From positions 1,696,001 to 1,760,000 of the forward strand of contig OZ242318.1 in NCBI GenBank assembly GCA_965208105.1: a stretch of DNA of 64,000 nucleotides, written 5' to 3'. A program made the position numbers and the translations under genes. Shown here piece by piece: positions 1 to 64,000 of this stretch (position 1 is its first letter; each line of letters opens with the position of its first letter). The notes beneath the pieces are model-generated. The model saw nothing but the letters and a program-made list of their open reading frames with translations, did no database searches and was not told the origin of the DNA. Origin of the DNA: Candidatus Latescibacterota bacterium (GTDB lineage Bacteria > Latescibacterota > UBA2968 > UBA8231).

Positions 1-285
1 TTCGGGTTCCAGTTGGAGGACGCGCTCCCAGGCGCGGACGGACTTCGCATACAGACTGAAGTAAGCAGATAGGGTTGCCAAACGGCGATGGGCCTCGGCG
101 ACCGCAGGATTCAGGCTGCGAGCAGTGTCGTAGCGGGCCATGGCGCGCTCAAACCGCACGGCCTCCACGTCCGCAGCTGCGTCCGCCATCAGTTCGAGGT
201 GCGGGCGCCCGGGGTCGCAGCCTGCAACAACCGCCATGCCTGCCCATGAAACAGCCATGAACCTTTTCTTCGCACAAAAGACCAT
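1..285 (-). CDS. TPR-repeat lipoprotein, partial (runs off window start; not in ORF track)
   Basis: Manual translation from ATG at 285 (RBS GGGAG): MVFCAKKRFMAVSWAGMAVVAGC (lipobox VAGC), then TPR-like helices ERAMARYDTARSLNPAVAEAHRRLA...WERVLQLEPE; frame open to position 1. Confidence 0.75.
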   Translation of the reverse strand, partial: MVFCAKKRFMAVSWAGMAVVAGCDPGRPHLELMADAAADVEAVRFERAMARYDTARSLNPAVAEAHRRLATLSAYFSLYAKSVRAWERVLQLEPE

Positions 286-306
286 TTGGCTCCCGGGTAA
301 AAACCT

Positions 307-3261
307 TTATAACAACGGTCCGAACTCGGTAAACCCGGTCAAGACCCGCACAAAGAACGACCAGGTATCATACTCCTCCCCCTGCCGCAACCGATCGTCG
401 TAGTCCAGGCTGTCCCCTTTGAGACCTATGATGGTGTGAAGATCGTATCCGCGGTAGGCGGAGCGGTTGGCAAGGGTGGCAAAGGCGGTGCGGCGCTCGA
501 GATTGTCGCGGTTCCGTACCCGGTCATGTCTTCTGTAGGGCAGTGCACCCAAACCTTGCAAGCCAACCCTCAAGGTGGTGCGTCGGAAAATGGGATACTT
601 GATGCGCAGGATGGGGATCAGACTGAGCTCCGAGCGCAGGGCCCGGGGTGCATAGGTACCGGTAACCAGGCGGTCCGCATCCTGGTCCACGTGATGCAGG
701 AGCAGGACTTTGCACTGCGGCCGAACCGTGAGGTTTCCCCAAATGACAGTGTACTCGGCCCGTTGAACCAAAGTCCAGTAGTCCAGCCTTCTGGCGCGCT
801 GATCCTCTTGACCCTGTTGCCAGTTGACCCGAAGCCTCCACTTGTTCACCCACCGCAGGGCGGACCACGGCTGCAGCTCCGCTTCGAGATAGATCTCGTT
901 GACGTAGCTATCCCGATAGGACAGGGGATCTGCCTGAATCTGACTAATGAAGGTTCGAGGGGTATTGTCATCTGGTAAAGTGGGATTCTGCGGTTGCTCA
1001 ACCAGAATAGCGAACTCATCGGCAATATCGTCCTCAACTCGCCGCATATAGTTTTCAAGGAGGAGACGCCAGCGCTCCCTGGTGTCCCGGCCGCGGAAGG
1101 TCAGCAGGGCATAGCTGGAGCGATTGCGCCCGTCACCGGCGACCTCCTCCACCGCAAAACGGCCGGCAGTTGCTGACCACCCGGATCTCGGTCCGACCTG
1201 CAGGAAGAGATGATACCCCCGCTGGCCGGGGAAATAGGGGTAGTCTGGACGGAGATCGTCTTCGCGGAAATCCGGCTCGTCGTTGTGGTTGCGATCCAAC
1301 CCGTAGACATACTCGTTCGGTTCCACCTCGAACATGAGAAATGGCTCTTCGTAGTCGGGTATGCGGTTGAAGTTGCGATTGGTGTCGGGAATACCGTCGC
1401 GGTCCTCGTCGCGGCCGGGGAAAACCCCGTCCGGATCGGTCGCTTCAAAATCAGGCACATGGCCAAGGGGCTGACCCATGCGCGTATCGGTGAAGCGGTC
1501 GCCGTCGTCGTTGTCCTGCACAAGCTGCCAGTACAGGGTGCGATTTCTCACTCCCTGTAGATGAATTGGAAAAAAGTCGGCCCCGGTGGGAAGATGGTGG
1601 CGGAGCTCGGTAGTGAAATCCGGCTGAATCGAGAAGTACTCCAGCCCCACGCGGCCGCGGTCCAACCTGCGAGCAGCATTTACGAAGTAGGCAGCCCCCG
1701 TTTCTCTGGAGCGGGATCCCTTTTCAAAAAAAGGCTTCTGCTCGACTTCGGCCGGATAGCGGGAGTAGCGCCGCGAGCGGGCCACCTCTCCGTGCACTTC
1801 CATACCCACAAGGCTCAGGTGGGCATCGGCGCTGTAGGTAAACAGGGCGGTATTTTCGCCCACCTCCAGTCGCACCCGTTGCAAATTGGAGCGGTCCTGC
1901 ACATTGCCCTTTGCCCGCAGCGCCGTGTGGTAATAGGTGGTATTGAACTGGGCGTAGCGCTTGCGGGCGCGAGGGTCCTCGTCGATCAAGGTGGCCACGT
2001 CCACCTTGTAGTCGTTGGACAGGACGACCTCCAGCTCCACCGATTCGACGAAGGGCTCCCGGGAAATGTCGAAGAGGTAGACGAGCTGGTCGTTTCCGTC
2101 GGCCTGCAGAACCTCGTCGGATGACTCAACTCGAAACAACTCGATCAAACTCTCCAGGTTCGTATCCGCGCTCACGTTTTCACCGTGCAGGTGGTCGATG
2201 CGGTAGAGATAGTCGGCGTACAAAGGCACTTCCCGGTTACGGTAGAAAAGGGAGGACTCAGTTTCACCCACGCTGCGAAACTGGTGGTAGGGAAAGGCGC
2301 GGAATTCACCAGTAGCTTGAGACACGGTTCCAACCTGGGAAGGGACGCCTGCCCGATGGCGAATCACCCGAGCCTGGAGGTCGGACCGCGGAACGCCGTT
2401 GACGATTAGCACGGGTTCCTGGACGACGGCTCCGCCGCGGCCGTCATCAGGGGAGTCGTCGGTAAATCGAAAGAGGACCCATCCGATGAGAGGCTGGCTG
2501 GGCCGTAACACGCCTTTCAAGGTGTTGCCGCTCGCGGTGCTGCGGAACATGTGCAGGTTGACGCCGGTAATTCCCAGTTGCAGTCTGCCCAGGTTTCCCT
2601 GCAAACGGCCTCCCAACAGCAGCGGGGAGGCGTCCGCAAACTCGGTGTTTTCGATGTACCAATTGGCACGTGCTACGCTATACCCCGGACGCTCCGGCCG
2701 GGAACCCAGCAAGGTGGCTTGGAGGGAGGGTGTGGCCAGGTCCACGCGCACCCCATCGAAATCGACCTTGGACAGGGTCAGCGGGGAGAAACGCGCAATT
2801 AGTGCATCTCCCAAAATTGCACTATAACCCCACGAACCCCGACTGTCCCGGGCAACAACAAGGTCGCCAAAAGCGTGCAAAAATACCCGGTAGTGTTTGA
2901 AGATCGAGCTGCCGTAGATATTGCCTCCGGCGGATGCTGCTTCTGGACCGCGCCGCTCGGTCCAGGCATAGAGATCATACCCGGTGGTGAGATAATCTCC
3001 CATGGAACTGTAAATGACTCGCGGCGCGTCGGAGTAGATCGTCCCGTCGGATCGGAACGCGGTGTGTCCCGGGTAGTTGGTGTAGGGCTGAAAGGCGAAG
3101 TTGCGATAGGAGGGAAGGGATGCCCTCAGGTAGAATTGCCGCGGCATTACCTCTGACAGGTGCACTTGTTGAGGTGGAGAAGCCCCGACCAGGATTGGAA
3201 AACAGACGAGGATGAGGAGGAATTGCCCAGCTGGGAGCAGTTTCGAGTTTTTTTCAATCAT
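307..3261 (-). CDS. Large secreted/outer-membrane protein of unknown family, paralog P1 (most divergent)
   Basis: 984 aa ORF with N-terminal hydrophobic signal; shares RFSPLTLSK, YWQLVQDNDDGDRF, GLDRNHNDEPD and C-terminal GFTEFG with four other genes in the window. Confidence 0.85.
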   Translation of the reverse strand: MIEKNSKLLPAGQFLLILVCFPILVGASPPQQVHLSEVMPRQFYLRASLPSYRNFAFQPYTNYPGHTAFRSDGTIYSDAPRVIYSSMGDYLTTGYDLYAWTERRGPEAASAGGNIYGSSIFKHYRVFLHAFGDLVVARDSRGSWGYSAILGDALIARFSPLTLSKVDFDGVRVDLATPSLQATLLGSRPERPGYSVARANWYIENTEFADASPLLLGGRLQGNLGRLQLGITGVNLHMFRSTASGNTLKGVLRPSQPLIGWVLFRFTDDSPDDGRGGAVVQEPVLIVNGVPRSDLQARVIRHRAGVPSQVGTVSQATGEFRAFPYHQFRSVGETESSLFYRNREVPLYADYLYRIDHLHGENVSADTNLESLIELFRVESSDEVLQADGNDQLVYLFDISREPFVESVELEVVLSNDYKVDVATLIDEDPRARKRYAQFNTTYYHTALRAKGNVQDRSNLQRVRLEVGENTALFTYSADAHLSLVGMEVHGEVARSRRYSRYPAEVEQKPFFEKGSRSRETGAAYFVNAARRLDRGRVGLEYFSIQPDFTTELRHHLPTGADFFPIHLQGVRNRTLYWQLVQDNDDGDRFTDTRMGQPLGHVPDFEATDPDGVFPGRDEDRDGIPDTNRNFNRIPDYEEPFLMFEVEPNEYVYGLDRNHNDEPDFREDDLRPDYPYFPGQRGYHLFLQVGPRSGWSATAGRFAVEEVAGDGRNRSSYALLTFRGRDTRERWRLLLENYMRRVEDDIADEFAILVEQPQNPTLPDDNTPRTFISQIQADPLSYRDSYVNEIYLEAELQPWSALRWVNKWRLRVNWQQGQEDQRARRLDYWTLVQRAEYTVIWGNLTVRPQCKVLLLHHVDQDADRLVTGTYAPRALRSELSLIPILRIKYPIFRRTTLRVGLQGLGALPYRRHDRVRNRDNLERRTAFATLANRSAYRGYDLHTIIGLKGDSLDYDDRLRQGEEYDTWSFFVRVLTGFTEFGPLL

Positions 3262-3355
3262 CAGGAGTGCCGGCCTTTACCCCGGATGCCAAGAAGCAAC
3301 TCAGTGCAAAACCCCAGGAGCCTAACTTCCTGCCGCGGAAAAAATAGCAATTGTC

Positions 3356-3384
3356 AAAATAATTTTAAACTGTTCCCATGTCAA
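3356..3384 (-). promoter_or_regulatory. Possible sigma70 promoter for P1
   Basis: TTGACA-N17-TATTTT on the minus strand in an AT-rich patch upstream of P1. Confidence 0.35.
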
Positions 3385-3480
3385 TAAAAACGGAACTTGC
3401 CCCTGGTGTGTTGCGATCCCCTTCAAAATTCACTCCAAACTATAACATCTTCTCGGAGGCAGCTGATTCCCGAACCCTGT

Positions 3481-4314
3481 TCATCCCCCCGCCGCCCGGA
3501 TGATCTCCGCGACCCTGTCGGCGAAGCGCAGCTGGCTGTCGTCCTCCGGCGCGTAGCCGATCACGCGGCGGGCATTGGCCAGGCTCCAGAAGTTGTGGGC
3601 GTTGCCGCTGATGCCGTAGAAGATCTGGAAGGGCACGCCGTCGGGGTCGCGGATGTCCTCGGTCTCAATGCTCCTGACCACCAGTTGCACCTGGTCGCGC
3701 ACGCTGAGGTAGGCCCCCAGGCCGCGGTGCATCTTCTGCAGATCCCCGGGGTCGCAGTTGTCCATGTCCGTTTCCCGGGGACCGCCGATGCGCAGCTGCA
3801 CGTTCTCCAGCGCCGGCCCTTCCTTGCCGCAGGCAAAGAGGAAGCCCAGGAGCTCGTAGGAGGCCTTGGCCCAGCCGTAGAAGTTGTCCGACCGGGGCAG
3901 CATGCCGGGGGTGACGAAGTCCAGCCGCCCCGACCAGATCAGGTTCTCGTAGTAGTCGGCGGCGTGGTTGGAGCTGATGATCACCGCCCGCCGCACGCCC
4001 TCCTCCTGGCACACCCGGTAGACGTTGTGGGCCATGGTGATATTGTCGGACTCGGTCCAGAAGCGCTGCTTACCTTCGGCGCTGCGGACGAAGCCGCAGT
4101 GGACCACGGCGTCGGCTCCGCTGAAGTAGCGGCGGTAGGCGTCGCGGTCGCGCTCCAGCAGGTCGACGGTCTGAATTCTCCTCACTTCCCGTCCTTCGCG
4201 GTCGGTCCTTTTCACGTCCAGAAGCACGGTATCGTAGCGCTCCTGCAGTGCCGGCAGCATGCGTCCGGCGACGTAGCCCGCGGCTCCGGTGACGACGATT
4301 GTGCGCTTTTTCAT
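3481..4314 (-). CDS. NAD-dependent epimerase/dehydratase (extended SDR, uronate dehydrogenase-like)
   Basis: MKKRTIVVTGAAGYVAG Rossmann motif, SSNHA, catalytic YGWAK; start moved to ATG 4314 (RBS GAGGTGGAG). Confidence 0.85.
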   Translation of the reverse strand: MKKRTIVVTGAAGYVAGRMLPALQERYDTVLLDVKRTDREGREVRRIQTVDLLERDRDAYRRYFSGADAVVHCGFVRSAEGKQRFWTESDNITMAHNVYRVCQEEGVRRAVIISSNHAADYYENLIWSGRLDFVTPGMLPRSDNFYGWAKASYELLGFLFACGKEGPALENVQLRIGGPRETDMDNCDPGDLQKMHRGLGAYLSVRDQVQLVVRSIETEDIRDPDGVPFQIFYGISGNAHNFWSLANARRVIGYAPEDDSQLRFADRVAEIIRAAGG

Positions 4315-4361
4315 GGTCTCCACCTCGATTGGGGGTTTGAGTTGAAGGTTGCGATGCGCCG

Positions 4362-4383
4362 GCGTCCCTGCCGGCAGGGACGC
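4362..4383. repeat. Perfect 22-bp palindrome (REP-like) in divergent intergenic region
   Basis: GCGTCCCTGCCGGCAGGGACGC is its own reverse complement. Confidence 0.5.
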
Positions 4384-4527
4384 AGCCCTTTCAGCCAGCC
4401 GCATGTCCGTACGCCCCGGAAAACAGAGGCCTGCGGTGCGTCGCCGGCCCTGGCGCCCCAGCTTTCCAACACCGCCCAGGCGCCTTATCATTCAGATATT
4501 GAAGAATATACCAATCAGGGGAGCCCC

Positions 4528-5949
4528 TTGAACATCCGCCTCAAAAGATCCCACCTTCTGGTTCTGCTTTTGGCGGCTGCCTGCGCCGCCGCCCTCGTCC
4601 TGCTCAGGCCCTCCCCGCCGGCAACTCCCCCCGAGCTGCCCCAGGTCCTGCTGGGGAAGGACCCCGGCGTGGTCGCCCTGGTCGAAAAGGTCCTGGCCGA
4701 GGTGGCCGCCGATCCCAGCAACCCGGAGCTGCGCATGCGCCTGGGCTACGCCTACGAGGCCAATTTCCTCGACTCCCTCGCCCTGCTGAGCTATGAGCAG
4801 GCCCTTGCCTCCGATGCCGCCAGGCCCCGCTGGTGGTACCGCCTGGCCAGGGTCAAGACCCGGCTGGGGGACCGTTCCGGGGCCGTTGCCGCCGCCGAGC
4901 GCGCCGCCGCCTTGCATGCCGATCACGCGCCCCTGCACTGGCGCCTGGGATTCTGGTACCTGGACCAGGGCCAGCTCGAGAAGGCCCGAAGCTCCTTCGA
5001 CCGCGCCAGTGCCCTGAAGCCCGACGCCGCCCCCGGGCACTGGGGGCTCGCCCGGGTCATGCTGCAGAGCCGCCGCCCCGAGCGCGCCGCGGCCATCCTA
5101 GAAGCCCTTTTGGAGCGAAGGCCCGACGACGCCTACGCCCGCCTGCTCCTGGGGACCGCCTACCGCCAAATGGGGCGGCCGGGGGATGCCAGGCTCGAGC
5201 TCGAGCGCGGCGCCGGCGCATCCCCCAGGTGGCGCGACGCCTGGGACGAGGAGATGGACAGCTACCGGCAGGGGCTGGTGGTGGAGCTGGGCAAGGCAAC
5301 CCGCCTCGCCGACGAAGGCCGGCCCGACGCGGCCATCCCCATTATGGAGGAGCTGTGCAGGAAGTACCCCCAGGACCCGCGCCTCTTCGACAGGCTCGGC
5401 GGCCTCTACCTCGAAACGCAGCGCTACAAGCAGGCCCTGTCCACCTTCGAGGAGGGGCTTAGACACCATCCAGACAATGCCTGGTTCCACCTGAAATCGG
5501 GAGCCCTGCAGGCGGAGATGGGCAATCATGCCGAGGCCCTGGGGAGCCTGGACCGGGCGGTCGCCCTCGACTCCACCCTGGGTGCGGCGCACCAGAGACG
5601 GGGCCGGGTTCTGATGGAGACGCGGCGCCACGCCGAAGCCGCCGAAGCCTTCGCCCGGGCCCTGCGCCAAGATCCCCGCAACGCCACCCTCCACCTGGAG
5701 CTGGGCCTGGCCCGCTACGAGCTCGGGCAGTTCGCCGCCGGGCTGGTCAATTTGCGCCGCGCGGTGGAGCTCGACTCGACCCGCGCCCGGACCTTCGTCG
5801 CCCTGGGCCTGACCCAGGCGAGGCTGGGCGCCCTCGACGGCGCCCAGCGGTCGCTGCGGCGCGCCGCCGCCCTCGAACCCCATTTCCCCCGGTTGGGAGC
5901 CTACCAGGACCAGGTGCGGGAGATGCGAAGCCAGGGGAGCGATCCGTGA
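4528..5949 (+). CDS. Tetratricopeptide-repeat protein with N-terminal membrane anchor/signal
   Basis: TTG start after GGGGAG; hydrophobic LLVLLLAAACAAALVLL followed by many TPR units; the upstream part of the 850-aa ORF is antisense shadow of the SDR gene. Confidence 0.85.
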   Translation: MNIRLKRSHLLVLLLAAACAAALVLLRPSPPATPPELPQVLLGKDPGVVALVEKVLAEVAADPSNPELRMRLGYAYEANFLDSLALLSYEQALASDAARPRWWYRLARVKTRLGDRSGAVAAAERAAALHADHAPLHWRLGFWYLDQGQLEKARSSFDRASALKPDAAPGHWGLARVMLQSRRPERAAAILEALLERRPDDAYARLLLGTAYRQMGRPGDARLELERGAGASPRWRDAWDEEMDSYRQGLVVELGKATRLADEGRPDAAIPIMEELCRKYPQDPRLFDRLGGLYLETQRYKQALSTFEEGLRHHPDNAWFHLKSGALQAEMGNHAEALGSLDRAVALDSTLGAAHQRRGRVLMETRRHAEAAEAFARALRQDPRNATLHLELGLARYELGQFAAGLVNLRRAVELDSTRARTFVALGLTQARLGALDGAQRSLRRAAALEPHFPRLGAYQDQVREMRSQGSDP

Positions 5950-7697
5950 AGTTCCCGGCCGATGTAGGCTATGTGGCCCTGCTCGTTTCCTCTCTCCTCG
6001 CCAGCGGCTGCGGCTCCATTGGGGAGGACCGGGAGCCGGCGGGAGAAGAAGGCAAGCCGGACCCCGCGCCCTGGTTCGATGAGGTGGCCGCAGCGCGCGG
6101 GATCGATTTCGTCTTCGAGTCCGGACACCGGGAGCGCCACTACATGCCCGAGAGCATGGCCGGCGGCGGAGCCCTCTTCGACATGGACGGGGACGGGGAC
6201 CTGGACGCCTACCTGGTGCAGGGGGGAAGGCTGGACGCCCTCCCCCGGGAGCGCCCCGGCAACCGGCTCTACCGCAACCTGGGTGGAGGCCGCTTCGCCG
6301 ACGTCACCGCAGGCAGCGGCGCCGACGACCGCGGCTACGGCATGGGGGCGGCCACCGGCGACTACGACAACGACGGCGACATGGACCTCTACGTCACCAA
6401 CGTGGGCGCCAACGTGCTGCTGCAGAACCAGGGCGGGGGACGCTTCGCCGACGTCACCGCATCCGCCGCCGTCGGCGATACCGCGTGGGGGGCGAGCGCC
6501 ATGTTCCTCGACTACGACAACGACGGCGACCTCGACCTCTTCGCCACCAACTACGTCACCTGGTCCATCCACCGCGACAAGGTCTGCCTGGGGCCGCTGG
6601 GGGCCCCCACCTACTGTCCCCCGGGACGCTCCAGGTGGAGCAATCCCACTCCCGACGTTCTCTATCGCAACAACGGCGACGGCACCTTCTCCGACGTTTC
6701 CGCGGAGTCGGGCATAGCCTCGGCCAAAGGCAACGGTCTCGGGGTGGTCAGCGGCGACTTTGACAACGACGGCCGCACCGATATCTTTGTCGCCAACGAC
6801 GGCACCGTGAACCACCTCTGGCTCAACCAGGGAGACGGCAGCTTCGTCGAGGACGCCATGCTGCGCGGCTGCGCCCGCGACGAGAGCGGCCAGGTCAAGG
6901 CCGGCATGGGGGTGGCCTCCGAGGACGTGGACGGCGACCTCAACTTCGACCTGCTGGTGGTCAACCTGCGCCAGCAAACGGATTCATTCTACCGCAACCG
7001 GGGAGCGTTCTTCAGCGACGAGACCGCGGCCGCGGGACTGGTCCTGGACAGCTTCGCCCTGACCCGCTTCGGGGTCGGGTTCACCGACTTCGACAACGAC
7101 GGGCTGCTGGACCTGTACATCGCCAACGGCCGCATCGACAACAGCAACAAAGTGATGTTCTCCTCCGATATCTTCGCCGAGCCCAACCTGCTGCTGCGCG
7201 GCCGACCGGGACTGCGCTTCCAGAAGGTGGAGCCCATGGGCGGGACCCGCGAGCTCCTGGTGCACACCAGCCGCGCCGCGGCCTTCGGCGACGTGGACGA
7301 CGACGGCGGCGTCGACGTGCTGGTGGTAAACCGCGACGGCCCCACCTACCTGCTGCGCAACGCGGTGGGAGGCAGGGGCGCCTGGATTGCCTTCGAGGTG
7401 CTCGATGCCGGGGGCAGCCCCTCCCTGGGCGCCAGACTCACCTTCAAGGTGGAAGAAAGGAAACTGATCAGGGAGGTGCGCACCGCCTACAGCTACCTGG
7501 CCGCCAGCGACCCCCGCGTTCACGTGGGCCTGGGCGGCGCCGGCGGGGTGTCGGAGGTGGAGGTGCGCTGGCCCGAGGGGCAAAGGGAATGGTTCGGCGA
7601 TTACGAGGCCGGCCAACGGGTGGTGCTGCGCCGCGGCCTCGGGCGAACCGGGCACCAGGCCGGCGCGAATGCAGCCAGCGTCCCGTCGCAGAGATAG
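5946..7697 (+). CDS. CRTAC1-family lipoprotein (FG-GAP/VCBS repeats + ASPIC/UnbV domain)
   Basis: Lipobox LASGC; repeated DxDxDGDxDL motifs; C-terminal SYLAASDPRVHVGLG...EVRWP; GTGA overlap with the TPR gene. Confidence 0.9.
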   Translation: MKFPADVGYVALLVSSLLASGCGSIGEDREPAGEEGKPDPAPWFDEVAAARGIDFVFESGHRERHYMPESMAGGGALFDMDGDGDLDAYLVQGGRLDALPRERPGNRLYRNLGGGRFADVTAGSGADDRGYGMGAATGDYDNDGDMDLYVTNVGANVLLQNQGGGRFADVTASAAVGDTAWGASAMFLDYDNDGDLDLFATNYVTWSIHRDKVCLGPLGAPTYCPPGRSRWSNPTPDVLYRNNGDGTFSDVSAESGIASAKGNGLGVVSGDFDNDGRTDIFVANDGTVNHLWLNQGDGSFVEDAMLRGCARDESGQVKAGMGVASEDVDGDLNFDLLVVNLRQQTDSFYRNRGAFFSDETAAAGLVLDSFALTRFGVGFTDFDNDGLLDLYIANGRIDNSNKVMFSSDIFAEPNLLLRGRPGLRFQKVEPMGGTRELLVHTSRAAAFGDVDDDGGVDVLVVNRDGPTYLLRNAVGGRGAWIAFEVLDAGGSPSLGARLTFKVEERKLIREVRTAYSYLAASDPRVHVGLGGAGGVSEVEVRWPEGQREWFGDYEAGQRVVLRRGLGRTGHQAGANAASVPSQR

Positions 7698-7733
7698 GTT
7701 GACGAAATTGGGCCGCCGAGGGGCCCGGCTCAC
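7677..7733 (+). repeat. Degenerate copy of the MITE-like element left end
   Basis: cagcGTCCCGTCGCAGAGATAgGT...CCGCCGA...CCCGGCTCAC matches the element ends at 15785-15843 and 33977-34035. Confidence 0.55.
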
Positions 7734-7754
7734 AAACGCAACAGGAGAGACGCC

Positions 7755-8576
7755 ATGAAGACCGAACTGAGGCAGGAGCAGATCGATTCCTACCAGCGCG
7801 AAGGCTGGATCATCGTCGAGGACTTCCTCGACGCCGCAGAGCTGCAGGAGCTCTGCGACGGGGTGGAGGAATCGGTGCGGCAGATGGGCAACAGAAAGAT
7901 CACCGGCAAGGGCAACGAGATGATCGTCGACGGCAGGGACGAGTACTACGATCGGGTCTTCCTGCAGCGCCTGAACATGTGGAGGATCAACCCCACGGTC
8001 AGGAAGTACATGCTCGACCCCGGGCTCGGGGAGATGCTCTGCAAGCTCTCCGGAAACGACGGCATCCGCGTGTGGCACGACCAGACTCTGCAAAAGCGTC
8101 CCTGGGACAACCCCACCTCGTGGCACATAGACGTTCCCAACTGGTCATTCCACTCGCCCAACGCCATCTCCATCTGGATCGCCATGGACGACGCCACCGT
8201 CCAGAACGGCTGTCTCTACTACATTCCCGGCTCGCACAAGATCGCCAAATACGAAAAGAAGGGTCACTTTCGCCACCAGATCGACTTCCTCTTCGAGGAG
8301 TACCCCGAGTTCCGCCGCATCGAGCCGGTGGCCGCCGCCATGAAAGCCGGCTCGGCGGGCATCCACAACGGCCTCATGGCGCACGCGGCCGGACCGAACA
8401 TGACTCATTCCCCGCGCCGCGCCATGACCTGCGCCTACATGCCCGACGGTGCGGTCTTCAACGGCATTCCGAACATCCTCACCGACGAGCAGGTGGCCTC
8501 TCTCAACCCCGGCGACCCGCTCGACGACGAGAGCCAGACCCCCCTGGTGTGGTCGCGCCACAAGGCCCCGGCCTGA
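7755..8576 (+). CDS. Phytanoyl-CoA dioxygenase (PhyH) family Fe(II)/2OG oxygenase
   Basis: YQREGWIIVEDFL start, WHID (HxD) motif, NGCLYYIPGSH, distal His in LMAH. Confidence 0.9.
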   Translation: MKTELRQEQIDSYQREGWIIVEDFLDAAELQELCDGVEESVRQMGNRKITGKGNEMIVDGRDEYYDRVFLQRLNMWRINPTVRKYMLDPGLGEMLCKLSGNDGIRVWHDQTLQKRPWDNPTSWHIDVPNWSFHSPNAISIWIAMDDATVQNGCLYYIPGSHKIAKYEKKGHFRHQIDFLFEEYPEFRRIEPVAAAMKAGSAGIHNGLMAHAAGPNMTHSPRRAMTCAYMPDGAVFNGIPNILTDEQVASLNPGDPLDDESQTPLVWSRHKAPA

Positions 8577-8705
8577 TGGCTCTCGCCCGGTCCGGGAATG
8601 GCAGCCGACGACCGGGATTCCCGGGAAGTTTCAGCTTGGCCGCCGGTCCGCGGCGGCGGAGCGGAATGCCTGCCGGATCCCTGACAACCAGGAGGTGATC
8701 GACCC

Positions 8706-9494
8706 ATGCTCAGCCTTTCGGCGGACGACATCCGCTTCTTCAAAAGGGAAGGTTACCTGGTAAAGCGCGGCGTCCTCGATCCCGCGCTCATGGAGCGGGC
8801 GCGGGAGGCCATGTGGGAGGCGGCTCCTCCCGAGCTCGACCGCGACGATCCGGACACCTGGATCGGACCTCTGCCCAAGCGCAGCGACGAACACCGGAAC
8901 TACATCAGCGGCTACTACTGGAAATACCGCCAGATCGGCGCCGAGGACTGGATGGTGCGGCTGCTGGCCACCGACCCTTCGGTCTGGTGCGCCGCCGAGC
9001 GCCTGCTGGGCAAGAGCACCCTGCAGCAGCCCGAGCGCGTGCGCGGCATCTACTGCAACCTGCCAGAGGGCGGCGCTCCGGACAGCCCCCGCACCTGCCA
9101 CCTCGACGGCCACCCATTCCACCTCGGAGTGGTGGGCTATATCGACCGGGTTCCACCCCTGGGCGGCGGTTTCAAAGTCTGGGCCGGCAGCCACCGGCGC
9201 TTCTACTTCGACTATCACTGCCGCTACGGCAACCGCCCCACGGCGGACCTGGAGGAGGACCTGGCCTTCTACAACCGCCGCCCCTGCGTCGACATCGACG
9301 GCGAGGCCGGTGACGTCGTGTTCTGGCACCACCGCCTCGGACACGGATCGGGCCACAACCGCTCGCGCCGGATCCGCCTGGCGGTGTTCCACGACTACCT
9401 CAAGAAGGACCTGGACGAGAAGGTGGAGGCTCCCCTGCCCGAGGACATGTGGGAGGACTGGTCGGAGGAAGTCCGGAACGCTGACGCCTATTGA
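8706..9494 (+). CDS. PhyH family dioxygenase
   Basis: FFKREGYLVKRGVL, CHLD, GGFKVWAGSH, GDVVFWHHRLGH. Confidence 0.85.
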   Translation: MLSLSADDIRFFKREGYLVKRGVLDPALMERAREAMWEAAPPELDRDDPDTWIGPLPKRSDEHRNYISGYYWKYRQIGAEDWMVRLLATDPSVWCAAERLLGKSTLQQPERVRGIYCNLPEGGAPDSPRTCHLDGHPFHLGVVGYIDRVPPLGGGFKVWAGSHRRFYFDYHCRYGNRPTADLEEDLAFYNRRPCVDIDGEAGDVVFWHHRLGHGSGHNRSRRIRLAVFHDYLKKDLDEKVEAPLPEDMWEDWSEEVRNADAY

Positions 9495-10627
9495 CCGGAC
9501 CCGGCCTGACCGGCGTCTTCGCTCTGCTCGAGCCCCATGAAGCGGGCCATATTTCCCCCGAGGATGAGATCCATGTCGGCGGCGCCGATGAAGTCGCAGT
9601 AGCTGCGGATGTAGTCCAGGCTCTGGCGGTAGGTCCAGTGCAGCAGCACGATGGGTATGTCGGTTCCCCACATGATGCGCTCGGCGCCGATGCGCTCCAC
9701 CATGGTCTCCAGGGTCGGCCGCATCTGCGGCATGGGATAGTCCCAGCGCGACTGCAGGAAGACGGCGAAGAGGATCTGGATGTGGAAGCTGGGATGGTCG
9801 AGAGGGACCTCCTCGTAGACCGCGTCGGGCACCTCCAGCTTCTCCTCGTCGGCGAAGAGGCGCCAGGGGAAGCCGTGGGTAAGGACCACCGGCACGTCGG
9901 GATAGCGCTCCATCCAGCGCCGCAGAGCCCGCAGCTCGTCGAGATAGGCCTCGGGGAATGCGCCGCCGCCGACGGTGAAGAATACCGGGATATTCAGCGC
10001 CTCCACCGCCTCCCAGTAAGGCTCGAAGCCCCCGCCCTCCCAGGACTCGGCCTGGCCGTAGAGGGGACGGTGAAAGGCCATGAACTGCAGCCCCGCCAGC
10101 CCCAGCTCCCCGATCGCCCGCTCCAGCTTGCGGATGCAGGCGTCGGTCTCCGACTCGATCTTCCACTCCTCCACGTAGGCCAGCCCTTGAATTCGCTGCG
10201 GATAGCGGCGCGCGCAGGCGGCGATGAACTCGTTGGAAAGCCCCATGTAGGGCGTGCGGTGGAGCAGGGCGCGGTCGACCCCGGCGTAGTCCATCTCGGC
10301 CACCAGGCTCTCGGCGGGGTAGGCGAAATCCACGATCCACGGCGGCAGGGCCTGCTTGACGTAGTCCTCGCCGGCGGCGGTCCACTGCACCAGACCGTGG
10401 GGCCCGGTGCGGAAGCCGGCCTCCTTGAGGGCGTCGAAGCTCCATCCCCGCTGCAGGTCGACGAGGCCGCTGACGTCGGCCGGGGCGCGGTCGCGGCGGC
10501 GCCAGCACGGCTGCTGCCGCGCCAGGGCCATGAACAACTGCAGGTGGCGGTGGAATTCCGCCGGGTCCTCGAATCCCCCGTGCTCCCGCGGCGGCGGAAA
10601 GCAGTAGGCGTGCCCGTCGTAGATCAT
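9488..10627 (-). CDS. Amidohydrolase family protein (Amidohydro_2)
   Basis: MIYDGHAY, VLTHG, RIMWGTDIP, ILGGNMARF. Confidence 0.85.
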   Translation of the reverse strand: MIYDGHAYCFPPPREHGGFEDPAEFHRHLQLFMALARQQPCWRRRDRAPADVSGLVDLQRGWSFDALKEAGFRTGPHGLVQWTAAGEDYVKQALPPWIVDFAYPAESLVAEMDYAGVDRALLHRTPYMGLSNEFIAACARRYPQRIQGLAYVEEWKIESETDACIRKLERAIGELGLAGLQFMAFHRPLYGQAESWEGGGFEPYWEAVEALNIPVFFTVGGGAFPEAYLDELRALRRWMERYPDVPVVLTHGFPWRLFADEEKLEVPDAVYEEVPLDHPSFHIQILFAVFLQSRWDYPMPQMRPTLETMVERIGAERIMWGTDIPIVLLHWTYRQSLDYIRSYCDFIGAADMDLILGGNMARFMGLEQSEDAGQAGSGQ

Positions 10628-10643
10628 TGCCTCGTTCCTTTCG

Positions 10644-12098
10644 CTATTGCCTGTGGGAGCCGACCCGGTAGGAGTACAGGCTGGCGGCGTTGTCCGCCTG
10701 CATGTGCAGCCGGATCCTCCTGCCGATGAAGGGAGTCAGGTCGCGGCGCTCCTTCCCCCAGGTGATCTCGAAGTCGGTGGAGTCGCCCCGCACCAGCCCG
10801 TTGCACTCATCCAGCGAGTAGCCCCCGGGCACCTCCATGTCGTCGACGACCCGCAGGCGCAGTTGGCCGAAGAGCACCAGGGCGTTGACCGAGAGCCGCG
10901 GTCCGCCGACGAGAATGGGCTCGGTCATCAGCTCGCCTCCGCCGATGCCGCAGCGCATCGCGGCGAAGGCGTCCCTGCGCAGGGTCAGCATTCCGATGGA
11001 ACTGTGGAAGTTGCCCCCGGTTCCGTGTCCCTGGGGTTTGCCAGAGTAGCCCATGTAGAGGGTGTCCCCTTTCAGGGCGGGCGCGCTCAGGCCGCAGGCC
11101 GCCCAGCCGCCGTCCCATGATCCGGGAGGACCCACCGAAAAAAACTCCTCGCGGCGGCCGACCCGCTGCCAGTGCTCGACCTCGCGCGCCGAGGCCAGCT
11201 CCATGGCGCTCAGCTCGGTGGGATGCCAGACCCACAGTACGCCCAGGTACTGGTTGCCGTAGACGAAGGGCACCATCTGGTAGAGCTGGATGTCGGGGGG
11301 GTCCATGTCGTCCGGTTTGAGCACGGTCTTCAGTGGGGTCCAGTGGACGAAGTCGGCGCTGGTGGACAGGGCGATTACGCGGCGGTACTTCTTCCACTCC
11401 AGGACGAAGTGGTCCATGAGGGAGTTGTAGCGCCGCGAGGCGGAGATGTAGCCCTGCCCGATGGGATCGCAGGCCAGCACCCCGGCGTCGCCGGCGCGCG
11501 GGACCAGGAGCCCCTCCTCCGGGTTCCAGTGGATCCCGTCGGCGGAGCAGCAGGCGAACATGCCGTGGCTGTCGGCCACCGACTTCATGAAAAGGCCCCG
11601 GGCCTGGGGGTCCTCCGGACCCGGGCTTCCCCCGGGCTGAATGTACAGACCCAGCTTGTAGCGCCGCGCCGGGTCCTCTTCCAGGGGGTCCACCACAACC
11701 CCCCAGGGGTCGCCCCTGGTGGCCAGCACGATGTTGTTGTCCTTGGACCCACGGAACTCGACCAGGCCCAGCTCGGGCCGCTCCCAGCGGACGCCGTCGC
11801 TGGAGGTGGCGTAGCAGAGGAAGGTGGGAGCGCCGGCGTGCATCTCCTCGATGCTGCAGGACCAGGTCCAGTACCACATCTTGAAGAGGTTTTCCTCCGC
11901 CTCGTAGTGCAGGCCGCCCTTGATCTGCACGGTGCGGCCCTCCCATGGCCGTTCCGGCCTCAGCACCGGCTCCGTCTGCACCCTCGCGGGTCGCTGCACC
12001 TTGCGCAGAAAGCCGGGATGGTCCTGCACCTCGGCGTCGTCGACGAAGAGGTGCAATCCGGGGTCGTAGAGACCGCTCCCGTTTCCGTCCTCTGTCAT
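10644..12098 (-). CDS. Five-bladed beta-propeller glycoside-hydrolase-like protein
   Basis: LFVDD, PERPWE, YATSSDGVRWERPELG, SADGIHW, C-terminal LRRDAFAA/GELMTEP domain; no signal peptide. Confidence 0.7.
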   Translation of the reverse strand: MTEDGNGSGLYDPGLHLFVDDAEVQDHPGFLRKVQRPARVQTEPVLRPERPWEGRTVQIKGGLHYEAEENLFKMWYWTWSCSIEEMHAGAPTFLCYATSSDGVRWERPELGLVEFRGSKDNNIVLATRGDPWGVVVDPLEEDPARRYKLGLYIQPGGSPGPEDPQARGLFMKSVADSHGMFACCSADGIHWNPEEGLLVPRAGDAGVLACDPIGQGYISASRRYNSLMDHFVLEWKKYRRVIALSTSADFVHWTPLKTVLKPDDMDPPDIQLYQMVPFVYGNQYLGVLWVWHPTELSAMELASAREVEHWQRVGRREEFFSVGPPGSWDGGWAACGLSAPALKGDTLYMGYSGKPQGHGTGGNFHSSIGMLTLRRDAFAAMRCGIGGGELMTEPILVGGPRLSVNALVLFGQLRLRVVDDMEVPGGYSLDECNGLVRGDSTDFEITWGKERRDLTPFIGRRIRLHMQADNAASLYSYRVGSHRQ

Positions 12099-12174
12099 TC
12101 CCTTCCTTTCACCAAGTCGAGGCCGCGGCCGCTGGGCGGCCTGCGGTTCCTCGTCTTCCTCCGAAGGCCCGTTC

Positions 12175-12924
12175 TCACTCGGGACCTTCCTCCTCCATCC
12201 GCATGAGGGTGGACTCGTCGCGCCAGCGCGGACTGGTCTTCTCCATCTCCCTGGTGCGCCGGGCCAGGCACGAGCAGTTCTGCGCCAGCACCTCGAAGAT
12301 CCGGTTGGCGACGATGCGGTGCCCCAGGTCGTTGGCGTGCACCCCGTCGTAGTGGATCATCCAGTCGGTCTCGGCGTATGCGTCGAGCAGGTCGACGAAG
12401 AGACAGTCCTCCTCCGCCGCCACCGCGGCTATTCCCCGGCTGTAGTCCCTGAAAATTTCCAGGTTGGCATGGCCGTATCCTCCCTCCCTGCCCACCTCGA
12501 AATCCCACATGTAGTAGGGCCCGGGCAACACGATCACCGGGTCCAGCCTGGCGCGCACCCGCCGCACCAGGCTCACCATCACCTCCCGGAACAGGGACCA
12601 CGACGTGCCGCCGCGGGCGTCGTTGAGCCCGTAGGAGATGACCAGCAGATCGGGGGCCTGGTCGATGACGTGGCGCTGCAGGCGCTCGTCCGCCGCCGGC
12701 TTGCCGCTGGTGGCGTAGGCGGGCGACCTGCTCGAGATCAGGTTGGCCCCGATTCCGGCGTTGAAGACCTCCAGGGGCCGCTCCTGGAAATCGTCGATCA
12801 GGGCCGCCAGCCTGGGCACCCAGCAGCGCTCCGGCGAGGTGGACCATCCTCCCGCCGTCGTGCTCTCCCCCAGGGCGACGAACCTGTTGAACTCCCCGGA
12901 GCGGTAGTCCCTTTTCGCGACCAT
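12175..12924 (-). CDS. SGNH/GDSL hydrolase
   Basis: ALGESTTAG (block I), NAGIG, YGLND, DGVHAN. Confidence 0.9.
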   Translation of the reverse strand: MVAKRDYRSGEFNRFVALGESTTAGGWSTSPERCWVPRLAALIDDFQERPLEVFNAGIGANLISSRSPAYATSGKPAADERLQRHVIDQAPDLLVISYGLNDARGGTSWSLFREVMVSLVRRVRARLDPVIVLPGPYYMWDFEVGREGGYGHANLEIFRDYSRGIAAVAAEEDCLFVDLLDAYAETDWMIHYDGVHANDLGHRIVANRIFEVLAQNCSCLARRTREMEKTSPRWRDESTLMRMEEEGPE

Positions 12925-12925
12925 C

Positions 12926-14197
12926 CTAGTCCTCCTTCAGGCGCCAGAACTCGACGCCGTTGTCGTGCAGAATGCGGCGGGCGACCAGCAGGGCCAGCTC
13001 CACGTCGAAGTAGCCGCGCCGCACCAGGTCCGCCAGCACGTCGGCCACCAGCCCGCGGGCTACCACCAGGGAGCCGTAGCTCTGCTCCAGCATGGTGTGA
13101 TCGCCGCCCCAGGCGAAGATCTTGTTCATGGGCGCGTTCTCTATCCAGGAGGTCAGGGCTTCGCGGTAGCCGGCGTAGGAGATCCCGTGCAGCCAGCATC
13201 CGTCCACGAAGACGTTCTCGTGGTTTTGGGCCATGAGGCCGGCCTGAGTACTCCAGGGATAGCCTCCGTGGAAGAGGTCGACGCGCAGGTCCGGGTGGTT
13301 GTAGAAAAACTCGGTGAGGTGGACCGGGCTGCTGTCGCCGACATGGCTGGTCATGCCGGTGTGAATCTGCAGCGGCACGTCGGCTTCGACGCAGAGTTCG
13401 GCGAGGCGGTTCATCATGTAGTCCTGAAAGACCTTCTTCTCCTGCGGGGAAGCCTCCAGGACGCCGCGGTCGAAGATGCGCGCCGCCTCCTGCCGCGGCG
13501 GACTGTCGAAATCGAGCCGGCGGTTGTAGGCCAGGCCGCACTTGAACCCGGCCGCCCCGTTCTTCAGGCTGCGCGCGAACATCTCCTCGAAGAGCTCCAC
13601 CCACTGCTCGAAATTTCTTCCGGGGAAGTCCTCGAGGAATTTGTCGAGCCGGCGCCCTTCGTGGATGAATCCGTCGAGGCGAATGACATTGATCAGGATG
13701 TGGTCGCTGGGCTCGGTGTTGGGCAGGATGGCGAGACCGGCCTTGGCGTCGAGCACGGTGGCGGTGGTCCCCATGCGCGCGGAAAGCTCGGCGCCCCGGC
13801 CTTTGCGCTCGCGGCTGTACTCGCGAATGCGCTGCGATGCCCGGCGCCAGCCATCGCAGTAGAGATCCTTCTCCTCCACGTCGAAGAGATCGCGCAGTGA
13901 GACCAGCAGGTAGCGGTAATAAACAGTGTTGCGCACCAGCTCCAGGTAGGGAGAAATCAGGCTCCAGGCGCGCTCGGAGCCGTCCTCGAGCTGCGGATCG
14001 CCGAGGTAGTCGAAGTCCGGCGTCCGGGCCAGTCCCGCCGCCCTCAGATTGCTGCTCAGGTAGCCGTAGGAGAGGAAATAGGGCAGATCCATCTCCTGCT
14101 CGTGGTCGGTGCTGAAAGATTTCCAGCAGTGCTCGTGGTAGTTGAACACGGGCATGGCGGCGATCTCGTCGCCCAGTCGTTGGCGAATCTTGTCCAT
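12926..14197 (-). CDS. Amidohydrolase superfamily protein (uronate-isomerase-like TIM barrel)
   Basis: FNYHEH, LQIHTG, DLFHGGYP, WGGD. Confidence 0.8.
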   Translation of the reverse strand: MDKIRQRLGDEIAAMPVFNYHEHCWKSFSTDHEQEMDLPYFLSYGYLSSNLRAAGLARTPDFDYLGDPQLEDGSERAWSLISPYLELVRNTVYYRYLLVSLRDLFDVEEKDLYCDGWRRASQRIREYSRERKGRGAELSARMGTTATVLDAKAGLAILPNTEPSDHILINVIRLDGFIHEGRRLDKFLEDFPGRNFEQWVELFEEMFARSLKNGAAGFKCGLAYNRRLDFDSPPRQEAARIFDRGVLEASPQEKKVFQDYMMNRLAELCVEADVPLQIHTGMTSHVGDSSPVHLTEFFYNHPDLRVDLFHGGYPWSTQAGLMAQNHENVFVDGCWLHGISYAGYREALTSWIENAPMNKIFAWGGDHTMLEQSYGSLVVARGLVADVLADLVRRGYFDVELALLVARRILHDNGVEFWRLKED

Positions 14198-14222
14198 TTT
14201 GACTCCTTGTCGTTTCCCGAGG

Positions 14223-15722
14223 TCAGCCGCCTTCGTCCACGTAAACGGCGTAAACCCGGGCGTCTTCAGCCCTGATTCCCTCCCACTTGACCCGGATGCG
14301 CACCGGGTGGTCGAATCCCTCCAACTCCTCCCGGCGGCGCCAGGTTACCGGGAGACGCATACCCTCCCCTCCGATGGGAACGCAGTCCTCCCCCGAGTAG
14401 CCGGGCATCGGCTCGAACTCGCGATTGAGGACCTCTACCCTCAGGCTGCTGTGGGGGGAGCAGGCCGCGTTCAGGTAGACCCGGGCCCCGGCCCGGGTAA
14501 GCTCGATGGGGCACGAAATGCAGTGGGGCGGCTCGATGTCTTCGGCCTCTCCGGGCGGAACGGACCCGGGCGAAGGGGCGAGAAACCCCATGCGGTCCCG
14601 GGGCCAGGTGGCCAGGCGCACCCCGGTGCGGCGCGGCGGATCGTAGCGCCAGACTCCGTACCAGAACAGGGTGCGCTCGCCCTCGTTGGCGAACCCCTGG
14701 CCCTGCAGCAGCCGCGGGGGACCATCGTCGAGCTCCTCGTAGTACGGAACGAACTTGAAATCGGGCACGGGCTCCCTGAAGTGCATGGCGTCGTTGCTGG
14801 TCACCATGCCCAGATCGCAGGTGCCGTAGCGCCGGTCGTTGGTCTCGTTGTGGTACTGCCCGTAGATGCCGACGAGCACGTTGCCCCTGTTCCACAGAGA
14901 GGCGCCCATGTGCACCTGCTCGCCGCGGTGGAGCTCGAAATCGGTGGGCGGATGGGGCGGCACCGGGTCGCGCCGGAATCCCGGGACCACGGCCTGGGTC
15001 CAGTGATCGAAGTCATAGGAAGCGTAGGTGGCCAGGGTGCGCTTGCGGGCTCCCCTGATGGGATGGGCCACGCTGCCCCCCTGTCCATTCAGGTAGTAGC
15101 AGCCGCCGAAGCTGACGAGGCCGCCGGGCTCCAGCGAGTTGCCCCTCAGTATGGGGTTGTGGGGCGATTGCTCCCAGCGCAGTCCGTCAGCGCTGAAGGC
15201 GGCGCGGATGTCGCTGGGGTCAACCTCGTAGACCATCTTGAAGCGCCGTCCGGGATTGGGGTCTTCCGGCTCGTGGATGACCAGAACGAAGTTGGCCATT
15301 TGATCCAGGGGCTGCCCGGCCTCGGCGAACCTCACCAAGTTGTTGGCCTTGTGTCCGTCGTAGTCCACCAGGCCGAGCTCGGTTTTCTCCCACTCCATGC
15401 CGTCCCTGGACCGGGCATGGCACACCCGCCGGACCTCGTCTTCGCCGCGGCCCAGGTACCACATCCTGAATTCGCCGTCGACCCGCAGCACGCTGCCGTA
15501 GTAGCACACCTCGCGGCAGTCGGGATCGCCGGGTCCGCCCTCGGGCACCACCACCTTGCCCGGGTGGTCCGGATCGAATCCGTGTCCCGAATTGAAATTG
15601 CTCTTGTGTCCGGGAACGAGCTCCAGCAGCAGCCCCTTGTTGAAGGGCAGGGAATAGGTGTCGAAGGAAAACAGGACCGCCTCGTCGATGGACTGCGCCG
15701 GTCCGCCATTGTGAAGTATCAC
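14223..15722 (-). CDS. Five-bladed beta-propeller glycoside-hydrolase-like protein
   Basis: FRMWYLG, HARSRDGMEWEKTELG, SADGLRW, C-terminal RDRMG...LNA...LRVEV domain. Confidence 0.7.
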   Translation of the reverse strand: MILHNGGPAQSIDEAVLFSFDTYSLPFNKGLLLELVPGHKSNFNSGHGFDPDHPGKVVVPEGGPGDPDCREVCYYGSVLRVDGEFRMWYLGRGEDEVRRVCHARSRDGMEWEKTELGLVDYDGHKANNLVRFAEAGQPLDQMANFVLVIHEPEDPNPGRRFKMVYEVDPSDIRAAFSADGLRWEQSPHNPILRGNSLEPGGLVSFGGCYYLNGQGGSVAHPIRGARKRTLATYASYDFDHWTQAVVPGFRRDPVPPHPPTDFELHRGEQVHMGASLWNRGNVLVGIYGQYHNETNDRRYGTCDLGMVTSNDAMHFREPVPDFKFVPYYEELDDGPPRLLQGQGFANEGERTLFWYGVWRYDPPRRTGVRLATWPRDRMGFLAPSPGSVPPGEAEDIEPPHCISCPIELTRAGARVYLNAACSPHSSLRVEVLNREFEPMPGYSGEDCVPIGGEGMRLPVTWRRREELEGFDHPVRIRVKWEGIRAEDARVYAVYVDEGG

Positions 15723-15784
15723 AAACTGCCTCCTTTTCTGTTTCGGGAGCCGGAACCGCCGGCTGGGCGGCCGCCTGCCCCCGA

Positions 15785-15843
15785 GCCGTGAGCCGGGATG
15801 GATCGGCGGAATAATGGCGACATATCTCTGCGACGGGACACTA
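15785..15843 (-). repeat. Truncated MITE-like element joined to the TAG stop of P2
   Basis: Reverse complement matches 33977-34035 at 56/59 nt. Confidence 0.8.
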
Positions 15844-18831
15844 TATGGGTCTTCCGAACTCGGTGAATCCCACCAGGCACCGCACGAAGAAGCTCCAGCC
15901 GTCGAATCCCTGGAAGTTCTGGAATGCCAGGTCGTACTCCTTCCCGTCCTTGTTGAGCCCGACGATGGTGTACAACTCGTAGCCGAAGTAGCGCGAGCTG
16001 TTGGTCAGGGTGAGGAAGGCGGTGCGCTGCTCGAAGCTGAAGCGGCCTGCCACCCGGTCGTGGCGCCGGTAGGGCATGGGTCCCCATCCCTGCGCTCCCG
16101 CCCGCAGGGTCGTGCGCAGCAGGAGCGGGTACTCGAGGCGAAGGATGGGGATGGAACGCAACTCGTCGCGCACCGCCCGGCCGCGCTCCCGGTCCATCAA
16201 ACGCAGGAGCATGAGTTTGTACTGCGGGGTCACCTTCAGCCGGCCCCATCGCAGGGTGTAGCCCGCGCGGCTGACCAAGGTGAAGAAATCCAGGCGGCGC
16301 TCCTTCTGGAAGAGGCCGTTGTGGAGACGGCCGCCCTGCTGCCAGTTGAAGCGCAGGCGCAGCTTCTGCACCAGGTCGAGGGCGGGCAACGGCCGCAGCC
16401 TGGCCTCGAGGTAGCTCTCGTTGACGTAGCTGTCCTGGTAGAAGAGCAGGTCGGGGACGAAGCGGCTGCTGAAAACCGGCGGATAGTCGTGGATGAAGGC
16501 GTCGATCACGTTGCCCCTGCCGAGGCCGCGAAAGCTGAAGTTGCGCGTCCGGTCCCCCCTGTCGTCCGTGGCCACGTACTCGTCGGCGATGTCGTCCTGC
16601 ACACGGCGCAGGCTGTTCTCGAAAAACACCTGTCTCAGCCGGCCGATGCCCTTGCGCCGGTAAGTCAGCAGGGCGTAAGCCGAGCGGTTGCGGCCCCCCC
16701 CGGCGATCTGCGCGGAGGCGAAACCGCCCAGGGACAGGGACCAGTGGCGGCTCAGGTTGAGTTGCCCGAAGAGGTGGTAGCCGCGCTGGTCGTGGTCGTA
16801 GGGATAGTCCACCTCGCCGTCGTCCTCGCGCGGATCGGGCTCGTCGTTGTGGTTGCGGTCGAGACCGTAGGCGTAGGCGTTGGGCTCCACGTCGTACATG
16901 AGGAATGGCTCGTCCGAATCGGGAATGAGGTCCCCGTCGCGGTTGGTCTCGGGCCAGCCGTCGTTGTCCTCGTCCTGCCCCAGAAATACGCCGTCGAGAT
17001 CATATCCCTGGCTGTCGTTGCCATAGCCCACGAGATTGCCGATGCGCCGGTCGGGAAAGCGGTCGCCGTCGTCGTTGTCCTCCACCAGCTCCCAGTAGAG
17101 GGTAGAGTTGGTGATCCCCATGATATTGGAGTGAAACAGGGCGTCTTCCCAGTGGATATAGGTGCGCATCTCGGTCTGGAAGCCGGGATTGATGGCGAAG
17201 TACTCGGCCCCCGCCCGCCCTCTCTCGAACCAGCGGGTGGCGTTGAGAAAATAGGCCGAACCCCGCTGCGCCGAGGCCGGGCTCTCGTCGAACAGAGGGG
17301 CTCCAACCTGGTGGCCGGGATAGCGCGAGTAGAGGGCCGAGCGCGCGTACTCTCCCGACACCTCGAGGCCGGGAAGGGCCAGCTTCACATCCGCGCTGTA
17401 GGTGAAGATTCCCGTGTTCTCTCCCACGTCGATGCGCCGGCGCCTGAAGTTGCTGAGGTCGCGCACGTTCCCTGCGGCGCGCCGCACCGTCTGGAAGTAG
17501 GTCGCCAGGTACTGGGCGTTGTAGGTCTTTCCGCGTGGATTCTGATTGCTCAAAAGGGCCACCTCGACGAGGAAGTCATTGCCCAGGAACGCCTCCAACT
17601 GCACCGACTCCACCCGCGGCTCCTGCGACAGGTCGAAGACGAATACCAACTGCTCCTCGCCGTCGGCGCGCAAAATCTCCCCGGGAGATTCAACATGGAT
17701 GTTTCCCACCAGCCCCTCGAGGTTGGTGGCCCCGCCCACGTCGATTCCGGCCTCGTGGTCCAGCCGGTAGAGATAGTCCGCGTAGAGGGGAATTTCCCGG
17801 CCGCGAAAAACCGCCGTGTTGGGGATCCGGGTTCTCGGAGAGGTGTAGTTGGTGGGCCGGAAGCTGCCGGTCGCCTGGGAAACGGACCCCACCTGGGGCG
17901 TGATCCCCTGCCAGTGCCGCACGACCCGGGGGCGGATGTCGGTGCGCACCTCGCCGTTGATCACCAGGCTCACCTCCTGCACCACCGCTCCGCCCACGCC
18001 GTCGGCCGGCGAATCGTCGGAAAAGCGCACCAGAATATAGTCCATCAGCGGCTGATCGGGGCGCAGCACTCCCCTGAGGGTATTGCCCTCCCGGATGCTG
18101 TTGTACAGGTGCATGTTGGCCCAGTTCAGGCCCAGGCGCAGGCGCCCCAGGTCCGCCTCGGTGCGGCCGCCCAGAAGCAGAATGGAATCTTCGGCGTAGT
18201 GGGTCTTCTCGATGTTCCAAATCGCCGCCACCTCCTGGTAGGCGTGGGGGCGCTCGATGCGCGAGGCCATGCCGGTGAAACTCAGGCGGGGAATGGCCAG
18301 ATCGAAACGCGCCCCGTTGAAATTCACCTTCGACAGGGTCAGGGGGGTGAAGTGCGCCAGCAGTCCGTCTCCGACCAGCAGGCTGTAGCCCCAACCGCCG
18401 TAGCCGTCCTTGGCCATCACCAGGCTGTCGAAGGACTGAATCCAGGACCCACCACCTTCCTCCACTTCGTTGTCCTTGAAGATGGAGCTGCCGTACTCCT
18501 GACCCGGCTGGCGCCTCTCGTGCCAGTTGTAGAGATCGTAGCCGGTGATCAGGTAGTCGCCCATGGGCCCGTAATATGCCTGCGGCGCCTCTACGAAGGG
18601 CCGGCGGCCCGACCAGGAGTGGTAGGGTGGATAGGAGAAATGCTCGAGGGCGTAGTTGCGGTAGGTCTGGCGGTCCCAGCGCAGGTACGGCCGCGCCGAG
18701 GTCAGATCGGGACTCCCCTGGGTGCGAACCGGAGGGTCCTCTCCACTTGCCGCAGTGCCCACCAGGGTCAGCGACAGGGACACGATCAGGCCGAATGCAG
18801 GCTGGAAACGGGACATGACCTTCTCTCTCAT
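15841..18831 (-). CDS. Large secreted/outer-membrane protein, paralog P2
   Basis: 996 aa, signal peptide, same conserved blocks, ends GFTEFGRPI. Confidence 0.88.
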   Translation of the reverse strand: MREKVMSRFQPAFGLIVSLSLTLVGTAASGEDPPVRTQGSPDLTSARPYLRWDRQTYRNYALEHFSYPPYHSWSGRRPFVEAPQAYYGPMGDYLITGYDLYNWHERRQPGQEYGSSIFKDNEVEEGGGSWIQSFDSLVMAKDGYGGWGYSLLVGDGLLAHFTPLTLSKVNFNGARFDLAIPRLSFTGMASRIERPHAYQEVAAIWNIEKTHYAEDSILLLGGRTEADLGRLRLGLNWANMHLYNSIREGNTLRGVLRPDQPLMDYILVRFSDDSPADGVGGAVVQEVSLVINGEVRTDIRPRVVRHWQGITPQVGSVSQATGSFRPTNYTSPRTRIPNTAVFRGREIPLYADYLYRLDHEAGIDVGGATNLEGLVGNIHVESPGEILRADGEEQLVFVFDLSQEPRVESVQLEAFLGNDFLVEVALLSNQNPRGKTYNAQYLATYFQTVRRAAGNVRDLSNFRRRRIDVGENTGIFTYSADVKLALPGLEVSGEYARSALYSRYPGHQVGAPLFDESPASAQRGSAYFLNATRWFERGRAGAEYFAINPGFQTEMRTYIHWEDALFHSNIMGITNSTLYWELVEDNDDGDRFPDRRIGNLVGYGNDSQGYDLDGVFLGQDEDNDGWPETNRDGDLIPDSDEPFLMYDVEPNAYAYGLDRNHNDEPDPREDDGEVDYPYDHDQRGYHLFGQLNLSRHWSLSLGGFASAQIAGGGRNRSAYALLTYRRKGIGRLRQVFFENSLRRVQDDIADEYVATDDRGDRTRNFSFRGLGRGNVIDAFIHDYPPVFSSRFVPDLLFYQDSYVNESYLEARLRPLPALDLVQKLRLRFNWQQGGRLHNGLFQKERRLDFFTLVSRAGYTLRWGRLKVTPQYKLMLLRLMDRERGRAVRDELRSIPILRLEYPLLLRTTLRAGAQGWGPMPYRRHDRVAGRFSFEQRTAFLTLTNSSRYFGYELYTIVGLNKDGKEYDLAFQNFQGFDGWSFFVRCLVGFTEFGRPI

Positions 18832-18917
18832 CTTGCCTCAATCCGGGAAAAACCGCCTGGCGAAAATTTACTGCAATGCATCAATGCGGAACCTTCAGGC
18901 GGCCCCCGGTGCAGGCC

Positions 18918-21905
18918 CTAAATCGCCCTGCCGAACTCGGTGAACCCCACCACACCCCGCACGAAGAGGGACCAGGAATCGAACTCCCTGAAGCGCTGGA
19001 AGTCCTCGTCGAAGTCGGCCTCGTCCCTGCTGATCCCGACGACGGTCGTCAGGTCGTAGCCGAAATAGCGCGACCGGTTGGTCAAGGTCGCGAAAGCAGT
19101 GCGCTGCTCGAAGCTGAAGCGGCTGGCCACCCTGTCCTTGCGCCGGTAGGGAAGCGGACCCCAGCCCTGCAATCCCATCTGCAGCGCGGTGCGGCTGAGG
19201 AGCGCATAGCGCAGGCGCAGAATGGGGATCGATCGGATCTCGTCCTGCAGCTCCAGGTCCCGCTCCCTGTCGCTCAGGCGCAACAGCATGAACTTGAACT
19301 GCGGCGTCGCGCTCAGCTTGCCCCAGCTCCAGGTGTACTCGGCGCGGCTGACCCAGGTCCAGTAGTCCAGCCGGCGCCTCTGCTGGTATAGGCCGCTGTG
19401 GAGCCGCCCGCCCTGCTGCCAGTTGAAGCGAACCCGGAATTTCTGCACCAGATTGAAGGTGGACCAGGGGTTGAGCCTGCCCTCCAGGTAGGTCTCGTTG
19501 ACATAGCTGTCCTGGTAGCGCAGCAGGTCGCTCACGAAGCGGTTGAAGTAGATGGGAGGTCCGTCGCCGAAATAGACCCCCCTGCTGCCTTCATAGAAGA
19601 TGCCGCGGCCGGCGAAATTGTGGATCCGCGGTCCTGGGTCGTCGTCGGTCACCATGTACTCGTCGGCGATGTCGTCCCGGACGCGGCGAAAGTGGTTCTC
19701 GAAAAACAGCCGCCGCAGGCGTTCGACACCCTGCCGCCGGTAGTTGAGCAGGGCATAGGTCGAGCGGTTGCGGCCGTGCCCGGCGATCTGACTTGTGGAA
19801 TAGTGGCCCGCGGCCAGGGACCAGCCCCGGGTGAGGTCCCACTGCCCGAAGAGGTGGTAGCCGCACTGGTCGTAGTCGTAGGGATAGTCCACCTCGCCGT
19901 CGTCCTCGCGCGGGTCCGGCTCGTCGTTGTTGTTGCGGTCGAAGCCGTAGGCGTAGGCGTTGGGCTCCACGTCGTACATCAGGAAGGGCTCGTCGTAGTC
20001 GGGTATCCGGTTGAGATTGCGGTTGGTCTCCGGGATGCCGTCGTTGTCCTCGTCCTGCGCCAGGAACACCCCGTCGGTGTCGAAGCCCAGACCGTCATTG
20101 ATTACGCCGGGAAGATTGCCGAGGCGCCGGTCTGGGTAGCGGTCCCCGTCGTCGTTGTCCTCCACCGTCTGCCAGTAGATGGTCTCGTTGGCCATGCCGA
20201 AAATATTGGTGAAGTACAGGTTAGCCTCCCAGTCCAGGTAGGTGCGCATCTCGGTCTGGAATTCCGGGTTGATGGCGAAATACTCGGCGCCGGCGCGGCC
20301 ACGCTCGAACCAGCGCGTGGCATTGACGAAATAGGCCGCTCCGCGGTCGGCGAAGCGCTCTCCGTCCTCGAAGGAGGGCAGCCCCGCCTCCTGCGCCGGG
20401 TAGCGCGAGTAGAGGCTGGAGCGCGCGTACTCCCCGGTGATCTCCATCCCCGCCAGACGCAGGTTGGCATCGGCGCTGTAGACGAAGTGACCCGTATTCT
20501 CACCGATGTCGATGCGCCTGCGCTTCAGGTTGGAGCCGTCGCGGACGTTGCCTCGGGCGCGCAGAACGGTGCGGTAGAATGTGCTCAGCATGCGCGCTAC
20601 GTAGGTTTTGCCGCTCGGGCTCTGGGTGGACAACAGCGCCACGTCGACCCGGTAGTCGTTGGCCAGGATCGCCTCCACCTGGATTGACTCGACCCGCGGC
20701 TCTCCGGCCACGTTGAAGAGGAAAACCAGTTGCTCCTCGCCGTCTGCATGGAGAGTGGTCCGGGGGGAATCCACCGCCATGTTGTCGAGCAGGACCTCCA
20801 GGTTGGTATCGCCGCTCACGTCGATGCCGGCCTCGTGGTCCAGGTGGTAGAGGTAGTCGGCGTAGAGGGGAATCTCGCGGTCGCGATAGAAGTTGCTGCC
20901 CCACCAACTGCGCCGCGCATTGTAGACGTTGTAGTTGGTGGGGCGAAACTCGCCGGTAGCCTGGGAGAACCTGCCCACCTGGGGACTGATTCCGGCTCGG
21001 TGGCGCACCACATGGGGCACCAGGTCCGGGCGCGCTTCACCGTCGACGACCAGCTGCACCTCCTGCACCACCGCTCCCCCGGTCCCGTCCAGTGGCGAGT
21101 CGTCGGCGAAGCGCACCATGATCCATTCCACCAGCGGCTGGTCCGGACGCAGCCGTCCCTTGAGGCCGTTTCCCGGCCGGGTGCTCTGAAACACGTGCTG
21201 ATTCACCCAGTTCAGGCCCAGTTGCATCCTCCCCAGGTCCGCCTGCAGCCTGCTGCCCAGCAGCAGCACCGAGTCGTCGGCGAAGTGCACGTTTTCCACC
21301 GCCCACACGGGCTTCTCCTCCACGTAGGACTTGGGGCGCTCGACCCGCGACCCCATGGCGGTGAACTGCAGATAGGGGGTCGAGGCATCCAGCCGGACTC
21401 CGTTGAAGTTCACCTTGGACAGGGTCAGAGGCGTGAAGCGGCCCATGAGAGCATCGCCGACGATCAGGCTGTAGCCCCAGTTGCCGTAGCCTTCGCGACC
21501 GATCAACATGCTGTCGAAAAGGGGGATCCACGGTCCCCCCGAGCCCAGTCCCCCGCCCGAATCCTTGAAGATGGCGCTGCCCCACTCCTGGCCGGGGATG
21601 CGGGTCTCCTCCCAAGCGTAGATGGGATAGCCGCTGATCAGATAGTTGCCCATGGGTCCGTAGTAAGCCCGGGGCGCGTCGGCGTAGGGGATGGTGTGGT
21701 CGGGATAGTTAGCGTAGTTGTTCAGGGCGAAGTTGCGGTATGCCGGACGTTCCCAGCGCAGGAAGGGACGGGGCGCCACGGTCTGCTCCAGGGGCAGTTT
21801 CTGCCCTTCGACCGCGAGGGCCCCAAAGACCGCCGCCACGAGCCAGCCTCCCCACCTGAGGGCGCCTCCATCCGTCCCTGTCCTCGGCGGCGGAAATAGT
21901 CGCAT
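18918..21905 (-). CDS. Large secreted/outer-membrane protein, paralog P3
   Basis: ~995 aa (ATG 21905; alternative TTG 21920), same blocks, ends GFTEFGRAI. Confidence 0.85.
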   Translation of the reverse strand: MRLFPPPRTGTDGGALRWGGWLVAAVFGALAVEGQKLPLEQTVAPRPFLRWERPAYRNFALNNYANYPDHTIPYADAPRAYYGPMGNYLISGYPIYAWEETRIPGQEWGSAIFKDSGGGLGSGGPWIPLFDSMLIGREGYGNWGYSLIVGDALMGRFTPLTLSKVNFNGVRLDASTPYLQFTAMGSRVERPKSYVEEKPVWAVENVHFADDSVLLLGSRLQADLGRMQLGLNWVNQHVFQSTRPGNGLKGRLRPDQPLVEWIMVRFADDSPLDGTGGAVVQEVQLVVDGEARPDLVPHVVRHRAGISPQVGRFSQATGEFRPTNYNVYNARRSWWGSNFYRDREIPLYADYLYHLDHEAGIDVSGDTNLEVLLDNMAVDSPRTTLHADGEEQLVFLFNVAGEPRVESIQVEAILANDYRVDVALLSTQSPSGKTYVARMLSTFYRTVLRARGNVRDGSNLKRRRIDIGENTGHFVYSADANLRLAGMEITGEYARSSLYSRYPAQEAGLPSFEDGERFADRGAAYFVNATRWFERGRAGAEYFAINPEFQTEMRTYLDWEANLYFTNIFGMANETIYWQTVEDNDDGDRYPDRRLGNLPGVINDGLGFDTDGVFLAQDEDNDGIPETNRNLNRIPDYDEPFLMYDVEPNAYAYGFDRNNNDEPDPREDDGEVDYPYDYDQCGYHLFGQWDLTRGWSLAAGHYSTSQIAGHGRNRSTYALLNYRRQGVERLRRLFFENHFRRVRDDIADEYMVTDDDPGPRIHNFAGRGIFYEGSRGVYFGDGPPIYFNRFVSDLLRYQDSYVNETYLEGRLNPWSTFNLVQKFRVRFNWQQGGRLHSGLYQQRRRLDYWTWVSRAEYTWSWGKLSATPQFKFMLLRLSDRERDLELQDEIRSIPILRLRYALLSRTALQMGLQGWGPLPYRRKDRVASRFSFEQRTAFATLTNRSRYFGYDLTTVVGISRDEADFDEDFQRFREFDSWSLFVRGVVGFTEFGRAI

Positions 21906-22103
21906 AACCTCTATATACAAAATGCAGATGGATAATCCAACAGAAAAGGCGGCGGCTCGCGGTTCGAGGTGCGGAGGGTGTCACGGGCAGGCCTGAACGG
22001 GCGCCCCGCCAACTCCTGGCCCCAAAGGAATGCGCAGACCGAGGGCAGCCCCGGATGAGGGAATTCCCCGTTGGGAGGATCCGCGCGGGATGGTGCCCGG
22101 GGC

Positions 22104-25028
22104 CTAGAGGGGCCGGCCGAACTCGCTGAAACCCACGATGCTGCGCACGAAGAAGGTCCAGGAATCGAACTCTCTGAAGCGCTGGATTTCCGCCTCGAAG
22201 TCCTTCTCGTCCCTCTTCGCCCCCACCGTGGTCATCAACTCGTAGCCGAAGTACCTGGTGTAGTTGGTGAGGGTCGCGAAGACGGTGCGCTGGTCGAAAC
22301 TGTTGCGCACGGCGACCCGGTCCCTGCGCTGGTAGGGCAGCGGTCCCGCACCCTGCACCCCGAATTTCAGGATCGTCCGCGGCAACAGGGCGTAGTCCAG
22401 ACGCAGAATGGGGATCGAGCGCATCTCGTCCAGGAAGTCGCGGCCCAGGTCGCGGTCGGTGGAGCGCAGGAGCATGAATTTGTACTGTGGGGTCAGGCTC
22501 AATCTTCCCCAGTTCCAGGTGTAGTCGGTGCGGCTCACCCAGGCCCAGAAGTCGAGCCGGCTGCGGCGCTGAAAAATTCCGGGACGCAGCTCCCCTCCCC
22601 GCTGCCAGTTGAAGCGCAGGCGGAATTTCTCCACCACGTTGAGCCCGGGCCAGAGCCTGAATCTCCCCTCGAGGTAGGTCTCGTTGACGTAGCTGTCCTG
22701 GTAGGGCATCAGGTCGGCGACGATGGTGCTGCTGAAGATGGGAGGCCTGTCCTGTCCGAAGAATTCCACCGTATTGGGGGCGCTGAGTCCGCGGAATGAG
22801 AACAGGTTCGACCGATCCGGGAGTTCGTCCAGGACCACGTAATCGTCCGGGATGTCGTCTTCGACCCGGCGCAGTCCGGTCTCGAAGAAGAGCCGCTGCA
22901 GGCGCTCTATTCCCCGGCGCTGGTAGGTCAGCAGGGCATAGGTGGAGCGGGTGCGCCCGTGTCCGGCGGTCTGCGCCGTGGCGTAATGGCCCGCCGCCAG
23001 GGACCAGTGCCCTCCCAGATCCACCTGTCCGAAGAGGTGATAGCCGCGCTGGTCGGGATCGTAGGGATAATCGTCCTGGGTATCGTCCTCGCGCTGGTCA
23101 GGCTCGTCGTTGTGGTTGCGGTCGAGACCGTAGACGTAGACGTTGGGCTCCACGTCGTACATCAGGAATGGCTCCTCGAAGTCGGGGAGGAAGTCGCCGT
23201 CGCGGTTGACCTCCGGCAGGCCGTCGTTGTCCTCGTCCTGGGCCAGGGTCACCCCATCCAGGTCATAGTCCTGGCTGTCGTTGGTGAATCCCACCAGGTT
23301 GCCGACGCGGCGGTCGGGGAAGCGGTCGCCGTCGTCGTTGTCCTGCACCAGGTCCCAGTAGACCATGTCGTTGTACAGGCCCATGAACGGGCCATTCCAT
23401 AAACTGACCTCCCGGAGCATGTAGGTCCGCATGGTGGTGCTGAAGTCCGGGTTGATCGAAAACCACTCGGCCCCCGCCCGTCCGCGCCCGAACCAGTGCA
23501 GGGCATTGATGTACCAGGCCGAGCCATGCTGCGAGAAAGGTGGGGCTTCATCGAATAGAGGCTGGCCCTCCTGCTGGCCCGGGTAGCGCGAGTAGAGGGC
23601 GGAGCGCCCGTATTCTCCCGTGATCTCGAGGCCGGGCAGCGCCAGCTTCACATCGGCGCTGTAGGTGAAGATGCCGGTATTTTCCCCCACCTTGAAGCGC
23701 ACCCGCCGCAAATTGGACATATCGCGCACGTTGCCCTCCGCGCGCAGCGCGGTCCGGTAGAAGGTGGTCAGATAGCGGGCATGGTAGGTTCTGCCCCGGG
23801 GGTCCTGATCGTTCAGCATGGCCACCTCCACCCGGTAGTCGTCGGCCAGAAGGGCCTCCACTTCCACCGACTCGACCCGCCTTTCGGCGCTGACGTCGAA
23901 AAGGAAGACCAGGTTGTCTTCGCCGTCGGCGCGCAGCAGTCCCCCTGGCGATTCCACCTGGATATTCTCCACCAGGCTTTTCAGGTTGGTGGCCTTGCTC
24001 ACGTCGATGCCGGCCTCGTGGTCCAGGCGGTAGAAATAGTCCGAGTAGAGGGGAATCTCGTCACGGTCCCGGTAGAAGAGCCTGGCGCCGCGAAAGGCCG
24101 TATAGTTCTGGGCGCGGAAGCGGCCGGTGGCCTGCAGCACCGATCCCACCTGGGGGGTGAGGCCGCCCCGGTGGCGCACCACCTGCGGAACCAGGTCCGG
24201 GCGCAGCTCGCCGTTGACCACCAGCCGCACCTCCTGCACTGCGGCTCCCCCCAGGCCGTCCCGCGGCGAATCGTCCGAGAAACGCACCACGATCCAGTCC
24301 ATCAGGGGCTGGTCCGGACGCAGCCGCCCCTTGAGGCTGTTTCCGGGCTGGGTGCTCTGGTAGATATGGGAGTTCGCCCCGTTCAACCCCATTCGAAGGA
24401 TCCCCAGGTCGAACTGCAGGCGGCTGCCCAGAAGCAGAACCGAGTCGTCGGCATAGTGGGTCTTTTCGATGGCCCAGGGAGCCGGCACCTCCTGGTAGTT
24501 GTGCGGGCGCTCGATGCGCGAGGCCATTCCGGTCAACTGCAGCCTGGGAGTGGAAAGGTCCATCCGCATGCCGTTGAAATTCGTCCTCGACAAGGTCAGG
24601 GGAGAGAGGCGAGCGACCATTCCATCCCCCACCATCAGGCTGTAGCCCCAATTGCCGTAGCCGTCCCGTCCCACCACCAGGGCGTCGTAGACTTTTTCCC
24701 AGATGAGCTGGTACATCTCGTTGGGCTTGTAGATGGAGCTGCCGAATTCCTGTCCGGGGAAGCGGGTCTCCTTCCAGCTGTAGAGGTCGTAGCCGGAGAT
24801 GAGGAAGTCGCCCATGGGCCCGTAGTAGGCGCGCGGCGAGTCTTCGTAGGGAATGGTATGGTTGGGATAGTTGACGTAGGGGCGCAGGGCGAAATTGCGG
24901 TAGTCCGGCCGCTCCCAGCGCAGGAAGGGGCGCGCCGTGGGTATCTCCTCGGCTCCCCCGGTGCGCGACTCTTCGGCATGGGAGCCGGCCCCCGAAAGCA
25001 GCAGGGCAAGGGCCAATCTCCAGCGCAT
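22104..25028 (-). CDS. Large secreted/outer-membrane protein, paralog P4
   Basis: Start moved to MRWRLALALLLSGAGSHA signal peptide (ATG 25028); same blocks, ends GFSEFGRPL. Confidence 0.85.
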   Translation of the reverse strand: MRWRLALALLLSGAGSHAEESRTGGAEEIPTARPFLRWERPDYRNFALRPYVNYPNHTIPYEDSPRAYYGPMGDFLISGYDLYSWKETRFPGQEFGSSIYKPNEMYQLIWEKVYDALVVGRDGYGNWGYSLMVGDGMVARLSPLTLSRTNFNGMRMDLSTPRLQLTGMASRIERPHNYQEVPAPWAIEKTHYADDSVLLLGSRLQFDLGILRMGLNGANSHIYQSTQPGNSLKGRLRPDQPLMDWIVVRFSDDSPRDGLGGAAVQEVRLVVNGELRPDLVPQVVRHRGGLTPQVGSVLQATGRFRAQNYTAFRGARLFYRDRDEIPLYSDYFYRLDHEAGIDVSKATNLKSLVENIQVESPGGLLRADGEDNLVFLFDVSAERRVESVEVEALLADDYRVEVAMLNDQDPRGRTYHARYLTTFYRTALRAEGNVRDMSNLRRVRFKVGENTGIFTYSADVKLALPGLEITGEYGRSALYSRYPGQQEGQPLFDEAPPFSQHGSAWYINALHWFGRGRAGAEWFSINPDFSTTMRTYMLREVSLWNGPFMGLYNDMVYWDLVQDNDDGDRFPDRRVGNLVGFTNDSQDYDLDGVTLAQDEDNDGLPEVNRDGDFLPDFEEPFLMYDVEPNVYVYGLDRNHNDEPDQREDDTQDDYPYDPDQRGYHLFGQVDLGGHWSLAAGHYATAQTAGHGRTRSTYALLTYQRRGIERLQRLFFETGLRRVEDDIPDDYVVLDELPDRSNLFSFRGLSAPNTVEFFGQDRPPIFSSTIVADLMPYQDSYVNETYLEGRFRLWPGLNVVEKFRLRFNWQRGGELRPGIFQRRSRLDFWAWVSRTDYTWNWGRLSLTPQYKFMLLRSTDRDLGRDFLDEMRSIPILRLDYALLPRTILKFGVQGAGPLPYQRRDRVAVRNSFDQRTVFATLTNYTRYFGYELMTTVGAKRDEKDFEAEIQRFREFDSWTFFVRSIVGFSEFGRPL

Positions 25029-25298
25029 GAACCTGGACAGAAAGGACGCGATCGCGAAATTTCCGGTTATGTGCTCAGAATTACGTGCCAAACCCGTTCT
25101 TTTCGAAATCTGGCTTCCGAGGCAGGGTCTTCCGTCAGATATACAGGAACAGGCATCGGGCAACCCCGCGATTCCGGGAACCTTAATTCCGAGGAATCGA
25201 TCAGAAAGGGTAAATTTAGAAAAACCCGGGGGAAGCGACAATTCCTCCCAGGCAACTCCTTCCCGAATGAACGGGGATCGAGTCAGGCCCTTTCCCGC

Positions 25299-25327
25299 TT
25301 GCACCTGCCAGCAAGCGAGCCTATAAT
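25299..25327 (+). promoter_or_regulatory. sigma70-type promoter for the ThDP enzyme gene
   Basis: TTGCAC-N17-TATAAT about 90 bp upstream of ATG 25420. Confidence 0.65.
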
Positions 25328-25419
25328 GTCTGCAGAGGCACGGTCGGACCGCTTCGGCGCACGGTTTTCCGGCCGGAAAAGGCAAGTGAGACCGAAACCT
25401 ACCGTGAGGAAAATTTGAA

Positions 25420-27084
25420 ATGACCAGGGCCGCAGCTCAGGCAGACTCCACCGAAGCCATGGTGGCCGGCGATGTCGCGCGCGCCCTCAGGCGCAATCGC
25501 GTCCCCTACCTCTTCGGCATGCCGGGAGGGGGCAGCTCCATCGATCTCATCGAGGCCTGCCGCCTACAGCAAATTCCCTTTGTCCTGGTTCAGCACGAAA
25601 CTTCGGCGGCGATGATGGGGGTGGTGTGCGGCGAACTCACCCGGTCCTGCGGGGTATGCGTCTCCATCATGGCAACGGGCGCAATCAATCTGGCCGGCGG
25701 TGCCGTATACGCCTACCTGGAGCGGCATCCCCTGCTCTGCATCGCCGAGACCTATGGGGCGGAAGAGGCTCCCTTGATGTCGATCCAGAAGATCGACCAC
25801 GCCCGCACCTTCTCGTCCTACAGCAAGGACACCATCGCGTTGCACCAGGAGCAGCCGGGTGGCCAGATCGACGCGGCCATCGAACTGGCCAAACTGGAGA
25901 GACCGGGCCCCGTCTTCGTCGACTACCCGCAGACCATGAACTCCGCCCCCGGGGCAGGGACTACCGCCGCGGTGAGAGAGGCAGCCTCGCCCCCATTACC
26001 CGTAGAAGGCGACCTGGAGGGCGACCCCGAGGCCATGGCCGCCGCCATCGCCAGGGCGGAGAAGCCCCTGATCATAGCCGGGCCGGTGGTCGCGCGCCAG
26101 CAGGCCTCAGACCAGTTGCTGGCCCTGGCCGAGAAGCTGCAATGCGGCGTCATGGTGACATCCAAGGCCAGGGGAGTGGTTCCCGAGGACCACCCCCTCT
26201 ATGCCGGGGTCATGTCCGGAGTCTACCGCGAGGAGACCCTCGAGGGCCGCATGGTGGGCCAATGCGACCTGGTGCTTGCGGTCGGGCTGGACCGCATGGA
26301 GCTGCTGTCGCCCTGGAAGTACCGCCAGACCCTCCTGGCCCTCGACGCCATCCGGGTTACCGACGAGACCGTGGGCGAACCCGACCTGGTGGCCGCGGGG
26401 CCGCTCGCTCAACTGCTGGAAGCACTGGCGCGATCAACACCTGCGCGCACCGCCTGGTCGACGGAAGAGATCCGCGACTACTGGGCCGAGGCCATGCGCG
26501 ACCTGGGGGCCCAGCAGGCGGGGCTCACCGCCACCGCGGTGTTGCAGCGGGCCCGGCAGATGGCGCCGCGCGACGCCATCCTCACCACCGAGGCGGGCAT
26601 CTACGGGCGGGTGAACCTGTACGCCTGGAAGGTCTACGAGCCGGGCACCTGCTTCGACTCCAGCGGCGCCAACACCATGGGATTCTCGGTTCCGGCGGCC
26701 CTGGCCGCGGCCCTGGTGCGGCCGCAACAGAAGGTTATCGCCCTGGTGGGAGACGGCGGGTTTCTCATGCGCGCCGGCGAGCTCGAAACGGCTGCGCGCC
26801 TCAAGGTCGCACCGGTGATCGTCATCTTCGACGACGGCACCATGGGCATGATCCGCATCAAGCAGCGCGCCCGGGGCTACGCCCGCGAGGGGGTGGACAT
26901 GGAGCAGACCGATTTCGTCCGCCTGGCGGAAAGCTTCGGGGGGGTCGGGTGCATGGTCCGCAGCCTGGAGGAATTCGAGACCGCCTTCGGCCGGGCGCTG
27001 CAGTCGGACCGGCTCCACGTCATAGACGTCCGCGTCGACGCCGACCTCTACGCCTCCCACATCAAGCCCATCCGGGGATTGTAG
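25420..27084 (+). CDS. Thiamine pyrophosphate-dependent enzyme (acetolactate synthase large subunit-like)
   Basis: FGMPGG, HETSAAMM catalytic Glu, PGPVFVD, TMGFSVPAA, GDGGF ThDP motif. Confidence 0.9.
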   Translation: MTRAAAQADSTEAMVAGDVARALRRNRVPYLFGMPGGGSSIDLIEACRLQQIPFVLVQHETSAAMMGVVCGELTRSCGVCVSIMATGAINLAGGAVYAYLERHPLLCIAETYGAEEAPLMSIQKIDHARTFSSYSKDTIALHQEQPGGQIDAAIELAKLERPGPVFVDYPQTMNSAPGAGTTAAVREAASPPLPVEGDLEGDPEAMAAAIARAEKPLIIAGPVVARQQASDQLLALAEKLQCGVMVTSKARGVVPEDHPLYAGVMSGVYREETLEGRMVGQCDLVLAVGLDRMELLSPWKYRQTLLALDAIRVTDETVGEPDLVAAGPLAQLLEALARSTPARTAWSTEEIRDYWAEAMRDLGAQQAGLTATAVLQRARQMAPRDAILTTEAGIYGRVNLYAWKVYEPGTCFDSSGANTMGFSVPAALAAALVRPQQKVIALVGDGGFLMRAGELETAARLKVAPVIVIFDDGTMGMIRIKQRARGYAREGVDMEQTDFVRLAESFGGVGCMVRSLEEFETAFGRALQSDRLHVIDVRVDADLYASHIKPIRGL

Positions 27085-27096
27085 ACGGAATCCAAC

Positions 27097-29937
27097 CTAC
27101 CACAGATAGGCCGCTCGACGGGCGCGATCCGCCGCCTGGCGGCGCTCCAGGGCGGCCTCCACCGACCGCACCAGGGGCGATCCCCGCGCAAGCCGGGGAA
27201 GCCCATCGATCCATTGCCGCAGCTCCGGGGCGCGCAGATGGACGTGGTAGTCCGCCCACCTTTCGATCCAGGCCGACCCGGCCGATCCATGATGGGGGTC
27301 TGCGTCGATCGCCCGGCGCAGATAGGCCAGACTGGACTCGAAGTCGGGGCCGTGCAACTGGGCGACGCGCAGTGCCGACTCGGCCCGCTCCGACCTGAAG
27401 CGGGAGCGGTCATGCGCATCCTCGGCCGCGGCGAGGGCTGCCGGTGAGGGCACGTGGTAGCGGGAGAGGGCGCGGGCGCGCTCCTCGTCGAGCTCGGCCG
27501 CGTCCAGGGGCTCGAGGAAGTAACGCTGCAGCTCCCCGAACGGAGTGCGCGGCAGCACCGCGAAGGAGATTTCCGCCAGACGTCCTCCCCGGTAGCGCCG
27601 CAACAACTGGCGGTCGCCGCTGGAGTAGCTCAGGCGTTGGTCGTCGTCCCGGTAGACATAGGGCGCCTGCATGCGGGCGATATCGTCGGGCCCGGTGGTG
27701 ATCAGCGCCAGGATTCCCTCCACAGAGGCTGTCCCGTGGCGGCAGTCCCCGGTCCAGCGCTTGCTGGCAATATGGGGCTCCCGGGCCAGCACCCGGGCGC
27801 GCTCCTCGATCCAGGCGGTGCTGAACCGCGGCGGGTCCACGCCCTTGAAGCTCAGGGTGACGAAGTCCATCGGCCCCATGCGAACGATGAAGGTGTGGGA
27901 GAACACCGCCGCCTGGGTCTTCACCAGGCAGCGGGTCTCGTTGGGGGTGAGGTGGTAGAGCGGGACCCACTGCACCAGCACCCCGTCGCGGCGCAGCACC
28001 CGGTCCACCGCGCGGTAGAACTCCAGGGAGTAGAGCGGGTGGACTCCTTCCGCGGTTGGAGGCGGAGGCTCCATGGAAACCACGTCGTAGGAGCCCGGCG
28101 CGGCGCGCTCGACGAAATGGCGGCCGTCGTCCAGGTGGATGGACACCCGCGGATCGTCCCCCAGGCCCGCGTTGAACTCGGCGAAGTGATCGAGGGCCAT
28201 GGAGATCATCTCCGCGGAGATGTCGACCACGTCCATGTGTTCGACGGGATAGCGCAACAGGGCCCCGAAGGACTGTCCCGAGCCCATGGCTATGCCCAGG
28301 ACGCGGCGCGGCGTCCCTTCCTGCGGGTAGAATAGCGCCGGCAGGTGCCCCTCGATCACCTGGACGGGAAGCTCTCCCCGGCGCACCACCGCCAGAATCT
28401 GGTTGCCCGCGGCGATGTAGCGGTTCTTCGGCCCGGCAAAGACCGACGCGGTGGTCAGGGGTCCCTCGACCAGATCGACGAGCCCGGCGTCGTCCACCTG
28501 CCTGCCCACTCCCTCGGTGCTCACCACCTCCCGGCTGAGATCGCCTTGCATGAAGTATATCCCCACCGCCAGCGCCAGGGCGCCCAGAGCGTGACCCCAG
28601 CCGATGTTCCAGCGCCCGCCGCGTCCGCTTTCGAGACTCAACCTGCTCTCGGCCGCCGCGCCCAGCGCCAGGGTCACCAGGGTCAATGCGAACAGCGCCC
28701 CTGCGAGACCGAATGCAGGTATCAGCACATAACCGGCGGCGAATCCCCCGGCGCTGGCCCCCACCGTGTTCCAGAACACCAGGCGCCCGGAGGCGCGCCG
28801 CAACCCGGCGCTGTGCCTGGTTGAGGCGGCGATGAGGCCGGGCAGGGCCGTTCCCAGCAGCAGCACGGGAAGGAATATCACCAGTCCCACCTGGAAAAGG
28901 GGGGCGAAGAAGGTGTAGTCGGCGGCCTCGCTGGCGAAGTACCAGCTGGGTTCCACCGCGAACCCTTTGCCGGTAATGCCGTAGTCGGCCAGGATCCACC
29001 AGTCCAGGCTGAAGAGCACGAGCAGGGCGGCGATGGGCTGCAGCAGGGCCACCACCCGCAGAGGGCGGACCCCAGTGGCCAGCAAACGCCCCATCGCAAT
29101 GCTTCCCAGGGCGAGGGCGGCGAGGAACACCGCCAGCAGAATGGCGGTGAGATAGACGCTTGCGGTTTTGAACAGGGAGAAGTAGCGCGCCCAGGCCACC
29201 TGGTAGCCGATGGCCGCAAACCCGGAAAGGAGAGCCAGGACGCAGAAGAACGCGCCCGGGCCCGGCGCGCGCGCGCCGGCCGTTGCCGGCAGGTGCAGCG
29301 GCGGGGTGCGCCGGAAGGCGAGGAGCGCCATGGCGGCGATGGCGAGATTTCCCGCGCCGGCGGCCATGCTGGTGCCGTTCATCCCGAGGGAAGGGATGGC
29401 CAGGTAACCGGTGAGGAGGACGCCGAACACCGCGCCGGCGATGTTGAGTCCGTAGAGAACGCTGGTATGGGACCCCACCGAGGCGTCGCGCTCCACCAGG
29501 CCGTCGAGGAGCAGGGGCAGGGTCCCGCCCATGAAGAACGTGGGCAGGAGGAAGAGGAAGAAAAGCAGTCCGAAGCGCAGCAGGAAGAGGGCGGCGGCGC
29601 TGCCGGCGGCCACCCCGTAGAGCGAGGCGTAGGCGCTCTCCACGCAGGCGTAGAGCAGCGGAAAGGCGAAGGCGTAGATACCTATGCCGGCTTCGAAGAG
29701 CCCGTAGACGAAGAGCGGCGAGTAGCGGCGGCTGCGCCAGTACTTCCCCACGACCAGACTGCCGAGGGCAAGTCCGAGAAAGAAGCTGGTGAGCACTGTC
29801 GACAGGGCGATCTGGCTCGCTCCCACCACCAGGGCGGCCTTGCGGATCCACACCAGCTGGTAGCCCAGGCCGAGGGCCCCCGAGAGAAAGAACAGGATGG
29901 CGGCGAGCAGAATCGGGCCCCGGAGCGCCGCGCTCAT
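27097..29937 (-). CDS. Fused MFS-like membrane / spermidine-synthase-like SAM-dependent protein
   Basis: Two hydrophobic repeats (FLSGALGLGYQLVW; LSGFAAIGYQVAW), then RVLGIAMGSG, VVDIS, DDGRHF, DVVSMEPP, LYSLEFY. Confidence 0.85.
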   Translation of the reverse strand: MSAALRGPILLAAILFFLSGALGLGYQLVWIRKAALVVGASQIALSTVLTSFFLGLALGSLVVGKYWRSRRYSPLFVYGLFEAGIGIYAFAFPLLYACVESAYASLYGVAAGSAAALFLLRFGLLFFLFLLPTFFMGGTLPLLLDGLVERDASVGSHTSVLYGLNIAGAVFGVLLTGYLAIPSLGMNGTSMAAGAGNLAIAAMALLAFRRTPPLHLPATAGARAPGPGAFFCVLALLSGFAAIGYQVAWARYFSLFKTASVYLTAILLAVFLAALALGSIAMGRLLATGVRPLRVVALLQPIAALLVLFSLDWWILADYGITGKGFAVEPSWYFASEAADYTFFAPLFQVGLVIFLPVLLLGTALPGLIAASTRHSAGLRRASGRLVFWNTVGASAGGFAAGYVLIPAFGLAGALFALTLVTLALGAAAESRLSLESGRGGRWNIGWGHALGALALAVGIYFMQGDLSREVVSTEGVGRQVDDAGLVDLVEGPLTTASVFAGPKNRYIAAGNQILAVVRRGELPVQVIEGHLPALFYPQEGTPRRVLGIAMGSGQSFGALLRYPVEHMDVVDISAEMISMALDHFAEFNAGLGDDPRVSIHLDDGRHFVERAAPGSYDVVSMEPPPPTAEGVHPLYSLEFYRAVDRVLRRDGVLVQWVPLYHLTPNETRCLVKTQAAVFSHTFIVRMGPMDFVTLSFKGVDPPRFSTAWIEERARVLAREPHIASKRWTGDCRHGTASVEGILALITTGPDDIARMQAPYVYRDDDQRLSYSSGDRQLLRRYRGGRLAEISFAVLPRTPFGELQRYFLEPLDAAELDEERARALSRYHVPSPAALAAAEDAHDRSRFRSERAESALRVAQLHGPDFESSLAYLRRAIDADPHHGSAGSAWIERWADYHVHLRAPELRQWIDGLPRLARGSPLVRSVEAALERRQAADRARRAAYLW

Positions 29938-29989
29938 GGAAGCTCCGCAGGGATGAGACCGGGAACGAGCGTGGCCATCATGAACCGCT

Positions 29990-30865
29990 TCACCCCACCC
30001 TGTCCCCCGCTGCCAGGTTCCGGAAGAACTGCTCCGCCTCCCGGGCGACGCGCAGCGGGCTGAGGGGAATTATCTCCAGGACCATCTCGCCCCGAAAATC
30101 GATCTCCTCGAGGGCCTGGAGCAGGTGGAGCCAGTCTTCGGCGGGGATAATGCCCTTCCCCGGGGAGGTGTGCATGCGGGAGAAAGGATCGTCCGCCGCG
30201 AATGCGTCGCTGACGTGCAGGTGGCACAGCCGGTCCTTCAGCGCATCGACGTAGGCGCGCATGGGAAAGCGGGCGAACTTCTGGACATGGGTGGTATCGA
30301 GACATATCCCGAGGTCGGGGAACTCCCTCGTTGCCCGCTGCAGAATGGGGAGATTCCACAAACCAGGGTCCTCCTCGGTTTCTCCGTCCGAGGCGTTCTC
30401 GAGGGCGATGGTCACCCCTTTCTCCCGGGCGTAGTCCAGCACCCGGGCGGCGAACCCGAAGTCAGGGTCGGGACCGTCGAGGAAGAGATTGCAGGCGTGC
30501 ACCACGAGAATTTCGGACCCCACGCAGGAGACCGTGTCGATCTGTCTCCGGTACTCGTCCATGGTGTCCTCGTTTCCGGTGTGCCAGCTGGCGCGCACAT
30601 CCTTGAGCATGGTCTTCAGCCTCTCCCTGTGTACCTCGTCGAAGAGGTCCGCCACATTTGCCTCCATGGCCCCGCGCGCCGGCGAAAGCCACTCCCAGCT
30701 GCACCAGCTGGGCCACAGCTCGATACCGAAACCGTTCGCCGACACCTCGGCGACCACCTCTTCGAGACTGTCGAGACCCCGGTCGAACGCAAAGTTGGTG
30801 CCCCCCTTCTTCAGGGGAAAGTAGTGGATGTAGTTCCACAAGCTGATGCTGATTCTCAACTCCAT
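29990..30865 (-). CDS. Sugar phosphate isomerase/epimerase (xylose-isomerase-like TIM barrel)
   Basis: GIEL, IALEN, CLDTTH, HLHVSD, H..PGKG, VLE. Confidence 0.85.
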   Translation of the reverse strand: MELRISISLWNYIHYFPLKKGGTNFAFDRGLDSLEEVVAEVSANGFGIELWPSWCSWEWLSPARGAMEANVADLFDEVHRERLKTMLKDVRASWHTGNEDTMDEYRRQIDTVSCVGSEILVVHACNLFLDGPDPDFGFAARVLDYAREKGVTIALENASDGETEEDPGLWNLPILQRATREFPDLGICLDTTHVQKFARFPMRAYVDALKDRLCHLHVSDAFAADDPFSRMHTSPGKGIIPAEDWLHLLQALEEIDFRGEMVLEIIPLSPLRVAREAEQFFRNLAAGDRVG

Positions 30866-31039
30866 ATTTTCCTTTCCCTCCTATTTTCTTATTTTGGAAC
30901 CTCAAAGATAGGACCTTTGCGAGGGCAGGCCAATTCGGGGACAGACGGACCCCAGGATAGCCGCAGGGACAACCGGGACCGCCGGGATAATCCCGGAATC
31001 ACCTTACCTCCATCTGCTGCGCAACAGCGAGATCTGACC

Positions 31040-33979
31040 ATGGCAGTTCTATCCAGGACGATGCGCTGCGCCTGCCGCGGCCTTTTTCTGGCACTCGGAG
31101 TCTGGAGTGCCGTCTCAGGGTCCCCGCGCCTGAACAGCGACCAGATCCTGGAATCCCGGCCCTTCCTGCGCTGGGAGCGCCCTGCCTACCACAACTACGC
31201 CCTGCGGACCTACGCAAACTACCCCGATCACACCTTTCCCTATGCCGATTCGCCCCGGACCTACTACGGCCCGCTGGGGGACTACCTGACCAGCGGATTC
31301 GACCTCTACAGCTGGAATGAGACGCGCATGCCGGGGCAGGAATTCGGAAGCACCATTTTCAAACCCAACGACTCCGGCACCCTGGTGTGGAACAAAGTCT
31401 ACGACGCGGTGGTGATAGGGCGCGACGGCTACGGCGACTGGGGCTACAGTCTCATCGTGGCCGACGGGCTCATCGCCCGCTTCTCGCCGCTGACCTTGTC
31501 TATGACCGACTTCAACGGAGTCCGCCTCGACGTTTCCACCCCCCGCCTCCAGCTCACCGGACTGGCCTCCCGCAGCGAGCGCCCCCACACCTACATCTCG
31601 CGCTCCATCTTCGTCCTCGGCCAGACCCACATCGCCGACGACTCGACCCTTCTCCTGGGGGGCCGCGCCCAGACCGACCTGGGGCTTCTGCGCCTGGGAT
31701 TGAACTGGGCAAACACCCACGTCTACCAGAGCACGCGGCCGGGCAACAGCCTCAAAGGCGTGCTGCGGCCGGACCAGCCGCTGATGGACTGGATCCTCGT
31801 GCGCTTCTCCGACGACTCTCCGGCCGACGGCAGCGGCGGCGCCGTGGTGCAGGAGGTCCGCCTCGTGATCGACGGCGACCCTCGGCCGGACCTGGAGCCC
31901 CGGGTCATCCGCCAGCGGGCGGGCGTCGGACCCCAGGTGGGCACCGTGTCCCAGGCCACCGGGCGCTTCCGGGCGACGGACTACACCTCCTTCAGAGGGC
32001 ACAGACTGTTCTACCGCGGGCGCGACGAGGTGCCCCTCTATTCCGATTTCTTCTACCTCCTGGACCACGAGGACGGCATCGACGTGAGCAGTGACGTCCA
32101 CCTGCAGGGACTGACCACCTACTTCCAGGAGGAGAAGGAGGGGGAAACCCTGCGGGCGGACGGCGAGGAGCAGCTCGTCTACCTTTTCGACCTGTCCGCG
32201 GAGCCTCAGGTGGAGTCGGTGCAGGTCGAGGCCCTGGTGGGCAACGACTACCGGGTGGATGTCGCCCTCCTGAGCAATCAGAGCCCGCGCGCCAAGACCT
32301 ACCACGCCCAGTATCTCAGCACCTTCTACCGCACCACATTGCGGGCGAGGGAGAACGTAGGGGACCTGTCCAACCTGCGCTGGGTCCGCTTCGACGTGGG
32401 CGAGAACACCGGACTGTTCACCTACAGCGCCGACCTCAACCTCGCACTGCCCGGCCTGGAGATCAATGGCGAGTTCGGGCGCTCGGCTCTCTTCTCGCGC
32501 TATCCCGGACAGATGGGCGGCGAGCCCTCTTTCTCGGCCAGATCCCACTTCGCCGAGCGCGGCTCGGCCTGGTACCTCAACGCCGTCCACTGGCTCGGAC
32601 GGGGACGGGTGGGGGGCGAGTGGTTCTCCATCAATCCCGGCTACACCACCAGCATGCGCACCTTCCTGGACAAGACCTCCGACCTCAACTACAGCAACAT
32701 CTCGGGGATGCTCAACGAGACCGTCTACTGGGACCTGGTGCAGGACAACGACGACGGCGACCGCTTTCCCGACCGGCGCGTGGGCAACATCGGCGGGTTC
32801 CTACCCGACGAGAAGAGCTTCGATCTCGACGGGGTGTTCATCGACCAGGACGACGACAACGACGGGATCCCGGAAATCAACCGCAATCTCAACAACGTGC
32901 CCGACTTCGACGAGCCCTTCCTGATGTTCGACGTGGAGCCCAACGTCTACGTCTATGGCCTCGACCGCAACCACAACGACGAGCCCGACCGGCGCGAGGA
33001 CGACGACGAGGTCGACTATCCCTACGACCACGACCAGCGCGGCTACCACCTATTCGGACAAATCGATCCGAGCCGGCACCTGTCCCTCGCCCTGGGGCGC
33101 TATGCCACCGGTGAGATCGCCGGCAACGGCCGCAACCGCTCCACCTACGCCCTGCTGACCTACCGCCGCCGGGGGATGGAGCGGCCCTGGCGGCTGTTCA
33201 TCGAGAACCACCTGCGCCGGGTGCAGGACGACATCGGCGACGACTACGTGGTCACCGACGAGAACGCGTCGCGGGTCGAAAACTTCAGCAGCGACGGCCT
33301 GCGCCAGGAAATCCAGGCCGACAAGTACCTGCACCACCCACCCATCTTCTCGGGCGCCCTGGTGGCCGACCTGAGATCCTACCAGGACAGCTACGTCAAC
33401 GAGTCCTACCTGGAAGGACGTTTCAGCCTGTGGAACTCCCTCGAGGTGGTGCAGAAGCTGCGCCTCAGGTTCAACTGGCAGCAGGGCGGCCGCCTCTACA
33501 ACGGCCTCTTCCAGAGGGAGCGGCGGCTGGATCTGTGGACCTGGGTGAACCGGGTGCAGTACACCTGGCGCCTGGGCAGGCTGCACCTGGTGCCGCAGTA
33601 CAAGTTCATGCTCCTGCGCCTGACCGACCAGGACCGCGGCATCGACCTGCGCTCCGAATTCCGCTCCATCCCCATCCTGCGCCTGGAATACCCCCTGCTG
33701 AGCCGCACCAGCCTGCGCGCCGGGGTACAGGGTTGGGGGCCGCTGCCCTACCGCCGCCGCGACGGCCTGGCGCTGCGCAACCGCTTCGAGCAGCGCACCG
33801 CCTTCGCGACCCTGACCAACCGCTCCAAGTACTTCGGCTACGACCTGGTGACCATAGTCGGGATGGCCTGGGACAGGAAGGAATACGACGCCGAGTTCCA
33901 GCGCTTCAGGGCATTCGACAGCCGGACCTTCTTCGCCCGCACCCTGGTGGGCTTCACCGAGTTCGGACGGCCGCTCTAG
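31040..33979 (+). CDS. Large secreted/outer-membrane protein, paralog P5
   Basis: Start moved to ATG 31040 (or 31061) giving signal peptide ...GLFLALGVWSAVSG; same blocks, ends GFTEFGRPL. Confidence 0.85.
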   Translation: MAVLSRTMRCACRGLFLALGVWSAVSGSPRLNSDQILESRPFLRWERPAYHNYALRTYANYPDHTFPYADSPRTYYGPLGDYLTSGFDLYSWNETRMPGQEFGSTIFKPNDSGTLVWNKVYDAVVIGRDGYGDWGYSLIVADGLIARFSPLTLSMTDFNGVRLDVSTPRLQLTGLASRSERPHTYISRSIFVLGQTHIADDSTLLLGGRAQTDLGLLRLGLNWANTHVYQSTRPGNSLKGVLRPDQPLMDWILVRFSDDSPADGSGGAVVQEVRLVIDGDPRPDLEPRVIRQRAGVGPQVGTVSQATGRFRATDYTSFRGHRLFYRGRDEVPLYSDFFYLLDHEDGIDVSSDVHLQGLTTYFQEEKEGETLRADGEEQLVYLFDLSAEPQVESVQVEALVGNDYRVDVALLSNQSPRAKTYHAQYLSTFYRTTLRARENVGDLSNLRWVRFDVGENTGLFTYSADLNLALPGLEINGEFGRSALFSRYPGQMGGEPSFSARSHFAERGSAWYLNAVHWLGRGRVGGEWFSINPGYTTSMRTFLDKTSDLNYSNISGMLNETVYWDLVQDNDDGDRFPDRRVGNIGGFLPDEKSFDLDGVFIDQDDDNDGIPEINRNLNNVPDFDEPFLMFDVEPNVYVYGLDRNHNDEPDRREDDDEVDYPYDHDQRGYHLFGQIDPSRHLSLALGRYATGEIAGNGRNRSTYALLTYRRRGMERPWRLFIENHLRRVQDDIGDDYVVTDENASRVENFSSDGLRQEIQADKYLHHPPIFSGALVADLRSYQDSYVNESYLEGRFSLWNSLEVVQKLRLRFNWQQGGRLYNGLFQRERRLDLWTWVNRVQYTWRLGRLHLVPQYKFMLLRLTDQDRGIDLRSEFRSIPILRLEYPLLSRTSLRAGVQGWGPLPYRRRDGLALRNRFEQRTAFATLTNRSKYFGYDLVTIVGMAWDRKEYDAEFQRFRAFDSRTFFARTLVGFTEFGRPL

Positions 33980-34142
33980 TGTCCCGTCGCAGGAATATGT
34001 CGCCATTTTTCCGCCGATCCATCCCGGCTCACGGCGTTGCCTTCACTCGCCGTACACCACTGGTACGACTCGCTCAGGCGCCTTGCGAGCCGGGCGCTTC
34101 TGCGCCCTCGTTCGTACGCTTAATTACGCAAGCAGGCACTAG
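33976..34142 (+). mobile_element. Non-autonomous MITE/ERIC-like palindromic element bounded by CTAG...CTAG
   Basis: Begins CTAGTG and ends CACTAG; long internal hairpin CCCGGCTC..GGCG..CGTAC/GTACG..CGCC..GAGCCGGG; left end repeated twice elsewhere. Confidence 0.65.
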
Positions 34143-34249
34143 GATGGGGGCATGCGCAGCAGTTCCTGGTCCATAGGCGACGGCGGCAGCCACCTTATTG
34201 CCATGGTTTCCGATTAAAAACCGTCCTATCCTCCAAGGATCAGCATCCA

Positions 34250-35383
34250 GTGAAAACCTATCGAATCGCCATAATCGGCCTCGGCGGCATGGGACACCAC
34301 CACGCCGAAGCAGTCCTGGCCGAGGACAACTGCGAGCTCGTGGGCGGCGCCGACATCGATCCCGGCCAGGCGGCCCGATGGCGGGAGCGCTTCGGGGTCA
34401 GGGCCGTCTTCGCGGAGTACGAACAGATGATGGACGAGCTGGCGCCGGACATCGCAATCGTCGCCACCCACTCTCCCGAGCACTGCCCCGCCACCATCGC
34501 CGCGGCGCGGCGCGGGGTCCACGTCTTCTGCGAGAAACCCATCGCGCTGAACCTGATTGAGGCGGACGCCATGGTGGCCGCCTGCGATGCCGGGGACCTG
34601 CGCTTCGCCATCAACCACATAAAGCGCGCCAGCCTCTACAACCGCCACGTGCAGGAGAGGATAGGGAACGGGGAGATCGGCCAGGTCATTCAGGTCCGCG
34701 CCTTCGAGAAGGGGGGCAGGCGCACCGGCAACGCCCTGATGGAGATGGGCACCCATCTCTTCGACTGGATACGCCTGTTCGCCGGAGACCTGGAGTGGGC
34801 CCACGCCCACCTGCTGCAACTCGACGGCAGGGAATCGGCCATCGGCGACATAAGGCGCACCCGGGAGGTGGACCCGAAGGATCGCGACTCCGGCCTGGTT
34901 TTGGGTGAGCGCGGCTCCGTTTCCTTCCGCTTCAAGTCGGGGATACACGCCCAGGCCGAGTTTCTGGCCGAGCCGCGGGCAAACGACAACGCCTACGGCC
35001 TGGACCTGATCGGGACCGAAGGCCGCATGGCCCTGCGGGGCAGCGTCGGCACCGAGCTGTTCATCCACCGGGGTGCGCATCAGACTCCCTCGGAGGGATG
35101 GCGCCGCGAGTCACTGGCCTCCGAGGACGTGGACGAGGGCGGAAAGCCGCGCGACATGGCGGCGAAACGGCTGCTGCTGCAGCGCCTCATGCTGCGCGAT
35201 CTGATCGCCGCTATCGAGGAAGGACGCGATCCCGTCGCCAGCGGCCGCGATGGCCGCGACTGTCTCGAGATGATCCACGCCACCTGGGAGTCCCATCTGC
35301 GCCAGGGCCGCGCCCGGGCTCCCCTGCAACCGCGCGAGCACGTGCTGGAACGATGGCTGCGGAAGGGGCGGACCAGCGGGTAG
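34250..35383 (+). CDS. Gfo/Idh/MocA family oxidoreductase
   Basis: IAIIGLGGMG, HVFCEKPIA, LMEMGTHLFD. Confidence 0.92.
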   Translation: MKTYRIAIIGLGGMGHHHAEAVLAEDNCELVGGADIDPGQAARWRERFGVRAVFAEYEQMMDELAPDIAIVATHSPEHCPATIAAARRGVHVFCEKPIALNLIEADAMVAACDAGDLRFAINHIKRASLYNRHVQERIGNGEIGQVIQVRAFEKGGRRTGNALMEMGTHLFDWIRLFAGDLEWAHAHLLQLDGRESAIGDIRRTREVDPKDRDSGLVLGERGSVSFRFKSGIHAQAEFLAEPRANDNAYGLDLIGTEGRMALRGSVGTELFIHRGAHQTPSEGWRRESLASEDVDEGGKPRDMAAKRLLLQRLMLRDLIAAIEEGRDPVASGRDGRDCLEMIHATWESHLRQGRARAPLQPREHVLERWLRKGRTSG

Positions 35384-35542
35384 CGGCGCCGAAGTGCCCG
35401 GGGAACCCCGCCGAAAGACACCACGCCCCCCTGCCGATCGGCAATTGACCTGGCTGCCGCCGCCCTGGACGGATGGGTTCCATTTGCCTACCTTGGTCCT
35501 GTTCAGCCCCAATCCCACCGAACCCATCGAGGAGCACACGGG

Positions 35543-37024
35543 ATGGCTCGCAAGCTCTTGACCGACGAAGAGATGCAGAGATTCATCAACGACGGGTTCC
35601 TCATGCTCAAGCCCGATCTTCCCACCGAGTTCCACCATCGAGCCTTCTCCGAAATCGATTCCGTCTACGAGAACGAGGGCAATCCCGGCAACAACCTCCT
35701 GCCGCGGGTCCCCCTGCTCCAGCAGGTATTCGACGACCCGCGCATCAGCGGCGCCCTGGAGAGTGTCCTGGGCGCCGACTACTTCCTCTATCCCCACCGC
35801 CACTGCCACTTCCGCCAACCAGGTTTCGTGCCCCGCAAGGGCATCAACACCGATCCACGCAAAGGCCGCTTCGGAGGAACGCTGCACAAGGACGACATGA
35901 GCCGCCGGCGCCGGCATCGCACCCGCTGGGTCATGTGCCTCTACTACCCCCAGGATACCACCGCGGACATGGGCGCCACGACCATCCTTCCTGGCAGCCA
36001 CTACTACACCTCCCTGGCCGGGGTCGATCTCGAAGGCGAGTTTCCCATCTGCGTCGACGCCGGGACCATCGTCCTGACCAACTACGACATGTGGCACGCG
36101 GCCACCCCCAACACCAGCAGTCGCAAGAGGGCGATGGTGGCGTTCCTCTTCGCGCGCATGAGCGAACCGCGGGGTCCGACCTGGGACTGCGCCAACCGGG
36201 AATGGAATCCCGGCCCCGACGCCGCCCATCCCGAGCTGAAGAAGCACCTGTGGGACTGGCACTGCGGCAGGAGCTCAGGGGGCTTTGCCGGGGGAGAAAA
36301 TCTGCCCCGGGGATCGATCGACGAGCTCGTCGCGGCCGCGGCCTTCAACTCCGCCCTCGGCGAGACCAACCGGGCGATGTGGGCCCCTGTGGAAGAAACC
36401 CGGCAGGAGGGCGCCTCGGAGCCTCTCTGGCTGGACACTGTCTACGCCCTCGCCGCAATCGGGGAAGCGGCCGTTCCCGCCCTGATCGACGCCCTCGCCA
36501 ATCCCTCGGAGGGCATTCGCAGGGGATTCACCTACGCCCTCAGCGCCATCGGAGGACCGGCCGTTCCCGCCCTCGCCAGGGCACTGGAACACGGCGATCC
36601 GGGGGTACGGGCGGGTGCGGCCGAGGCCCTGTCGGACATGGGCAAGGAGGCTGCCAACGCCCTGCCGCAGCTGACCGGCCGCCTGCAAGACCCCGTTGAC
36701 GAGGTTGCCGGATGCGCTGCCGACGCCCTCGGCCTCGTCGATCCCGGGGCGGAGGGCATTCCCCGGGCCCTGGCAGGGACCCTCGGGCACTCCGCCGAGA
36801 CGGTGCGCATGAGGGCGGCCATGGCGCTCGCCCGGCTGGGTCGGCGGGCAGAGGAAGCGACCCCGGAGCTGGCGGCGGCACTGGGTGACGACAACCGCTA
36901 CGTTCGCGGCAAGGCGGTGCATGCCTTGTTCAAGATAGGCACGGATGAGGCACGGGATGCCCTCTTCCGGCACCTGTTCACCCATCGCTGGGACAACCTG
37001 ACCTACGGACTCCACACCCACTGA
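35543..37024 (+). CDS. PhyH family dioxygenase fused to HEAT/PBS-lyase repeats
   Basis: FINDGFLML, LHKD, YYPQDT, PGSH, DMWH; C-terminal AVPALIDAL/VRAGAAEAL repeats. Confidence 0.85.
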   Translation: MARKLLTDEEMQRFINDGFLMLKPDLPTEFHHRAFSEIDSVYENEGNPGNNLLPRVPLLQQVFDDPRISGALESVLGADYFLYPHRHCHFRQPGFVPRKGINTDPRKGRFGGTLHKDDMSRRRRHRTRWVMCLYYPQDTTADMGATTILPGSHYYTSLAGVDLEGEFPICVDAGTIVLTNYDMWHAATPNTSSRKRAMVAFLFARMSEPRGPTWDCANREWNPGPDAAHPELKKHLWDWHCGRSSGGFAGGENLPRGSIDELVAAAAFNSALGETNRAMWAPVEETRQEGASEPLWLDTVYALAAIGEAAVPALIDALANPSEGIRRGFTYALSAIGGPAVPALARALEHGDPGVRAGAAEALSDMGKEAANALPQLTGRLQDPVDEVAGCAADALGLVDPGAEGIPRALAGTLGHSAETVRMRAAMALARLGRRAEEATPELAAALGDDNRYVRGKAVHALFKIGTDEARDALFRHLFTHRWDNLTYGLHTH

Positions 37025-37097
37025 CCGGCACGCGGCCGCCGCTCCCCCCGGGGGAGACGACCCGCCCGGGAGCTCGCACCCAGCCCCGGCGCAGCAG

Positions 37098-39038
37098 GTG
37101 GACCGGTGGGGGATCACCCCCCGCTGCATCATCATCGGGTCGCTCTCGGCGCTGACCATCGCCCTCATCCTCCCCTATACCCTGAACGTGATGCGCGGTT
37201 CGCGCATCGGCCTCAGCTCCTGTACGCCGGCCGCCTTCATCCTCTTCTTCGTCCTCCTCCTGACCGTGCAGGTGGTCCTCGCCATGATCAGGCGCGGGTG
37301 GCACCTGCGCCCCGGCGAGCTGGCGGTCATTTTCGCGATGATGGCGATGGCCACCGCCGTACCCACGCGCGGGGTGTCGCAGAAGCTCGTGGTGGGTATC
37401 ACCGGTGTCGTCTTCTACGCCTCTCCGGAGAACAGGTGGGGCGAGCTCATCCACCCCTTGCTGGCGGAGTGGCTCGTGCTCGGGGACGGCGAGGCGGTGC
37501 GCGGCCTCTACTACGGGGACGGCACGGACCGCATCCCCTGGCACCTGTGGACTCCGGTGCTGCTGCGCTGGCTACTCTTCTTCGCCTCCTACCAGCTCAT
37601 GCTGCTGAGCGCCCTGGTGATTCTGCGGCGCCAGTGGGTGGAGCACGAGCGCCTGGCGTTCCCCCTTGCCCAGGTGCCTCTGGCCATGCTCCAGGACAAC
37701 GGCAGACGGGACGCGATCATAAAGCCGTTTTTCCGCAATCCCGTCATGTGGGCAGGTTTCACCTTCTGCTTCCTGATCAACAGCACCAACATCCTGCACA
37801 ACTACTTCCCCTTCATTCCCGCCATGATGGGGCAGGTCCAGCACATGATATTCCGGGACCAGATCGAGATCATGTTCCGCATCAACTTCCTCATGCTGGG
37901 GTTCGCCTACTTCATCAATACCGGGGTGGCCTTCAGCATGTGGTTCTTCTACCTGCTCCGGGTTCTCCAGGGCGGCGTCTTCGCGCTTCTGGGCATCGAC
38001 CTCGATCAGACCCTGGGACCGGGTGATGCAACCAGGGCGGTGGGAGGACCCATCTTCGGCCACCAGATGATGGGAGCCCTGCTCGTCCTCGTAGTCTTCG
38101 GGCTGTGGACGGCGAGGACACACCTCAGGGAAGTCGTGCGCAAGGCCTGGAACGGCGACCCGACGGTGGACGACTCGCGCGAGGCCATGTCCTACCGGGC
38201 CGCGGTGCTCTGCTTTCTGGGGGGCGCCAGCTTCGTCTCTCTCTGGCTGTGGCTTACGGGCATCCCGGCCTGGATCGTGCCCATCTTCATCCTCGCCACC
38301 CTGATGATCATGATCGGACTGGCCCGCGTGGTGGCCGAGACCGGGGTGCCCACCATCACCCCCGCCATGGCCCCGGCCAACTTCGTGACCTCCGCCGTCG
38401 GCACCACGTCCCTGGGCATGACCGGCGTGGTGGCCGCCGGCTTCACATTGATCTGGGCGAGCGGGTTCATGGTCTTCATCACCGCACCGATGGCAAACGC
38501 CCTGCGCATGGGCTCGGAGATCACCCGCCACCGCAGGTGGTTCGTCTTCGCCATCGGCGCCGCCCTGCTGATCGCCATGGTGGCCGCCACCTGGTACCAG
38601 ATCCACCTGGCCTACCAGCACGGAGGCCTGAACCTGAACACCCGCTACTACCAGGTCTATGCCACAACCGCCCCCCGGTTCTCCGAGCTCATGCTCAACA
38701 TCACCACAGGACCGCACCCGGGCGCATGGATATGGTCCGGGGTCGGCGCAGCGGTCATGACCGGCCTGATGGTCGCCCGCCACAGCTTCGCCTGGTGGCC
38801 ATTTCACCCGGTGGGCTACGCAATCAGTTCCTCGTGGGTGCTGAACGCCACCTGGATGTCCATCATGTGCGCCTGGGCGATCAAGCTGGTGGTGCTCAAC
38901 TACGGCGGGCCGAGGCTGTACGAGCGCACCAAGCCTTTCTTCATGGGCGTCATCCTGGGCCAGTTCATGGCCGCCGGTTTCTGGCTCCTGGTGGACTCGT
39001 TCACGGGGGTGAAGCACAATCACATCCGGGTGTATTGA
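37098..39038 (+). CDS. DUF6785/DUF6784-type polytopic membrane protein (putative OPT-like permease)
   Basis: Many TM helices; LRRQWVEHERLAFPLAQVP, RVVAETG, WWPFHPVGY, YGG..LY...KPFF.G motifs. Confidence 0.75.
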   Translation: MDRWGITPRCIIIGSLSALTIALILPYTLNVMRGSRIGLSSCTPAAFILFFVLLLTVQVVLAMIRRGWHLRPGELAVIFAMMAMATAVPTRGVSQKLVVGITGVVFYASPENRWGELIHPLLAEWLVLGDGEAVRGLYYGDGTDRIPWHLWTPVLLRWLLFFASYQLMLLSALVILRRQWVEHERLAFPLAQVPLAMLQDNGRRDAIIKPFFRNPVMWAGFTFCFLINSTNILHNYFPFIPAMMGQVQHMIFRDQIEIMFRINFLMLGFAYFINTGVAFSMWFFYLLRVLQGGVFALLGIDLDQTLGPGDATRAVGGPIFGHQMMGALLVLVVFGLWTARTHLREVVRKAWNGDPTVDDSREAMSYRAAVLCFLGGASFVSLWLWLTGIPAWIVPIFILATLMIMIGLARVVAETGVPTITPAMAPANFVTSAVGTTSLGMTGVVAAGFTLIWASGFMVFITAPMANALRMGSEITRHRRWFVFAIGAALLIAMVAATWYQIHLAYQHGGLNLNTRYYQVYATTAPRFSELMLNITTGPHPGAWIWSGVGAAVMTGLMVARHSFAWWPFHPVGYAISSSWVLNATWMSIMCAWAIKLVVLNYGGPRLYERTKPFFMGVILGQFMAAGFWLLVDSFTGVKHNHIRVY

Positions 39039-39118
39039 CCCGGTACAGCACGGCAGCCGGCTTCCGCCCGGACCCGCCGGGCATTTCCGGCCGCAACCTG
39101 CCAAAGGAGGAATGAGCG

Positions 39119-40021
39119 ATGAAACAGGAGGACTACGATTTCTTCAAGGAGAACGGCTACCTTTCCCTGGGGAAGATCCTCGGCGACGACGAGGTAACCC
39201 GCTTTGCCGGCCTGTTCGACCGCAACCGGCGCGACTACAGCCGCTTCTGGAGAGACAACGGCATCTGGCAGACCCAGCACTGCGATTCCCTGCTGACCGC
39301 GCCCGAGTTCGATGGACTCATCCGCCACCCCAGGGCCATGGAGGCTCTCGGAGCCCTCATGGGAGGCCCGGTGTGCTTCTCGGAGATCTGCCTGCGGCAC
39401 ATGGAACCGTATGCCGGCGAGCCGCTCGACAGCATGAGGACCTGGGACGGGCAGGTGGGCCGCCGCTGGCACCGTGACGGCGGGCAGGACCTCATGTGGC
39501 CGGAGCATCCCCTGCGCCTCGGATACGTCCAATTAATGGTCTACCTGGCCGACGTGGACGAGACCACCCACAGCTTCGCCATTTCGCCACAAGCGTTCGA
39601 CCAGGAGATCCTCGACGCGGAGGCCCAGCTCGAGCGCGGGGGATCCCGCGAACTGCACGGCCGCGCCGGCACCGCCATTCTGTTCAACGTCTCCCGGCTC
39701 CACACCGTAACCGTGCGTCCGACCCGGGCGCAGCGCAAATCCGTCCAGGTCTACTACGGCCATCGCCGGCGCGAATTCCTCAGCCACCAGTCCTTCGTAC
39801 CCGCCGGCCTGTGGCGCGACCACTCAGACCCCGAGGTGCGTGAATTCTACGGAGTGCTCAACGGCCTGACCCGGGAATATTTCGAACGCACCAGCGGACG
39901 CGGCGAGGTGCCGGTGGAGGAGACCCTGGAGATCCTGGATGACATTCGCAAGAATGTGGAGCTGCCCAGGAAGTACGGCCCGCGCTGGCGCTACACGGTG
40001 CGCGGGACGAGGAAGAAATGA
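39119..40021 (+). CDS. PhyH family dioxygenase
   Basis: FFKENGYL, WHRD, VYLADVD, GTAILFN..RLH. Confidence 0.85.
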   Translation: MKQEDYDFFKENGYLSLGKILGDDEVTRFAGLFDRNRRDYSRFWRDNGIWQTQHCDSLLTAPEFDGLIRHPRAMEALGALMGGPVCFSEICLRHMEPYAGEPLDSMRTWDGQVGRRWHRDGGQDLMWPEHPLRLGYVQLMVYLADVDETTHSFAISPQAFDQEILDAEAQLERGGSRELHGRAGTAILFNVSRLHTVTVRPTRAQRKSVQVYYGHRRREFLSHQSFVPAGLWRDHSDPEVREFYGVLNGLTREYFERTSGRGEVPVEETLEILDDIRKNVELPRKYGPRWRYTVRGTRKK

Positions 40022-40163
40022 AAGAATTGTCGGTTGGGAACGAATATTGCTGAAGAGGAAACCGGCGCCCTATTTGAACCCAAGGCCGGCCCCTGCCAAA
40101 ACGTGATATCGGGACAACCTCCTCCTTGTGGTCGCGAGTGTGCTTGAAAATGCCTATATGTGC

Positions 40164-40198
40164 CGGAGGTTGACCTCCGATTATGCCGCCCTTATTCT
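40164..40198 (+). promoter_or_regulatory. Methyltransferase promoter with inverted repeat over the -35 box
   Basis: TTGACC-N17-TATTCT; CGGAGGT-tg-ACCTCCG at 40164-40179. Confidence 0.5.
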
Positions 40199-40217
40199 CC
40201 TACCCACAAGGAGCTGA

Positions 40218-41567
40218 ATGGATTTGAATACCGCACCCATGCCGAGCGAGGTTATCTCCAATCCTACCAATGCTATAGACAACCGGAACAAGTTGCGGCC
40301 GGCAGATAGAGCAATCCATGACTGGTACCGTTTTGTTCTGTCCTTTCCACCCCACCTGGTCCAGGACTATGTGGACAGGTTCGGCCTCGGCCCTTCCGAC
40401 ACGGTTCTCGATCCTTTCTGCGGGACCGGTACGACATTGGTTGAATGCAAGAAACAGGGAATCGGCAGCATAGGCATCGAGTCAACCCCAATGGCCCATT
40501 TCGCAAGCTCGGTAAAGGTCGATTGGTCGATCGACTGCGCCAGGCTTCTGGAATATGCCGACCAGGTCGCTTCGGCGGCCAGAAGGATTCTGGATCAACA
40601 AGGCATCAATGAATGGGACGATGCTCCCCTATTTGCCACGATGAAGCGCCGGCGGTCTGCGCTTCGAGGACTTTCTCCCGAAAGATCGAAGCTGTTGCTG
40701 AAAAATTCGATCAGCCCGCTGCCCCTGCACAAGACGCTGGTACTCCTTGACCTTATCGATCTGCACGGTAATGGTCGACTCCAACAATATGGACGGCTGG
40801 CACTTGCAAACGCGCTCGTGAATCGTATCGGCAACCTGAAATTCGGACCGGAAGTGGGAGTCGGCCGGATCAAGAAAGACGTTGCGGTTTTGCGAGCCTG
40901 GCTCGACTGCATACGCATCATCGCCCATGACCTGGGTTTCACCAAAGAGACCGGAGACGTGCCCACCCAAGTCTTCAAGGCCGATTCCCGGGTAGCCGAC
41001 CGGATTCTGAAACCACAGTCCATCGATGCTGTTATTACCTCTCCACCGTACCCGAACGAGAAGGATTATACCCGTACCACACGCCTTGAGTCGGTCATAC
41101 TCGGACTCATACGCGACAAAAAGGAATTACGATCCCTGAAACAGAACCTTGTCAGGTCGAATACCAGGGGAGTATACAAATCCGACACGGACGATCGCGA
41201 GATTGCGAACAACGTCGAGATACGCAGTCTAGCGGACGCCATCGAGAGACGCCGCATCGAGTTGGGCAAGACGTCGGGATTCGAGCGTCTATATCCCCGG
41301 GTAACCCAATTGTATTTCGGCGGAATGACACGGCATCTCGCCTCCCTTAGAACGGTCCTCAGACCGGGGGCGAGGCTCGCATACGTGGTGGGTGACCAAG
41401 CGTCCTATTTGAGAGTCATGATCCGCACTGGTCAGTTGCTTGCCGACCTGGCCCAATCCCTGAACTACAAAGTCACCGGCATCGACCTGTTTCGGACCAG
41501 GTCGTCGACGGTTACCGGCGATCAGCTTCGCGAAGAGGTCGTCCTCTTGGAATGGCCGGGCAACTGA
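40218..41567 (+). CDS. Amino-group DNA methyltransferase (likely N4-cytosine, alpha motif order)
   Basis: Motif I DPFCGTGTT precedes motif IV TSPPY; WYRF N-terminal motif. Confidence 0.9.
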   Translation: MDLNTAPMPSEVISNPTNAIDNRNKLRPADRAIHDWYRFVLSFPPHLVQDYVDRFGLGPSDTVLDPFCGTGTTLVECKKQGIGSIGIESTPMAHFASSVKVDWSIDCARLLEYADQVASAARRILDQQGINEWDDAPLFATMKRRRSALRGLSPERSKLLLKNSISPLPLHKTLVLLDLIDLHGNGRLQQYGRLALANALVNRIGNLKFGPEVGVGRIKKDVAVLRAWLDCIRIIAHDLGFTKETGDVPTQVFKADSRVADRILKPQSIDAVITSPPYPNEKDYTRTTRLESVILGLIRDKKELRSLKQNLVRSNTRGVYKSDTDDREIANNVEIRSLADAIERRRIELGKTSGFERLYPRVTQLYFGGMTRHLASLRTVLRPGARLAYVVGDQASYLRVMIRTGQLLADLAQSLNYKVTGIDLFRTRSSTVTGDQLREEVVLLEWPGN

Positions 41568-41583
41568 TCCAGAGGGGGCAACT

Positions 41584-42387
41584 ATTCCTGCAAAAAACCG
41601 CTATGTAGCTATAGTCGAGGCGATTTTCCACGCCAAGTATGAGAGCGGACAAAGGGAGGTGAAATTCGAACGAGATGAGATCTCCGCGTTCGCTTCCAAG
41701 CTGAATATCTCCTTGCCCAAGAATCTGGGCGATCTGATTTACACCTTCCGGTACAGAACGGATCTCCCGGCAAGCATTCTGGAAAGAGCACCGGCCGGAG
41801 AAACCTGGATCATCCGCTCGGCGGGGAGGAGCAAATACTGCTTTGCACTGGTCAGCGACCAACCTCTTGCTCCCAACCCCAACCTCGCCTCTACCAAGAT
41901 ACCCGACTCGACTCCCGGAATAATCGCCAAGTACGCATTCAACGACGAACAGGCCGTGTTGGCCCGGGTTCGCTACAATCGGCTGATCGATATTTTTCTC
42001 GGAATCACCTGTTACTCACTCCAGAACCATTTGCGGACAACCGTCCGCGGTATGGGACAGGTAGAAACCGACGAGATCTACGTCGGGGTGGATAAAAGCG
42101 GATCTCACTATGTGGTGCCCGTTCAAGCCAAGGGTGGTAGCGATTTTCTCAACAGGGTACAAATCGAGCAAGACATCGCGCTTTGCGCCGATAAATTGCC
42201 TTCTCTGATCTGTCGGCCTGTCGGAACCCAATTCATGCAGGATGACGTGATCGCCCTCTTCGAGTTCGAGCAGGAAGGCGACGATATAAGAGTGGTATCT
42301 GAGAAGCACTACCAGTTAGTGCCGCCGGAGGCTGTGAGTCTTGAGGATTTGGCCAGATACAGACAGCGATTGTCCGATGGGACGTGA
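41584..42387 (+). CDS. Putative type II restriction endonuclease (PD-(D/E)XK fold)
   Basis: QVETDEIYVG...VPVQAKG nuclease-like motif directly behind the MTase; frame open upstream of GTG 41659, probable ATT start at 41584 after GAGGGG. Confidence 0.7.
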   Translation: MPAKNRYVAIVEAIFHAKYESGQREVKFERDEISAFASKLNISLPKNLGDLIYTFRYRTDLPASILERAPAGETWIIRSAGRSKYCFALVSDQPLAPNPNLASTKIPDSTPGIIAKYAFNDEQAVLARVRYNRLIDIFLGITCYSLQNHLRTTVRGMGQVETDEIYVGVDKSGSHYVVPVQAKGGSDFLNRVQIEQDIALCADKLPSLICRPVGTQFMQDDVIALFEFEQEGDDIRVVSEKHYQLVPPEAVSLEDLARYRQRLSDGT

Positions 42388-42607
42388 TCGAAGAGCCTAT
42401 AAGAGCATCCAACCAAGGCAACCTCTCAGTGCTTCCAACGTACGTCTTCGTACGTTCGCCCTTTGAGTTGCTTGAGAAATAGCCGCTCTCCACCCAGGCC
42501 TGGCCCATCTCATAAGCTACCAAGACATCCTAAACTCCAGAAACTTGTGTGATCGGATCTCCGCGGAACCAACATTAGCTTACGCGTTGGTTGGAAACCG
42601 AAATAGC

Positions 42608-42635
42608 TTGACATCTCTTCCCGCGGTGCTATATT
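42608..42635 (+). promoter_or_regulatory. sigma70-type promoter for the beta-barrel gene
   Basis: TTGACA-N16-TATATT with extended -10 TG. Confidence 0.55.
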
Positions 42636-42735
42636 GCGCCCAATCCGGTCAGGTGCGGCGACCTGATTGGGGCGGATTGTCCGGGATTTCACCTCGACAC
42701 GGTGAACTTTCTGGACAATTTTGAAGGAAGAATGG

Positions 42736-43506
42736 ATGGAGAATTCGAGAGTCAGCTATTCAACTGTTTTCCTTTCGATCTTTTGGTGCTGCATTCTTCC
42801 CTCCCTCCCCGTGCGGTCGCAGCCGTCCGAGGATGAAAGAGGGATATACATCGGCACCATGGTGGCTGTCCCTTTCGCCCAGCAGCTCTACCACCAGGCT
42901 TCATTTACCGTCGCCGATATTTCCATGACCGCAAACGGCGATCTCGCTCTGGGATACGGGATCGGCTTCGCCGCCGTCTCGGGGAAGGGGATCTCCGATC
43001 ACTTAGCCCTGGAACTCACCGGCGCCTGGGCGAGACAGCCCTCCGATCTCGCCGTCACCCTTCCCCGCCTTCTGATCCTGGGGCTCTCCAGAACCGGCCT
43101 CGAGCTTCCCTCTGGTTTCGACTACGGCGGGGAAGTAGAGGTGCTGCAGTCGAAGATCGATCTTCTGCTCTACCCGGTCAGGATGGCCTCGAGTCGCGAC
43201 GACGGGGCCAGACCATACCTCGGCGTGGGGATGGGCGTCGTGAGGTCGGACCTGAAAATGGATATGCAGGTGGACGATCCGACGCGGAATTTCATCTCGG
43301 CTCTTGGGGAGCTGGGTGCCGCTGATCTGGTCCCCATGAAGATTGACGAAATCGAAACGGACTACCAGTTGACCCTCCGCGCCGGCCTGAACTTTCCCAT
43401 CAGCAGCATGGACCTGGACCTGGGATGGCAGTTCTACAGAACCTACGTCAGGGGAAAAGACAACAACTCCCACGTTGCGGGAGGCATTCTGAAGTACGAT
43501 CTGTAG
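42736..43506 (+). CDS. Outer-membrane beta-barrel protein (OmpA/OmpW-like)
   Basis: Signal peptide, RPYLGVGMG, LRAGLNF, terminal strand GGILKYDL. Confidence 0.7.
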   Translation: MENSRVSYSTVFLSIFWCCILPSLPVRSQPSEDERGIYIGTMVAVPFAQQLYHQASFTVADISMTANGDLALGYGIGFAAVSGKGISDHLALELTGAWARQPSDLAVTLPRLLILGLSRTGLELPSGFDYGGEVEVLQSKIDLLLYPVRMASSRDDGARPYLGVGMGVVRSDLKMDMQVDDPTRNFISALGELGAADLVPMKIDEIETDYQLTLRAGLNFPISSMDLDLGWQFYRTYVRGKDNNSHVAGGILKYDL

Positions 43507-43667
43507 CCGACCGCGCCTTTCTCGGCCCTGGCTTCCCGGCCCCCCGACCCCGCTGCCGGCCACCTTTCACGCCAGGAAGGCAGGCTGGTGAGCCAAACGG
43601 TCCAGCCGGCTGATTCCCGATACACTTTCAGCTTCAGGAATAGCTCGCAGGGGAAAGGATACAGAAT

Positions 43668-44459
43668 ATGCAGGCTATCGATGTGCACGGACACTACGGC
43701 ATCCACAGCCCGGGTGGCAGAACCGGCCTGGAGACTGAAATGCGCAGTGCATCCATCGAGGAGGTCTGTCGTCGCGCCCGCGCGGTGGAAATCCGCCTGA
43801 CCGTCGTGTCGCCCCTGCAGTCCTTTCACCCCTACGGAGGCAAGGTGCTGGAGGCCAACGAAGACGCCCGCGAGAAGGCCGAGAGCTGGGACGAGGTTCG
43901 CTTCTGGGCGGTACTCGATCCGCGTTTGGAGCGCACTTACAAGCAGGTAGAGGAGTTGCTCGAGCACCCACGCTGCAAGGGAATCAAGATCCACCCGGTC
44001 AACCACAGGTACGAAATCCGCGACTACGGCGAGGCGATTTTCGCATTCGCCGCCGAGCACCGGACCGTGGTGCTGACCCACAGCGGCTGCCCGCTCAGCT
44101 TCCCCGAGGATTTCATTCCCTTTGCCGACAAGTACCGTCAGGCGGTGCTGATTCTCGCTCACCTCGGCAACAGCCCCGACGGCAATCTGGCGCGCCAGGT
44201 CCATGCGTTGCAGACAGCGGAGGGCGGCAATATCTACATCGATACTTCGTCGATAAAGTCGATGACGCCGCGGCTGGTGGAGTGGGCGGTGCAGGAAGTG
44301 GGAGCCGGGCGGCTTCTCTTCGGGACCGATACCCCGGTCTACTTTACCGCCTGCCAGAAGGCGCGCATCGAGTACGCCGAGATCGCGGAGGCGGAAAAGC
44401 GGGCCATCCTCTATGAAAACGCGGCGCGTTTGCTGGGCGAGGAGGAAGTCGCAGGATGA
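43668..44459 (+). CDS. Amidohydrolase family protein (Amidohydro_2)
   Basis: IDVHGH, GIKIHP, ILAHLG, LLFGTDTP, ILYENAARL. Confidence 0.9.
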   Translation: MQAIDVHGHYGIHSPGGRTGLETEMRSASIEEVCRRARAVEIRLTVVSPLQSFHPYGGKVLEANEDAREKAESWDEVRFWAVLDPRLERTYKQVEELLEHPRCKGIKIHPVNHRYEIRDYGEAIFAFAAEHRTVVLTHSGCPLSFPEDFIPFADKYRQAVLILAHLGNSPDGNLARQVHALQTAEGGNIYIDTSSIKSMTPRLVEWAVQEVGAGRLLFGTDTPVYFTACQKARIEYAEIAEAEKRAILYENAARLLGEEEVAG

Positions 44460-45439
44460 CCATCGCCATGACCGGCCGGCAGCAGGATGAGCTCAATGGG
44501 AGGGGGTTCACTATCCTGGAGGGAATCCTCGATCCAGCCGAGGTAGGCCGGGTAGCGACGGCCATGGACGATGTGGCCGACCGGATCCGCAAAGGCCGCG
44601 GTCTGGCCCCGGACTCGAGCATCAGCCTGCGCAACGCGATTGCCCGGCACGAGGCTCTATTGGACCTGGTCGACCATCCCCGCATTCTGTCCTTGGTTGT
44701 CGACGCCATGGGCTGGAATATCCAGAACCGGGACAGCGTCCTCGACTACAAGGCACCCCTTCCCGGGGGGGCCGACCCCGAACGGCTGTCGCTGGGCTGG
44801 CACTTCGACTACGAGGAGGAGTTCGCCGGCACCACCCTCGACGGCATCATGCCGCTGCTGGACTTCAAGGTCGGCTGGTACATATCGGACCATTCCGAGC
44901 CCGGCCACAGCACCATACTGCTGGTCCCCGGCAGCTTCAGGTGGAACAGGGAGCAGCGGGCCACCTGGGAGTCCTGGATCGACCCGGCCGACATCTTCGA
45001 GCTCCGCGTAGCGGCCGGCAGCGCCCTGCTGTGGCGGCCCACCCTGCTGCACGGGGTGACCCCGAACCGGTCGAAGAGTTTTCGCAAGGCCCTCTACGTC
45101 AGCTACTGTCCCCGCTGGATGCGTCCCAGCGGCTACGTCGATCAGGACCCGGAGCTGATCGCGCGCAGCTCGCCCATCCGCCGCCAGCTTCTCGGGGCAA
45201 TGGGCGACGGCTCGCACCGTCTCGGCAAAGATCCCGCCGATAATCCCTCTTCCCAGTACTGGTTCAGCGACGGCTGGGATTCGGTCCCCCTGAAGGCGTG
45301 GGCGGAGGAGCGCGCCGGACCCGGACCCCACGACTGGGGCCTCGGCCACGGGGCTACCTTCACCAAGGGTCCCGGGTTCGAGTTCACCCAGACAACAGTG
45401 CCGGGAGATACCTCGTCCGACGGCGGGGAAGACAGGTGA
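44456..45439 (+). CDS. PhyH family dioxygenase
   Basis: RGFTILEGIL, WHFD, LVPGS, LLHG, Y.PRWMR. Confidence 0.85.
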   Translation: MTIAMTGRQQDELNGRGFTILEGILDPAEVGRVATAMDDVADRIRKGRGLAPDSSISLRNAIARHEALLDLVDHPRILSLVVDAMGWNIQNRDSVLDYKAPLPGGADPERLSLGWHFDYEEEFAGTTLDGIMPLLDFKVGWYISDHSEPGHSTILLVPGSFRWNREQRATWESWIDPADIFELRVAAGSALLWRPTLLHGVTPNRSKSFRKALYVSYCPRWMRPSGYVDQDPELIARSSPIRRQLLGAMGDGSHRLGKDPADNPSSQYWFSDGWDSVPLKAWAEERAGPGPHDWGLGHGATFTKGPGFEFTQTTVPGDTSSDGGEDR

Positions 45440-45613
45440 GAGGCACCTGAATTATTAATGGCCCATGCGGGGTGGATAGGAGAGGTAGGGTTGCCGGTTT
45501 TTGTCACTTGCCACCAAGTCTGGCGCCGGGCGGACACTGGTTTCACGGCTGGATAGTTCAGGGCAGATGGAAAACTCCCGGTCCATTGCCGGGCACCCCA
45601 TCGAGAGGGTTCC

Positions 45614-46861
45614 ATGAGCGATTTCGACTGGATCATAAAGGGCGGCCGCCTCATCGATCCCGCCAACCAGGTCGACGACCATCTCGACCTGGGCATCTCG
45701 GACGGAAAGATCGCAGAGGTCGGCAGGGGACTCGATGCGGCCACCGCCGATCAGGTGCACGACGCCGGCGGCAGGCTGGTGGTGCCGGGGCTCGTGGACC
45801 TGCACGCCCACTGCTACCGGGGGAGGACCCCGGCTGGCGTTGACATCGACCACTATGGCCTGGGGCGCGGGGCGACCACATGCGTGGACGCCGGCAGCGC
45901 CGGCTGCGACACCTTGGACGACTTCCGCGCCCGTGCGGTGCAGCGCTTCAAGTCGCGCGTGCTCGCCTTCCTCAACATCTCGAGAGTGGGTCTGTCGGTC
46001 AGCTATGACGACGGCGGCCGCGAGCTCGAGCACCTCGACCGCGCCGAGTTAATCGATCATGCCGGCTGCGCCGCCTGCCTCGAGTCCAACCGCGACCTCC
46101 TGGTCGGGGTCAAGGTGCTGCTCTCCGCCTCACTGGCCGACAATGGCCGCAACGAGGCGAAGGCCTTCATCGAAGCCAGGAGGGCGGCGGCGGCAACCGC
46201 CACCCCGCTGATGACCCACCACAGCCTGTCCACCGTTTCCCTCGACGACTGCCCGGGAGCCTTGCGCGAGGGCGACATCTACACCCACTGCTACCACGGC
46301 TTCGCGAGCACCATCCTCGACCCGGAGAGCCGCCGGGTGCATCCGGCGGTGCAGATGGCGCGGGAGCGCGGTGTGCTCTTCGACATCGGCCACGGCATGG
46401 GGGCCTTCAACTGGACCGTAGGGGAGATCTGCGCCGAACAGGGGTTCTGGCCCGACACCATCAGCTCCGACCTGCACACCGGCTGCTTCGAGGGCCCTGC
46501 CTACGACATGCCCACCGTGATGACGAGGATGCTGCACCTGGGCATGCCGCTCGCCGAGGTCATCCGGCGCTCGACCATCGCCCCTGCCGCTGCCATCGGA
46601 TGGTCCGACCGCATCGGTACCCTGGGCGCCGGGCGCGAGGCCGACATAGCCGTACTGGCCCTCGAGGAGGCGGACATGGACCTCGAGGACTGCCAGGGGC
46701 AGATGCGCCGGGTCGGCCGGCGCCTGGTGGCCACAGCGGTGTGGCGCGCCGGGGTGGCGGCCAAGGTCACCGAACCGCGCAGCTTTCCCAACCGGCGCAG
46801 AATCGAGGAGTCCAGGGAGAACTGGCCCAAACTCGAGATCCGCGACCCATCCCTCGATTGA
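45614..46861 (+). CDS. Dihydroorotase-like amidohydrolase/deacetylase family metallohydrolase
   Basis: IKGGRLIDP, PGLVDLHAH, VDAGSAG, GDIYTHCY, FDIGHG, ISSDLH. Confidence 0.88.
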   Translation: MSDFDWIIKGGRLIDPANQVDDHLDLGISDGKIAEVGRGLDAATADQVHDAGGRLVVPGLVDLHAHCYRGRTPAGVDIDHYGLGRGATTCVDAGSAGCDTLDDFRARAVQRFKSRVLAFLNISRVGLSVSYDDGGRELEHLDRAELIDHAGCAACLESNRDLLVGVKVLLSASLADNGRNEAKAFIEARRAAAATATPLMTHHSLSTVSLDDCPGALREGDIYTHCYHGFASTILDPESRRVHPAVQMARERGVLFDIGHGMGAFNWTVGEICAEQGFWPDTISSDLHTGCFEGPAYDMPTVMTRMLHLGMPLAEVIRRSTIAPAAAIGWSDRIGTLGAGREADIAVLALEEADMDLEDCQGQMRRVGRRLVATAVWRAGVAAKVTEPRSFPNRRRIEESRENWPKLEIRDPSLD

Positions 46862-46919
46862 GCCCCGCCGATGACCGGGCCACCTCCCTTCCAACTTCCC
46901 CAATCCACGAGGAGGAGCC

Positions 46920-48416
46920 ATGAATCAAGGACCTGACTCCCGCCCACCCGACATCGTTCTCATCATGTCGGACCAGCACAACCGCTCTGTCATGGGATGC
47001 GCCGGACATCCGCTGGTGCGGACCCCGAACCTTGACGCTCTCGCCCGGCAGGGGACCCGCTTCACCAACGCTTACTGCCCCTTCCCCCTCTGCGGTCCTT
47101 CGCGGGCGGGCTTCATGACCGCCCGGTATCCCAGCACCATCGAGGTCTTCGACGGCGACGATTTCCCCTCTGCGGTGCCCACCTTCGCCCACGGCATGGG
47201 GGCCGCCGGCTACGAGGCGGTACTGTGCGGGCGCATGGGCTGGGCCGAGCTGGACCAGTTCCATGGCTTCGAAAGCCGCATCCACGGCGACGTCGTGACC
47301 TTCGACGCCATCCACGAGGAGATTATTGGCCGCGGGTTCAACAAGACAGGCGGGCAGACCCGCTACGCGGTAGAAGTCGCGGGCCATGGCCGCACCGGCT
47401 TCCAGCTATTCGACCAGAGCGTGGTCGACTCGGCCCGTTCGTTCATTTTCCGGCGCCGCACCGGCGACCGTCCCTATTGCCTGGTGGTTGGTCTGATGCT
47501 TCCCCACAATCCCCTGATCGGCCGGCGCGAGCTGTTCGAGTACTACCTGGAACGGATCCAGGCCCCGGAGCCGGTGTCGAAGGACTATCTCGACAGGCTC
47601 CATCCGGCGATCAGGAGATGGCGTGAGCGCCGGGAGGTGGACGATCTGACCCCTGAGCAGAATCGGCGCGGACTGGCCGCGTACTACGCCCTGGTAACGG
47701 AGCTGGACGGCAGCGTCGGGCGCATCGTCGACGCGGTGAAGGACTCGTCCGGGGGGGAGAACACCATCTTCATCTATTGCTCCGACCACGGCGACATGGC
47801 CTGCGAGCACGGCATGTGGTGGAAGAGCAATTTCTACGAGGGTTCAATCGGCGTTCCCCTCATCGTCTCCGGACCCGGGGTGGAAGCAGACCGGGTCAAT
47901 CATTCGGTGGTGAGCCTGGTGGACGTGGGACCGACCATGCTGGAGATCGCCGGCGCGGAACCGCTGCCCGACGTGGCCGGCCGCAGCTTTGCGGCGGGCC
48001 TGCGCGGCGACGGCTCCATACCGGGATGGCCCGACGAGGTGTTCGCCGAGTACTGCGGGTTCTGGGGCGACCAACCGGGCTACATGATAAGGTCCAAACA
48101 GTGGAAGATGAACTACTACCACGAGTTCAAATCGTGCCAGTTGTTCAACCTGGAAGAGGACCCGGGCGAGCTGCGGGACCGCGCCTACGACCCGGAATGC
48201 CGGGAGATCATGGAGGGACTGCTGCGCAAAGTCGGGCAGCGCTGGGACGGAGACAGCTACCAGGAGGCCCACCAGAGGCAACTGCGGGCCAGCGAGCTGA
48301 TCCGCCGCTGCGGCCACGGACTGTCGCCGCACGAGGTTGTCCATTTCTCGGGAATGCCCGAATACAGTCAGTTCGACTTCTCCCAGTTGCCGCAACCACC
48401 CAGGAAAAAAGTTTGA
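46920..48416 (+). CDS. Sulfatase (formylglycine-dependent, choline-sulfatase-like)
   Basis: IMSDQH, TPNLD, LCGPSRAG (CxPSR), SDHGD, KSNFYEGS..VPLI. Confidence 0.92.
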   Translation: MNQGPDSRPPDIVLIMSDQHNRSVMGCAGHPLVRTPNLDALARQGTRFTNAYCPFPLCGPSRAGFMTARYPSTIEVFDGDDFPSAVPTFAHGMGAAGYEAVLCGRMGWAELDQFHGFESRIHGDVVTFDAIHEEIIGRGFNKTGGQTRYAVEVAGHGRTGFQLFDQSVVDSARSFIFRRRTGDRPYCLVVGLMLPHNPLIGRRELFEYYLERIQAPEPVSKDYLDRLHPAIRRWRERREVDDLTPEQNRRGLAAYYALVTELDGSVGRIVDAVKDSSGGENTIFIYCSDHGDMACEHGMWWKSNFYEGSIGVPLIVSGPGVEADRVNHSVVSLVDVGPTMLEIAGAEPLPDVAGRSFAAGLRGDGSIPGWPDEVFAEYCGFWGDQPGYMIRSKQWKMNYYHEFKSCQLFNLEEDPGELRDRAYDPECREIMEGLLRKVGQRWDGDSYQEAHQRQLRASELIRRCGHGLSPHEVVHFSGMPEYSQFDFSQLPQPPRKKV

Positions 48417-48628
48417 GCGGGGTGAGGCGTGCCGGGATGGCAGAGCGTGGTCGGGATTTCCGGCCCAAGGGATAGGAGAAGAATGGTAAGGAGTCGGGGA
48501 GGGCGTCGAAAAAATCGACGAAGATCCGGTATTTTGAAATTTGTATGTCCGCCAATTTATGGCTTCATTTGTCGGTACATGTCATGCCATCAGTTCAGGA
48601 GGTTTTCGTGAAAAAGAGAGATTCAATC

Positions 48629-48829
48629 ATGCAAGCCGTGCAGGAACTTCAATCAGCCGTTTCCCGACTCTCGGCGCAAGAACTCGCCCGTTTCAGGGAA
48701 TGGTTCGATGAATTCGATTCCGAAGCTTGGGATCGACAATTTGAAAAAGATGTGAAATCAGGAAAGTTGGAGCGACATGCCGACCAGGCAATCGCAGATT
48801 TTCGGGCAGGGAAGTGCAAAGAATTGTGA
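48629..48829 (+). CDS. Putative antitoxin (small acidic protein)
   Basis: 66 aa, FREWFDEFD..WDRQFEKDV..GKL; GTGA overlap with the downstream toxin-like gene. Confidence 0.7.
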   Translation: MQAVQELQSAVSRLSAQELARFREWFDEFDSEAWDRQFEKDVKSGKLERHADQAIADFRAGKCKEL

Positions 48830-49083
48830 ATCACTTCACAAGCCCTTCATTTTGGGAGTGCTATCGAAAACTCCCGCGAAATATTCAAAAACTGGCAGAT
48901 GAAAATTTCCAATTGCTGAAGAGAGATGCGCGACATCCATCCTTACATTTGAAGAAGGTCGAAAGATTTTGGTCCGCAAGGGTAGGAATAAAATACCGGA
49001 CTGTCGCCCTGGAAGTTGAAGAAGGCTTGGTTTGGTTCTGGATTGGAACACACGCTGATTACGACAAGCTGATTCACGAATGA
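48826..49083 (+). CDS. RelE/ParE-like toxin
   Basis: FWECYRKLP..IQ, HPSLHLKKV..WSARVG..YR, WFWIGTHADYD. Confidence 0.8.
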   Translation: MNHFTSPSFWECYRKLPRNIQKLADENFQLLKRDARHPSLHLKKVERFWSARVGIKYRTVALEVEEGLVWFWIGTHADYDKLIHE

Positions 49084-49347
49084 TCTATCGGTCCACGTCG
49101 CCACGGATGAGAGTTCATCCTTGGTTCAGTTGCCGTGTCTGATCGATACTCCTTTTAAAACTCCTTGGTCACCTACGCTTACCTCGTCCGCCATTCTTTG
49201 GCTCGGCGTTGGCCTTTTAAGATAATCAGATTTGTGGACATTGCTGGTCTAGCCATTACAACTATTTCATTACTGGGCAGCGATGCTGTATAGCCCACTC
49301 GGAGAGAGTTCCGTTGGCTTGCATTAGACTCACGTAGAACTGCGGAA

Positions 49348-51468
49348 TCAACGGTACAAAGGCTCCAATTCACGCTTAATTAATTCAATCTTGTCAGGAT
49401 ATTTTTCTTTCAATATTCGAATGATCCTCCCGTCCTCGACATGTTCTTGGAATTCTTTGGCACTAATCCCCAATCCTCTAGTCGTACGGTCGCGAACAGT
49501 ATTCTGGTTGACCGTAAGATCTCCAGCTACAAACCTGCAAGCCTCGGAGTAACGCACTCCATTTTTCATCTGCCGAATAACGGGTATCAAATAATCATTA
49601 ACACTCTCACGCCTTTTTTTATCTCTGTTATTTTCTGCGTTACCGTCTCCATTACCATTAATAAGATCCAGCTTCTGCGCTTCACGCCCCAACAGGTGCA
49701 ACACTTTGTTCCGTGCACTGTCAAGTATCGCCTTCCTGTCAATCGGCTGGGTTTCCAATTTTTCGAGCTCGTTTTTCCAGTCTGCCAGTTCCGATTTCAG
49801 GCCACCTTCCCATTCATTGAACATGCGGCGTTCCTGTACCCGGCTCCTTGGACGCTTCGTTTCCGGCAAGGCGGCGATATGTCTCTCGAACGATGCATCC
49901 AAAACCTCATCATCCTTCAATTCCCTTTCCCGCGCTTCAATCTTCTCAATTAGTTCGAGTTGACGGTTCTCGCTGGCCCCTGTAACACTCCGGCGCTCTT
50001 GCTCGAGCAGTTCTTTCAGCATGCCGGACAGACGTTCGGCCCATTCGTCGTTCAACTCGGGGAAATCCTTCATATCGTCCTCCGGGGGGTAGTCTTCGAT
50101 CAACCCATCCAGTGGTTCGGCAACGGGCAAATGTGCTTGTATATGAGCATCGATGTGGCAATGGTCGCACACCAGTTGATGTGCGTCGCCGCAGAAATCT
50201 TCAAATTCCCAGCGTTTCCAGGCCCGCCATTTGCCGCAACGTTCACAGTCTTTTCCGAAAGCATAGCCACAGTTCCGGCAATGATGACTGGCGGCATGAG
50301 ATACGGTTCCGCATTCCGGGCACCAGACAACCGGTGCATCGCCGGGGTCTTGCTCACCACGCGGTCTCAAAGACCATTGCCGCTCTTCCTCGGGTAATCC
50401 GTGAATCACAGAATTTGCGGCCAAATCGAGAATCACGCAGTTGCCTCCGTTCTCTTTTGGACGCAAACCGCGGCCAACCATCTGTAAGAAAAGGGCTAGG
50501 CTCAGCGTTGGCCGGGCAATTACGATGCAGGATGCATCAGGCAAATCAAACCCCTCGGTGGCCACGATCACATTGACCAGCACTTTGATGGTGCCTTCTT
50601 TGAAGCCCGAAATCGCTTTGTTGCGTTCTTCGCTGCCGGAATCACCGAGGATGACCGTCGCCGCTACTCCGGCTTTATTGAATACGTCCCTCAGGTTTTG
50701 GGCGTGTTCCACGGAAACGGCGTAGGTGATAGTTGGACGGTTACCGGCATGCTTTTGCCAGAACTCCAGAACCTCTGCCGTCATCACAAGCGGCCGGTTC
50801 TTATTGGCCAGTACAATTCCCGCTTCGGTGAATTCACCGGAAACACGGTCAACCTCGCCGCCAATTATGCGCTTTTCCGGAGGCGGCAACAGGGTCCGGG
50901 CATCGCACAGCCAATTATCGGATTGCAAATCAGCGACTTGGGGTCCACAGCGCAAAACTCCGAACAGATGGTCGAATCCCTCTTTCTTCGACGTCCGCCA
51001 GGGCGTGGCGGTCATGCCCAGGATGCGGCCGGGCCACTGCTGCATCGCCCGCTCCCAACCCGCGGCGGCAGCGTGGTGCGCTTCGTCGATCACCATCAGG
51101 TCATCGGCGTCATACCTGTTCCAAACCTCCCTTTTGGCGGTGCGCCGCCCCACGGTCTGCGCCATCAGGATGACCGCGCCCTGGCTCATTGCCGGCGCAT
51201 CGGTTCCCGGCGTCCACCTCACATCGGTCATCGCCGGAACGTGGGCATCCGTGAGCATCCTGCATGTCTGTTCCGCGAGTTCCTTGCGGTGGGTCAGCCA
51301 GACTGCCTTGCGCCCGCCCATGAGCCAAGAGGAAAGCAGCGCCCCGCCGATGATGGTTTTGCCGCCGCCGGTGGGAAGCTGCATCATTACCCGCGCATTG
51401 TCCTTGGCGCCTAAAGCGTTCTCAACCTGCTGCAGCAAATCTCGCTGGTAGGAACGGAGTTTCAGCAT
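49348..51468 (-). CDS. SF2 DEAD/DEAH-box helicase with zinc ribbons and C-terminal extension
   Basis: LRSYQ, LPTGGGKT, IDEAHH, GMTATP, EGFDLP, QMVGRGLR; multiple CxxC pairs. Confidence 0.92.
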   Translation of the reverse strand: MLKLRSYQRDLLQQVENALGAKDNARVMMQLPTGGGKTIIGGALLSSWLMGGRKAVWLTHRKELAEQTCRMLTDAHVPAMTDVRWTPGTDAPAMSQGAVILMAQTVGRRTAKREVWNRYDADDLMVIDEAHHAAAAGWERAMQQWPGRILGMTATPWRTSKKEGFDHLFGVLRCGPQVADLQSDNWLCDARTLLPPPEKRIIGGEVDRVSGEFTEAGIVLANKNRPLVMTAEVLEFWQKHAGNRPTITYAVSVEHAQNLRDVFNKAGVAATVILGDSGSEERNKAISGFKEGTIKVLVNVIVATEGFDLPDASCIVIARPTLSLALFLQMVGRGLRPKENGGNCVILDLAANSVIHGLPEEERQWSLRPRGEQDPGDAPVVWCPECGTVSHAASHHCRNCGYAFGKDCERCGKWRAWKRWEFEDFCGDAHQLVCDHCHIDAHIQAHLPVAEPLDGLIEDYPPEDDMKDFPELNDEWAERLSGMLKELLEQERRSVTGASENRQLELIEKIEARERELKDDEVLDASFERHIAALPETKRPRSRVQERRMFNEWEGGLKSELADWKNELEKLETQPIDRKAILDSARNKVLHLLGREAQKLDLINGNGDGNAENNRDKKRRESVNDYLIPVIRQMKNGVRYSEACRFVAGDLTVNQNTVRDRTTRGLGISAKEFQEHVEDGRIIRILKEKYPDKIELIKRELEPLYR

Positions 51469-51500
51469 AGGTAATATCCTTCACGGAAAAGAAGGTTGAT

Positions 51501-51716
51501 CTACCTTGCCCATGTGATATTTACCAGATCTTCCGGATTCCCTTTAATCACATGCTTCCTCTTCCGCAAGTTCCGAAGTTTGTCCGTGCTTTCCAAGGGT
51601 GAAATTACGAGTTTTCTATCTCCTTTACTGATTTTGACTGGAACACCCGTATTCAAGATTTCATCCAGTATCTGGCAGGTATTTCCCCGCAATTCGGTTG
51701 TGGTAATTGTTTTCAT
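51501..51716 (-). CDS. Phd/YefM-family antitoxin (orphan, possibly truncated)
   Basis: MKTITTTELRGNTCQILDEILNTGVPVKIS; RBS GAGGAG before ATG 51716. Confidence 0.75.
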   Translation of the reverse strand: MKTITTTELRGNTCQILDEILNTGVPVKISKGDRKLVISPLESTDKLRNLRKRKHVIKGNPEDLVNITWAR

Positions 51717-51854
51717 TTTGCTCCTCAATCGTGAATAGACCATTTCACCAAAGATTGCAAAAATTCGTAATAGGATAATTGAGCCTATGCGAGACTTTTT
51801 TTTAACCTTACCCATTTCTTGTCGAGATGGACCGGCAGTTGCCAATGTTCGCTT

Positions 51855-52157
51855 TCATTTCACCATTCCCTTCTGCCGGCCGCGGCGCAGGGTGCGCTTC
51901 TGATCCACGGGTCGAGAAGGATAGGCAGTGACGACCTGGCCGTCGCGCATTACTACCTTGTGGTTGGCAAGGCGCTCCAGTACCCCGATCCCCCTTTTGA
52001 GGATTTCGATCCCTCGGACCACATCCCTCTTACGCATGATCCAGGTCTGGTCATCAACTTGCGTTCCCATTGCAATAATGAGTGAAATATCCTTTGCGCG
52101 GATGCCTCGCTGCTGCATGCGCGTCTCGGCGTGGCGGGTATAGACGAAATCGGTCAT
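51855..52157 (-). CDS. DUF4258-like small basic protein
   Basis: YTRHAETRMQQRGI...VVTAY; ATGA overlap with the XRE gene. Confidence 0.7.
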   Translation of the reverse strand: MTDFVYTRHAETRMQQRGIRAKDISLIIAMGTQVDDQTWIMRKRDVVRGIEILKRGIGVLERLANHKVVMRDGQVVTAYPSRPVDQKRTLRRGRQKGMVK

Positions 52158-53143
52158 TTGTCGTCTCCTTTTTCTGCAACTGCCGAATCGGTCTCTTGGG
52201 AATCCGCCTCTTCCAAAAATTTCTTCAATTTTTCCGATGGGTCCTTGCCCACGTATTCTATAAAAATTTCCCAATCCTCTTCCGACAATTCCTTATAGAA
52301 GTTTGGCAGTTTGGATTTGAGCCAATTCTCTCGCTCCTCACCGGCGTCTTCCTTCATCAGTTCTTCAGGAATCTGGGAGACCCGGACATGTCCAGTTTCA
52401 AGAGCCCCCTTTGCCTTGGCAGAACCGTTGGCTAATCGGTCGAGTTCGTCTCGGCAGATGTCATAGTCGGGGTGCACCATAGGCCTTCCGAAATGGAGAT
52501 TACCAAGATCAGTTACCTGAACAACGCCCGGAATTTCAAGATCGGCAGTCAGCTTGTATAAGTAGCTTGCAAATTGGTTGCTGTTGGAAGTATCGAAAGC
52601 CTGACTGAATATTTCCTCCTTATCAATGGAAGAACTTTCTTCGGTCGAATCCCTCCCCGCAAGGCCCAAGGTGTCTACGAAGCGGCCGTCGTAATCGATC
52701 GCCTCCAAGCGGTCAATTATCTCATCTGCTTCCTGCAACCTTTCGCGCCGATGCGCGAGGCTCCCCTCGGCGAGAAGGGTGAAGAACAGCGGCGCCATGT
52801 TGATGATCTCGGTTGCACTGACACCATATCGGCGTTTGATGAGGTCATAGGCGAGCCGCGTCCTCGGTGCAACCTGCGCGCCGATCTGGACGCGCTCACG
52901 GTCGGCGGCGAGGGCATTGTTGTACTCGGGAAGCGGCACCTCGCCCGTGAGTACGCCCGGTTCGACGCCGAGTGCCTTGGAAAGCCTGTTCAAAGTGTCC
53001 TCACGGTTTTTTCTGCTTTTCTGCGGTTCGTTCTCCAGGCGCTGGATCGTGCGCTCGGTGACGCCAGACCGCTTGGCCAACTGGGGGCGCGACAGACTCT
53101 TTCCCATGCGTAGAGTACGAAGGCGTTCAGAATCTATTTTCAT
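52154..53143 (-). CDS. XRE-family HTH protein with large unknown C-terminal domain
   Basis: LRTLRMGKSLSRPQLAKRSGVTERTIQRLE...LSKALGV. Confidence 0.85.
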   Translation of the reverse strand: MKIDSERLRTLRMGKSLSRPQLAKRSGVTERTIQRLENEPQKSRKNREDTLNRLSKALGVEPGVLTGEVPLPEYNNALAADRERVQIGAQVAPRTRLAYDLIKRRYGVSATEIINMAPLFFTLLAEGSLAHRRERLQEADEIIDRLEAIDYDGRFVDTLGLAGRDSTEESSSIDKEEIFSQAFDTSNSNQFASYLYKLTADLEIPGVVQVTDLGNLHFGRPMVHPDYDICRDELDRLANGSAKAKGALETGHVRVSQIPEELMKEDAGEERENWLKSKLPNFYKELSEEDWEIFIEYVGKDPSEKLKKFLEEADSQETDSAVAEKGDDK

Positions 53144-53366
53144 GGCTCAGGTCTCCTCGAAATTTTGTCGGAACAATATTAACATCGAAACCACGCAGAA
53201 AATACCCTAATTTTATCTATAAATCAATAGACATAATTAGAAATATCCCTTTTTTTATAAATTATATGCGGCATAAAATGTAATAATATCCTCTTTCTGA
53301 CCATTGGAAGACTGCCTAGGCACCTCCACAAGGCCTGAGGGAAGACAAACACAGACATCTCGAAAC

Positions 53367-53445
53367 GGCTTGCCGGCCATGTAGCCCTTCACCCCGCCGT
53401 AGCGCAGCAGGACCGGACCAGCTTCACCATCCAGGCAATGTTGAA
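53367..53445 (-). pseudogene. Frameshifted fragment of a DUF6785-type permease 3' region
   Basis: Near-direct repeat of 53668-53741 with an extra GGACC. Confidence 0.7.
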
Positions 53446-53561
53446 AGCAGCGCCATTCCCCGACCTTATTCTAGGAACGAAGATCTCGAAGCCGGCAGAC
53501 TGGTAGGGATAGGCGAAATGAGCACCGGATCGGCCGTGGACTTGCCTGAGCTAGAAGGGAT

Positions 53562-55535
53562 CTACCACCCGTGGACGCGGTGGCCGCTGCTGGGGAACCA
53601 GACCATGTCCACCACGCTGGACAGAATCACCCCGATGGCGTAGGCGATGCCCAGCCCGTAGAAGAAGGGCTTGCCGGCAAGGTAGGCCTTCACCCCGCCG
53701 TAGCGCAGCAGGACCAGCTTCAGCACCCAGGCGATGAAGAAATTGATCCAGTACCACCAGGTGGCGTGGGTCTGCTGGAAGATGAGGCCGATGGGGTGGA
53801 GAGGAAACCAGTGGAAACGGGCGCGCAGGAAGGTGATTCCTGCGGCCTCGAAGAGCCCGCTGAACCATATGGCCCAGCGCGCCAGGCTGGGCCGGGTGGG
53901 ATTGTTGACCAGGTAGGTTATCCCGTCGTAGAACACCACGGTGCGGCCTCCGACGTAGAGGGTGCCCCCCTCGGCGTAGCACAGATTCAGAAGGTTCCAT
54001 GCGGCTAGGATGAACCCCAGGGGAAAGGCTATGAAAATGGTCGCCGCCACCCAGCGGGGCTGGCGCCGCAGCGAGAAGATGCGCAGATGGTGGACGATGG
54101 CCGGCCACGCCGGGATGGTGAAGGAGCCGAAGAAGGCGAAGCTGGTGAGCACCTTGAAGGGCACCAGCTTCTGCGGCGCGATGTAGATGGATCCCACCAG
54201 CTCGATGAAGAAGGACTCGCCCTTGAGGTAGGGGCGGTTGGGATAGATGTAGGCCACCCCGCTGGCGGCCACCAGCTTGACGGTGACGAAGTAGGCCACC
54301 ACCATCAGGACGAACATGCCCAGGGCCAGGGGCAAGCTGACTCCCAGGTGCATTGCCCACACCAGCACGTAGAGCAGGGACGCCGCCATTCCCAGCAGGG
54401 CCAGGCGGTAGCGCGCCACCTCGGCCGCCTCCCCGGTGCCAGAGCGCGCCTGCCGCCACACCGCCGCCAGGTGCCTCCTGGCCACCCAGACCGACCACAG
54501 CCCTACGAAGACCATCGCCCCGTGGCTCTCGGTGTGCAGGATCATCTGCGCCTCGGAGAAGCGGTTGTTGGCGCTGACCCCAGTGAAGTCCAGACTCGGG
54601 GTGCCGAACCTCCGCATGAGCAGGGTCTTGAACTGGTTTAGGAAGTGGAAGAACACCATGCTTCCGAGGATGTCCACCGGGCACAGGTAGATCACCATCA
54701 GCATCAGCGGCATGACGCGGATGAAGCCCGAGATCAGCCCGTCGCCGAACTGGTAGTGGTAGTAGGTCCAGAACAGGTCGAAGGAAGGAACGCCGGGGGT
54801 GAAATAGGTGCCGATATTGTAGAGCTGGGGCAGAAATACCACGCCGAAACCGACCCAGAACAGGCGCGAGTAAAACAGGTTCGGCAGCAGCCGCCGGCCC
54901 TCGGCGGTCAGGTCCAGAGGCATCTGGGCGAGGGGAAAGGTGAGCTTCTCGGCACCCTCCCACTGGCGCTGGAAGACCACCAGCAGGCAGAAGCCGAAGA
55001 CCACCACCGCCAGGGATACTCCCAGCCAGTTGAGCACGGTCCCCAGCCAGCCGTCCCATGGCAGCGCCATGCCCTGGGGCAGGCCGTACCAGAAGGAATC
55101 GGTGATCCGCACCGTGGCGGGAGGGAATACGTGCCAGGGGAGAAAGTTGAAGAAGGTCTCCGCCCACTGGTTCTCGGCGGTGGCGAAGTGGGTCGGGCCG
55201 GTCAGGTTGGCCGTCCACGATCCCATCCAGGAGGGAATGACCGCCACCACCCAGGTCATGGAGAAGAGGGTGAGCAACTCACCGCGGGTGAGGGCCAGGC
55301 GCGGCCACACCGCCTTCAGGACGACGTTCACGAACAGCCACAGCGCGAATGGCATGAACGCCATCAGAGGGTACTGGGCGACTGCTCCCAGACCCCCGGA
55401 GCCCTGGCGCTGGGCGATCTGGGTGAGGTAGAAGAACAGGGCGGCGATGGTCAGCGCCCCCAGGACCACCCCTTTCAGGGTGATGAGTGGCCCACCCCCC
55501 TGGTCCGAATCAGCAGCCGCGGAAATTTCGCTCAT
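53562..55535 (-). CDS. DUF6785/DUF6784-type polytopic membrane protein, second copy
   Basis: QRQWEGAEKLTFPLAQMP, WFPLHPIG, RYGGVKAY..GKPFFYG; start uncertain (55535 chosen). Confidence 0.75.
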   Translation of the reverse strand: MSEISAAADSDQGGGPLITLKGVVLGALTIAALFFYLTQIAQRQGSGGLGAVAQYPLMAFMPFALWLFVNVVLKAVWPRLALTRGELLTLFSMTWVVAVIPSWMGSWTANLTGPTHFATAENQWAETFFNFLPWHVFPPATVRITDSFWYGLPQGMALPWDGWLGTVLNWLGVSLAVVVFGFCLLVVFQRQWEGAEKLTFPLAQMPLDLTAEGRRLLPNLFYSRLFWVGFGVVFLPQLYNIGTYFTPGVPSFDLFWTYYHYQFGDGLISGFIRVMPLMLMVIYLCPVDILGSMVFFHFLNQFKTLLMRRFGTPSLDFTGVSANNRFSEAQMILHTESHGAMVFVGLWSVWVARRHLAAVWRQARSGTGEAAEVARYRLALLGMAASLLYVLVWAMHLGVSLPLALGMFVLMVVAYFVTVKLVAASGVAYIYPNRPYLKGESFFIELVGSIYIAPQKLVPFKVLTSFAFFGSFTIPAWPAIVHHLRIFSLRRQPRWVAATIFIAFPLGFILAAWNLLNLCYAEGGTLYVGGRTVVFYDGITYLVNNPTRPSLARWAIWFSGLFEAAGITFLRARFHWFPLHPIGLIFQQTHATWWYWINFFIAWVLKLVLLRYGGVKAYLAGKPFFYGLGIAYAIGVILSSVVDMVWFPSSGHRVHGW

Positions 55536-55680
55536 ACAAGCACCGGATCCCCTTCCGGAATCCTTCTGTGAGTCGAGCGACAGGCCACTGCACCCCCTTG
55601 TTCGGGTCATCCTTTATTTGCAAATTCAGCGGACAGAAACGATAGCTCAATCCCCATCCCCAATCAAGGAGACGGCCCCT

Positions 55681-57195
55681 ATGGTCTTCGACCTGGGCAC
55701 CGAGAAACAGCTCTTCATAGACCAGCGCTGGTTCGCCAGCCAGCGCGGGATGCACCTGACCGTCAACCCGCCGCTCAAGGCCGAGCGCGTGCTGGTGCCG
55801 GAGGAGCCCTGGGAAGCCAAGGGCATCCACGCCTACAACACGGTCCTCGAGCACGACGGTATCTACAAAATGTGGTACGACGCCATCGCGCCACAGAGCA
55901 GCGGCATCCCGCGCAGCCTGTGCTACGCCACCAGCGCCGACGGCATCCACTGGGAGCGCCAGTTCGTAAATCTCTTTCCGCTGCCGGGCATGGCGCGCAA
56001 CACCATCGTGATGCCCGGAGTCAACGGCAGCGTCATGGTGGACCCCAACGGCGGGGACGAGCACCGCTTCAAATCCCTCGCCCTGATCACCGAGAACGAC
56101 CTCTGGCCCCAATCGCAGGGATGCATCTGCGGCGTCTATCCTGAATACAATCCGGAACACTGGTGCGAGCTCTACCTGTGCACCAGCCCGGACGGCATTC
56201 ACTGGCGCCGCCACTCGCCCTCGGCCATGCCGTTCTTCCACGACTCCCACAACGTCTTCTTCTACGACCGCCGCCTGGGCCGCTACGCCGCCTATATGCG
56301 CACTCACGAGCGCCATCGCACCGTGGGGCGCACGGAGTTCGACGATCCCATGCAGCTGCCGTGGCCTTTCAAGGAGAATCCCGCCGCCGCCCGCGGTCCG
56401 GGGGACTCGCGCCGGGCCGCCGGAGGCGAGTACGAACTGGCGCTGTGCTGCGACGAGTCCGATCCCCCCGACACGGACCTCTACACTCCCAGCGTCCATC
56501 CCTATCCCTGGGCCGCCGACGCCTACTTCAGCTTCACCACTCCATACCGCCACTACCCCTTCGGCGACACCGGCGATACCACCGAGCAGGGCAGAGACGA
56601 GCGCGGCCGCTTCCGCAACGACGGCCCGGTGGAGATTCAACTGGCGGTTAGCCGCGACGGGATCTCCTGGTCGCGCCCCGACCGCCGGCCCTACGTGCCC
56701 CTGGGCCTGGCCGGCGCCTGGGACGGAGGACAGGTCTACATGGCTCACGGCATGGTCCGCAAGGGCGACGAAATCTGGCAATACTACAGCGGCACCCACT
56801 ACACCCACGGCGCCTATGACCCGGACGACGAGGACGGCAGCGGCGGGGTTTGCCGCCTGGTCCAGCGTCTCGACGGCTTCATCTCGGCGGACGCCGAGTA
56901 CACCGGCGCCGAGTTCACCACACCGCTGCTGCGGTTCTCCGGGGAACACCTCAAGCTCAACGTGGACTGCTCGGCCATGGGCGAGGTGTGGGTGGAGGTC
57001 CGCGACGGACGCAATCACCCCCTGGCCGGCTACACCCTGGCCGAGTCCGTCAGCGTGGACCGCAACCACATCGCCGCCCCGGTGGTTTGGCGGCAGCGCG
57101 ACAACGTGGGCGAGCTCATGGGGCGTCCGGTGCGGCTGCACTTCAGGCTCAGGGCCGCCAAGCTCTATGCCTTCCAGTTCGACGCGGCAGACTAG
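55681..57195 (+). CDS. Five-bladed beta-propeller glycoside-hydrolase-like protein
   Basis: RBS AAGGAG; KQLFID, PEEPWE, YATSADGIHWER, SRDGISW, RLDGFIS, FTTP, LKLNVD. Confidence 0.75.
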   Translation: MVFDLGTEKQLFIDQRWFASQRGMHLTVNPPLKAERVLVPEEPWEAKGIHAYNTVLEHDGIYKMWYDAIAPQSSGIPRSLCYATSADGIHWERQFVNLFPLPGMARNTIVMPGVNGSVMVDPNGGDEHRFKSLALITENDLWPQSQGCICGVYPEYNPEHWCELYLCTSPDGIHWRRHSPSAMPFFHDSHNVFFYDRRLGRYAAYMRTHERHRTVGRTEFDDPMQLPWPFKENPAAARGPGDSRRAAGGEYELALCCDESDPPDTDLYTPSVHPYPWAADAYFSFTTPYRHYPFGDTGDTTEQGRDERGRFRNDGPVEIQLAVSRDGISWSRPDRRPYVPLGLAGAWDGGQVYMAHGMVRKGDEIWQYYSGTHYTHGAYDPDDEDGSGGVCRLVQRLDGFISADAEYTGAEFTTPLLRFSGEHLKLNVDCSAMGEVWVEVRDGRNHPLAGYTLAESVSVDRNHIAAPVVWRQRDNVGELMGRPVRLHFRLRAAKLYAFQFDAAD

Positions 57196-57346
57196 GGCGC
57201 CGCGCCCGCATCCATTCCACCGAAGCCGGACGTGTCGAGTTCAGGTCCAGGCCCGGTGAAGGCACGAGGACCCGGCAATGGCACCCTTCCCCGCAACCGG
57301 TCCCAGGTTCAGGTCCTGACGGGGATCAACTGCACCTGACATCACC

Positions 57347-59590
57347 ATGAGGGAAAAGACCATGAATAAGGACATCGCCCCTCTCAAGCGCGTAGGCTCC
57401 ACCGCCCAGCGGCTGGCGCAGAAACCCTACGAGAAACGCCTCTGCCGCATAGAGTCCCACTATCCACCTCCGCCGGAAGAGGGCCGGACCCCGGTCACCA
57501 TCACCCCCGAAGAATACGCGGAGGTAATCTCCGACTGCGGCTACGAGGTCATCGTCATAAGCGGCGAGCACGACCGCGGCACTCCGCGCTTTCCCTCGCG
57601 GATCTTCGATCCCCACCCGGACCTCAAGGACGACCTGCTCCCACGCTTCATCGAGCTCTGCCACCGGAAGGGGATCGTAGTCCTCTCCTACTATCCCATC
57701 ATCTTCTCCAAGCCCCTGCGCCGGGTCCACCCCGAGTGGCTCATGCAGTTCCTCGACGACGGCCGGCCGGAGCCCGAGAACGAAGGTTGGTTCTGCTTCA
57801 ACTCCCCCTTTCGCGACTGGCTGCCGGGCTGCCTGAGCGAGTACATGGAGCTCCTGGACATCGACGGGCTCTACTTCGACGACGTCAACTGGGGCTCCCA
57901 CGCCGACGGACCCTACACCCCTTCCTGCTGTTGCAGCCATTGCGAGAAACTGTTCCGCGACGAGACCGGATTCGAGATACCGCGCAAGGTAGACTTCGAT
58001 TCCAAGGCCTTCCGCCATCTGGTCAACTGGCGCTACGAGAAGCTTCTGGAGTTCCTGCACCACCTCTTCGGCGCGGTGAGGAAGCAGCACCCGGACGCCA
58101 TCCTCGACATGAACACCTACTACTGGCCGGCCTCGGAGTGGTCCCAGGGCCACCCTCTGGGCTCCTTCCGCCTGGAAGAGGTGGGCGGTTACTCCTTCGT
58201 CGAGTGCTTCCCCTTCACCCACCGCTACCTGCGCACTCCGGGATTCGTGGCCAAGGTGCTGCGGTCGACCGGCACCCCCTTCTCCCTGTTCCTGAACGGC
58301 TGCCAGGGCATGCGCGGGTTCAGCTCGGTGCCCTTTCCCGAGCCCCATGGGGCGAGCATCTTCGGCATGGTTTCCCTTGCCCATGGTGGAGCATCCTGCG
58401 GGGCGCCGTACGGCGGCTCCAGCGTGCACGGAGGCTACCTCTACCTCACCCGCGACGCCCACAAGGAGACCTTTGCCGAGCTCAAGAAGCGAGTGGACTA
58501 CGTGGAAGGCGAGAGCCTGAAGCACCTGGCCCTTCATTGTTCGACGCGAAACCGCGATTTCCAGCCCAACGAGATCTGCCGCGATCTGCTGGCGCGCTCC
58601 AACTGGATCGGCTACCTGCGCCAGAAATACATGTTCGGCGCCTACGAGATGCTCAACCGCTCCCACCTGGTGCTCGACTTCGTCCTCGACGAGCATCTCG
58701 CGGAACAGCGCCTGTCCTCATACCAGGTGCTCTTCCTGTCCAACAGCGCCTGCCTTTCCAATGAGCAGGGCGGAGCCATCGCCCGTTTCGTCGAAAACGG
58801 CGGCACCTTGATAGCTACCCACGAGACATCCCTTCTGGACGAGCTGGGGTACGAGCGCGAGAATTTCGCCCTGGCCGAGGTGCTGGGCGTGGACTACCGC
58901 GGCCGCCGCCAAGACGGCGAGGAGCATGGCGCGGTCTACCTGGCCCAGGAGAAGAGGATCCGCCGGGAAACAGGGGACCTCCTCTGCTTCTTCGGCCGCG
59001 ACCTCGAGGTGGCCCTGAGGCCTGGAGCCAGGGCCCTGTGCACCCGGAGCACTCTGACCGCCCATGGCGACGATCTGCAGGACGGGCTGTCAGCCTACCA
59101 GCCGGGTGGGCAGCACGATACCGGGGATCCGGCGGTGGTACTGAACGAATACGGCAGGGGCAGGGCGATCTACCTCGCCGGCGACGTGGGCGGAGCATTC
59201 ATGAACAGTCCCTATCCCCCGCTGATGCGCTTTGTTGCTGGCCTGGTCAAACGCACCCCGCCGCCGGTGGAGATCGATGGGCCCCAGGCCCTCGAGGTCA
59301 CCGCGGCGCGGCGGCCGTCGGGAGAATTGATGGTTCACCTGGTCAACAACCCCACACCGCTGATTCCCTGGCGCATCGCCGACGACGACGATCTCGACCG
59401 CCTCGGACCCGATATGGGATCGTTCAACGCCGTCCTGGAGCTGGTGCCCCTGCGCGACATCCGGGTCAGTTTCAACGGTATGGAAGTGAGCTCGGTCCGC
59501 CTGCCGCTGCAGGGGCTCGACCTGGCGGTCGAAGACGGCGCGGTGGTGGTGCCGGAGGTCAAGCTGCACGAGGTCCTGCTGGTGGATTAA
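57347..59590 (+). CDS. Glycoside hydrolase-like protein (GHL6/GH42-like TIM barrel + trimerisation/GATase-like domain)
   Basis: CFNSP.R, IDGLYFD, CCCSHCEKLF Zn motif, LFLSNSACLS, FVENGGTLIAT, YGRGRAIY. Confidence 0.75.
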   Translation: MREKTMNKDIAPLKRVGSTAQRLAQKPYEKRLCRIESHYPPPPEEGRTPVTITPEEYAEVISDCGYEVIVISGEHDRGTPRFPSRIFDPHPDLKDDLLPRFIELCHRKGIVVLSYYPIIFSKPLRRVHPEWLMQFLDDGRPEPENEGWFCFNSPFRDWLPGCLSEYMELLDIDGLYFDDVNWGSHADGPYTPSCCCSHCEKLFRDETGFEIPRKVDFDSKAFRHLVNWRYEKLLEFLHHLFGAVRKQHPDAILDMNTYYWPASEWSQGHPLGSFRLEEVGGYSFVECFPFTHRYLRTPGFVAKVLRSTGTPFSLFLNGCQGMRGFSSVPFPEPHGASIFGMVSLAHGGASCGAPYGGSSVHGGYLYLTRDAHKETFAELKKRVDYVEGESLKHLALHCSTRNRDFQPNEICRDLLARSNWIGYLRQKYMFGAYEMLNRSHLVLDFVLDEHLAEQRLSSYQVLFLSNSACLSNEQGGAIARFVENGGTLIATHETSLLDELGYERENFALAEVLGVDYRGRRQDGEEHGAVYLAQEKRIRRETGDLLCFFGRDLEVALRPGARALCTRSTLTAHGDDLQDGLSAYQPGGQHDTGDPAVVLNEYGRGRAIYLAGDVGGAFMNSPYPPLMRFVAGLVKRTPPPVEIDGPQALEVTAARRPSGELMVHLVNNPTPLIPWRIADDDDLDRLGPDMGSFNAVLELVPLRDIRVSFNGMEVSSVRLPLQGLDLAVEDGAVVVPEVKLHEVLLVD

Positions 59591-59601
59591 TGAGGTATGC
59601 C

Positions 59602-60438
59602 ATGATTGTAGTGACAGGAGCCGCCGGCAGGCTGGGGGGACGCGTTGTCCGGCTTCTTATCGACCGTGGCTACGACGTTCTGGGCACCGATCTGGTCGAA
59701 TGCAGAGATTCTCCGTCACCTTTCGTCCAGGCTGACCTCTGCGACGCCGAGCGGGTGGCAAAGCTGTTTGCCGGCTCCGAGGCGGCCGTCCATACGGGTG
59801 CTATTTGTGGCCCCGGCGCGGATGGGTATGAAACCTTTCGGAACAATGGCCAGAGCACATTCAATGTCCTTTGGGCCGCGGCTGAACAGAGGATGCGGCG
59901 AGTGGTGTTTTCCTCGAGCGCGTTCGCCATGGGTTGGTCGAGCGACCCGCGTGCGTTCGTGCCCCGTTACCTGCCCCTGGACGAAGAGCACCCCATGACG
60001 CCGTTCGAGCCCTACGGCTTGTCGAAGCAGGTCGGCGAATGCATTGCGGACATGGTCACGCGGACAAAGGCGACTTCGGTGGCGAGTCTCCGGTTTACAA
60101 ACGTAGTCTACCCGGAGAAACAGGCCGAGTTCCCCCTGCCTCCGCCCACTCCCGAAGACCCCACCACACTGGTGAAGTGGTCCTACGCCGACCCGCGGGA
60201 TGTGGCAGAGGCGCACGTCGTGGCCCTCGAAGCTGAACTCAGCGGCCATGAAGCCTTCCTGCTTGCACAGCCGATCACGCGATTTCGGGAGTCGACGGTG
60301 GACTTGATCAGGAGAAATTTCGGCGATCGCGTTGAGATTCGCGGGGACCTCTCCGGCAACGCGAGTGTGCTCAGCACGGAAAAGGCCCGGCGAATGCTCG
60401 GATTCGAGCCGAAGCGGAAATGGAGCGAAAAGGACTGA
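59602..60438 (+). CDS. NAD-dependent epimerase/dehydratase
   Basis: IVVTGAAGRLG, FSSS, PYGLSK, LRFTNV; alternative start 59590. Confidence 0.88.
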   Translation: MIVVTGAAGRLGGRVVRLLIDRGYDVLGTDLVECRDSPSPFVQADLCDAERVAKLFAGSEAAVHTGAICGPGADGYETFRNNGQSTFNVLWAAAEQRMRRVVFSSSAFAMGWSSDPRAFVPRYLPLDEEHPMTPFEPYGLSKQVGECIADMVTRTKATSVASLRFTNVVYPEKQAEFPLPPPTPEDPTTLVKWSYADPRDVAEAHVVALEAELSGHEAFLLAQPITRFRESTVDLIRRNFGDRVEIRGDLSGNASVLSTEKARRMLGFEPKRKWSEKD

Positions 60439-60674
60439 TTTTTGGGGGACCTGATGTAAGGGTCGGCTCCATCGGTTCAGCACGGGAGTTGCGCGATGAT
60501 CCCACCCTGCATCACGCCGGCTATCTCCGCAACGACCTGACCCACAATCGAGGCGGCCAATCCGTCAGGGCAGAGACCCAACCCTGGGTGACCTGACACC
60601 CAGTACCTGCCTTCCGCGATGCCTGCCAGCCACCAGACGCAATCCATCAGGGACCGCTGCAACCCATCCGCTCA

Positions 60675-61787
60675 TCAAGTCCGCTTCACCTCCATGTAGG
60701 TGCCCAGGATTTCACTCTGACGGCAGTCATTCACCTCGGTGCGCGCATAGGCAACCAGCAGTGTGTCGGGCATAACCTCTTCAACCCAGTCGTAGTTGCA
60801 GGCGTCGTATGCCTGTGGCCCGCGATAGAAGCAGAAGTGTCCGATCCAGGTGTGCCCCTCGTCCAGGCTGAACGCCAGCCAGTCTCCGGTCCGTCCACAG
60901 GTTACGGCGATGACCCCGTTGGCCATCAGGCAGGCATTGGGCCAGACGCCGCGGTCGGCAATCGGGTCGGCCTGGCTCCAGCTTTTGCCTCCATCGTTGG
61001 AACGGCTCATGTAGAGCGGTGAAAAGGTCGAATTGTAGGTACCGCCCGTACGCATGAAACAGAGAATATCTCCGCCCGGAAGCACCAGAAGGTCGGGTTC
61101 ACAGAAGCTCTCCACCCTGTGCTGGTTTCCGCGGGTCAGGTCGAAGGCCACAGTCGATAGATAGCGCCAGGTATTGCCTCCATCGGACGAACGCACGACG
61201 AAGCTGCGGTACTTGAAATCGGCGATGAACTTTCCGTATAGAGCCGCCAGCATGCTGCCGTCTTCCAGACGGACCACCGCGTGGTCTACGACTCCCTCGA
61301 TCTTGTGCCGGCCGAACCCACCTTCGCCCCTTGCGAGTTCGGGAACATCCACCAGGAGGGCCTTCCCTGACGTGTGCGTGTATCCGTTGTCCGCGGAGCG
61401 ATCGAGTCCGGTCTGATATACGCCATCTTCATCGGTCGCTTCGAGCTCGCCGCGCCCCAAATGGAGGATCTCGCCATTGGGCAACTGACATCCGTTGTAG
61501 GTGGGCCAGGCCGGCGTGTCGCGCCAGCTCTGCCCGCCGTCCCGCGAGCGCCTCCAGCTCGGTACGGCCGCAGCACAGGCGGCCCACTCCTCACCGTGTT
61601 GTTCACACCCCAGGGAGGTGCCGGTCACCAGCTCGCCATTGGCGAGCTTGGACAGAAATCCTATGGGGCCTGGCGTCCGGTGGGACGGGATGAGAACCTG
61701 GGTATCGCCTACCTGGACTTCCAGCCCCGGGTACTGGTAGTATCCCCTGCACCAATGATCGCGTGTCACGTAGTCTGGTCTCGGCAT
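60675..61787 (-). CDS. BNR/Asp-box sialidase-like protein
   Basis: Five Asp boxes: SRDGGQSW, SADNGYT, SSDGGNTW, SNDGGKSW, SLDEGHTW. Confidence 0.85.
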   Translation of the reverse strand: MPRPDYVTRDHWCRGYYQYPGLEVQVGDTQVLIPSHRTPGPIGFLSKLANGELVTGTSLGCEQHGEEWAACAAAVPSWRRSRDGGQSWRDTPAWPTYNGCQLPNGEILHLGRGELEATDEDGVYQTGLDRSADNGYTHTSGKALLVDVPELARGEGGFGRHKIEGVVDHAVVRLEDGSMLAALYGKFIADFKYRSFVVRSSDGGNTWRYLSTVAFDLTRGNQHRVESFCEPDLLVLPGGDILCFMRTGGTYNSTFSPLYMSRSNDGGKSWSQADPIADRGVWPNACLMANGVIAVTCGRTGDWLAFSLDEGHTWIGHFCFYRGPQAYDACNYDWVEEVMPDTLLVAYARTEVNDCRQSEILGTYMEVKRT

Positions 61788-61958
61788 CTTTCACTCCTTG
61801 TTTGACAGGCGGTAAGAACCACAGGGTTCTGTTCACCATTTTGCCGCAACCGGGGCCCGTCTTTCCCGCGTTGCTGGTCGGCGCCAACCCGGAGAAGGTT
61901 CGAACGCATGGTTTCATCTTTCTTCCCGTTTGTTCGAGTTTCCCTATATTAACCCACT

Positions 61959-62954
61959 ATGATCAACGCCCTCAAGGCTTTCCTCCTTGCCTTCGTCCTC
62001 GCCGGGCCGGCCCTCGCCCGCGATGCCGATGTTCGCGGCATCACCATCTCCACTCACGGCGTCGGCCACGACTGGGGCAGCGACGCCATCGTGCCCACCC
62101 TGGAGGATATTCGCGCTGTCGGGGCCAACTGGGTGGCCATCCACCCCTATGCCCATATCTCCGCCGATGGCTCACTGCGCTGGTCGAGGATCGATCCCGA
62201 CAGTCCCCCCGCCCACATCATCCGCCCCATCCACGAAGCGCACCGTCTGGGATTGAATATCTGCATCAAACCCCATGTCGCCTATTGGCGCTCGCCCTTT
62301 TCCTGGCGCGGCGAGATCACCTTCCAGAACGACGATGATTGGCGGCGATTCTGGCGGGGATATCGCGAATGGATCATAGAATTGGCCGTCGTCTGCCGGA
62401 AGGCCGACGGCTTCGTGGTGGGGACGGAACTGGACCGCACCCTGGCGTTCGAAGCGGAATGGCGCGGCCTCATCGAGGAGGTCCGCAAGCACACTGACGC
62501 GCCGCTTACCTACGCCGCCAACTGGACCGATTACGAGCGCGTTCCCTTCTGGGACGCACTCGACGTCATCGCCGTCCAGGCCTATTTCCCCCTGACCGAC
62601 GATCCCGATTACGACGAGCGAGACATTCGCGACGGTTGGGCCGCGCGCATGCGCCAGCTCAGCGACTACGGGACGCGGCAGAACCGCAATATCCTCTTCA
62701 CCGAATTGGGCTACAACCAGTCGCACCAGGCCCCGCTCAAACCCTGGGCCTACCCCGTCGACGGCGAGGCCGCCCTCCCCGTTCAGGTCTTTTGCCTGCG
62801 CACGGCGCTGGCCGCCATCGCTCGTGAGCCGCGCGTCGTCGGTGCCTTGCTCTGGAAGTGGTTTCCCCACCCGCACCCGGTCGGCCGCAACTTTCAACTG
62901 GCGATCCCGCCGATGAAACGGGTTATTGCCGAGGCATGGCTCGACCCGCAATAA
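61959..62954 (+). CDS. Secreted glycoside hydrolase, GH113-like TIM barrel
   Basis: Signal peptide; IKPHV, VGTEL, TYAANW, FWDALDVI..AYFPL, FTELGY. Confidence 0.8.
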   Translation: MINALKAFLLAFVLAGPALARDADVRGITISTHGVGHDWGSDAIVPTLEDIRAVGANWVAIHPYAHISADGSLRWSRIDPDSPPAHIIRPIHEAHRLGLNICIKPHVAYWRSPFSWRGEITFQNDDDWRRFWRGYREWIIELAVVCRKADGFVVGTELDRTLAFEAEWRGLIEEVRKHTDAPLTYAANWTDYERVPFWDALDVIAVQAYFPLTDDPDYDERDIRDGWAARMRQLSDYGTRQNRNILFTELGYNQSHQAPLKPWAYPVDGEAALPVQVFCLRTALAAIAREPRVVGALLWKWFPHPHPVGRNFQLAIPPMKRVIAEAWLDPQ

Positions 62955-63098
62955 ACCCTTCCCTGGCATGGAGGCCAGGGAAGGTAGGGCCACGCAGCGG
63001 CACAGGCGTTCGAGCCCCAACCGGTCAGGGAACACCTGTTATATTGCCGGAGGTCGAGCTGCGCGAGGTGTCGCTGGTGGAGACTTGAGGGAGTATCC

Positions 63099-63120
63099 GA
63101 GGAGATTCCGGAATCTCCTC
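63099..63120. terminator. Perfect 22-bp palindrome between convergent genes (possible terminator hairpin)
   Basis: GAGGAGATTCCGGAATCTCCTC; no clear U-tract. Confidence 0.4.
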
Positions 63121-63781
63121 AAATGGCGGCCAGGGCCCGCTCCAGCGGGATTTCCCTGAACTTCTGTTCGGGCATGCTGCCAGCTTCTATGGTTCTCTCC
63201 CAGTATTCCCGCTTCGGGTCCGGCTCCGAAGCGGGCACCGAATCGATCACATTTCGAGCCCAGTCCGCCAGGTCCGGGTCCTTGCACCTCACCGCGAGGT
63301 CAGCCTCGGCGGCGCATCCGGAGCTCGAGTAGGCGAAGCACCGCCTGATGTTCCTCCTGGCGCTGGCCAATCCCACCGGCTCGATGGTGATCTCTCCGCT
63401 ACGGGTCTCCGGCACCAGGAGAACCCCCACCCCCCTATCGGTTATGGAGGCGGCGCGCTCGGGCTGCTCCCCGCCAATCAGAACGTTCTTGTGATGCGGC
63501 CAGATGTCGAACATGGAGTAGTTGGCCACGGGAGCGCTCTCCTGAAAGGAGAAGAAGTCGGGGTAGGCGAAGAAGTCGACTGCCTGTTCGCGATAGCGAT
63601 CGTAGAATGCGGTGACGTAGGCCATGACCAGGAGCACGGCGCCGAGACCGTCGAATCTCGAGGGAGCCAGGAGGCCCACCCGGTCCGTGGATTTGAAACC
63701 GGCGAAGAACTGGGCGTGTGGGACATCCTGCCCCCGGTAAGTGATGCTGAAGTCCGTTCCTCTTAGCTTGCTGCTGTGCAT
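63119..63781 (-). CDS. Hypothetical protein
   Basis: 220 aa ORF with RBS AGGAGG, immediately downstream of the soxG-like gene. Confidence 0.7.
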   Translation of the reverse strand: MHSSKLRGTDFSITYRGQDVPHAQFFAGFKSTDRVGLLAPSRFDGLGAVLLVMAYVTAFYDRYREQAVDFFAYPDFFSFQESAPVANYSMFDIWPHHKNVLIGGEQPERAASITDRGVGVLLVPETRSGEITIEPVGLASARRNIRRCFAYSSSGCAAEADLAVRCKDPDLADWARNVIDSVPASEPDPKREYWERTIEAGSMPEQKFREIPLERALAAI

Positions 63782-63793
63782 GAGATTCCTCCT

Positions 63794-64000
63794 TCAGTTT
63801 TCCTGCGCAGCCACCTCGAACCCGTATTCCCGTCCCGAGTGCTCGAGCCAGTGCGCCAGGTAGTCTGCAAAGCTGCGGCGGACGACCACGTCGAAGGACT
63901 GGAAGCTGCGGTCGTTGGAGCGAGGAATGAGGAGGACGGCCGCCTTCGCCAGGTTGGTCTGGGCGCATTGCCCTGCAGCGAAAGCAGTGGGATGGAGGTC
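63794..64000 (-). CDS. soxG: Sarcosine oxidase gamma subunit-like protein, partial (3' end; not in ORF track)
   Basis: Manual translation DLHPTAFAAGQCAQTNLAKAAVLL...FDVVVRRSFADYLAHWL. Confidence 0.8.
   Translation of the reverse strand, partial: DLHPTAFAAGQCAQTNLAKAAVLLIPRSNDRSFQSFDVVVRRSFADYLAHWLEHSGREYGFEVAAQEN

Follow-up and report, generated by a model that had tools for sequence, protein, structure and literature searches.

Five genes in a 64,000-nucleotide stretch of DNA from a Candidatus Latescibacterota bacterium (hereafter the window) code for proteins of about 1000 residues that resemble one another over their full length. What kind of protein is this, and what might a bacterium do with so many diverged copies of it? 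An earlier note, made from the sequence alone, took the five for a lineage-expanded family of outer-membrane β-barrels serving as receptor or channel. Here we conclude that they are paralogs, probably exported by Sec, that belong to a family not described before, whose members are predicted to form very large outer-membrane barrels from one chain, and we weigh what their gene context suggests about their role.

Five paralogs in one window

The open reading frames, translations and alignment confirm that the window holds five intact and colinear paralogs, P1 to P5 (Table 1). Their products are 974–996 aa long with pairwise identities of 51–64%, and they align colinearly over 1027 columns with a mean column identity of 71%; this five-way similarity is far above chance. 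P2 is 61–64% identical to P3, P4 and P5. Identity to P1 is 51–53%, and in the family tree P1 falls in a clade separate from P2, P4 and P5. A GC content of 0.83–0.87 at third codon positions in all five genes indicates that the frame is coding. Some open frames reach beyond the starts given in the table: P3 has a possible earlier start, a TTG at 21920, the frame of P4 continues to 25385 and that of P5 begins at 30125. Added up, the five genes take ~14.8 kb, which is 23% of the window and agrees with the earlier estimate of about a quarter.

The motifs quoted in the earlier note are all found in the alignment with small variants, namely RPFLRW, GYDLY.W.E, F(S/T)PLTLS, F(S/T/A)DDSP.DG.GGA.VQE, FTYSAD (FVYSAD in P3), YW..V.DNDDGDR, Y(Q/R)DSYVNE.YLE, IPILR and the C-terminal GF(T/S)EFG. 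By eye, each of the five N-termini shows the succession of basic, hydrophobic and small residues that resembles a Sec signal peptide. A Kyte-Doolittle scan flagged an N-terminal segment in P1 and P2 only, and no segment further in.

Table 1. Positions of the genes and protein segments discussed, numbered from the first letter of the window
Feature	Coordinates	Strand	Remarks
P1	307..3261	(-)	984 aa; most divergent of the five
P2	15841..18831	(-)	996 aa; structure-modelled copy; last gene of tandem array P4-P3-P2
Acidic insert of P2 (residues 582-681)	16789..17088	(-)	DNDDGD, DEDNDG, DRNHNDEPD motifs
Conserved N-terminal segment of P2 (residues 45-137)	18421..18699	(-)	RP.LRWERP.YRN.A ... GYDLY.W.E
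P3	18918..21905	(-)	995 aa from ATG; middle gene of the array; 87 bp upstream of P2
P4	22104..25028	(-)	974 aa; first gene of the array
P5	31040..33979	(+)	979 aa; heads same-strand gene run
TPR-repeat protein	3397..5949	(+)	Pfam; upstream of FG-GAP/ASPIC gene; relatives in 3/69 loci
FG-GAP/ASPIC (UnbV) repeat protein	5946..7697	(+)	Pfam; relatives in 18/69 loci
Glycosidase-like protein, 484 aa	10644..12098	(-)	recurrent family; relatives in 35/69 loci
Glycosidase-like protein, 499 aa	14223..15722	(-)	no Pfam match, no signal peptide; relatives in 10/69 loci
Glycosidase-like protein, 582 aa as ORF	55447..57195	(+)	true start probably further in; relatives in 33/69 loci
DUF6785/DUF6784 membrane protein, 646 aa	37098..39038	(+)	Pfam E 1.5e-115 and 7.9e-32
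Second DUF6785/DUF6784 membrane protein, 682 aa	53562..55610	(-)	Pfam, hydropathy

A predicted barrel with ~30 strands

The AlphaFold2 model of P2 (pLDDT 73.3, pTM 0.73), made from a shallow alignment of 43 sequences that are each at least 51% identical, consists of long β-hairpins nearly throughout. Its longest helices measure just 12 and 11 residues (14–25, which is the signal peptide, and 350–360). DSSP assigns 29 strands of at least 7 residues between residues 138 and 989, so that the predicted strands are not confined to the C-terminal ~300 aa in which they were noticed earlier. As modelled, the barrel occupies almost the whole protein, with ~30 strands by the DSSP count.

A Foldseek search of the PDB with the P2 model gave 20 matches at E ≤ 0.001, and every listed match is an outer-membrane barrel. 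MtrB ranks first (6r2q_B, E 2.9e-8, TM 0.31 on the target) and SlpA chains take ranks 2–4 (E 1.4e-7, 2.6e-6 and 9.3e-6). Others are TonB-dependent receptors (BtuB, FptA, FpvA, Fiu), LptD, ushers and chains of the SprA translocon. TM-scores to these solved barrels are low, from 0.19 to 0.31. Taken together, the model and its structural matches give good support to an outer-membrane β-barrel fold, as the earlier note had supposed. A soluble fold, or a confident full-length match to a characterised family, was looked for and neither appeared; the family stays unrecognised.

The last strand ends in GF(T/S)EF and is followed by 4 more residues (GRPI, GRAI, GRPL or GPLL). Since the C-terminus of P2 (...GFTEFGRPI) does not end in an aromatic residue, a BAM β-signal would be non-canonical here, and GF(T/S)EF may be described as β-signal-like but not terminal.

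Nowhere is the family more strongly conserved than in the acidic insert of P2, where 47 of 100 columns are at least 95% conserved among the 43 sequences. The insert contains 24 Asp, 8 Glu, 6 Arg and no Lys residues, and it is modelled poorly (pLDDT <50 for much of 587–677). Searched by itself, the insert had no Pfam match at E ≤ 10 and no PDB sequence match, for which reason an identity as a thrombospondin-type, dockerin or EF-hand domain could not be assigned. Its DxDxDG-like motifs make it a probable metal (Ca2+) binding region, by motif likeness alone. The conserved N-terminal segment has 17 of 93 columns at least 95% conserved, precedes the first confident strand and likewise has a pLDDT <50; alone, it had no Pfam match at E ≤ 10. 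We infer that these two segments, together with a folded insert at ~292–392, decorate or constrict the lumen of the barrel.

A segment that is conserved yet unmodelled at this position could be a plug contacting TonB or another energiser, and the family would then be a new energised transporter, a non-canonical analogue of the SusC/TonB-dependent systems. TonB-dependent receptors do occur among the Foldseek matches, and the barrel genes follow the same gene-island logic as SusC, a multiplied barrel gene standing beside surface proteins, a permease and degradative enzymes. We nevertheless hold this to be improbable. The Plug (PF07715) and TonB-dependent barrel (PF00593) models have no match in the five paralogs at E ≤ 1, and scans of 34 proteins of the window and of 103 ORFs neighbouring the family in 12 loci gave no SusD-like protein. 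Moreover, conservation in the wider family is lowest in the N-terminal third, since the profile match of distant relatives mostly begins near position 370. In strand number the predicted barrel exceeds the TonB-dependent transporters, which have 22 strands.

Relation to known families

Neither a curated model nor a name or publication was found for this barrel family. An NCBIfam scan matched none of the five paralogs. Searching the PDB by sequence, a five-sequence profile retrieved noise only (a nanobody at E 0.6 and GAPDH at E 1.3) and a 43-sequence profile nothing. ESM Atlas gave unnamed clusters apart from DUF6029, the nearest named one, which was set aside because its score of 0.89 is below the level of trust and Pfam has no DUF6029 match. 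Among 22 more distant members, Pfam found nothing in 18, weak SlpA_C matches in 2, a weak phage-tail match in 1, and in 1 a chimera carrying Receptor L/LRR domains. Literature searches on outer-membrane β-barrels of Latescibacter* returned nothing relevant by title and abstract, nor did a search for novel barrels in Gemmatimonad*, and 'DUF6785' yielded nothing. Passages of PMC4454575, from the literature on polysaccharides and the outer membrane of Latescibacter*, speak only of 'non-specific porins'.

The sole sequence link to a curated model leads to the SlpA barrel model PF21620 (SlpA_C). All five paralogs show the same partial match of 14.3–26.4 bits, under the cut-off of 35, limited to profile positions ~192–304 of 656, and 33 of 120 listed relatives carry the PF21620 label in precomputed annotation. 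We regard this as a weak and partial link at the sequence level. SlpA of Deinococcus-Thermus (8ae1, 7zgx) is also a very large single-chain barrel, of 28–30 strands, and the Foldseek ranks point in the same direction as the few similar hairpins. The acidic, possibly metal-binding insert has a counterpart as well, as the lumen of SlpA contains metal-binding inserts according to passages of PMC9388160. On these grounds the family could be an envelope scaffold of the SlpA/OmpM kind, abundant, organising the outer membrane or tethering it to the cell wall, with the paralogs as variants. We give this little credence. The five paralogs have no SLH domain (no match at E ≤ 1), and neither their Pfam scan nor the P2 model shows an OmpA-like domain or a coiled coil such as the SlpA stalk; the sub-threshold match covers only ~110 of the 656 profile positions. 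SlpA is present in one or two copies per genome according to the same passages, unlike the many diverged copies found here. For a family with up to 24 such copies per genome, set in different catabolic islands, substrate specialisation is the better fit.

Distribution

A search of genome contigs retrieved 228 relatives, 148 of which lie outside the survey. The 69 loci kept come from 17 MAGs; by label, 50 loci belong to Candidatus Latescibacterota, 16 to Gemmatimonadota and 3 are unlabelled. Together with the window they provide 112 distinct copies. Copy numbers per genome range from at least 3 to at least 24, with four MAGs at no fewer than 24, 19, 18 and 16, and at least 50–70 kb of DNA per genome is devoted to the family. 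These counts, although lower bounds, support the lineage expansion proposed in the earlier note.

According to the family tree, tandem triples are orthologous by position across genomes; L033 is a locus with three such position-conserved paralogs. It is tempting to speculate that such position-conserved arrays of two or three paralogs reflect hetero-oligomers or a division of labour.

Gene neighbourhood

Within the window the array P4-P3-P2 is followed on the same strand by the 499-aa glycosidase-like gene, which starts 119 bp downstream of P2, an amidohydrolase and a GDSL esterase. After P5 come, again on the same strand, a GFO/IDH/MocA oxidoreductase, a HEAT-PhyH protein, the 646-aa DUF6785/DUF6784 permease and a PhyH-like protein. 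P1 and the TPR and FG-GAP/ASPIC gene pair are transcribed in divergent directions, and the product of the latter gene is possibly a lipoprotein since its hydrophobic N-terminus ends in a Cys. The start codon of the 682-aa DUF6785/DUF6784 gene is uncertain because of a 164-bp overlap between its ORF and the next gene. No tRNA gene lies in the window.

Similar neighbours recur in related loci: DUF6785/DUF6784 (DUF6785 in 24 of 69 loci), the glycosidase-like family (35/69), FG-GAP/ASPIC proteins (18/69), ~650-aa sorting-tail proteins and dioxygenases. Sulfatases recur in the same islands (10/69). The 484-aa glycosidase-like protein lies nearest to ESM Atlas clusters that bear the names 'Glycosyl hydrolase family 32 N-terminal domain-containing' and BNR/sialidase, which serve as leads only. 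The three ~500-aa proteins of this type were also considered as SusD-like partners; this was rejected as they have no signal peptides, and their likeness to glycosidases comes from the Atlas names only.

In several loci (L013, L015, L027, L031) the DUF6785 gene is directly adjacent to a family member and co-directional with it. A conserved small gene in the ~1.2-kb gap between barrel and DUF6785 genes was looked for and discarded, the gap content differing between loci (an FAD oxidoreductase, a molybdopterin oxidoreductase, an enolase-superfamily gene or a TPR gene). After removal of 9 redundant syntenic loci, 60 non-redundant loci were used for proximity statistics. Of 19 DUF6785 genes, 63% are at most 1.6 kb away from a family member, against 35% when placed at random within the same loci; for glycosidase-like genes the figures are 32% against 27%. 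Closeness within loci thus exceeds random placement only to a modest degree. In 44 of the 60 loci a DUF6785 gene is absent within 10 kb, and co-occurrence within this distance may partly reflect MAGs packed with DUF6785, glycosidase-like and sulfatase genes.

The 646-aa DUF6785/DUF6784 protein has 11 hydrophobic segments, and its AlphaFold2 model (pLDDT 71.5, pTM 0.78) is all-helical. With Foldseek it matches the barley Yellow Stripe 1 transporter (7wst_A, E 3.1e-6, TM 0.61/0.65) and 7wsr_A (E 5.6e-6), the two having TM-scores of 0.60–0.65 and the next matches E > 0.06. The protein is accordingly predicted to have an oligopeptide-transporter (OPT)-like fold, sharing size and polytopic helical build with the OPT/Yellow Stripe-like family. 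In contrast to members of that family, it has no match to the Pfam OPT model at E ≤ 0.001 (only DUF6785 and DUF6784 are found) and no PDB sequence match. It is a candidate for the inner-membrane partner of the barrel.

Possible role in uptake

Many copies of the barrel adjoin nutrient-degrading genes in Latescibacterota, for which reason the barrel is probably a gate for food molecules. We therefore lean, by a narrow measure, towards substrate-specific outer-membrane uptake channels belonging to PUL-like islands for uptake and degradation, judging by gene context only. The barrel in the 'receptor or channel' of the earlier note is borne out by the model; receptor or channel is what the neighbouring genes suggest. 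Surface proteins would handle a polymer outside the cell, with the putative FG-GAP/ASPIC lipoproteins as candidates; related genomes offer the ~650-aa proteins with type IX sorting tails as further ones. Oligomers would then pass through the barrel into the periplasm and be moved across the inner membrane by the OPT-fold DUF6785/DUF6784 permease. Finally, enzymes that lack signal peptides could degrade them in the cytoplasm, among these the glycosidase-like family, PhyH dioxygenases, amidohydrolases, GFO/IDH/MocA oxidoreductases and enolase-superfamily proteins.

A more specific and hitherto undescribed route of two-membrane import in Latescibacterota can be put forward tentatively, as something we consider possible but do not expect: a plug-less barrel of ~30 strands with a Ca2+-loaded acidic constriction, present in up to two dozen copies and sometimes assembled from three paralogs, would replace the SusC-type gate and pass oligomers to the OPT-fold DUF6785/DUF6784 protein. 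The Pfam scan that gave no PF00593 match in the five paralogs did detect a TonB-dependent-type barrel (PF00593) in a neighbour ORF (L055:2939-4387); since at least one such barrel is encoded in these genomes, there is no missing function that the family would have to supply.

What is known of how complex organic matter is taken up through the outer membrane comes mainly from SusC/SusD and TonB-dependent systems of cultured phyla. If the barrels gate the catabolic islands, they would represent a new transporter class, DUF6785/DUF6784 would gain a function, and the barrel genes could mark substrate-specific loci in Latescibacterota, a use that SusC/D pairs already have in Bacteroidota. For research on barrel assembly and for nanopore engineering, a barrel built from one chain, with ~30 strands and an invariant acidic insert, would be of interest too.

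Uptake is not the only use to which such barrels are put. MtrB sheathes MtrA/MtrC, Slam exports lipoproteins, and SprA and PorV handle type IX cargo. The family might similarly form a docking or export platform for the sorting-tail or FG-GAP/ASPIC surface proteins rather than an uptake pore, which we judge unlikely. MtrB of the MtrB/PioB porins, a large barrel devoid of a plug and with 649 aa (6r2q chain B) shorter than P2 with its 996, is the best structural match of P2, and SprA chains were matched too. Proteins of ~650 aa that end in FlgD_ig/Por_Secre_tail, the sorting tail of type IX secretion, are encoded in full length by 26 ORFs in 25 of the 69 loci, and stand directly beside a family member in L023, L047, L045 and L062; FG-GAP/ASPIC genes do so in L018, L058 and L063. 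However, 44 of the 69 loci have no full-length sorting-tail protein, and the window combines five barrel genes with no ORF matching this family. The MtrB_PioB, Slam and SprA Pfam models have no match in the five paralogs, and no multihaem cytochrome occurs among the 34 window proteins scanned. A platform would also be compatible with uptake, as SusC does both. Among the neighbour ORFs of 12 loci, a NapC/NirT-type ORF was seen in L010 only, at 8 kb from the family member.

Five paralogs with a predicted outer-membrane barrel fold

The five long paralogous genes P1 to P5 listed in an earlier note are borne out by ORF listing, translation and a colinear five-way alignment, and all the shared motifs quoted there are found in the proteins. 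The region is GC-rich (~0.64-0.70) and third-position GC in the five frames reaches 0.83-0.87, which indicates that they are coding. The products are 974-996 aa long with a mean column identity of 71%; identity to P1 is 51-53%, while P2 is 61-64% identical to P3-P5. P4, P3 and P2 form a tandem array on the same strand, with gaps of ~185-200 bp (P4-P3) and 87 bp (P3-P2). What had been put at about a quarter of the window measures 23%.

The sole Pfam match, common to all five proteins, is PF21620, the barrel domain of Deinococcus SlpA, which stays below threshold (14-26 bits vs a cut-off of 35; E 2.9e-6 to 0.014) and spans only ~110 of 656 profile positions. An NCBIfam scan of P1-P5 gave zero matches, and neither the 5-member nor the 43-member family profile found a sequence relative in the PDB. 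A word-indexed homology search returned 264 relatives; the 120 listed span 915-1030 aa, carry 'hypothetical protein' as the only source-given name (10 of 120) and bear a precomputed PF21620 label in 33 cases. With the 43-sequence profile, a HMMER scan over 1.84 billion cluster representatives matched 744 clusters at E <= 1e-3, 507 at <= 1e-10 and 225 at <= 1e-30. The best profile match of the more distant full-length members mostly starts near position 370; a Pfam scan of 22 of these left 18 without a match and gave the same weak SlpA_C match for two. Neighbours in the ESM Atlas are unnamed clusters only, from Gemmatimonadota or Latescibacterota. The family is therefore without a curated description. 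We found no account of it in the searchable literature, and the accessible part of a metabolic study of the phylum mentions only 'non-specific porins' (PMC4454575). Outer-membrane beta-barrels as a kind are already known; what is new is this family, whose architecture and genomic role are undescribed in the searched family libraries and literature.

AlphaFold2 modelling of P2 from a shallow 43-sequence alignment (mean pLDDT 73.3, pTM 0.73) produced 29 DSSP strands of at least 7 residues, mostly in long hairpins (Table), with low confidence for the N-terminal 136 residues and much of 587-677. Foldseek gave 20 PDB matches at E <= 0.001, and all those listed are outer-membrane barrels: MtrB (E 2.9e-8), three SlpA entries (E 1.4e-7 to 9.3e-6), OmpG, BtuB, FptA, LptD, FimD, OprP and SprA. 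The TM-scores to large barrels are low (0.19-0.31), as expected from differing strand numbers, so that the match is to the barrel class and not to any specific family. The predicted outer-membrane barrel fold is thus well supported by hairpins and structural matches, in agreement with the earlier note; closure of the barrel and the location of the inserts are presumed. With SlpA recurring among the sequence and structure matches, the family might be a SlpA-like scaffold, which we hold to be improbable; peptidoglycan-binding and coiled-coil parts are absent, which speaks for a channel or uptake role.

The most conserved stretch over the 43 sequences is the poorly modelled segment 582-681 of P2, in which 47 of 100 columns are at least 95% conserved. 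Asp occurs in it 24 times, Glu 8 times and Lys not at all, and its motifs DNDDGD, DEDNDG and DRNHNDEPD resemble, as far as sequence can tell, Ca2+-binding loops. Neither Pfam nor PDB sequence searches gave it a named domain. For SlpA, metal-binding inserts inside the barrel are described (PMC9388160). A rival reading, an energised transporter in which the N-terminal segment would form a plug of a new type, we consider a long shot.

Table. Positions of the features discussed (window nucleotides unless a locus or P2 is named) and their recurrence among related loci.
Feature	Position	Strand	Loci with relatives (tblastn, of 69)	Remark
P1	307-3261	-		ORF listing and translation
P2	15841-18831	-		ORF listing and translation
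P3	18918-21905	-		ORF listing and translation
P4	22104-25028	-		ORF listing and translation
P5	31040-33979	+		ORF listing and translation
Probable signal-peptide helix	P2 residues 14-25			AlphaFold2 model
Long beta-hairpins, nearly throughout	P2 residues 138-581 and 682-989			AlphaFold2 model
Confidently folded insert, short strands and two helices	P2 residues ~292-392			AlphaFold2 model
484-aa protein	10644-12098	-	35	Paralogs of ~480-580 aa
499-aa protein	14223-15722	-	10	Paralogs of ~480-580 aa
582-aa protein	55447-57195	+	33	Paralogs of ~480-580 aa
DUF6785/DUF6784 proteins	37098-39038; 53562-55610	+; -	24	Polytopic
PhyH-type 2-oxoglutarate dioxygenase genes	7755-9494, 35543-37024, 39119-40021 (weak match), 44456-45439		8 (for 7755-8576)	
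FG-GAP/ASPIC protein			18	
Sulfatase			10	
Xylose-isomerase-like TIM barrel			8	
~650-aa sorting-tail ORFs	L013:2522-4498, L023:7795-9888, L047:7819-9777, L055:16284-18269			22 more
Methyltransferase	40218-41567	+		Type II restriction-modification pair
Restriction enzyme	41659-42387	+		PADLOC REase_II, E 1.2e-110

Copy number and maintenance of tandem arrays

A scan of genome contigs, with one genome per species, matched 395 stretches, 228 of them encoding a relative; the best 80 of these 228 gave 69 loci from 17 MAGs, labelled Candidatus Latescibacterota (50), Gemmatimonadota (16) or unlabelled (3). Loci with Gemmatimonadetes and Latescibacterota labels can be syntenic (e.g. L039 with L033), and one locus, L001, is an ortholog of window 1-25 kb with the same gene order and 84-90% protein identity, which places the window in a Latescibacterota-type genome. 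By a count of distinct ORFs that hit the family profile and are 700 aa or longer, which yields lower bounds, four MAGs hold at least 24, 19, 18 and 16 copies and nine others at least 3. The four large sets support the lineage expansion that had been proposed.

In a midpoint-rooted FastTree tree of 104 distinct full-length copies (106 minus 2 duplicates from overlapping loci), the three copies of eight syntenic loci (L033, L034, L037-L039, L042-L044) belong to three deep clades and correspond as orthologs, position by position. The triples of L007, L009 and L012 are younger and likewise positional orthologs. Tandem arrays therefore persist and are more than transient duplications. P2, P4 and P5 group with their L001 orthologs in a single subclade; P1 lies elsewhere. 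At L023:16352-18954 and L023:19367-20758, one copy split into two ORFs of 361 and 508 aa, with a DDE transposase gene after it, is probably disrupted.

Gene neighbourhoods

Downstream of the P4-P3-P2 array, and on its strand, come the 499-aa protein, an amidohydrolase, a GDSL esterase, the 484-aa protein and a second amidohydrolase. Next after P5 come a GFO/IDH/MocA oxidoreductase, a HEAT-PhyH protein, a DUF6785/DUF6784 membrane protein and a PhyH-like protein, and P1 faces a TPR and an FG-GAP/ASPIC protein. Genes further along encode a sulfatase, GHL6, BNR and GH113 enzymes and the second DUF6785 protein.

The 484-, 499- and 582-aa proteins match overlapping places in the loci and hence belong to one family, often multicopy within a locus and present in up to 35 of the 69 loci. 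They lack a signal peptide, and Pfam gives no match even at E <= 5. In the ESM Atlas, the clusters closest to them bear the names GH32 N-terminal domain or BNR/sialidase, from which we take them to be probably a new beta-propeller glycosidase-like family.

The window DUF6785/DUF6784 protein has 11 hydrophobic segments and no sequence-level match in the PDB. Its AlphaFold2 model, built from 19 sequences of the window and loci, is all-helical (pLDDT 71.5, pTM 0.78), and the only clear PDB match is barley Yellow Stripe 1 (E 3.1e-6, TM 0.61/0.65), a transporter of the oligopeptide-transporter family; the next match has E 0.06. We found no mention of DUF6785 in the searched literature, and the fold match offers a clue to function for two Pfam families that lack an assigned one. 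After removal of nine redundant syntenic loci, a DUF6785 gene is present in 16 of the remaining 60. Of 19 such genes, 63% are no more than 1.6 kb away from a barrel family member vs 35% on random placement in the same loci, and 12 share its strand. The glycosidase-like family reaches 32% vs 27%, and within-locus proximity of other neighbour families is little above random. Measured against a baseline drawn from these same loci, the association with the barrel family is suggestive, short of proof. At L065:12875-15025 (-), the DUF6785 gene beside two barrel genes is broken into two ORFs by an in-frame stop, through either pseudogenization or assembly error. In the window, the second DUF6785 ORF and the 582-aa ORF share 164 bp head to head (55447-55610), so one or both of the annotated starts lie too far upstream.

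Pfam searches of 103 neighbour ORFs from 12 loci revealed enolase-superfamily enzymes, PIG-L deacetylases, FAD and molybdopterin oxidoreductases, an amidase, an MGH1-like hydrolase, one TonB-dependent-type barrel, and ~650-aa proteins ending in a FlgD_ig/Por_Secre_tail domain, a type IX secretion sorting signal. A profile built from four of the latter found 26 full-length ORFs in 25 of the 69 loci and one more copy cut at a locus end, with the tail alone shared by 16 further ORFs; it found none in the window. The body of these secreted proteins is unannotated, and their genes are often directly beside a barrel gene.

Surface proteins being frequent nearby, the barrels might serve as a docking or export platform for them, which we regard as rather unlikely. 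The most economical interpretation is a channel or uptake role, given that genomes carry many diverged copies, that each of these sits in a different catabolic island, and that transporter-fold inner-membrane and secreted or lipid-anchored surface proteins are often nearby.

The window also holds four PhyH-type genes (one a HEAT-PhyH fusion), a weak fifth match (39119-40021) and three Amidohydro_2 genes, a pairing that recurs in related loci. No tRNA genes were found in it. Between the P4 and P5 regions, 27097-29937 (-) encodes a 946-aa protein in which a spermidine/spermine synthase-like domain comes after ~10 hydrophobic segments at the N-terminus. The restriction-modification pair at 40218-42387 (+) has low GC (0.55-0.58 vs ~0.65). 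A second low-GC stretch (48400-53200; 0.51-0.55) probably represents an acquired defence island; it encodes a 329-aa HTH protein and a 706-aa ResIII/helicase protein that resembles type IV methyl-directed restriction enzymes (E 7.1e-27).
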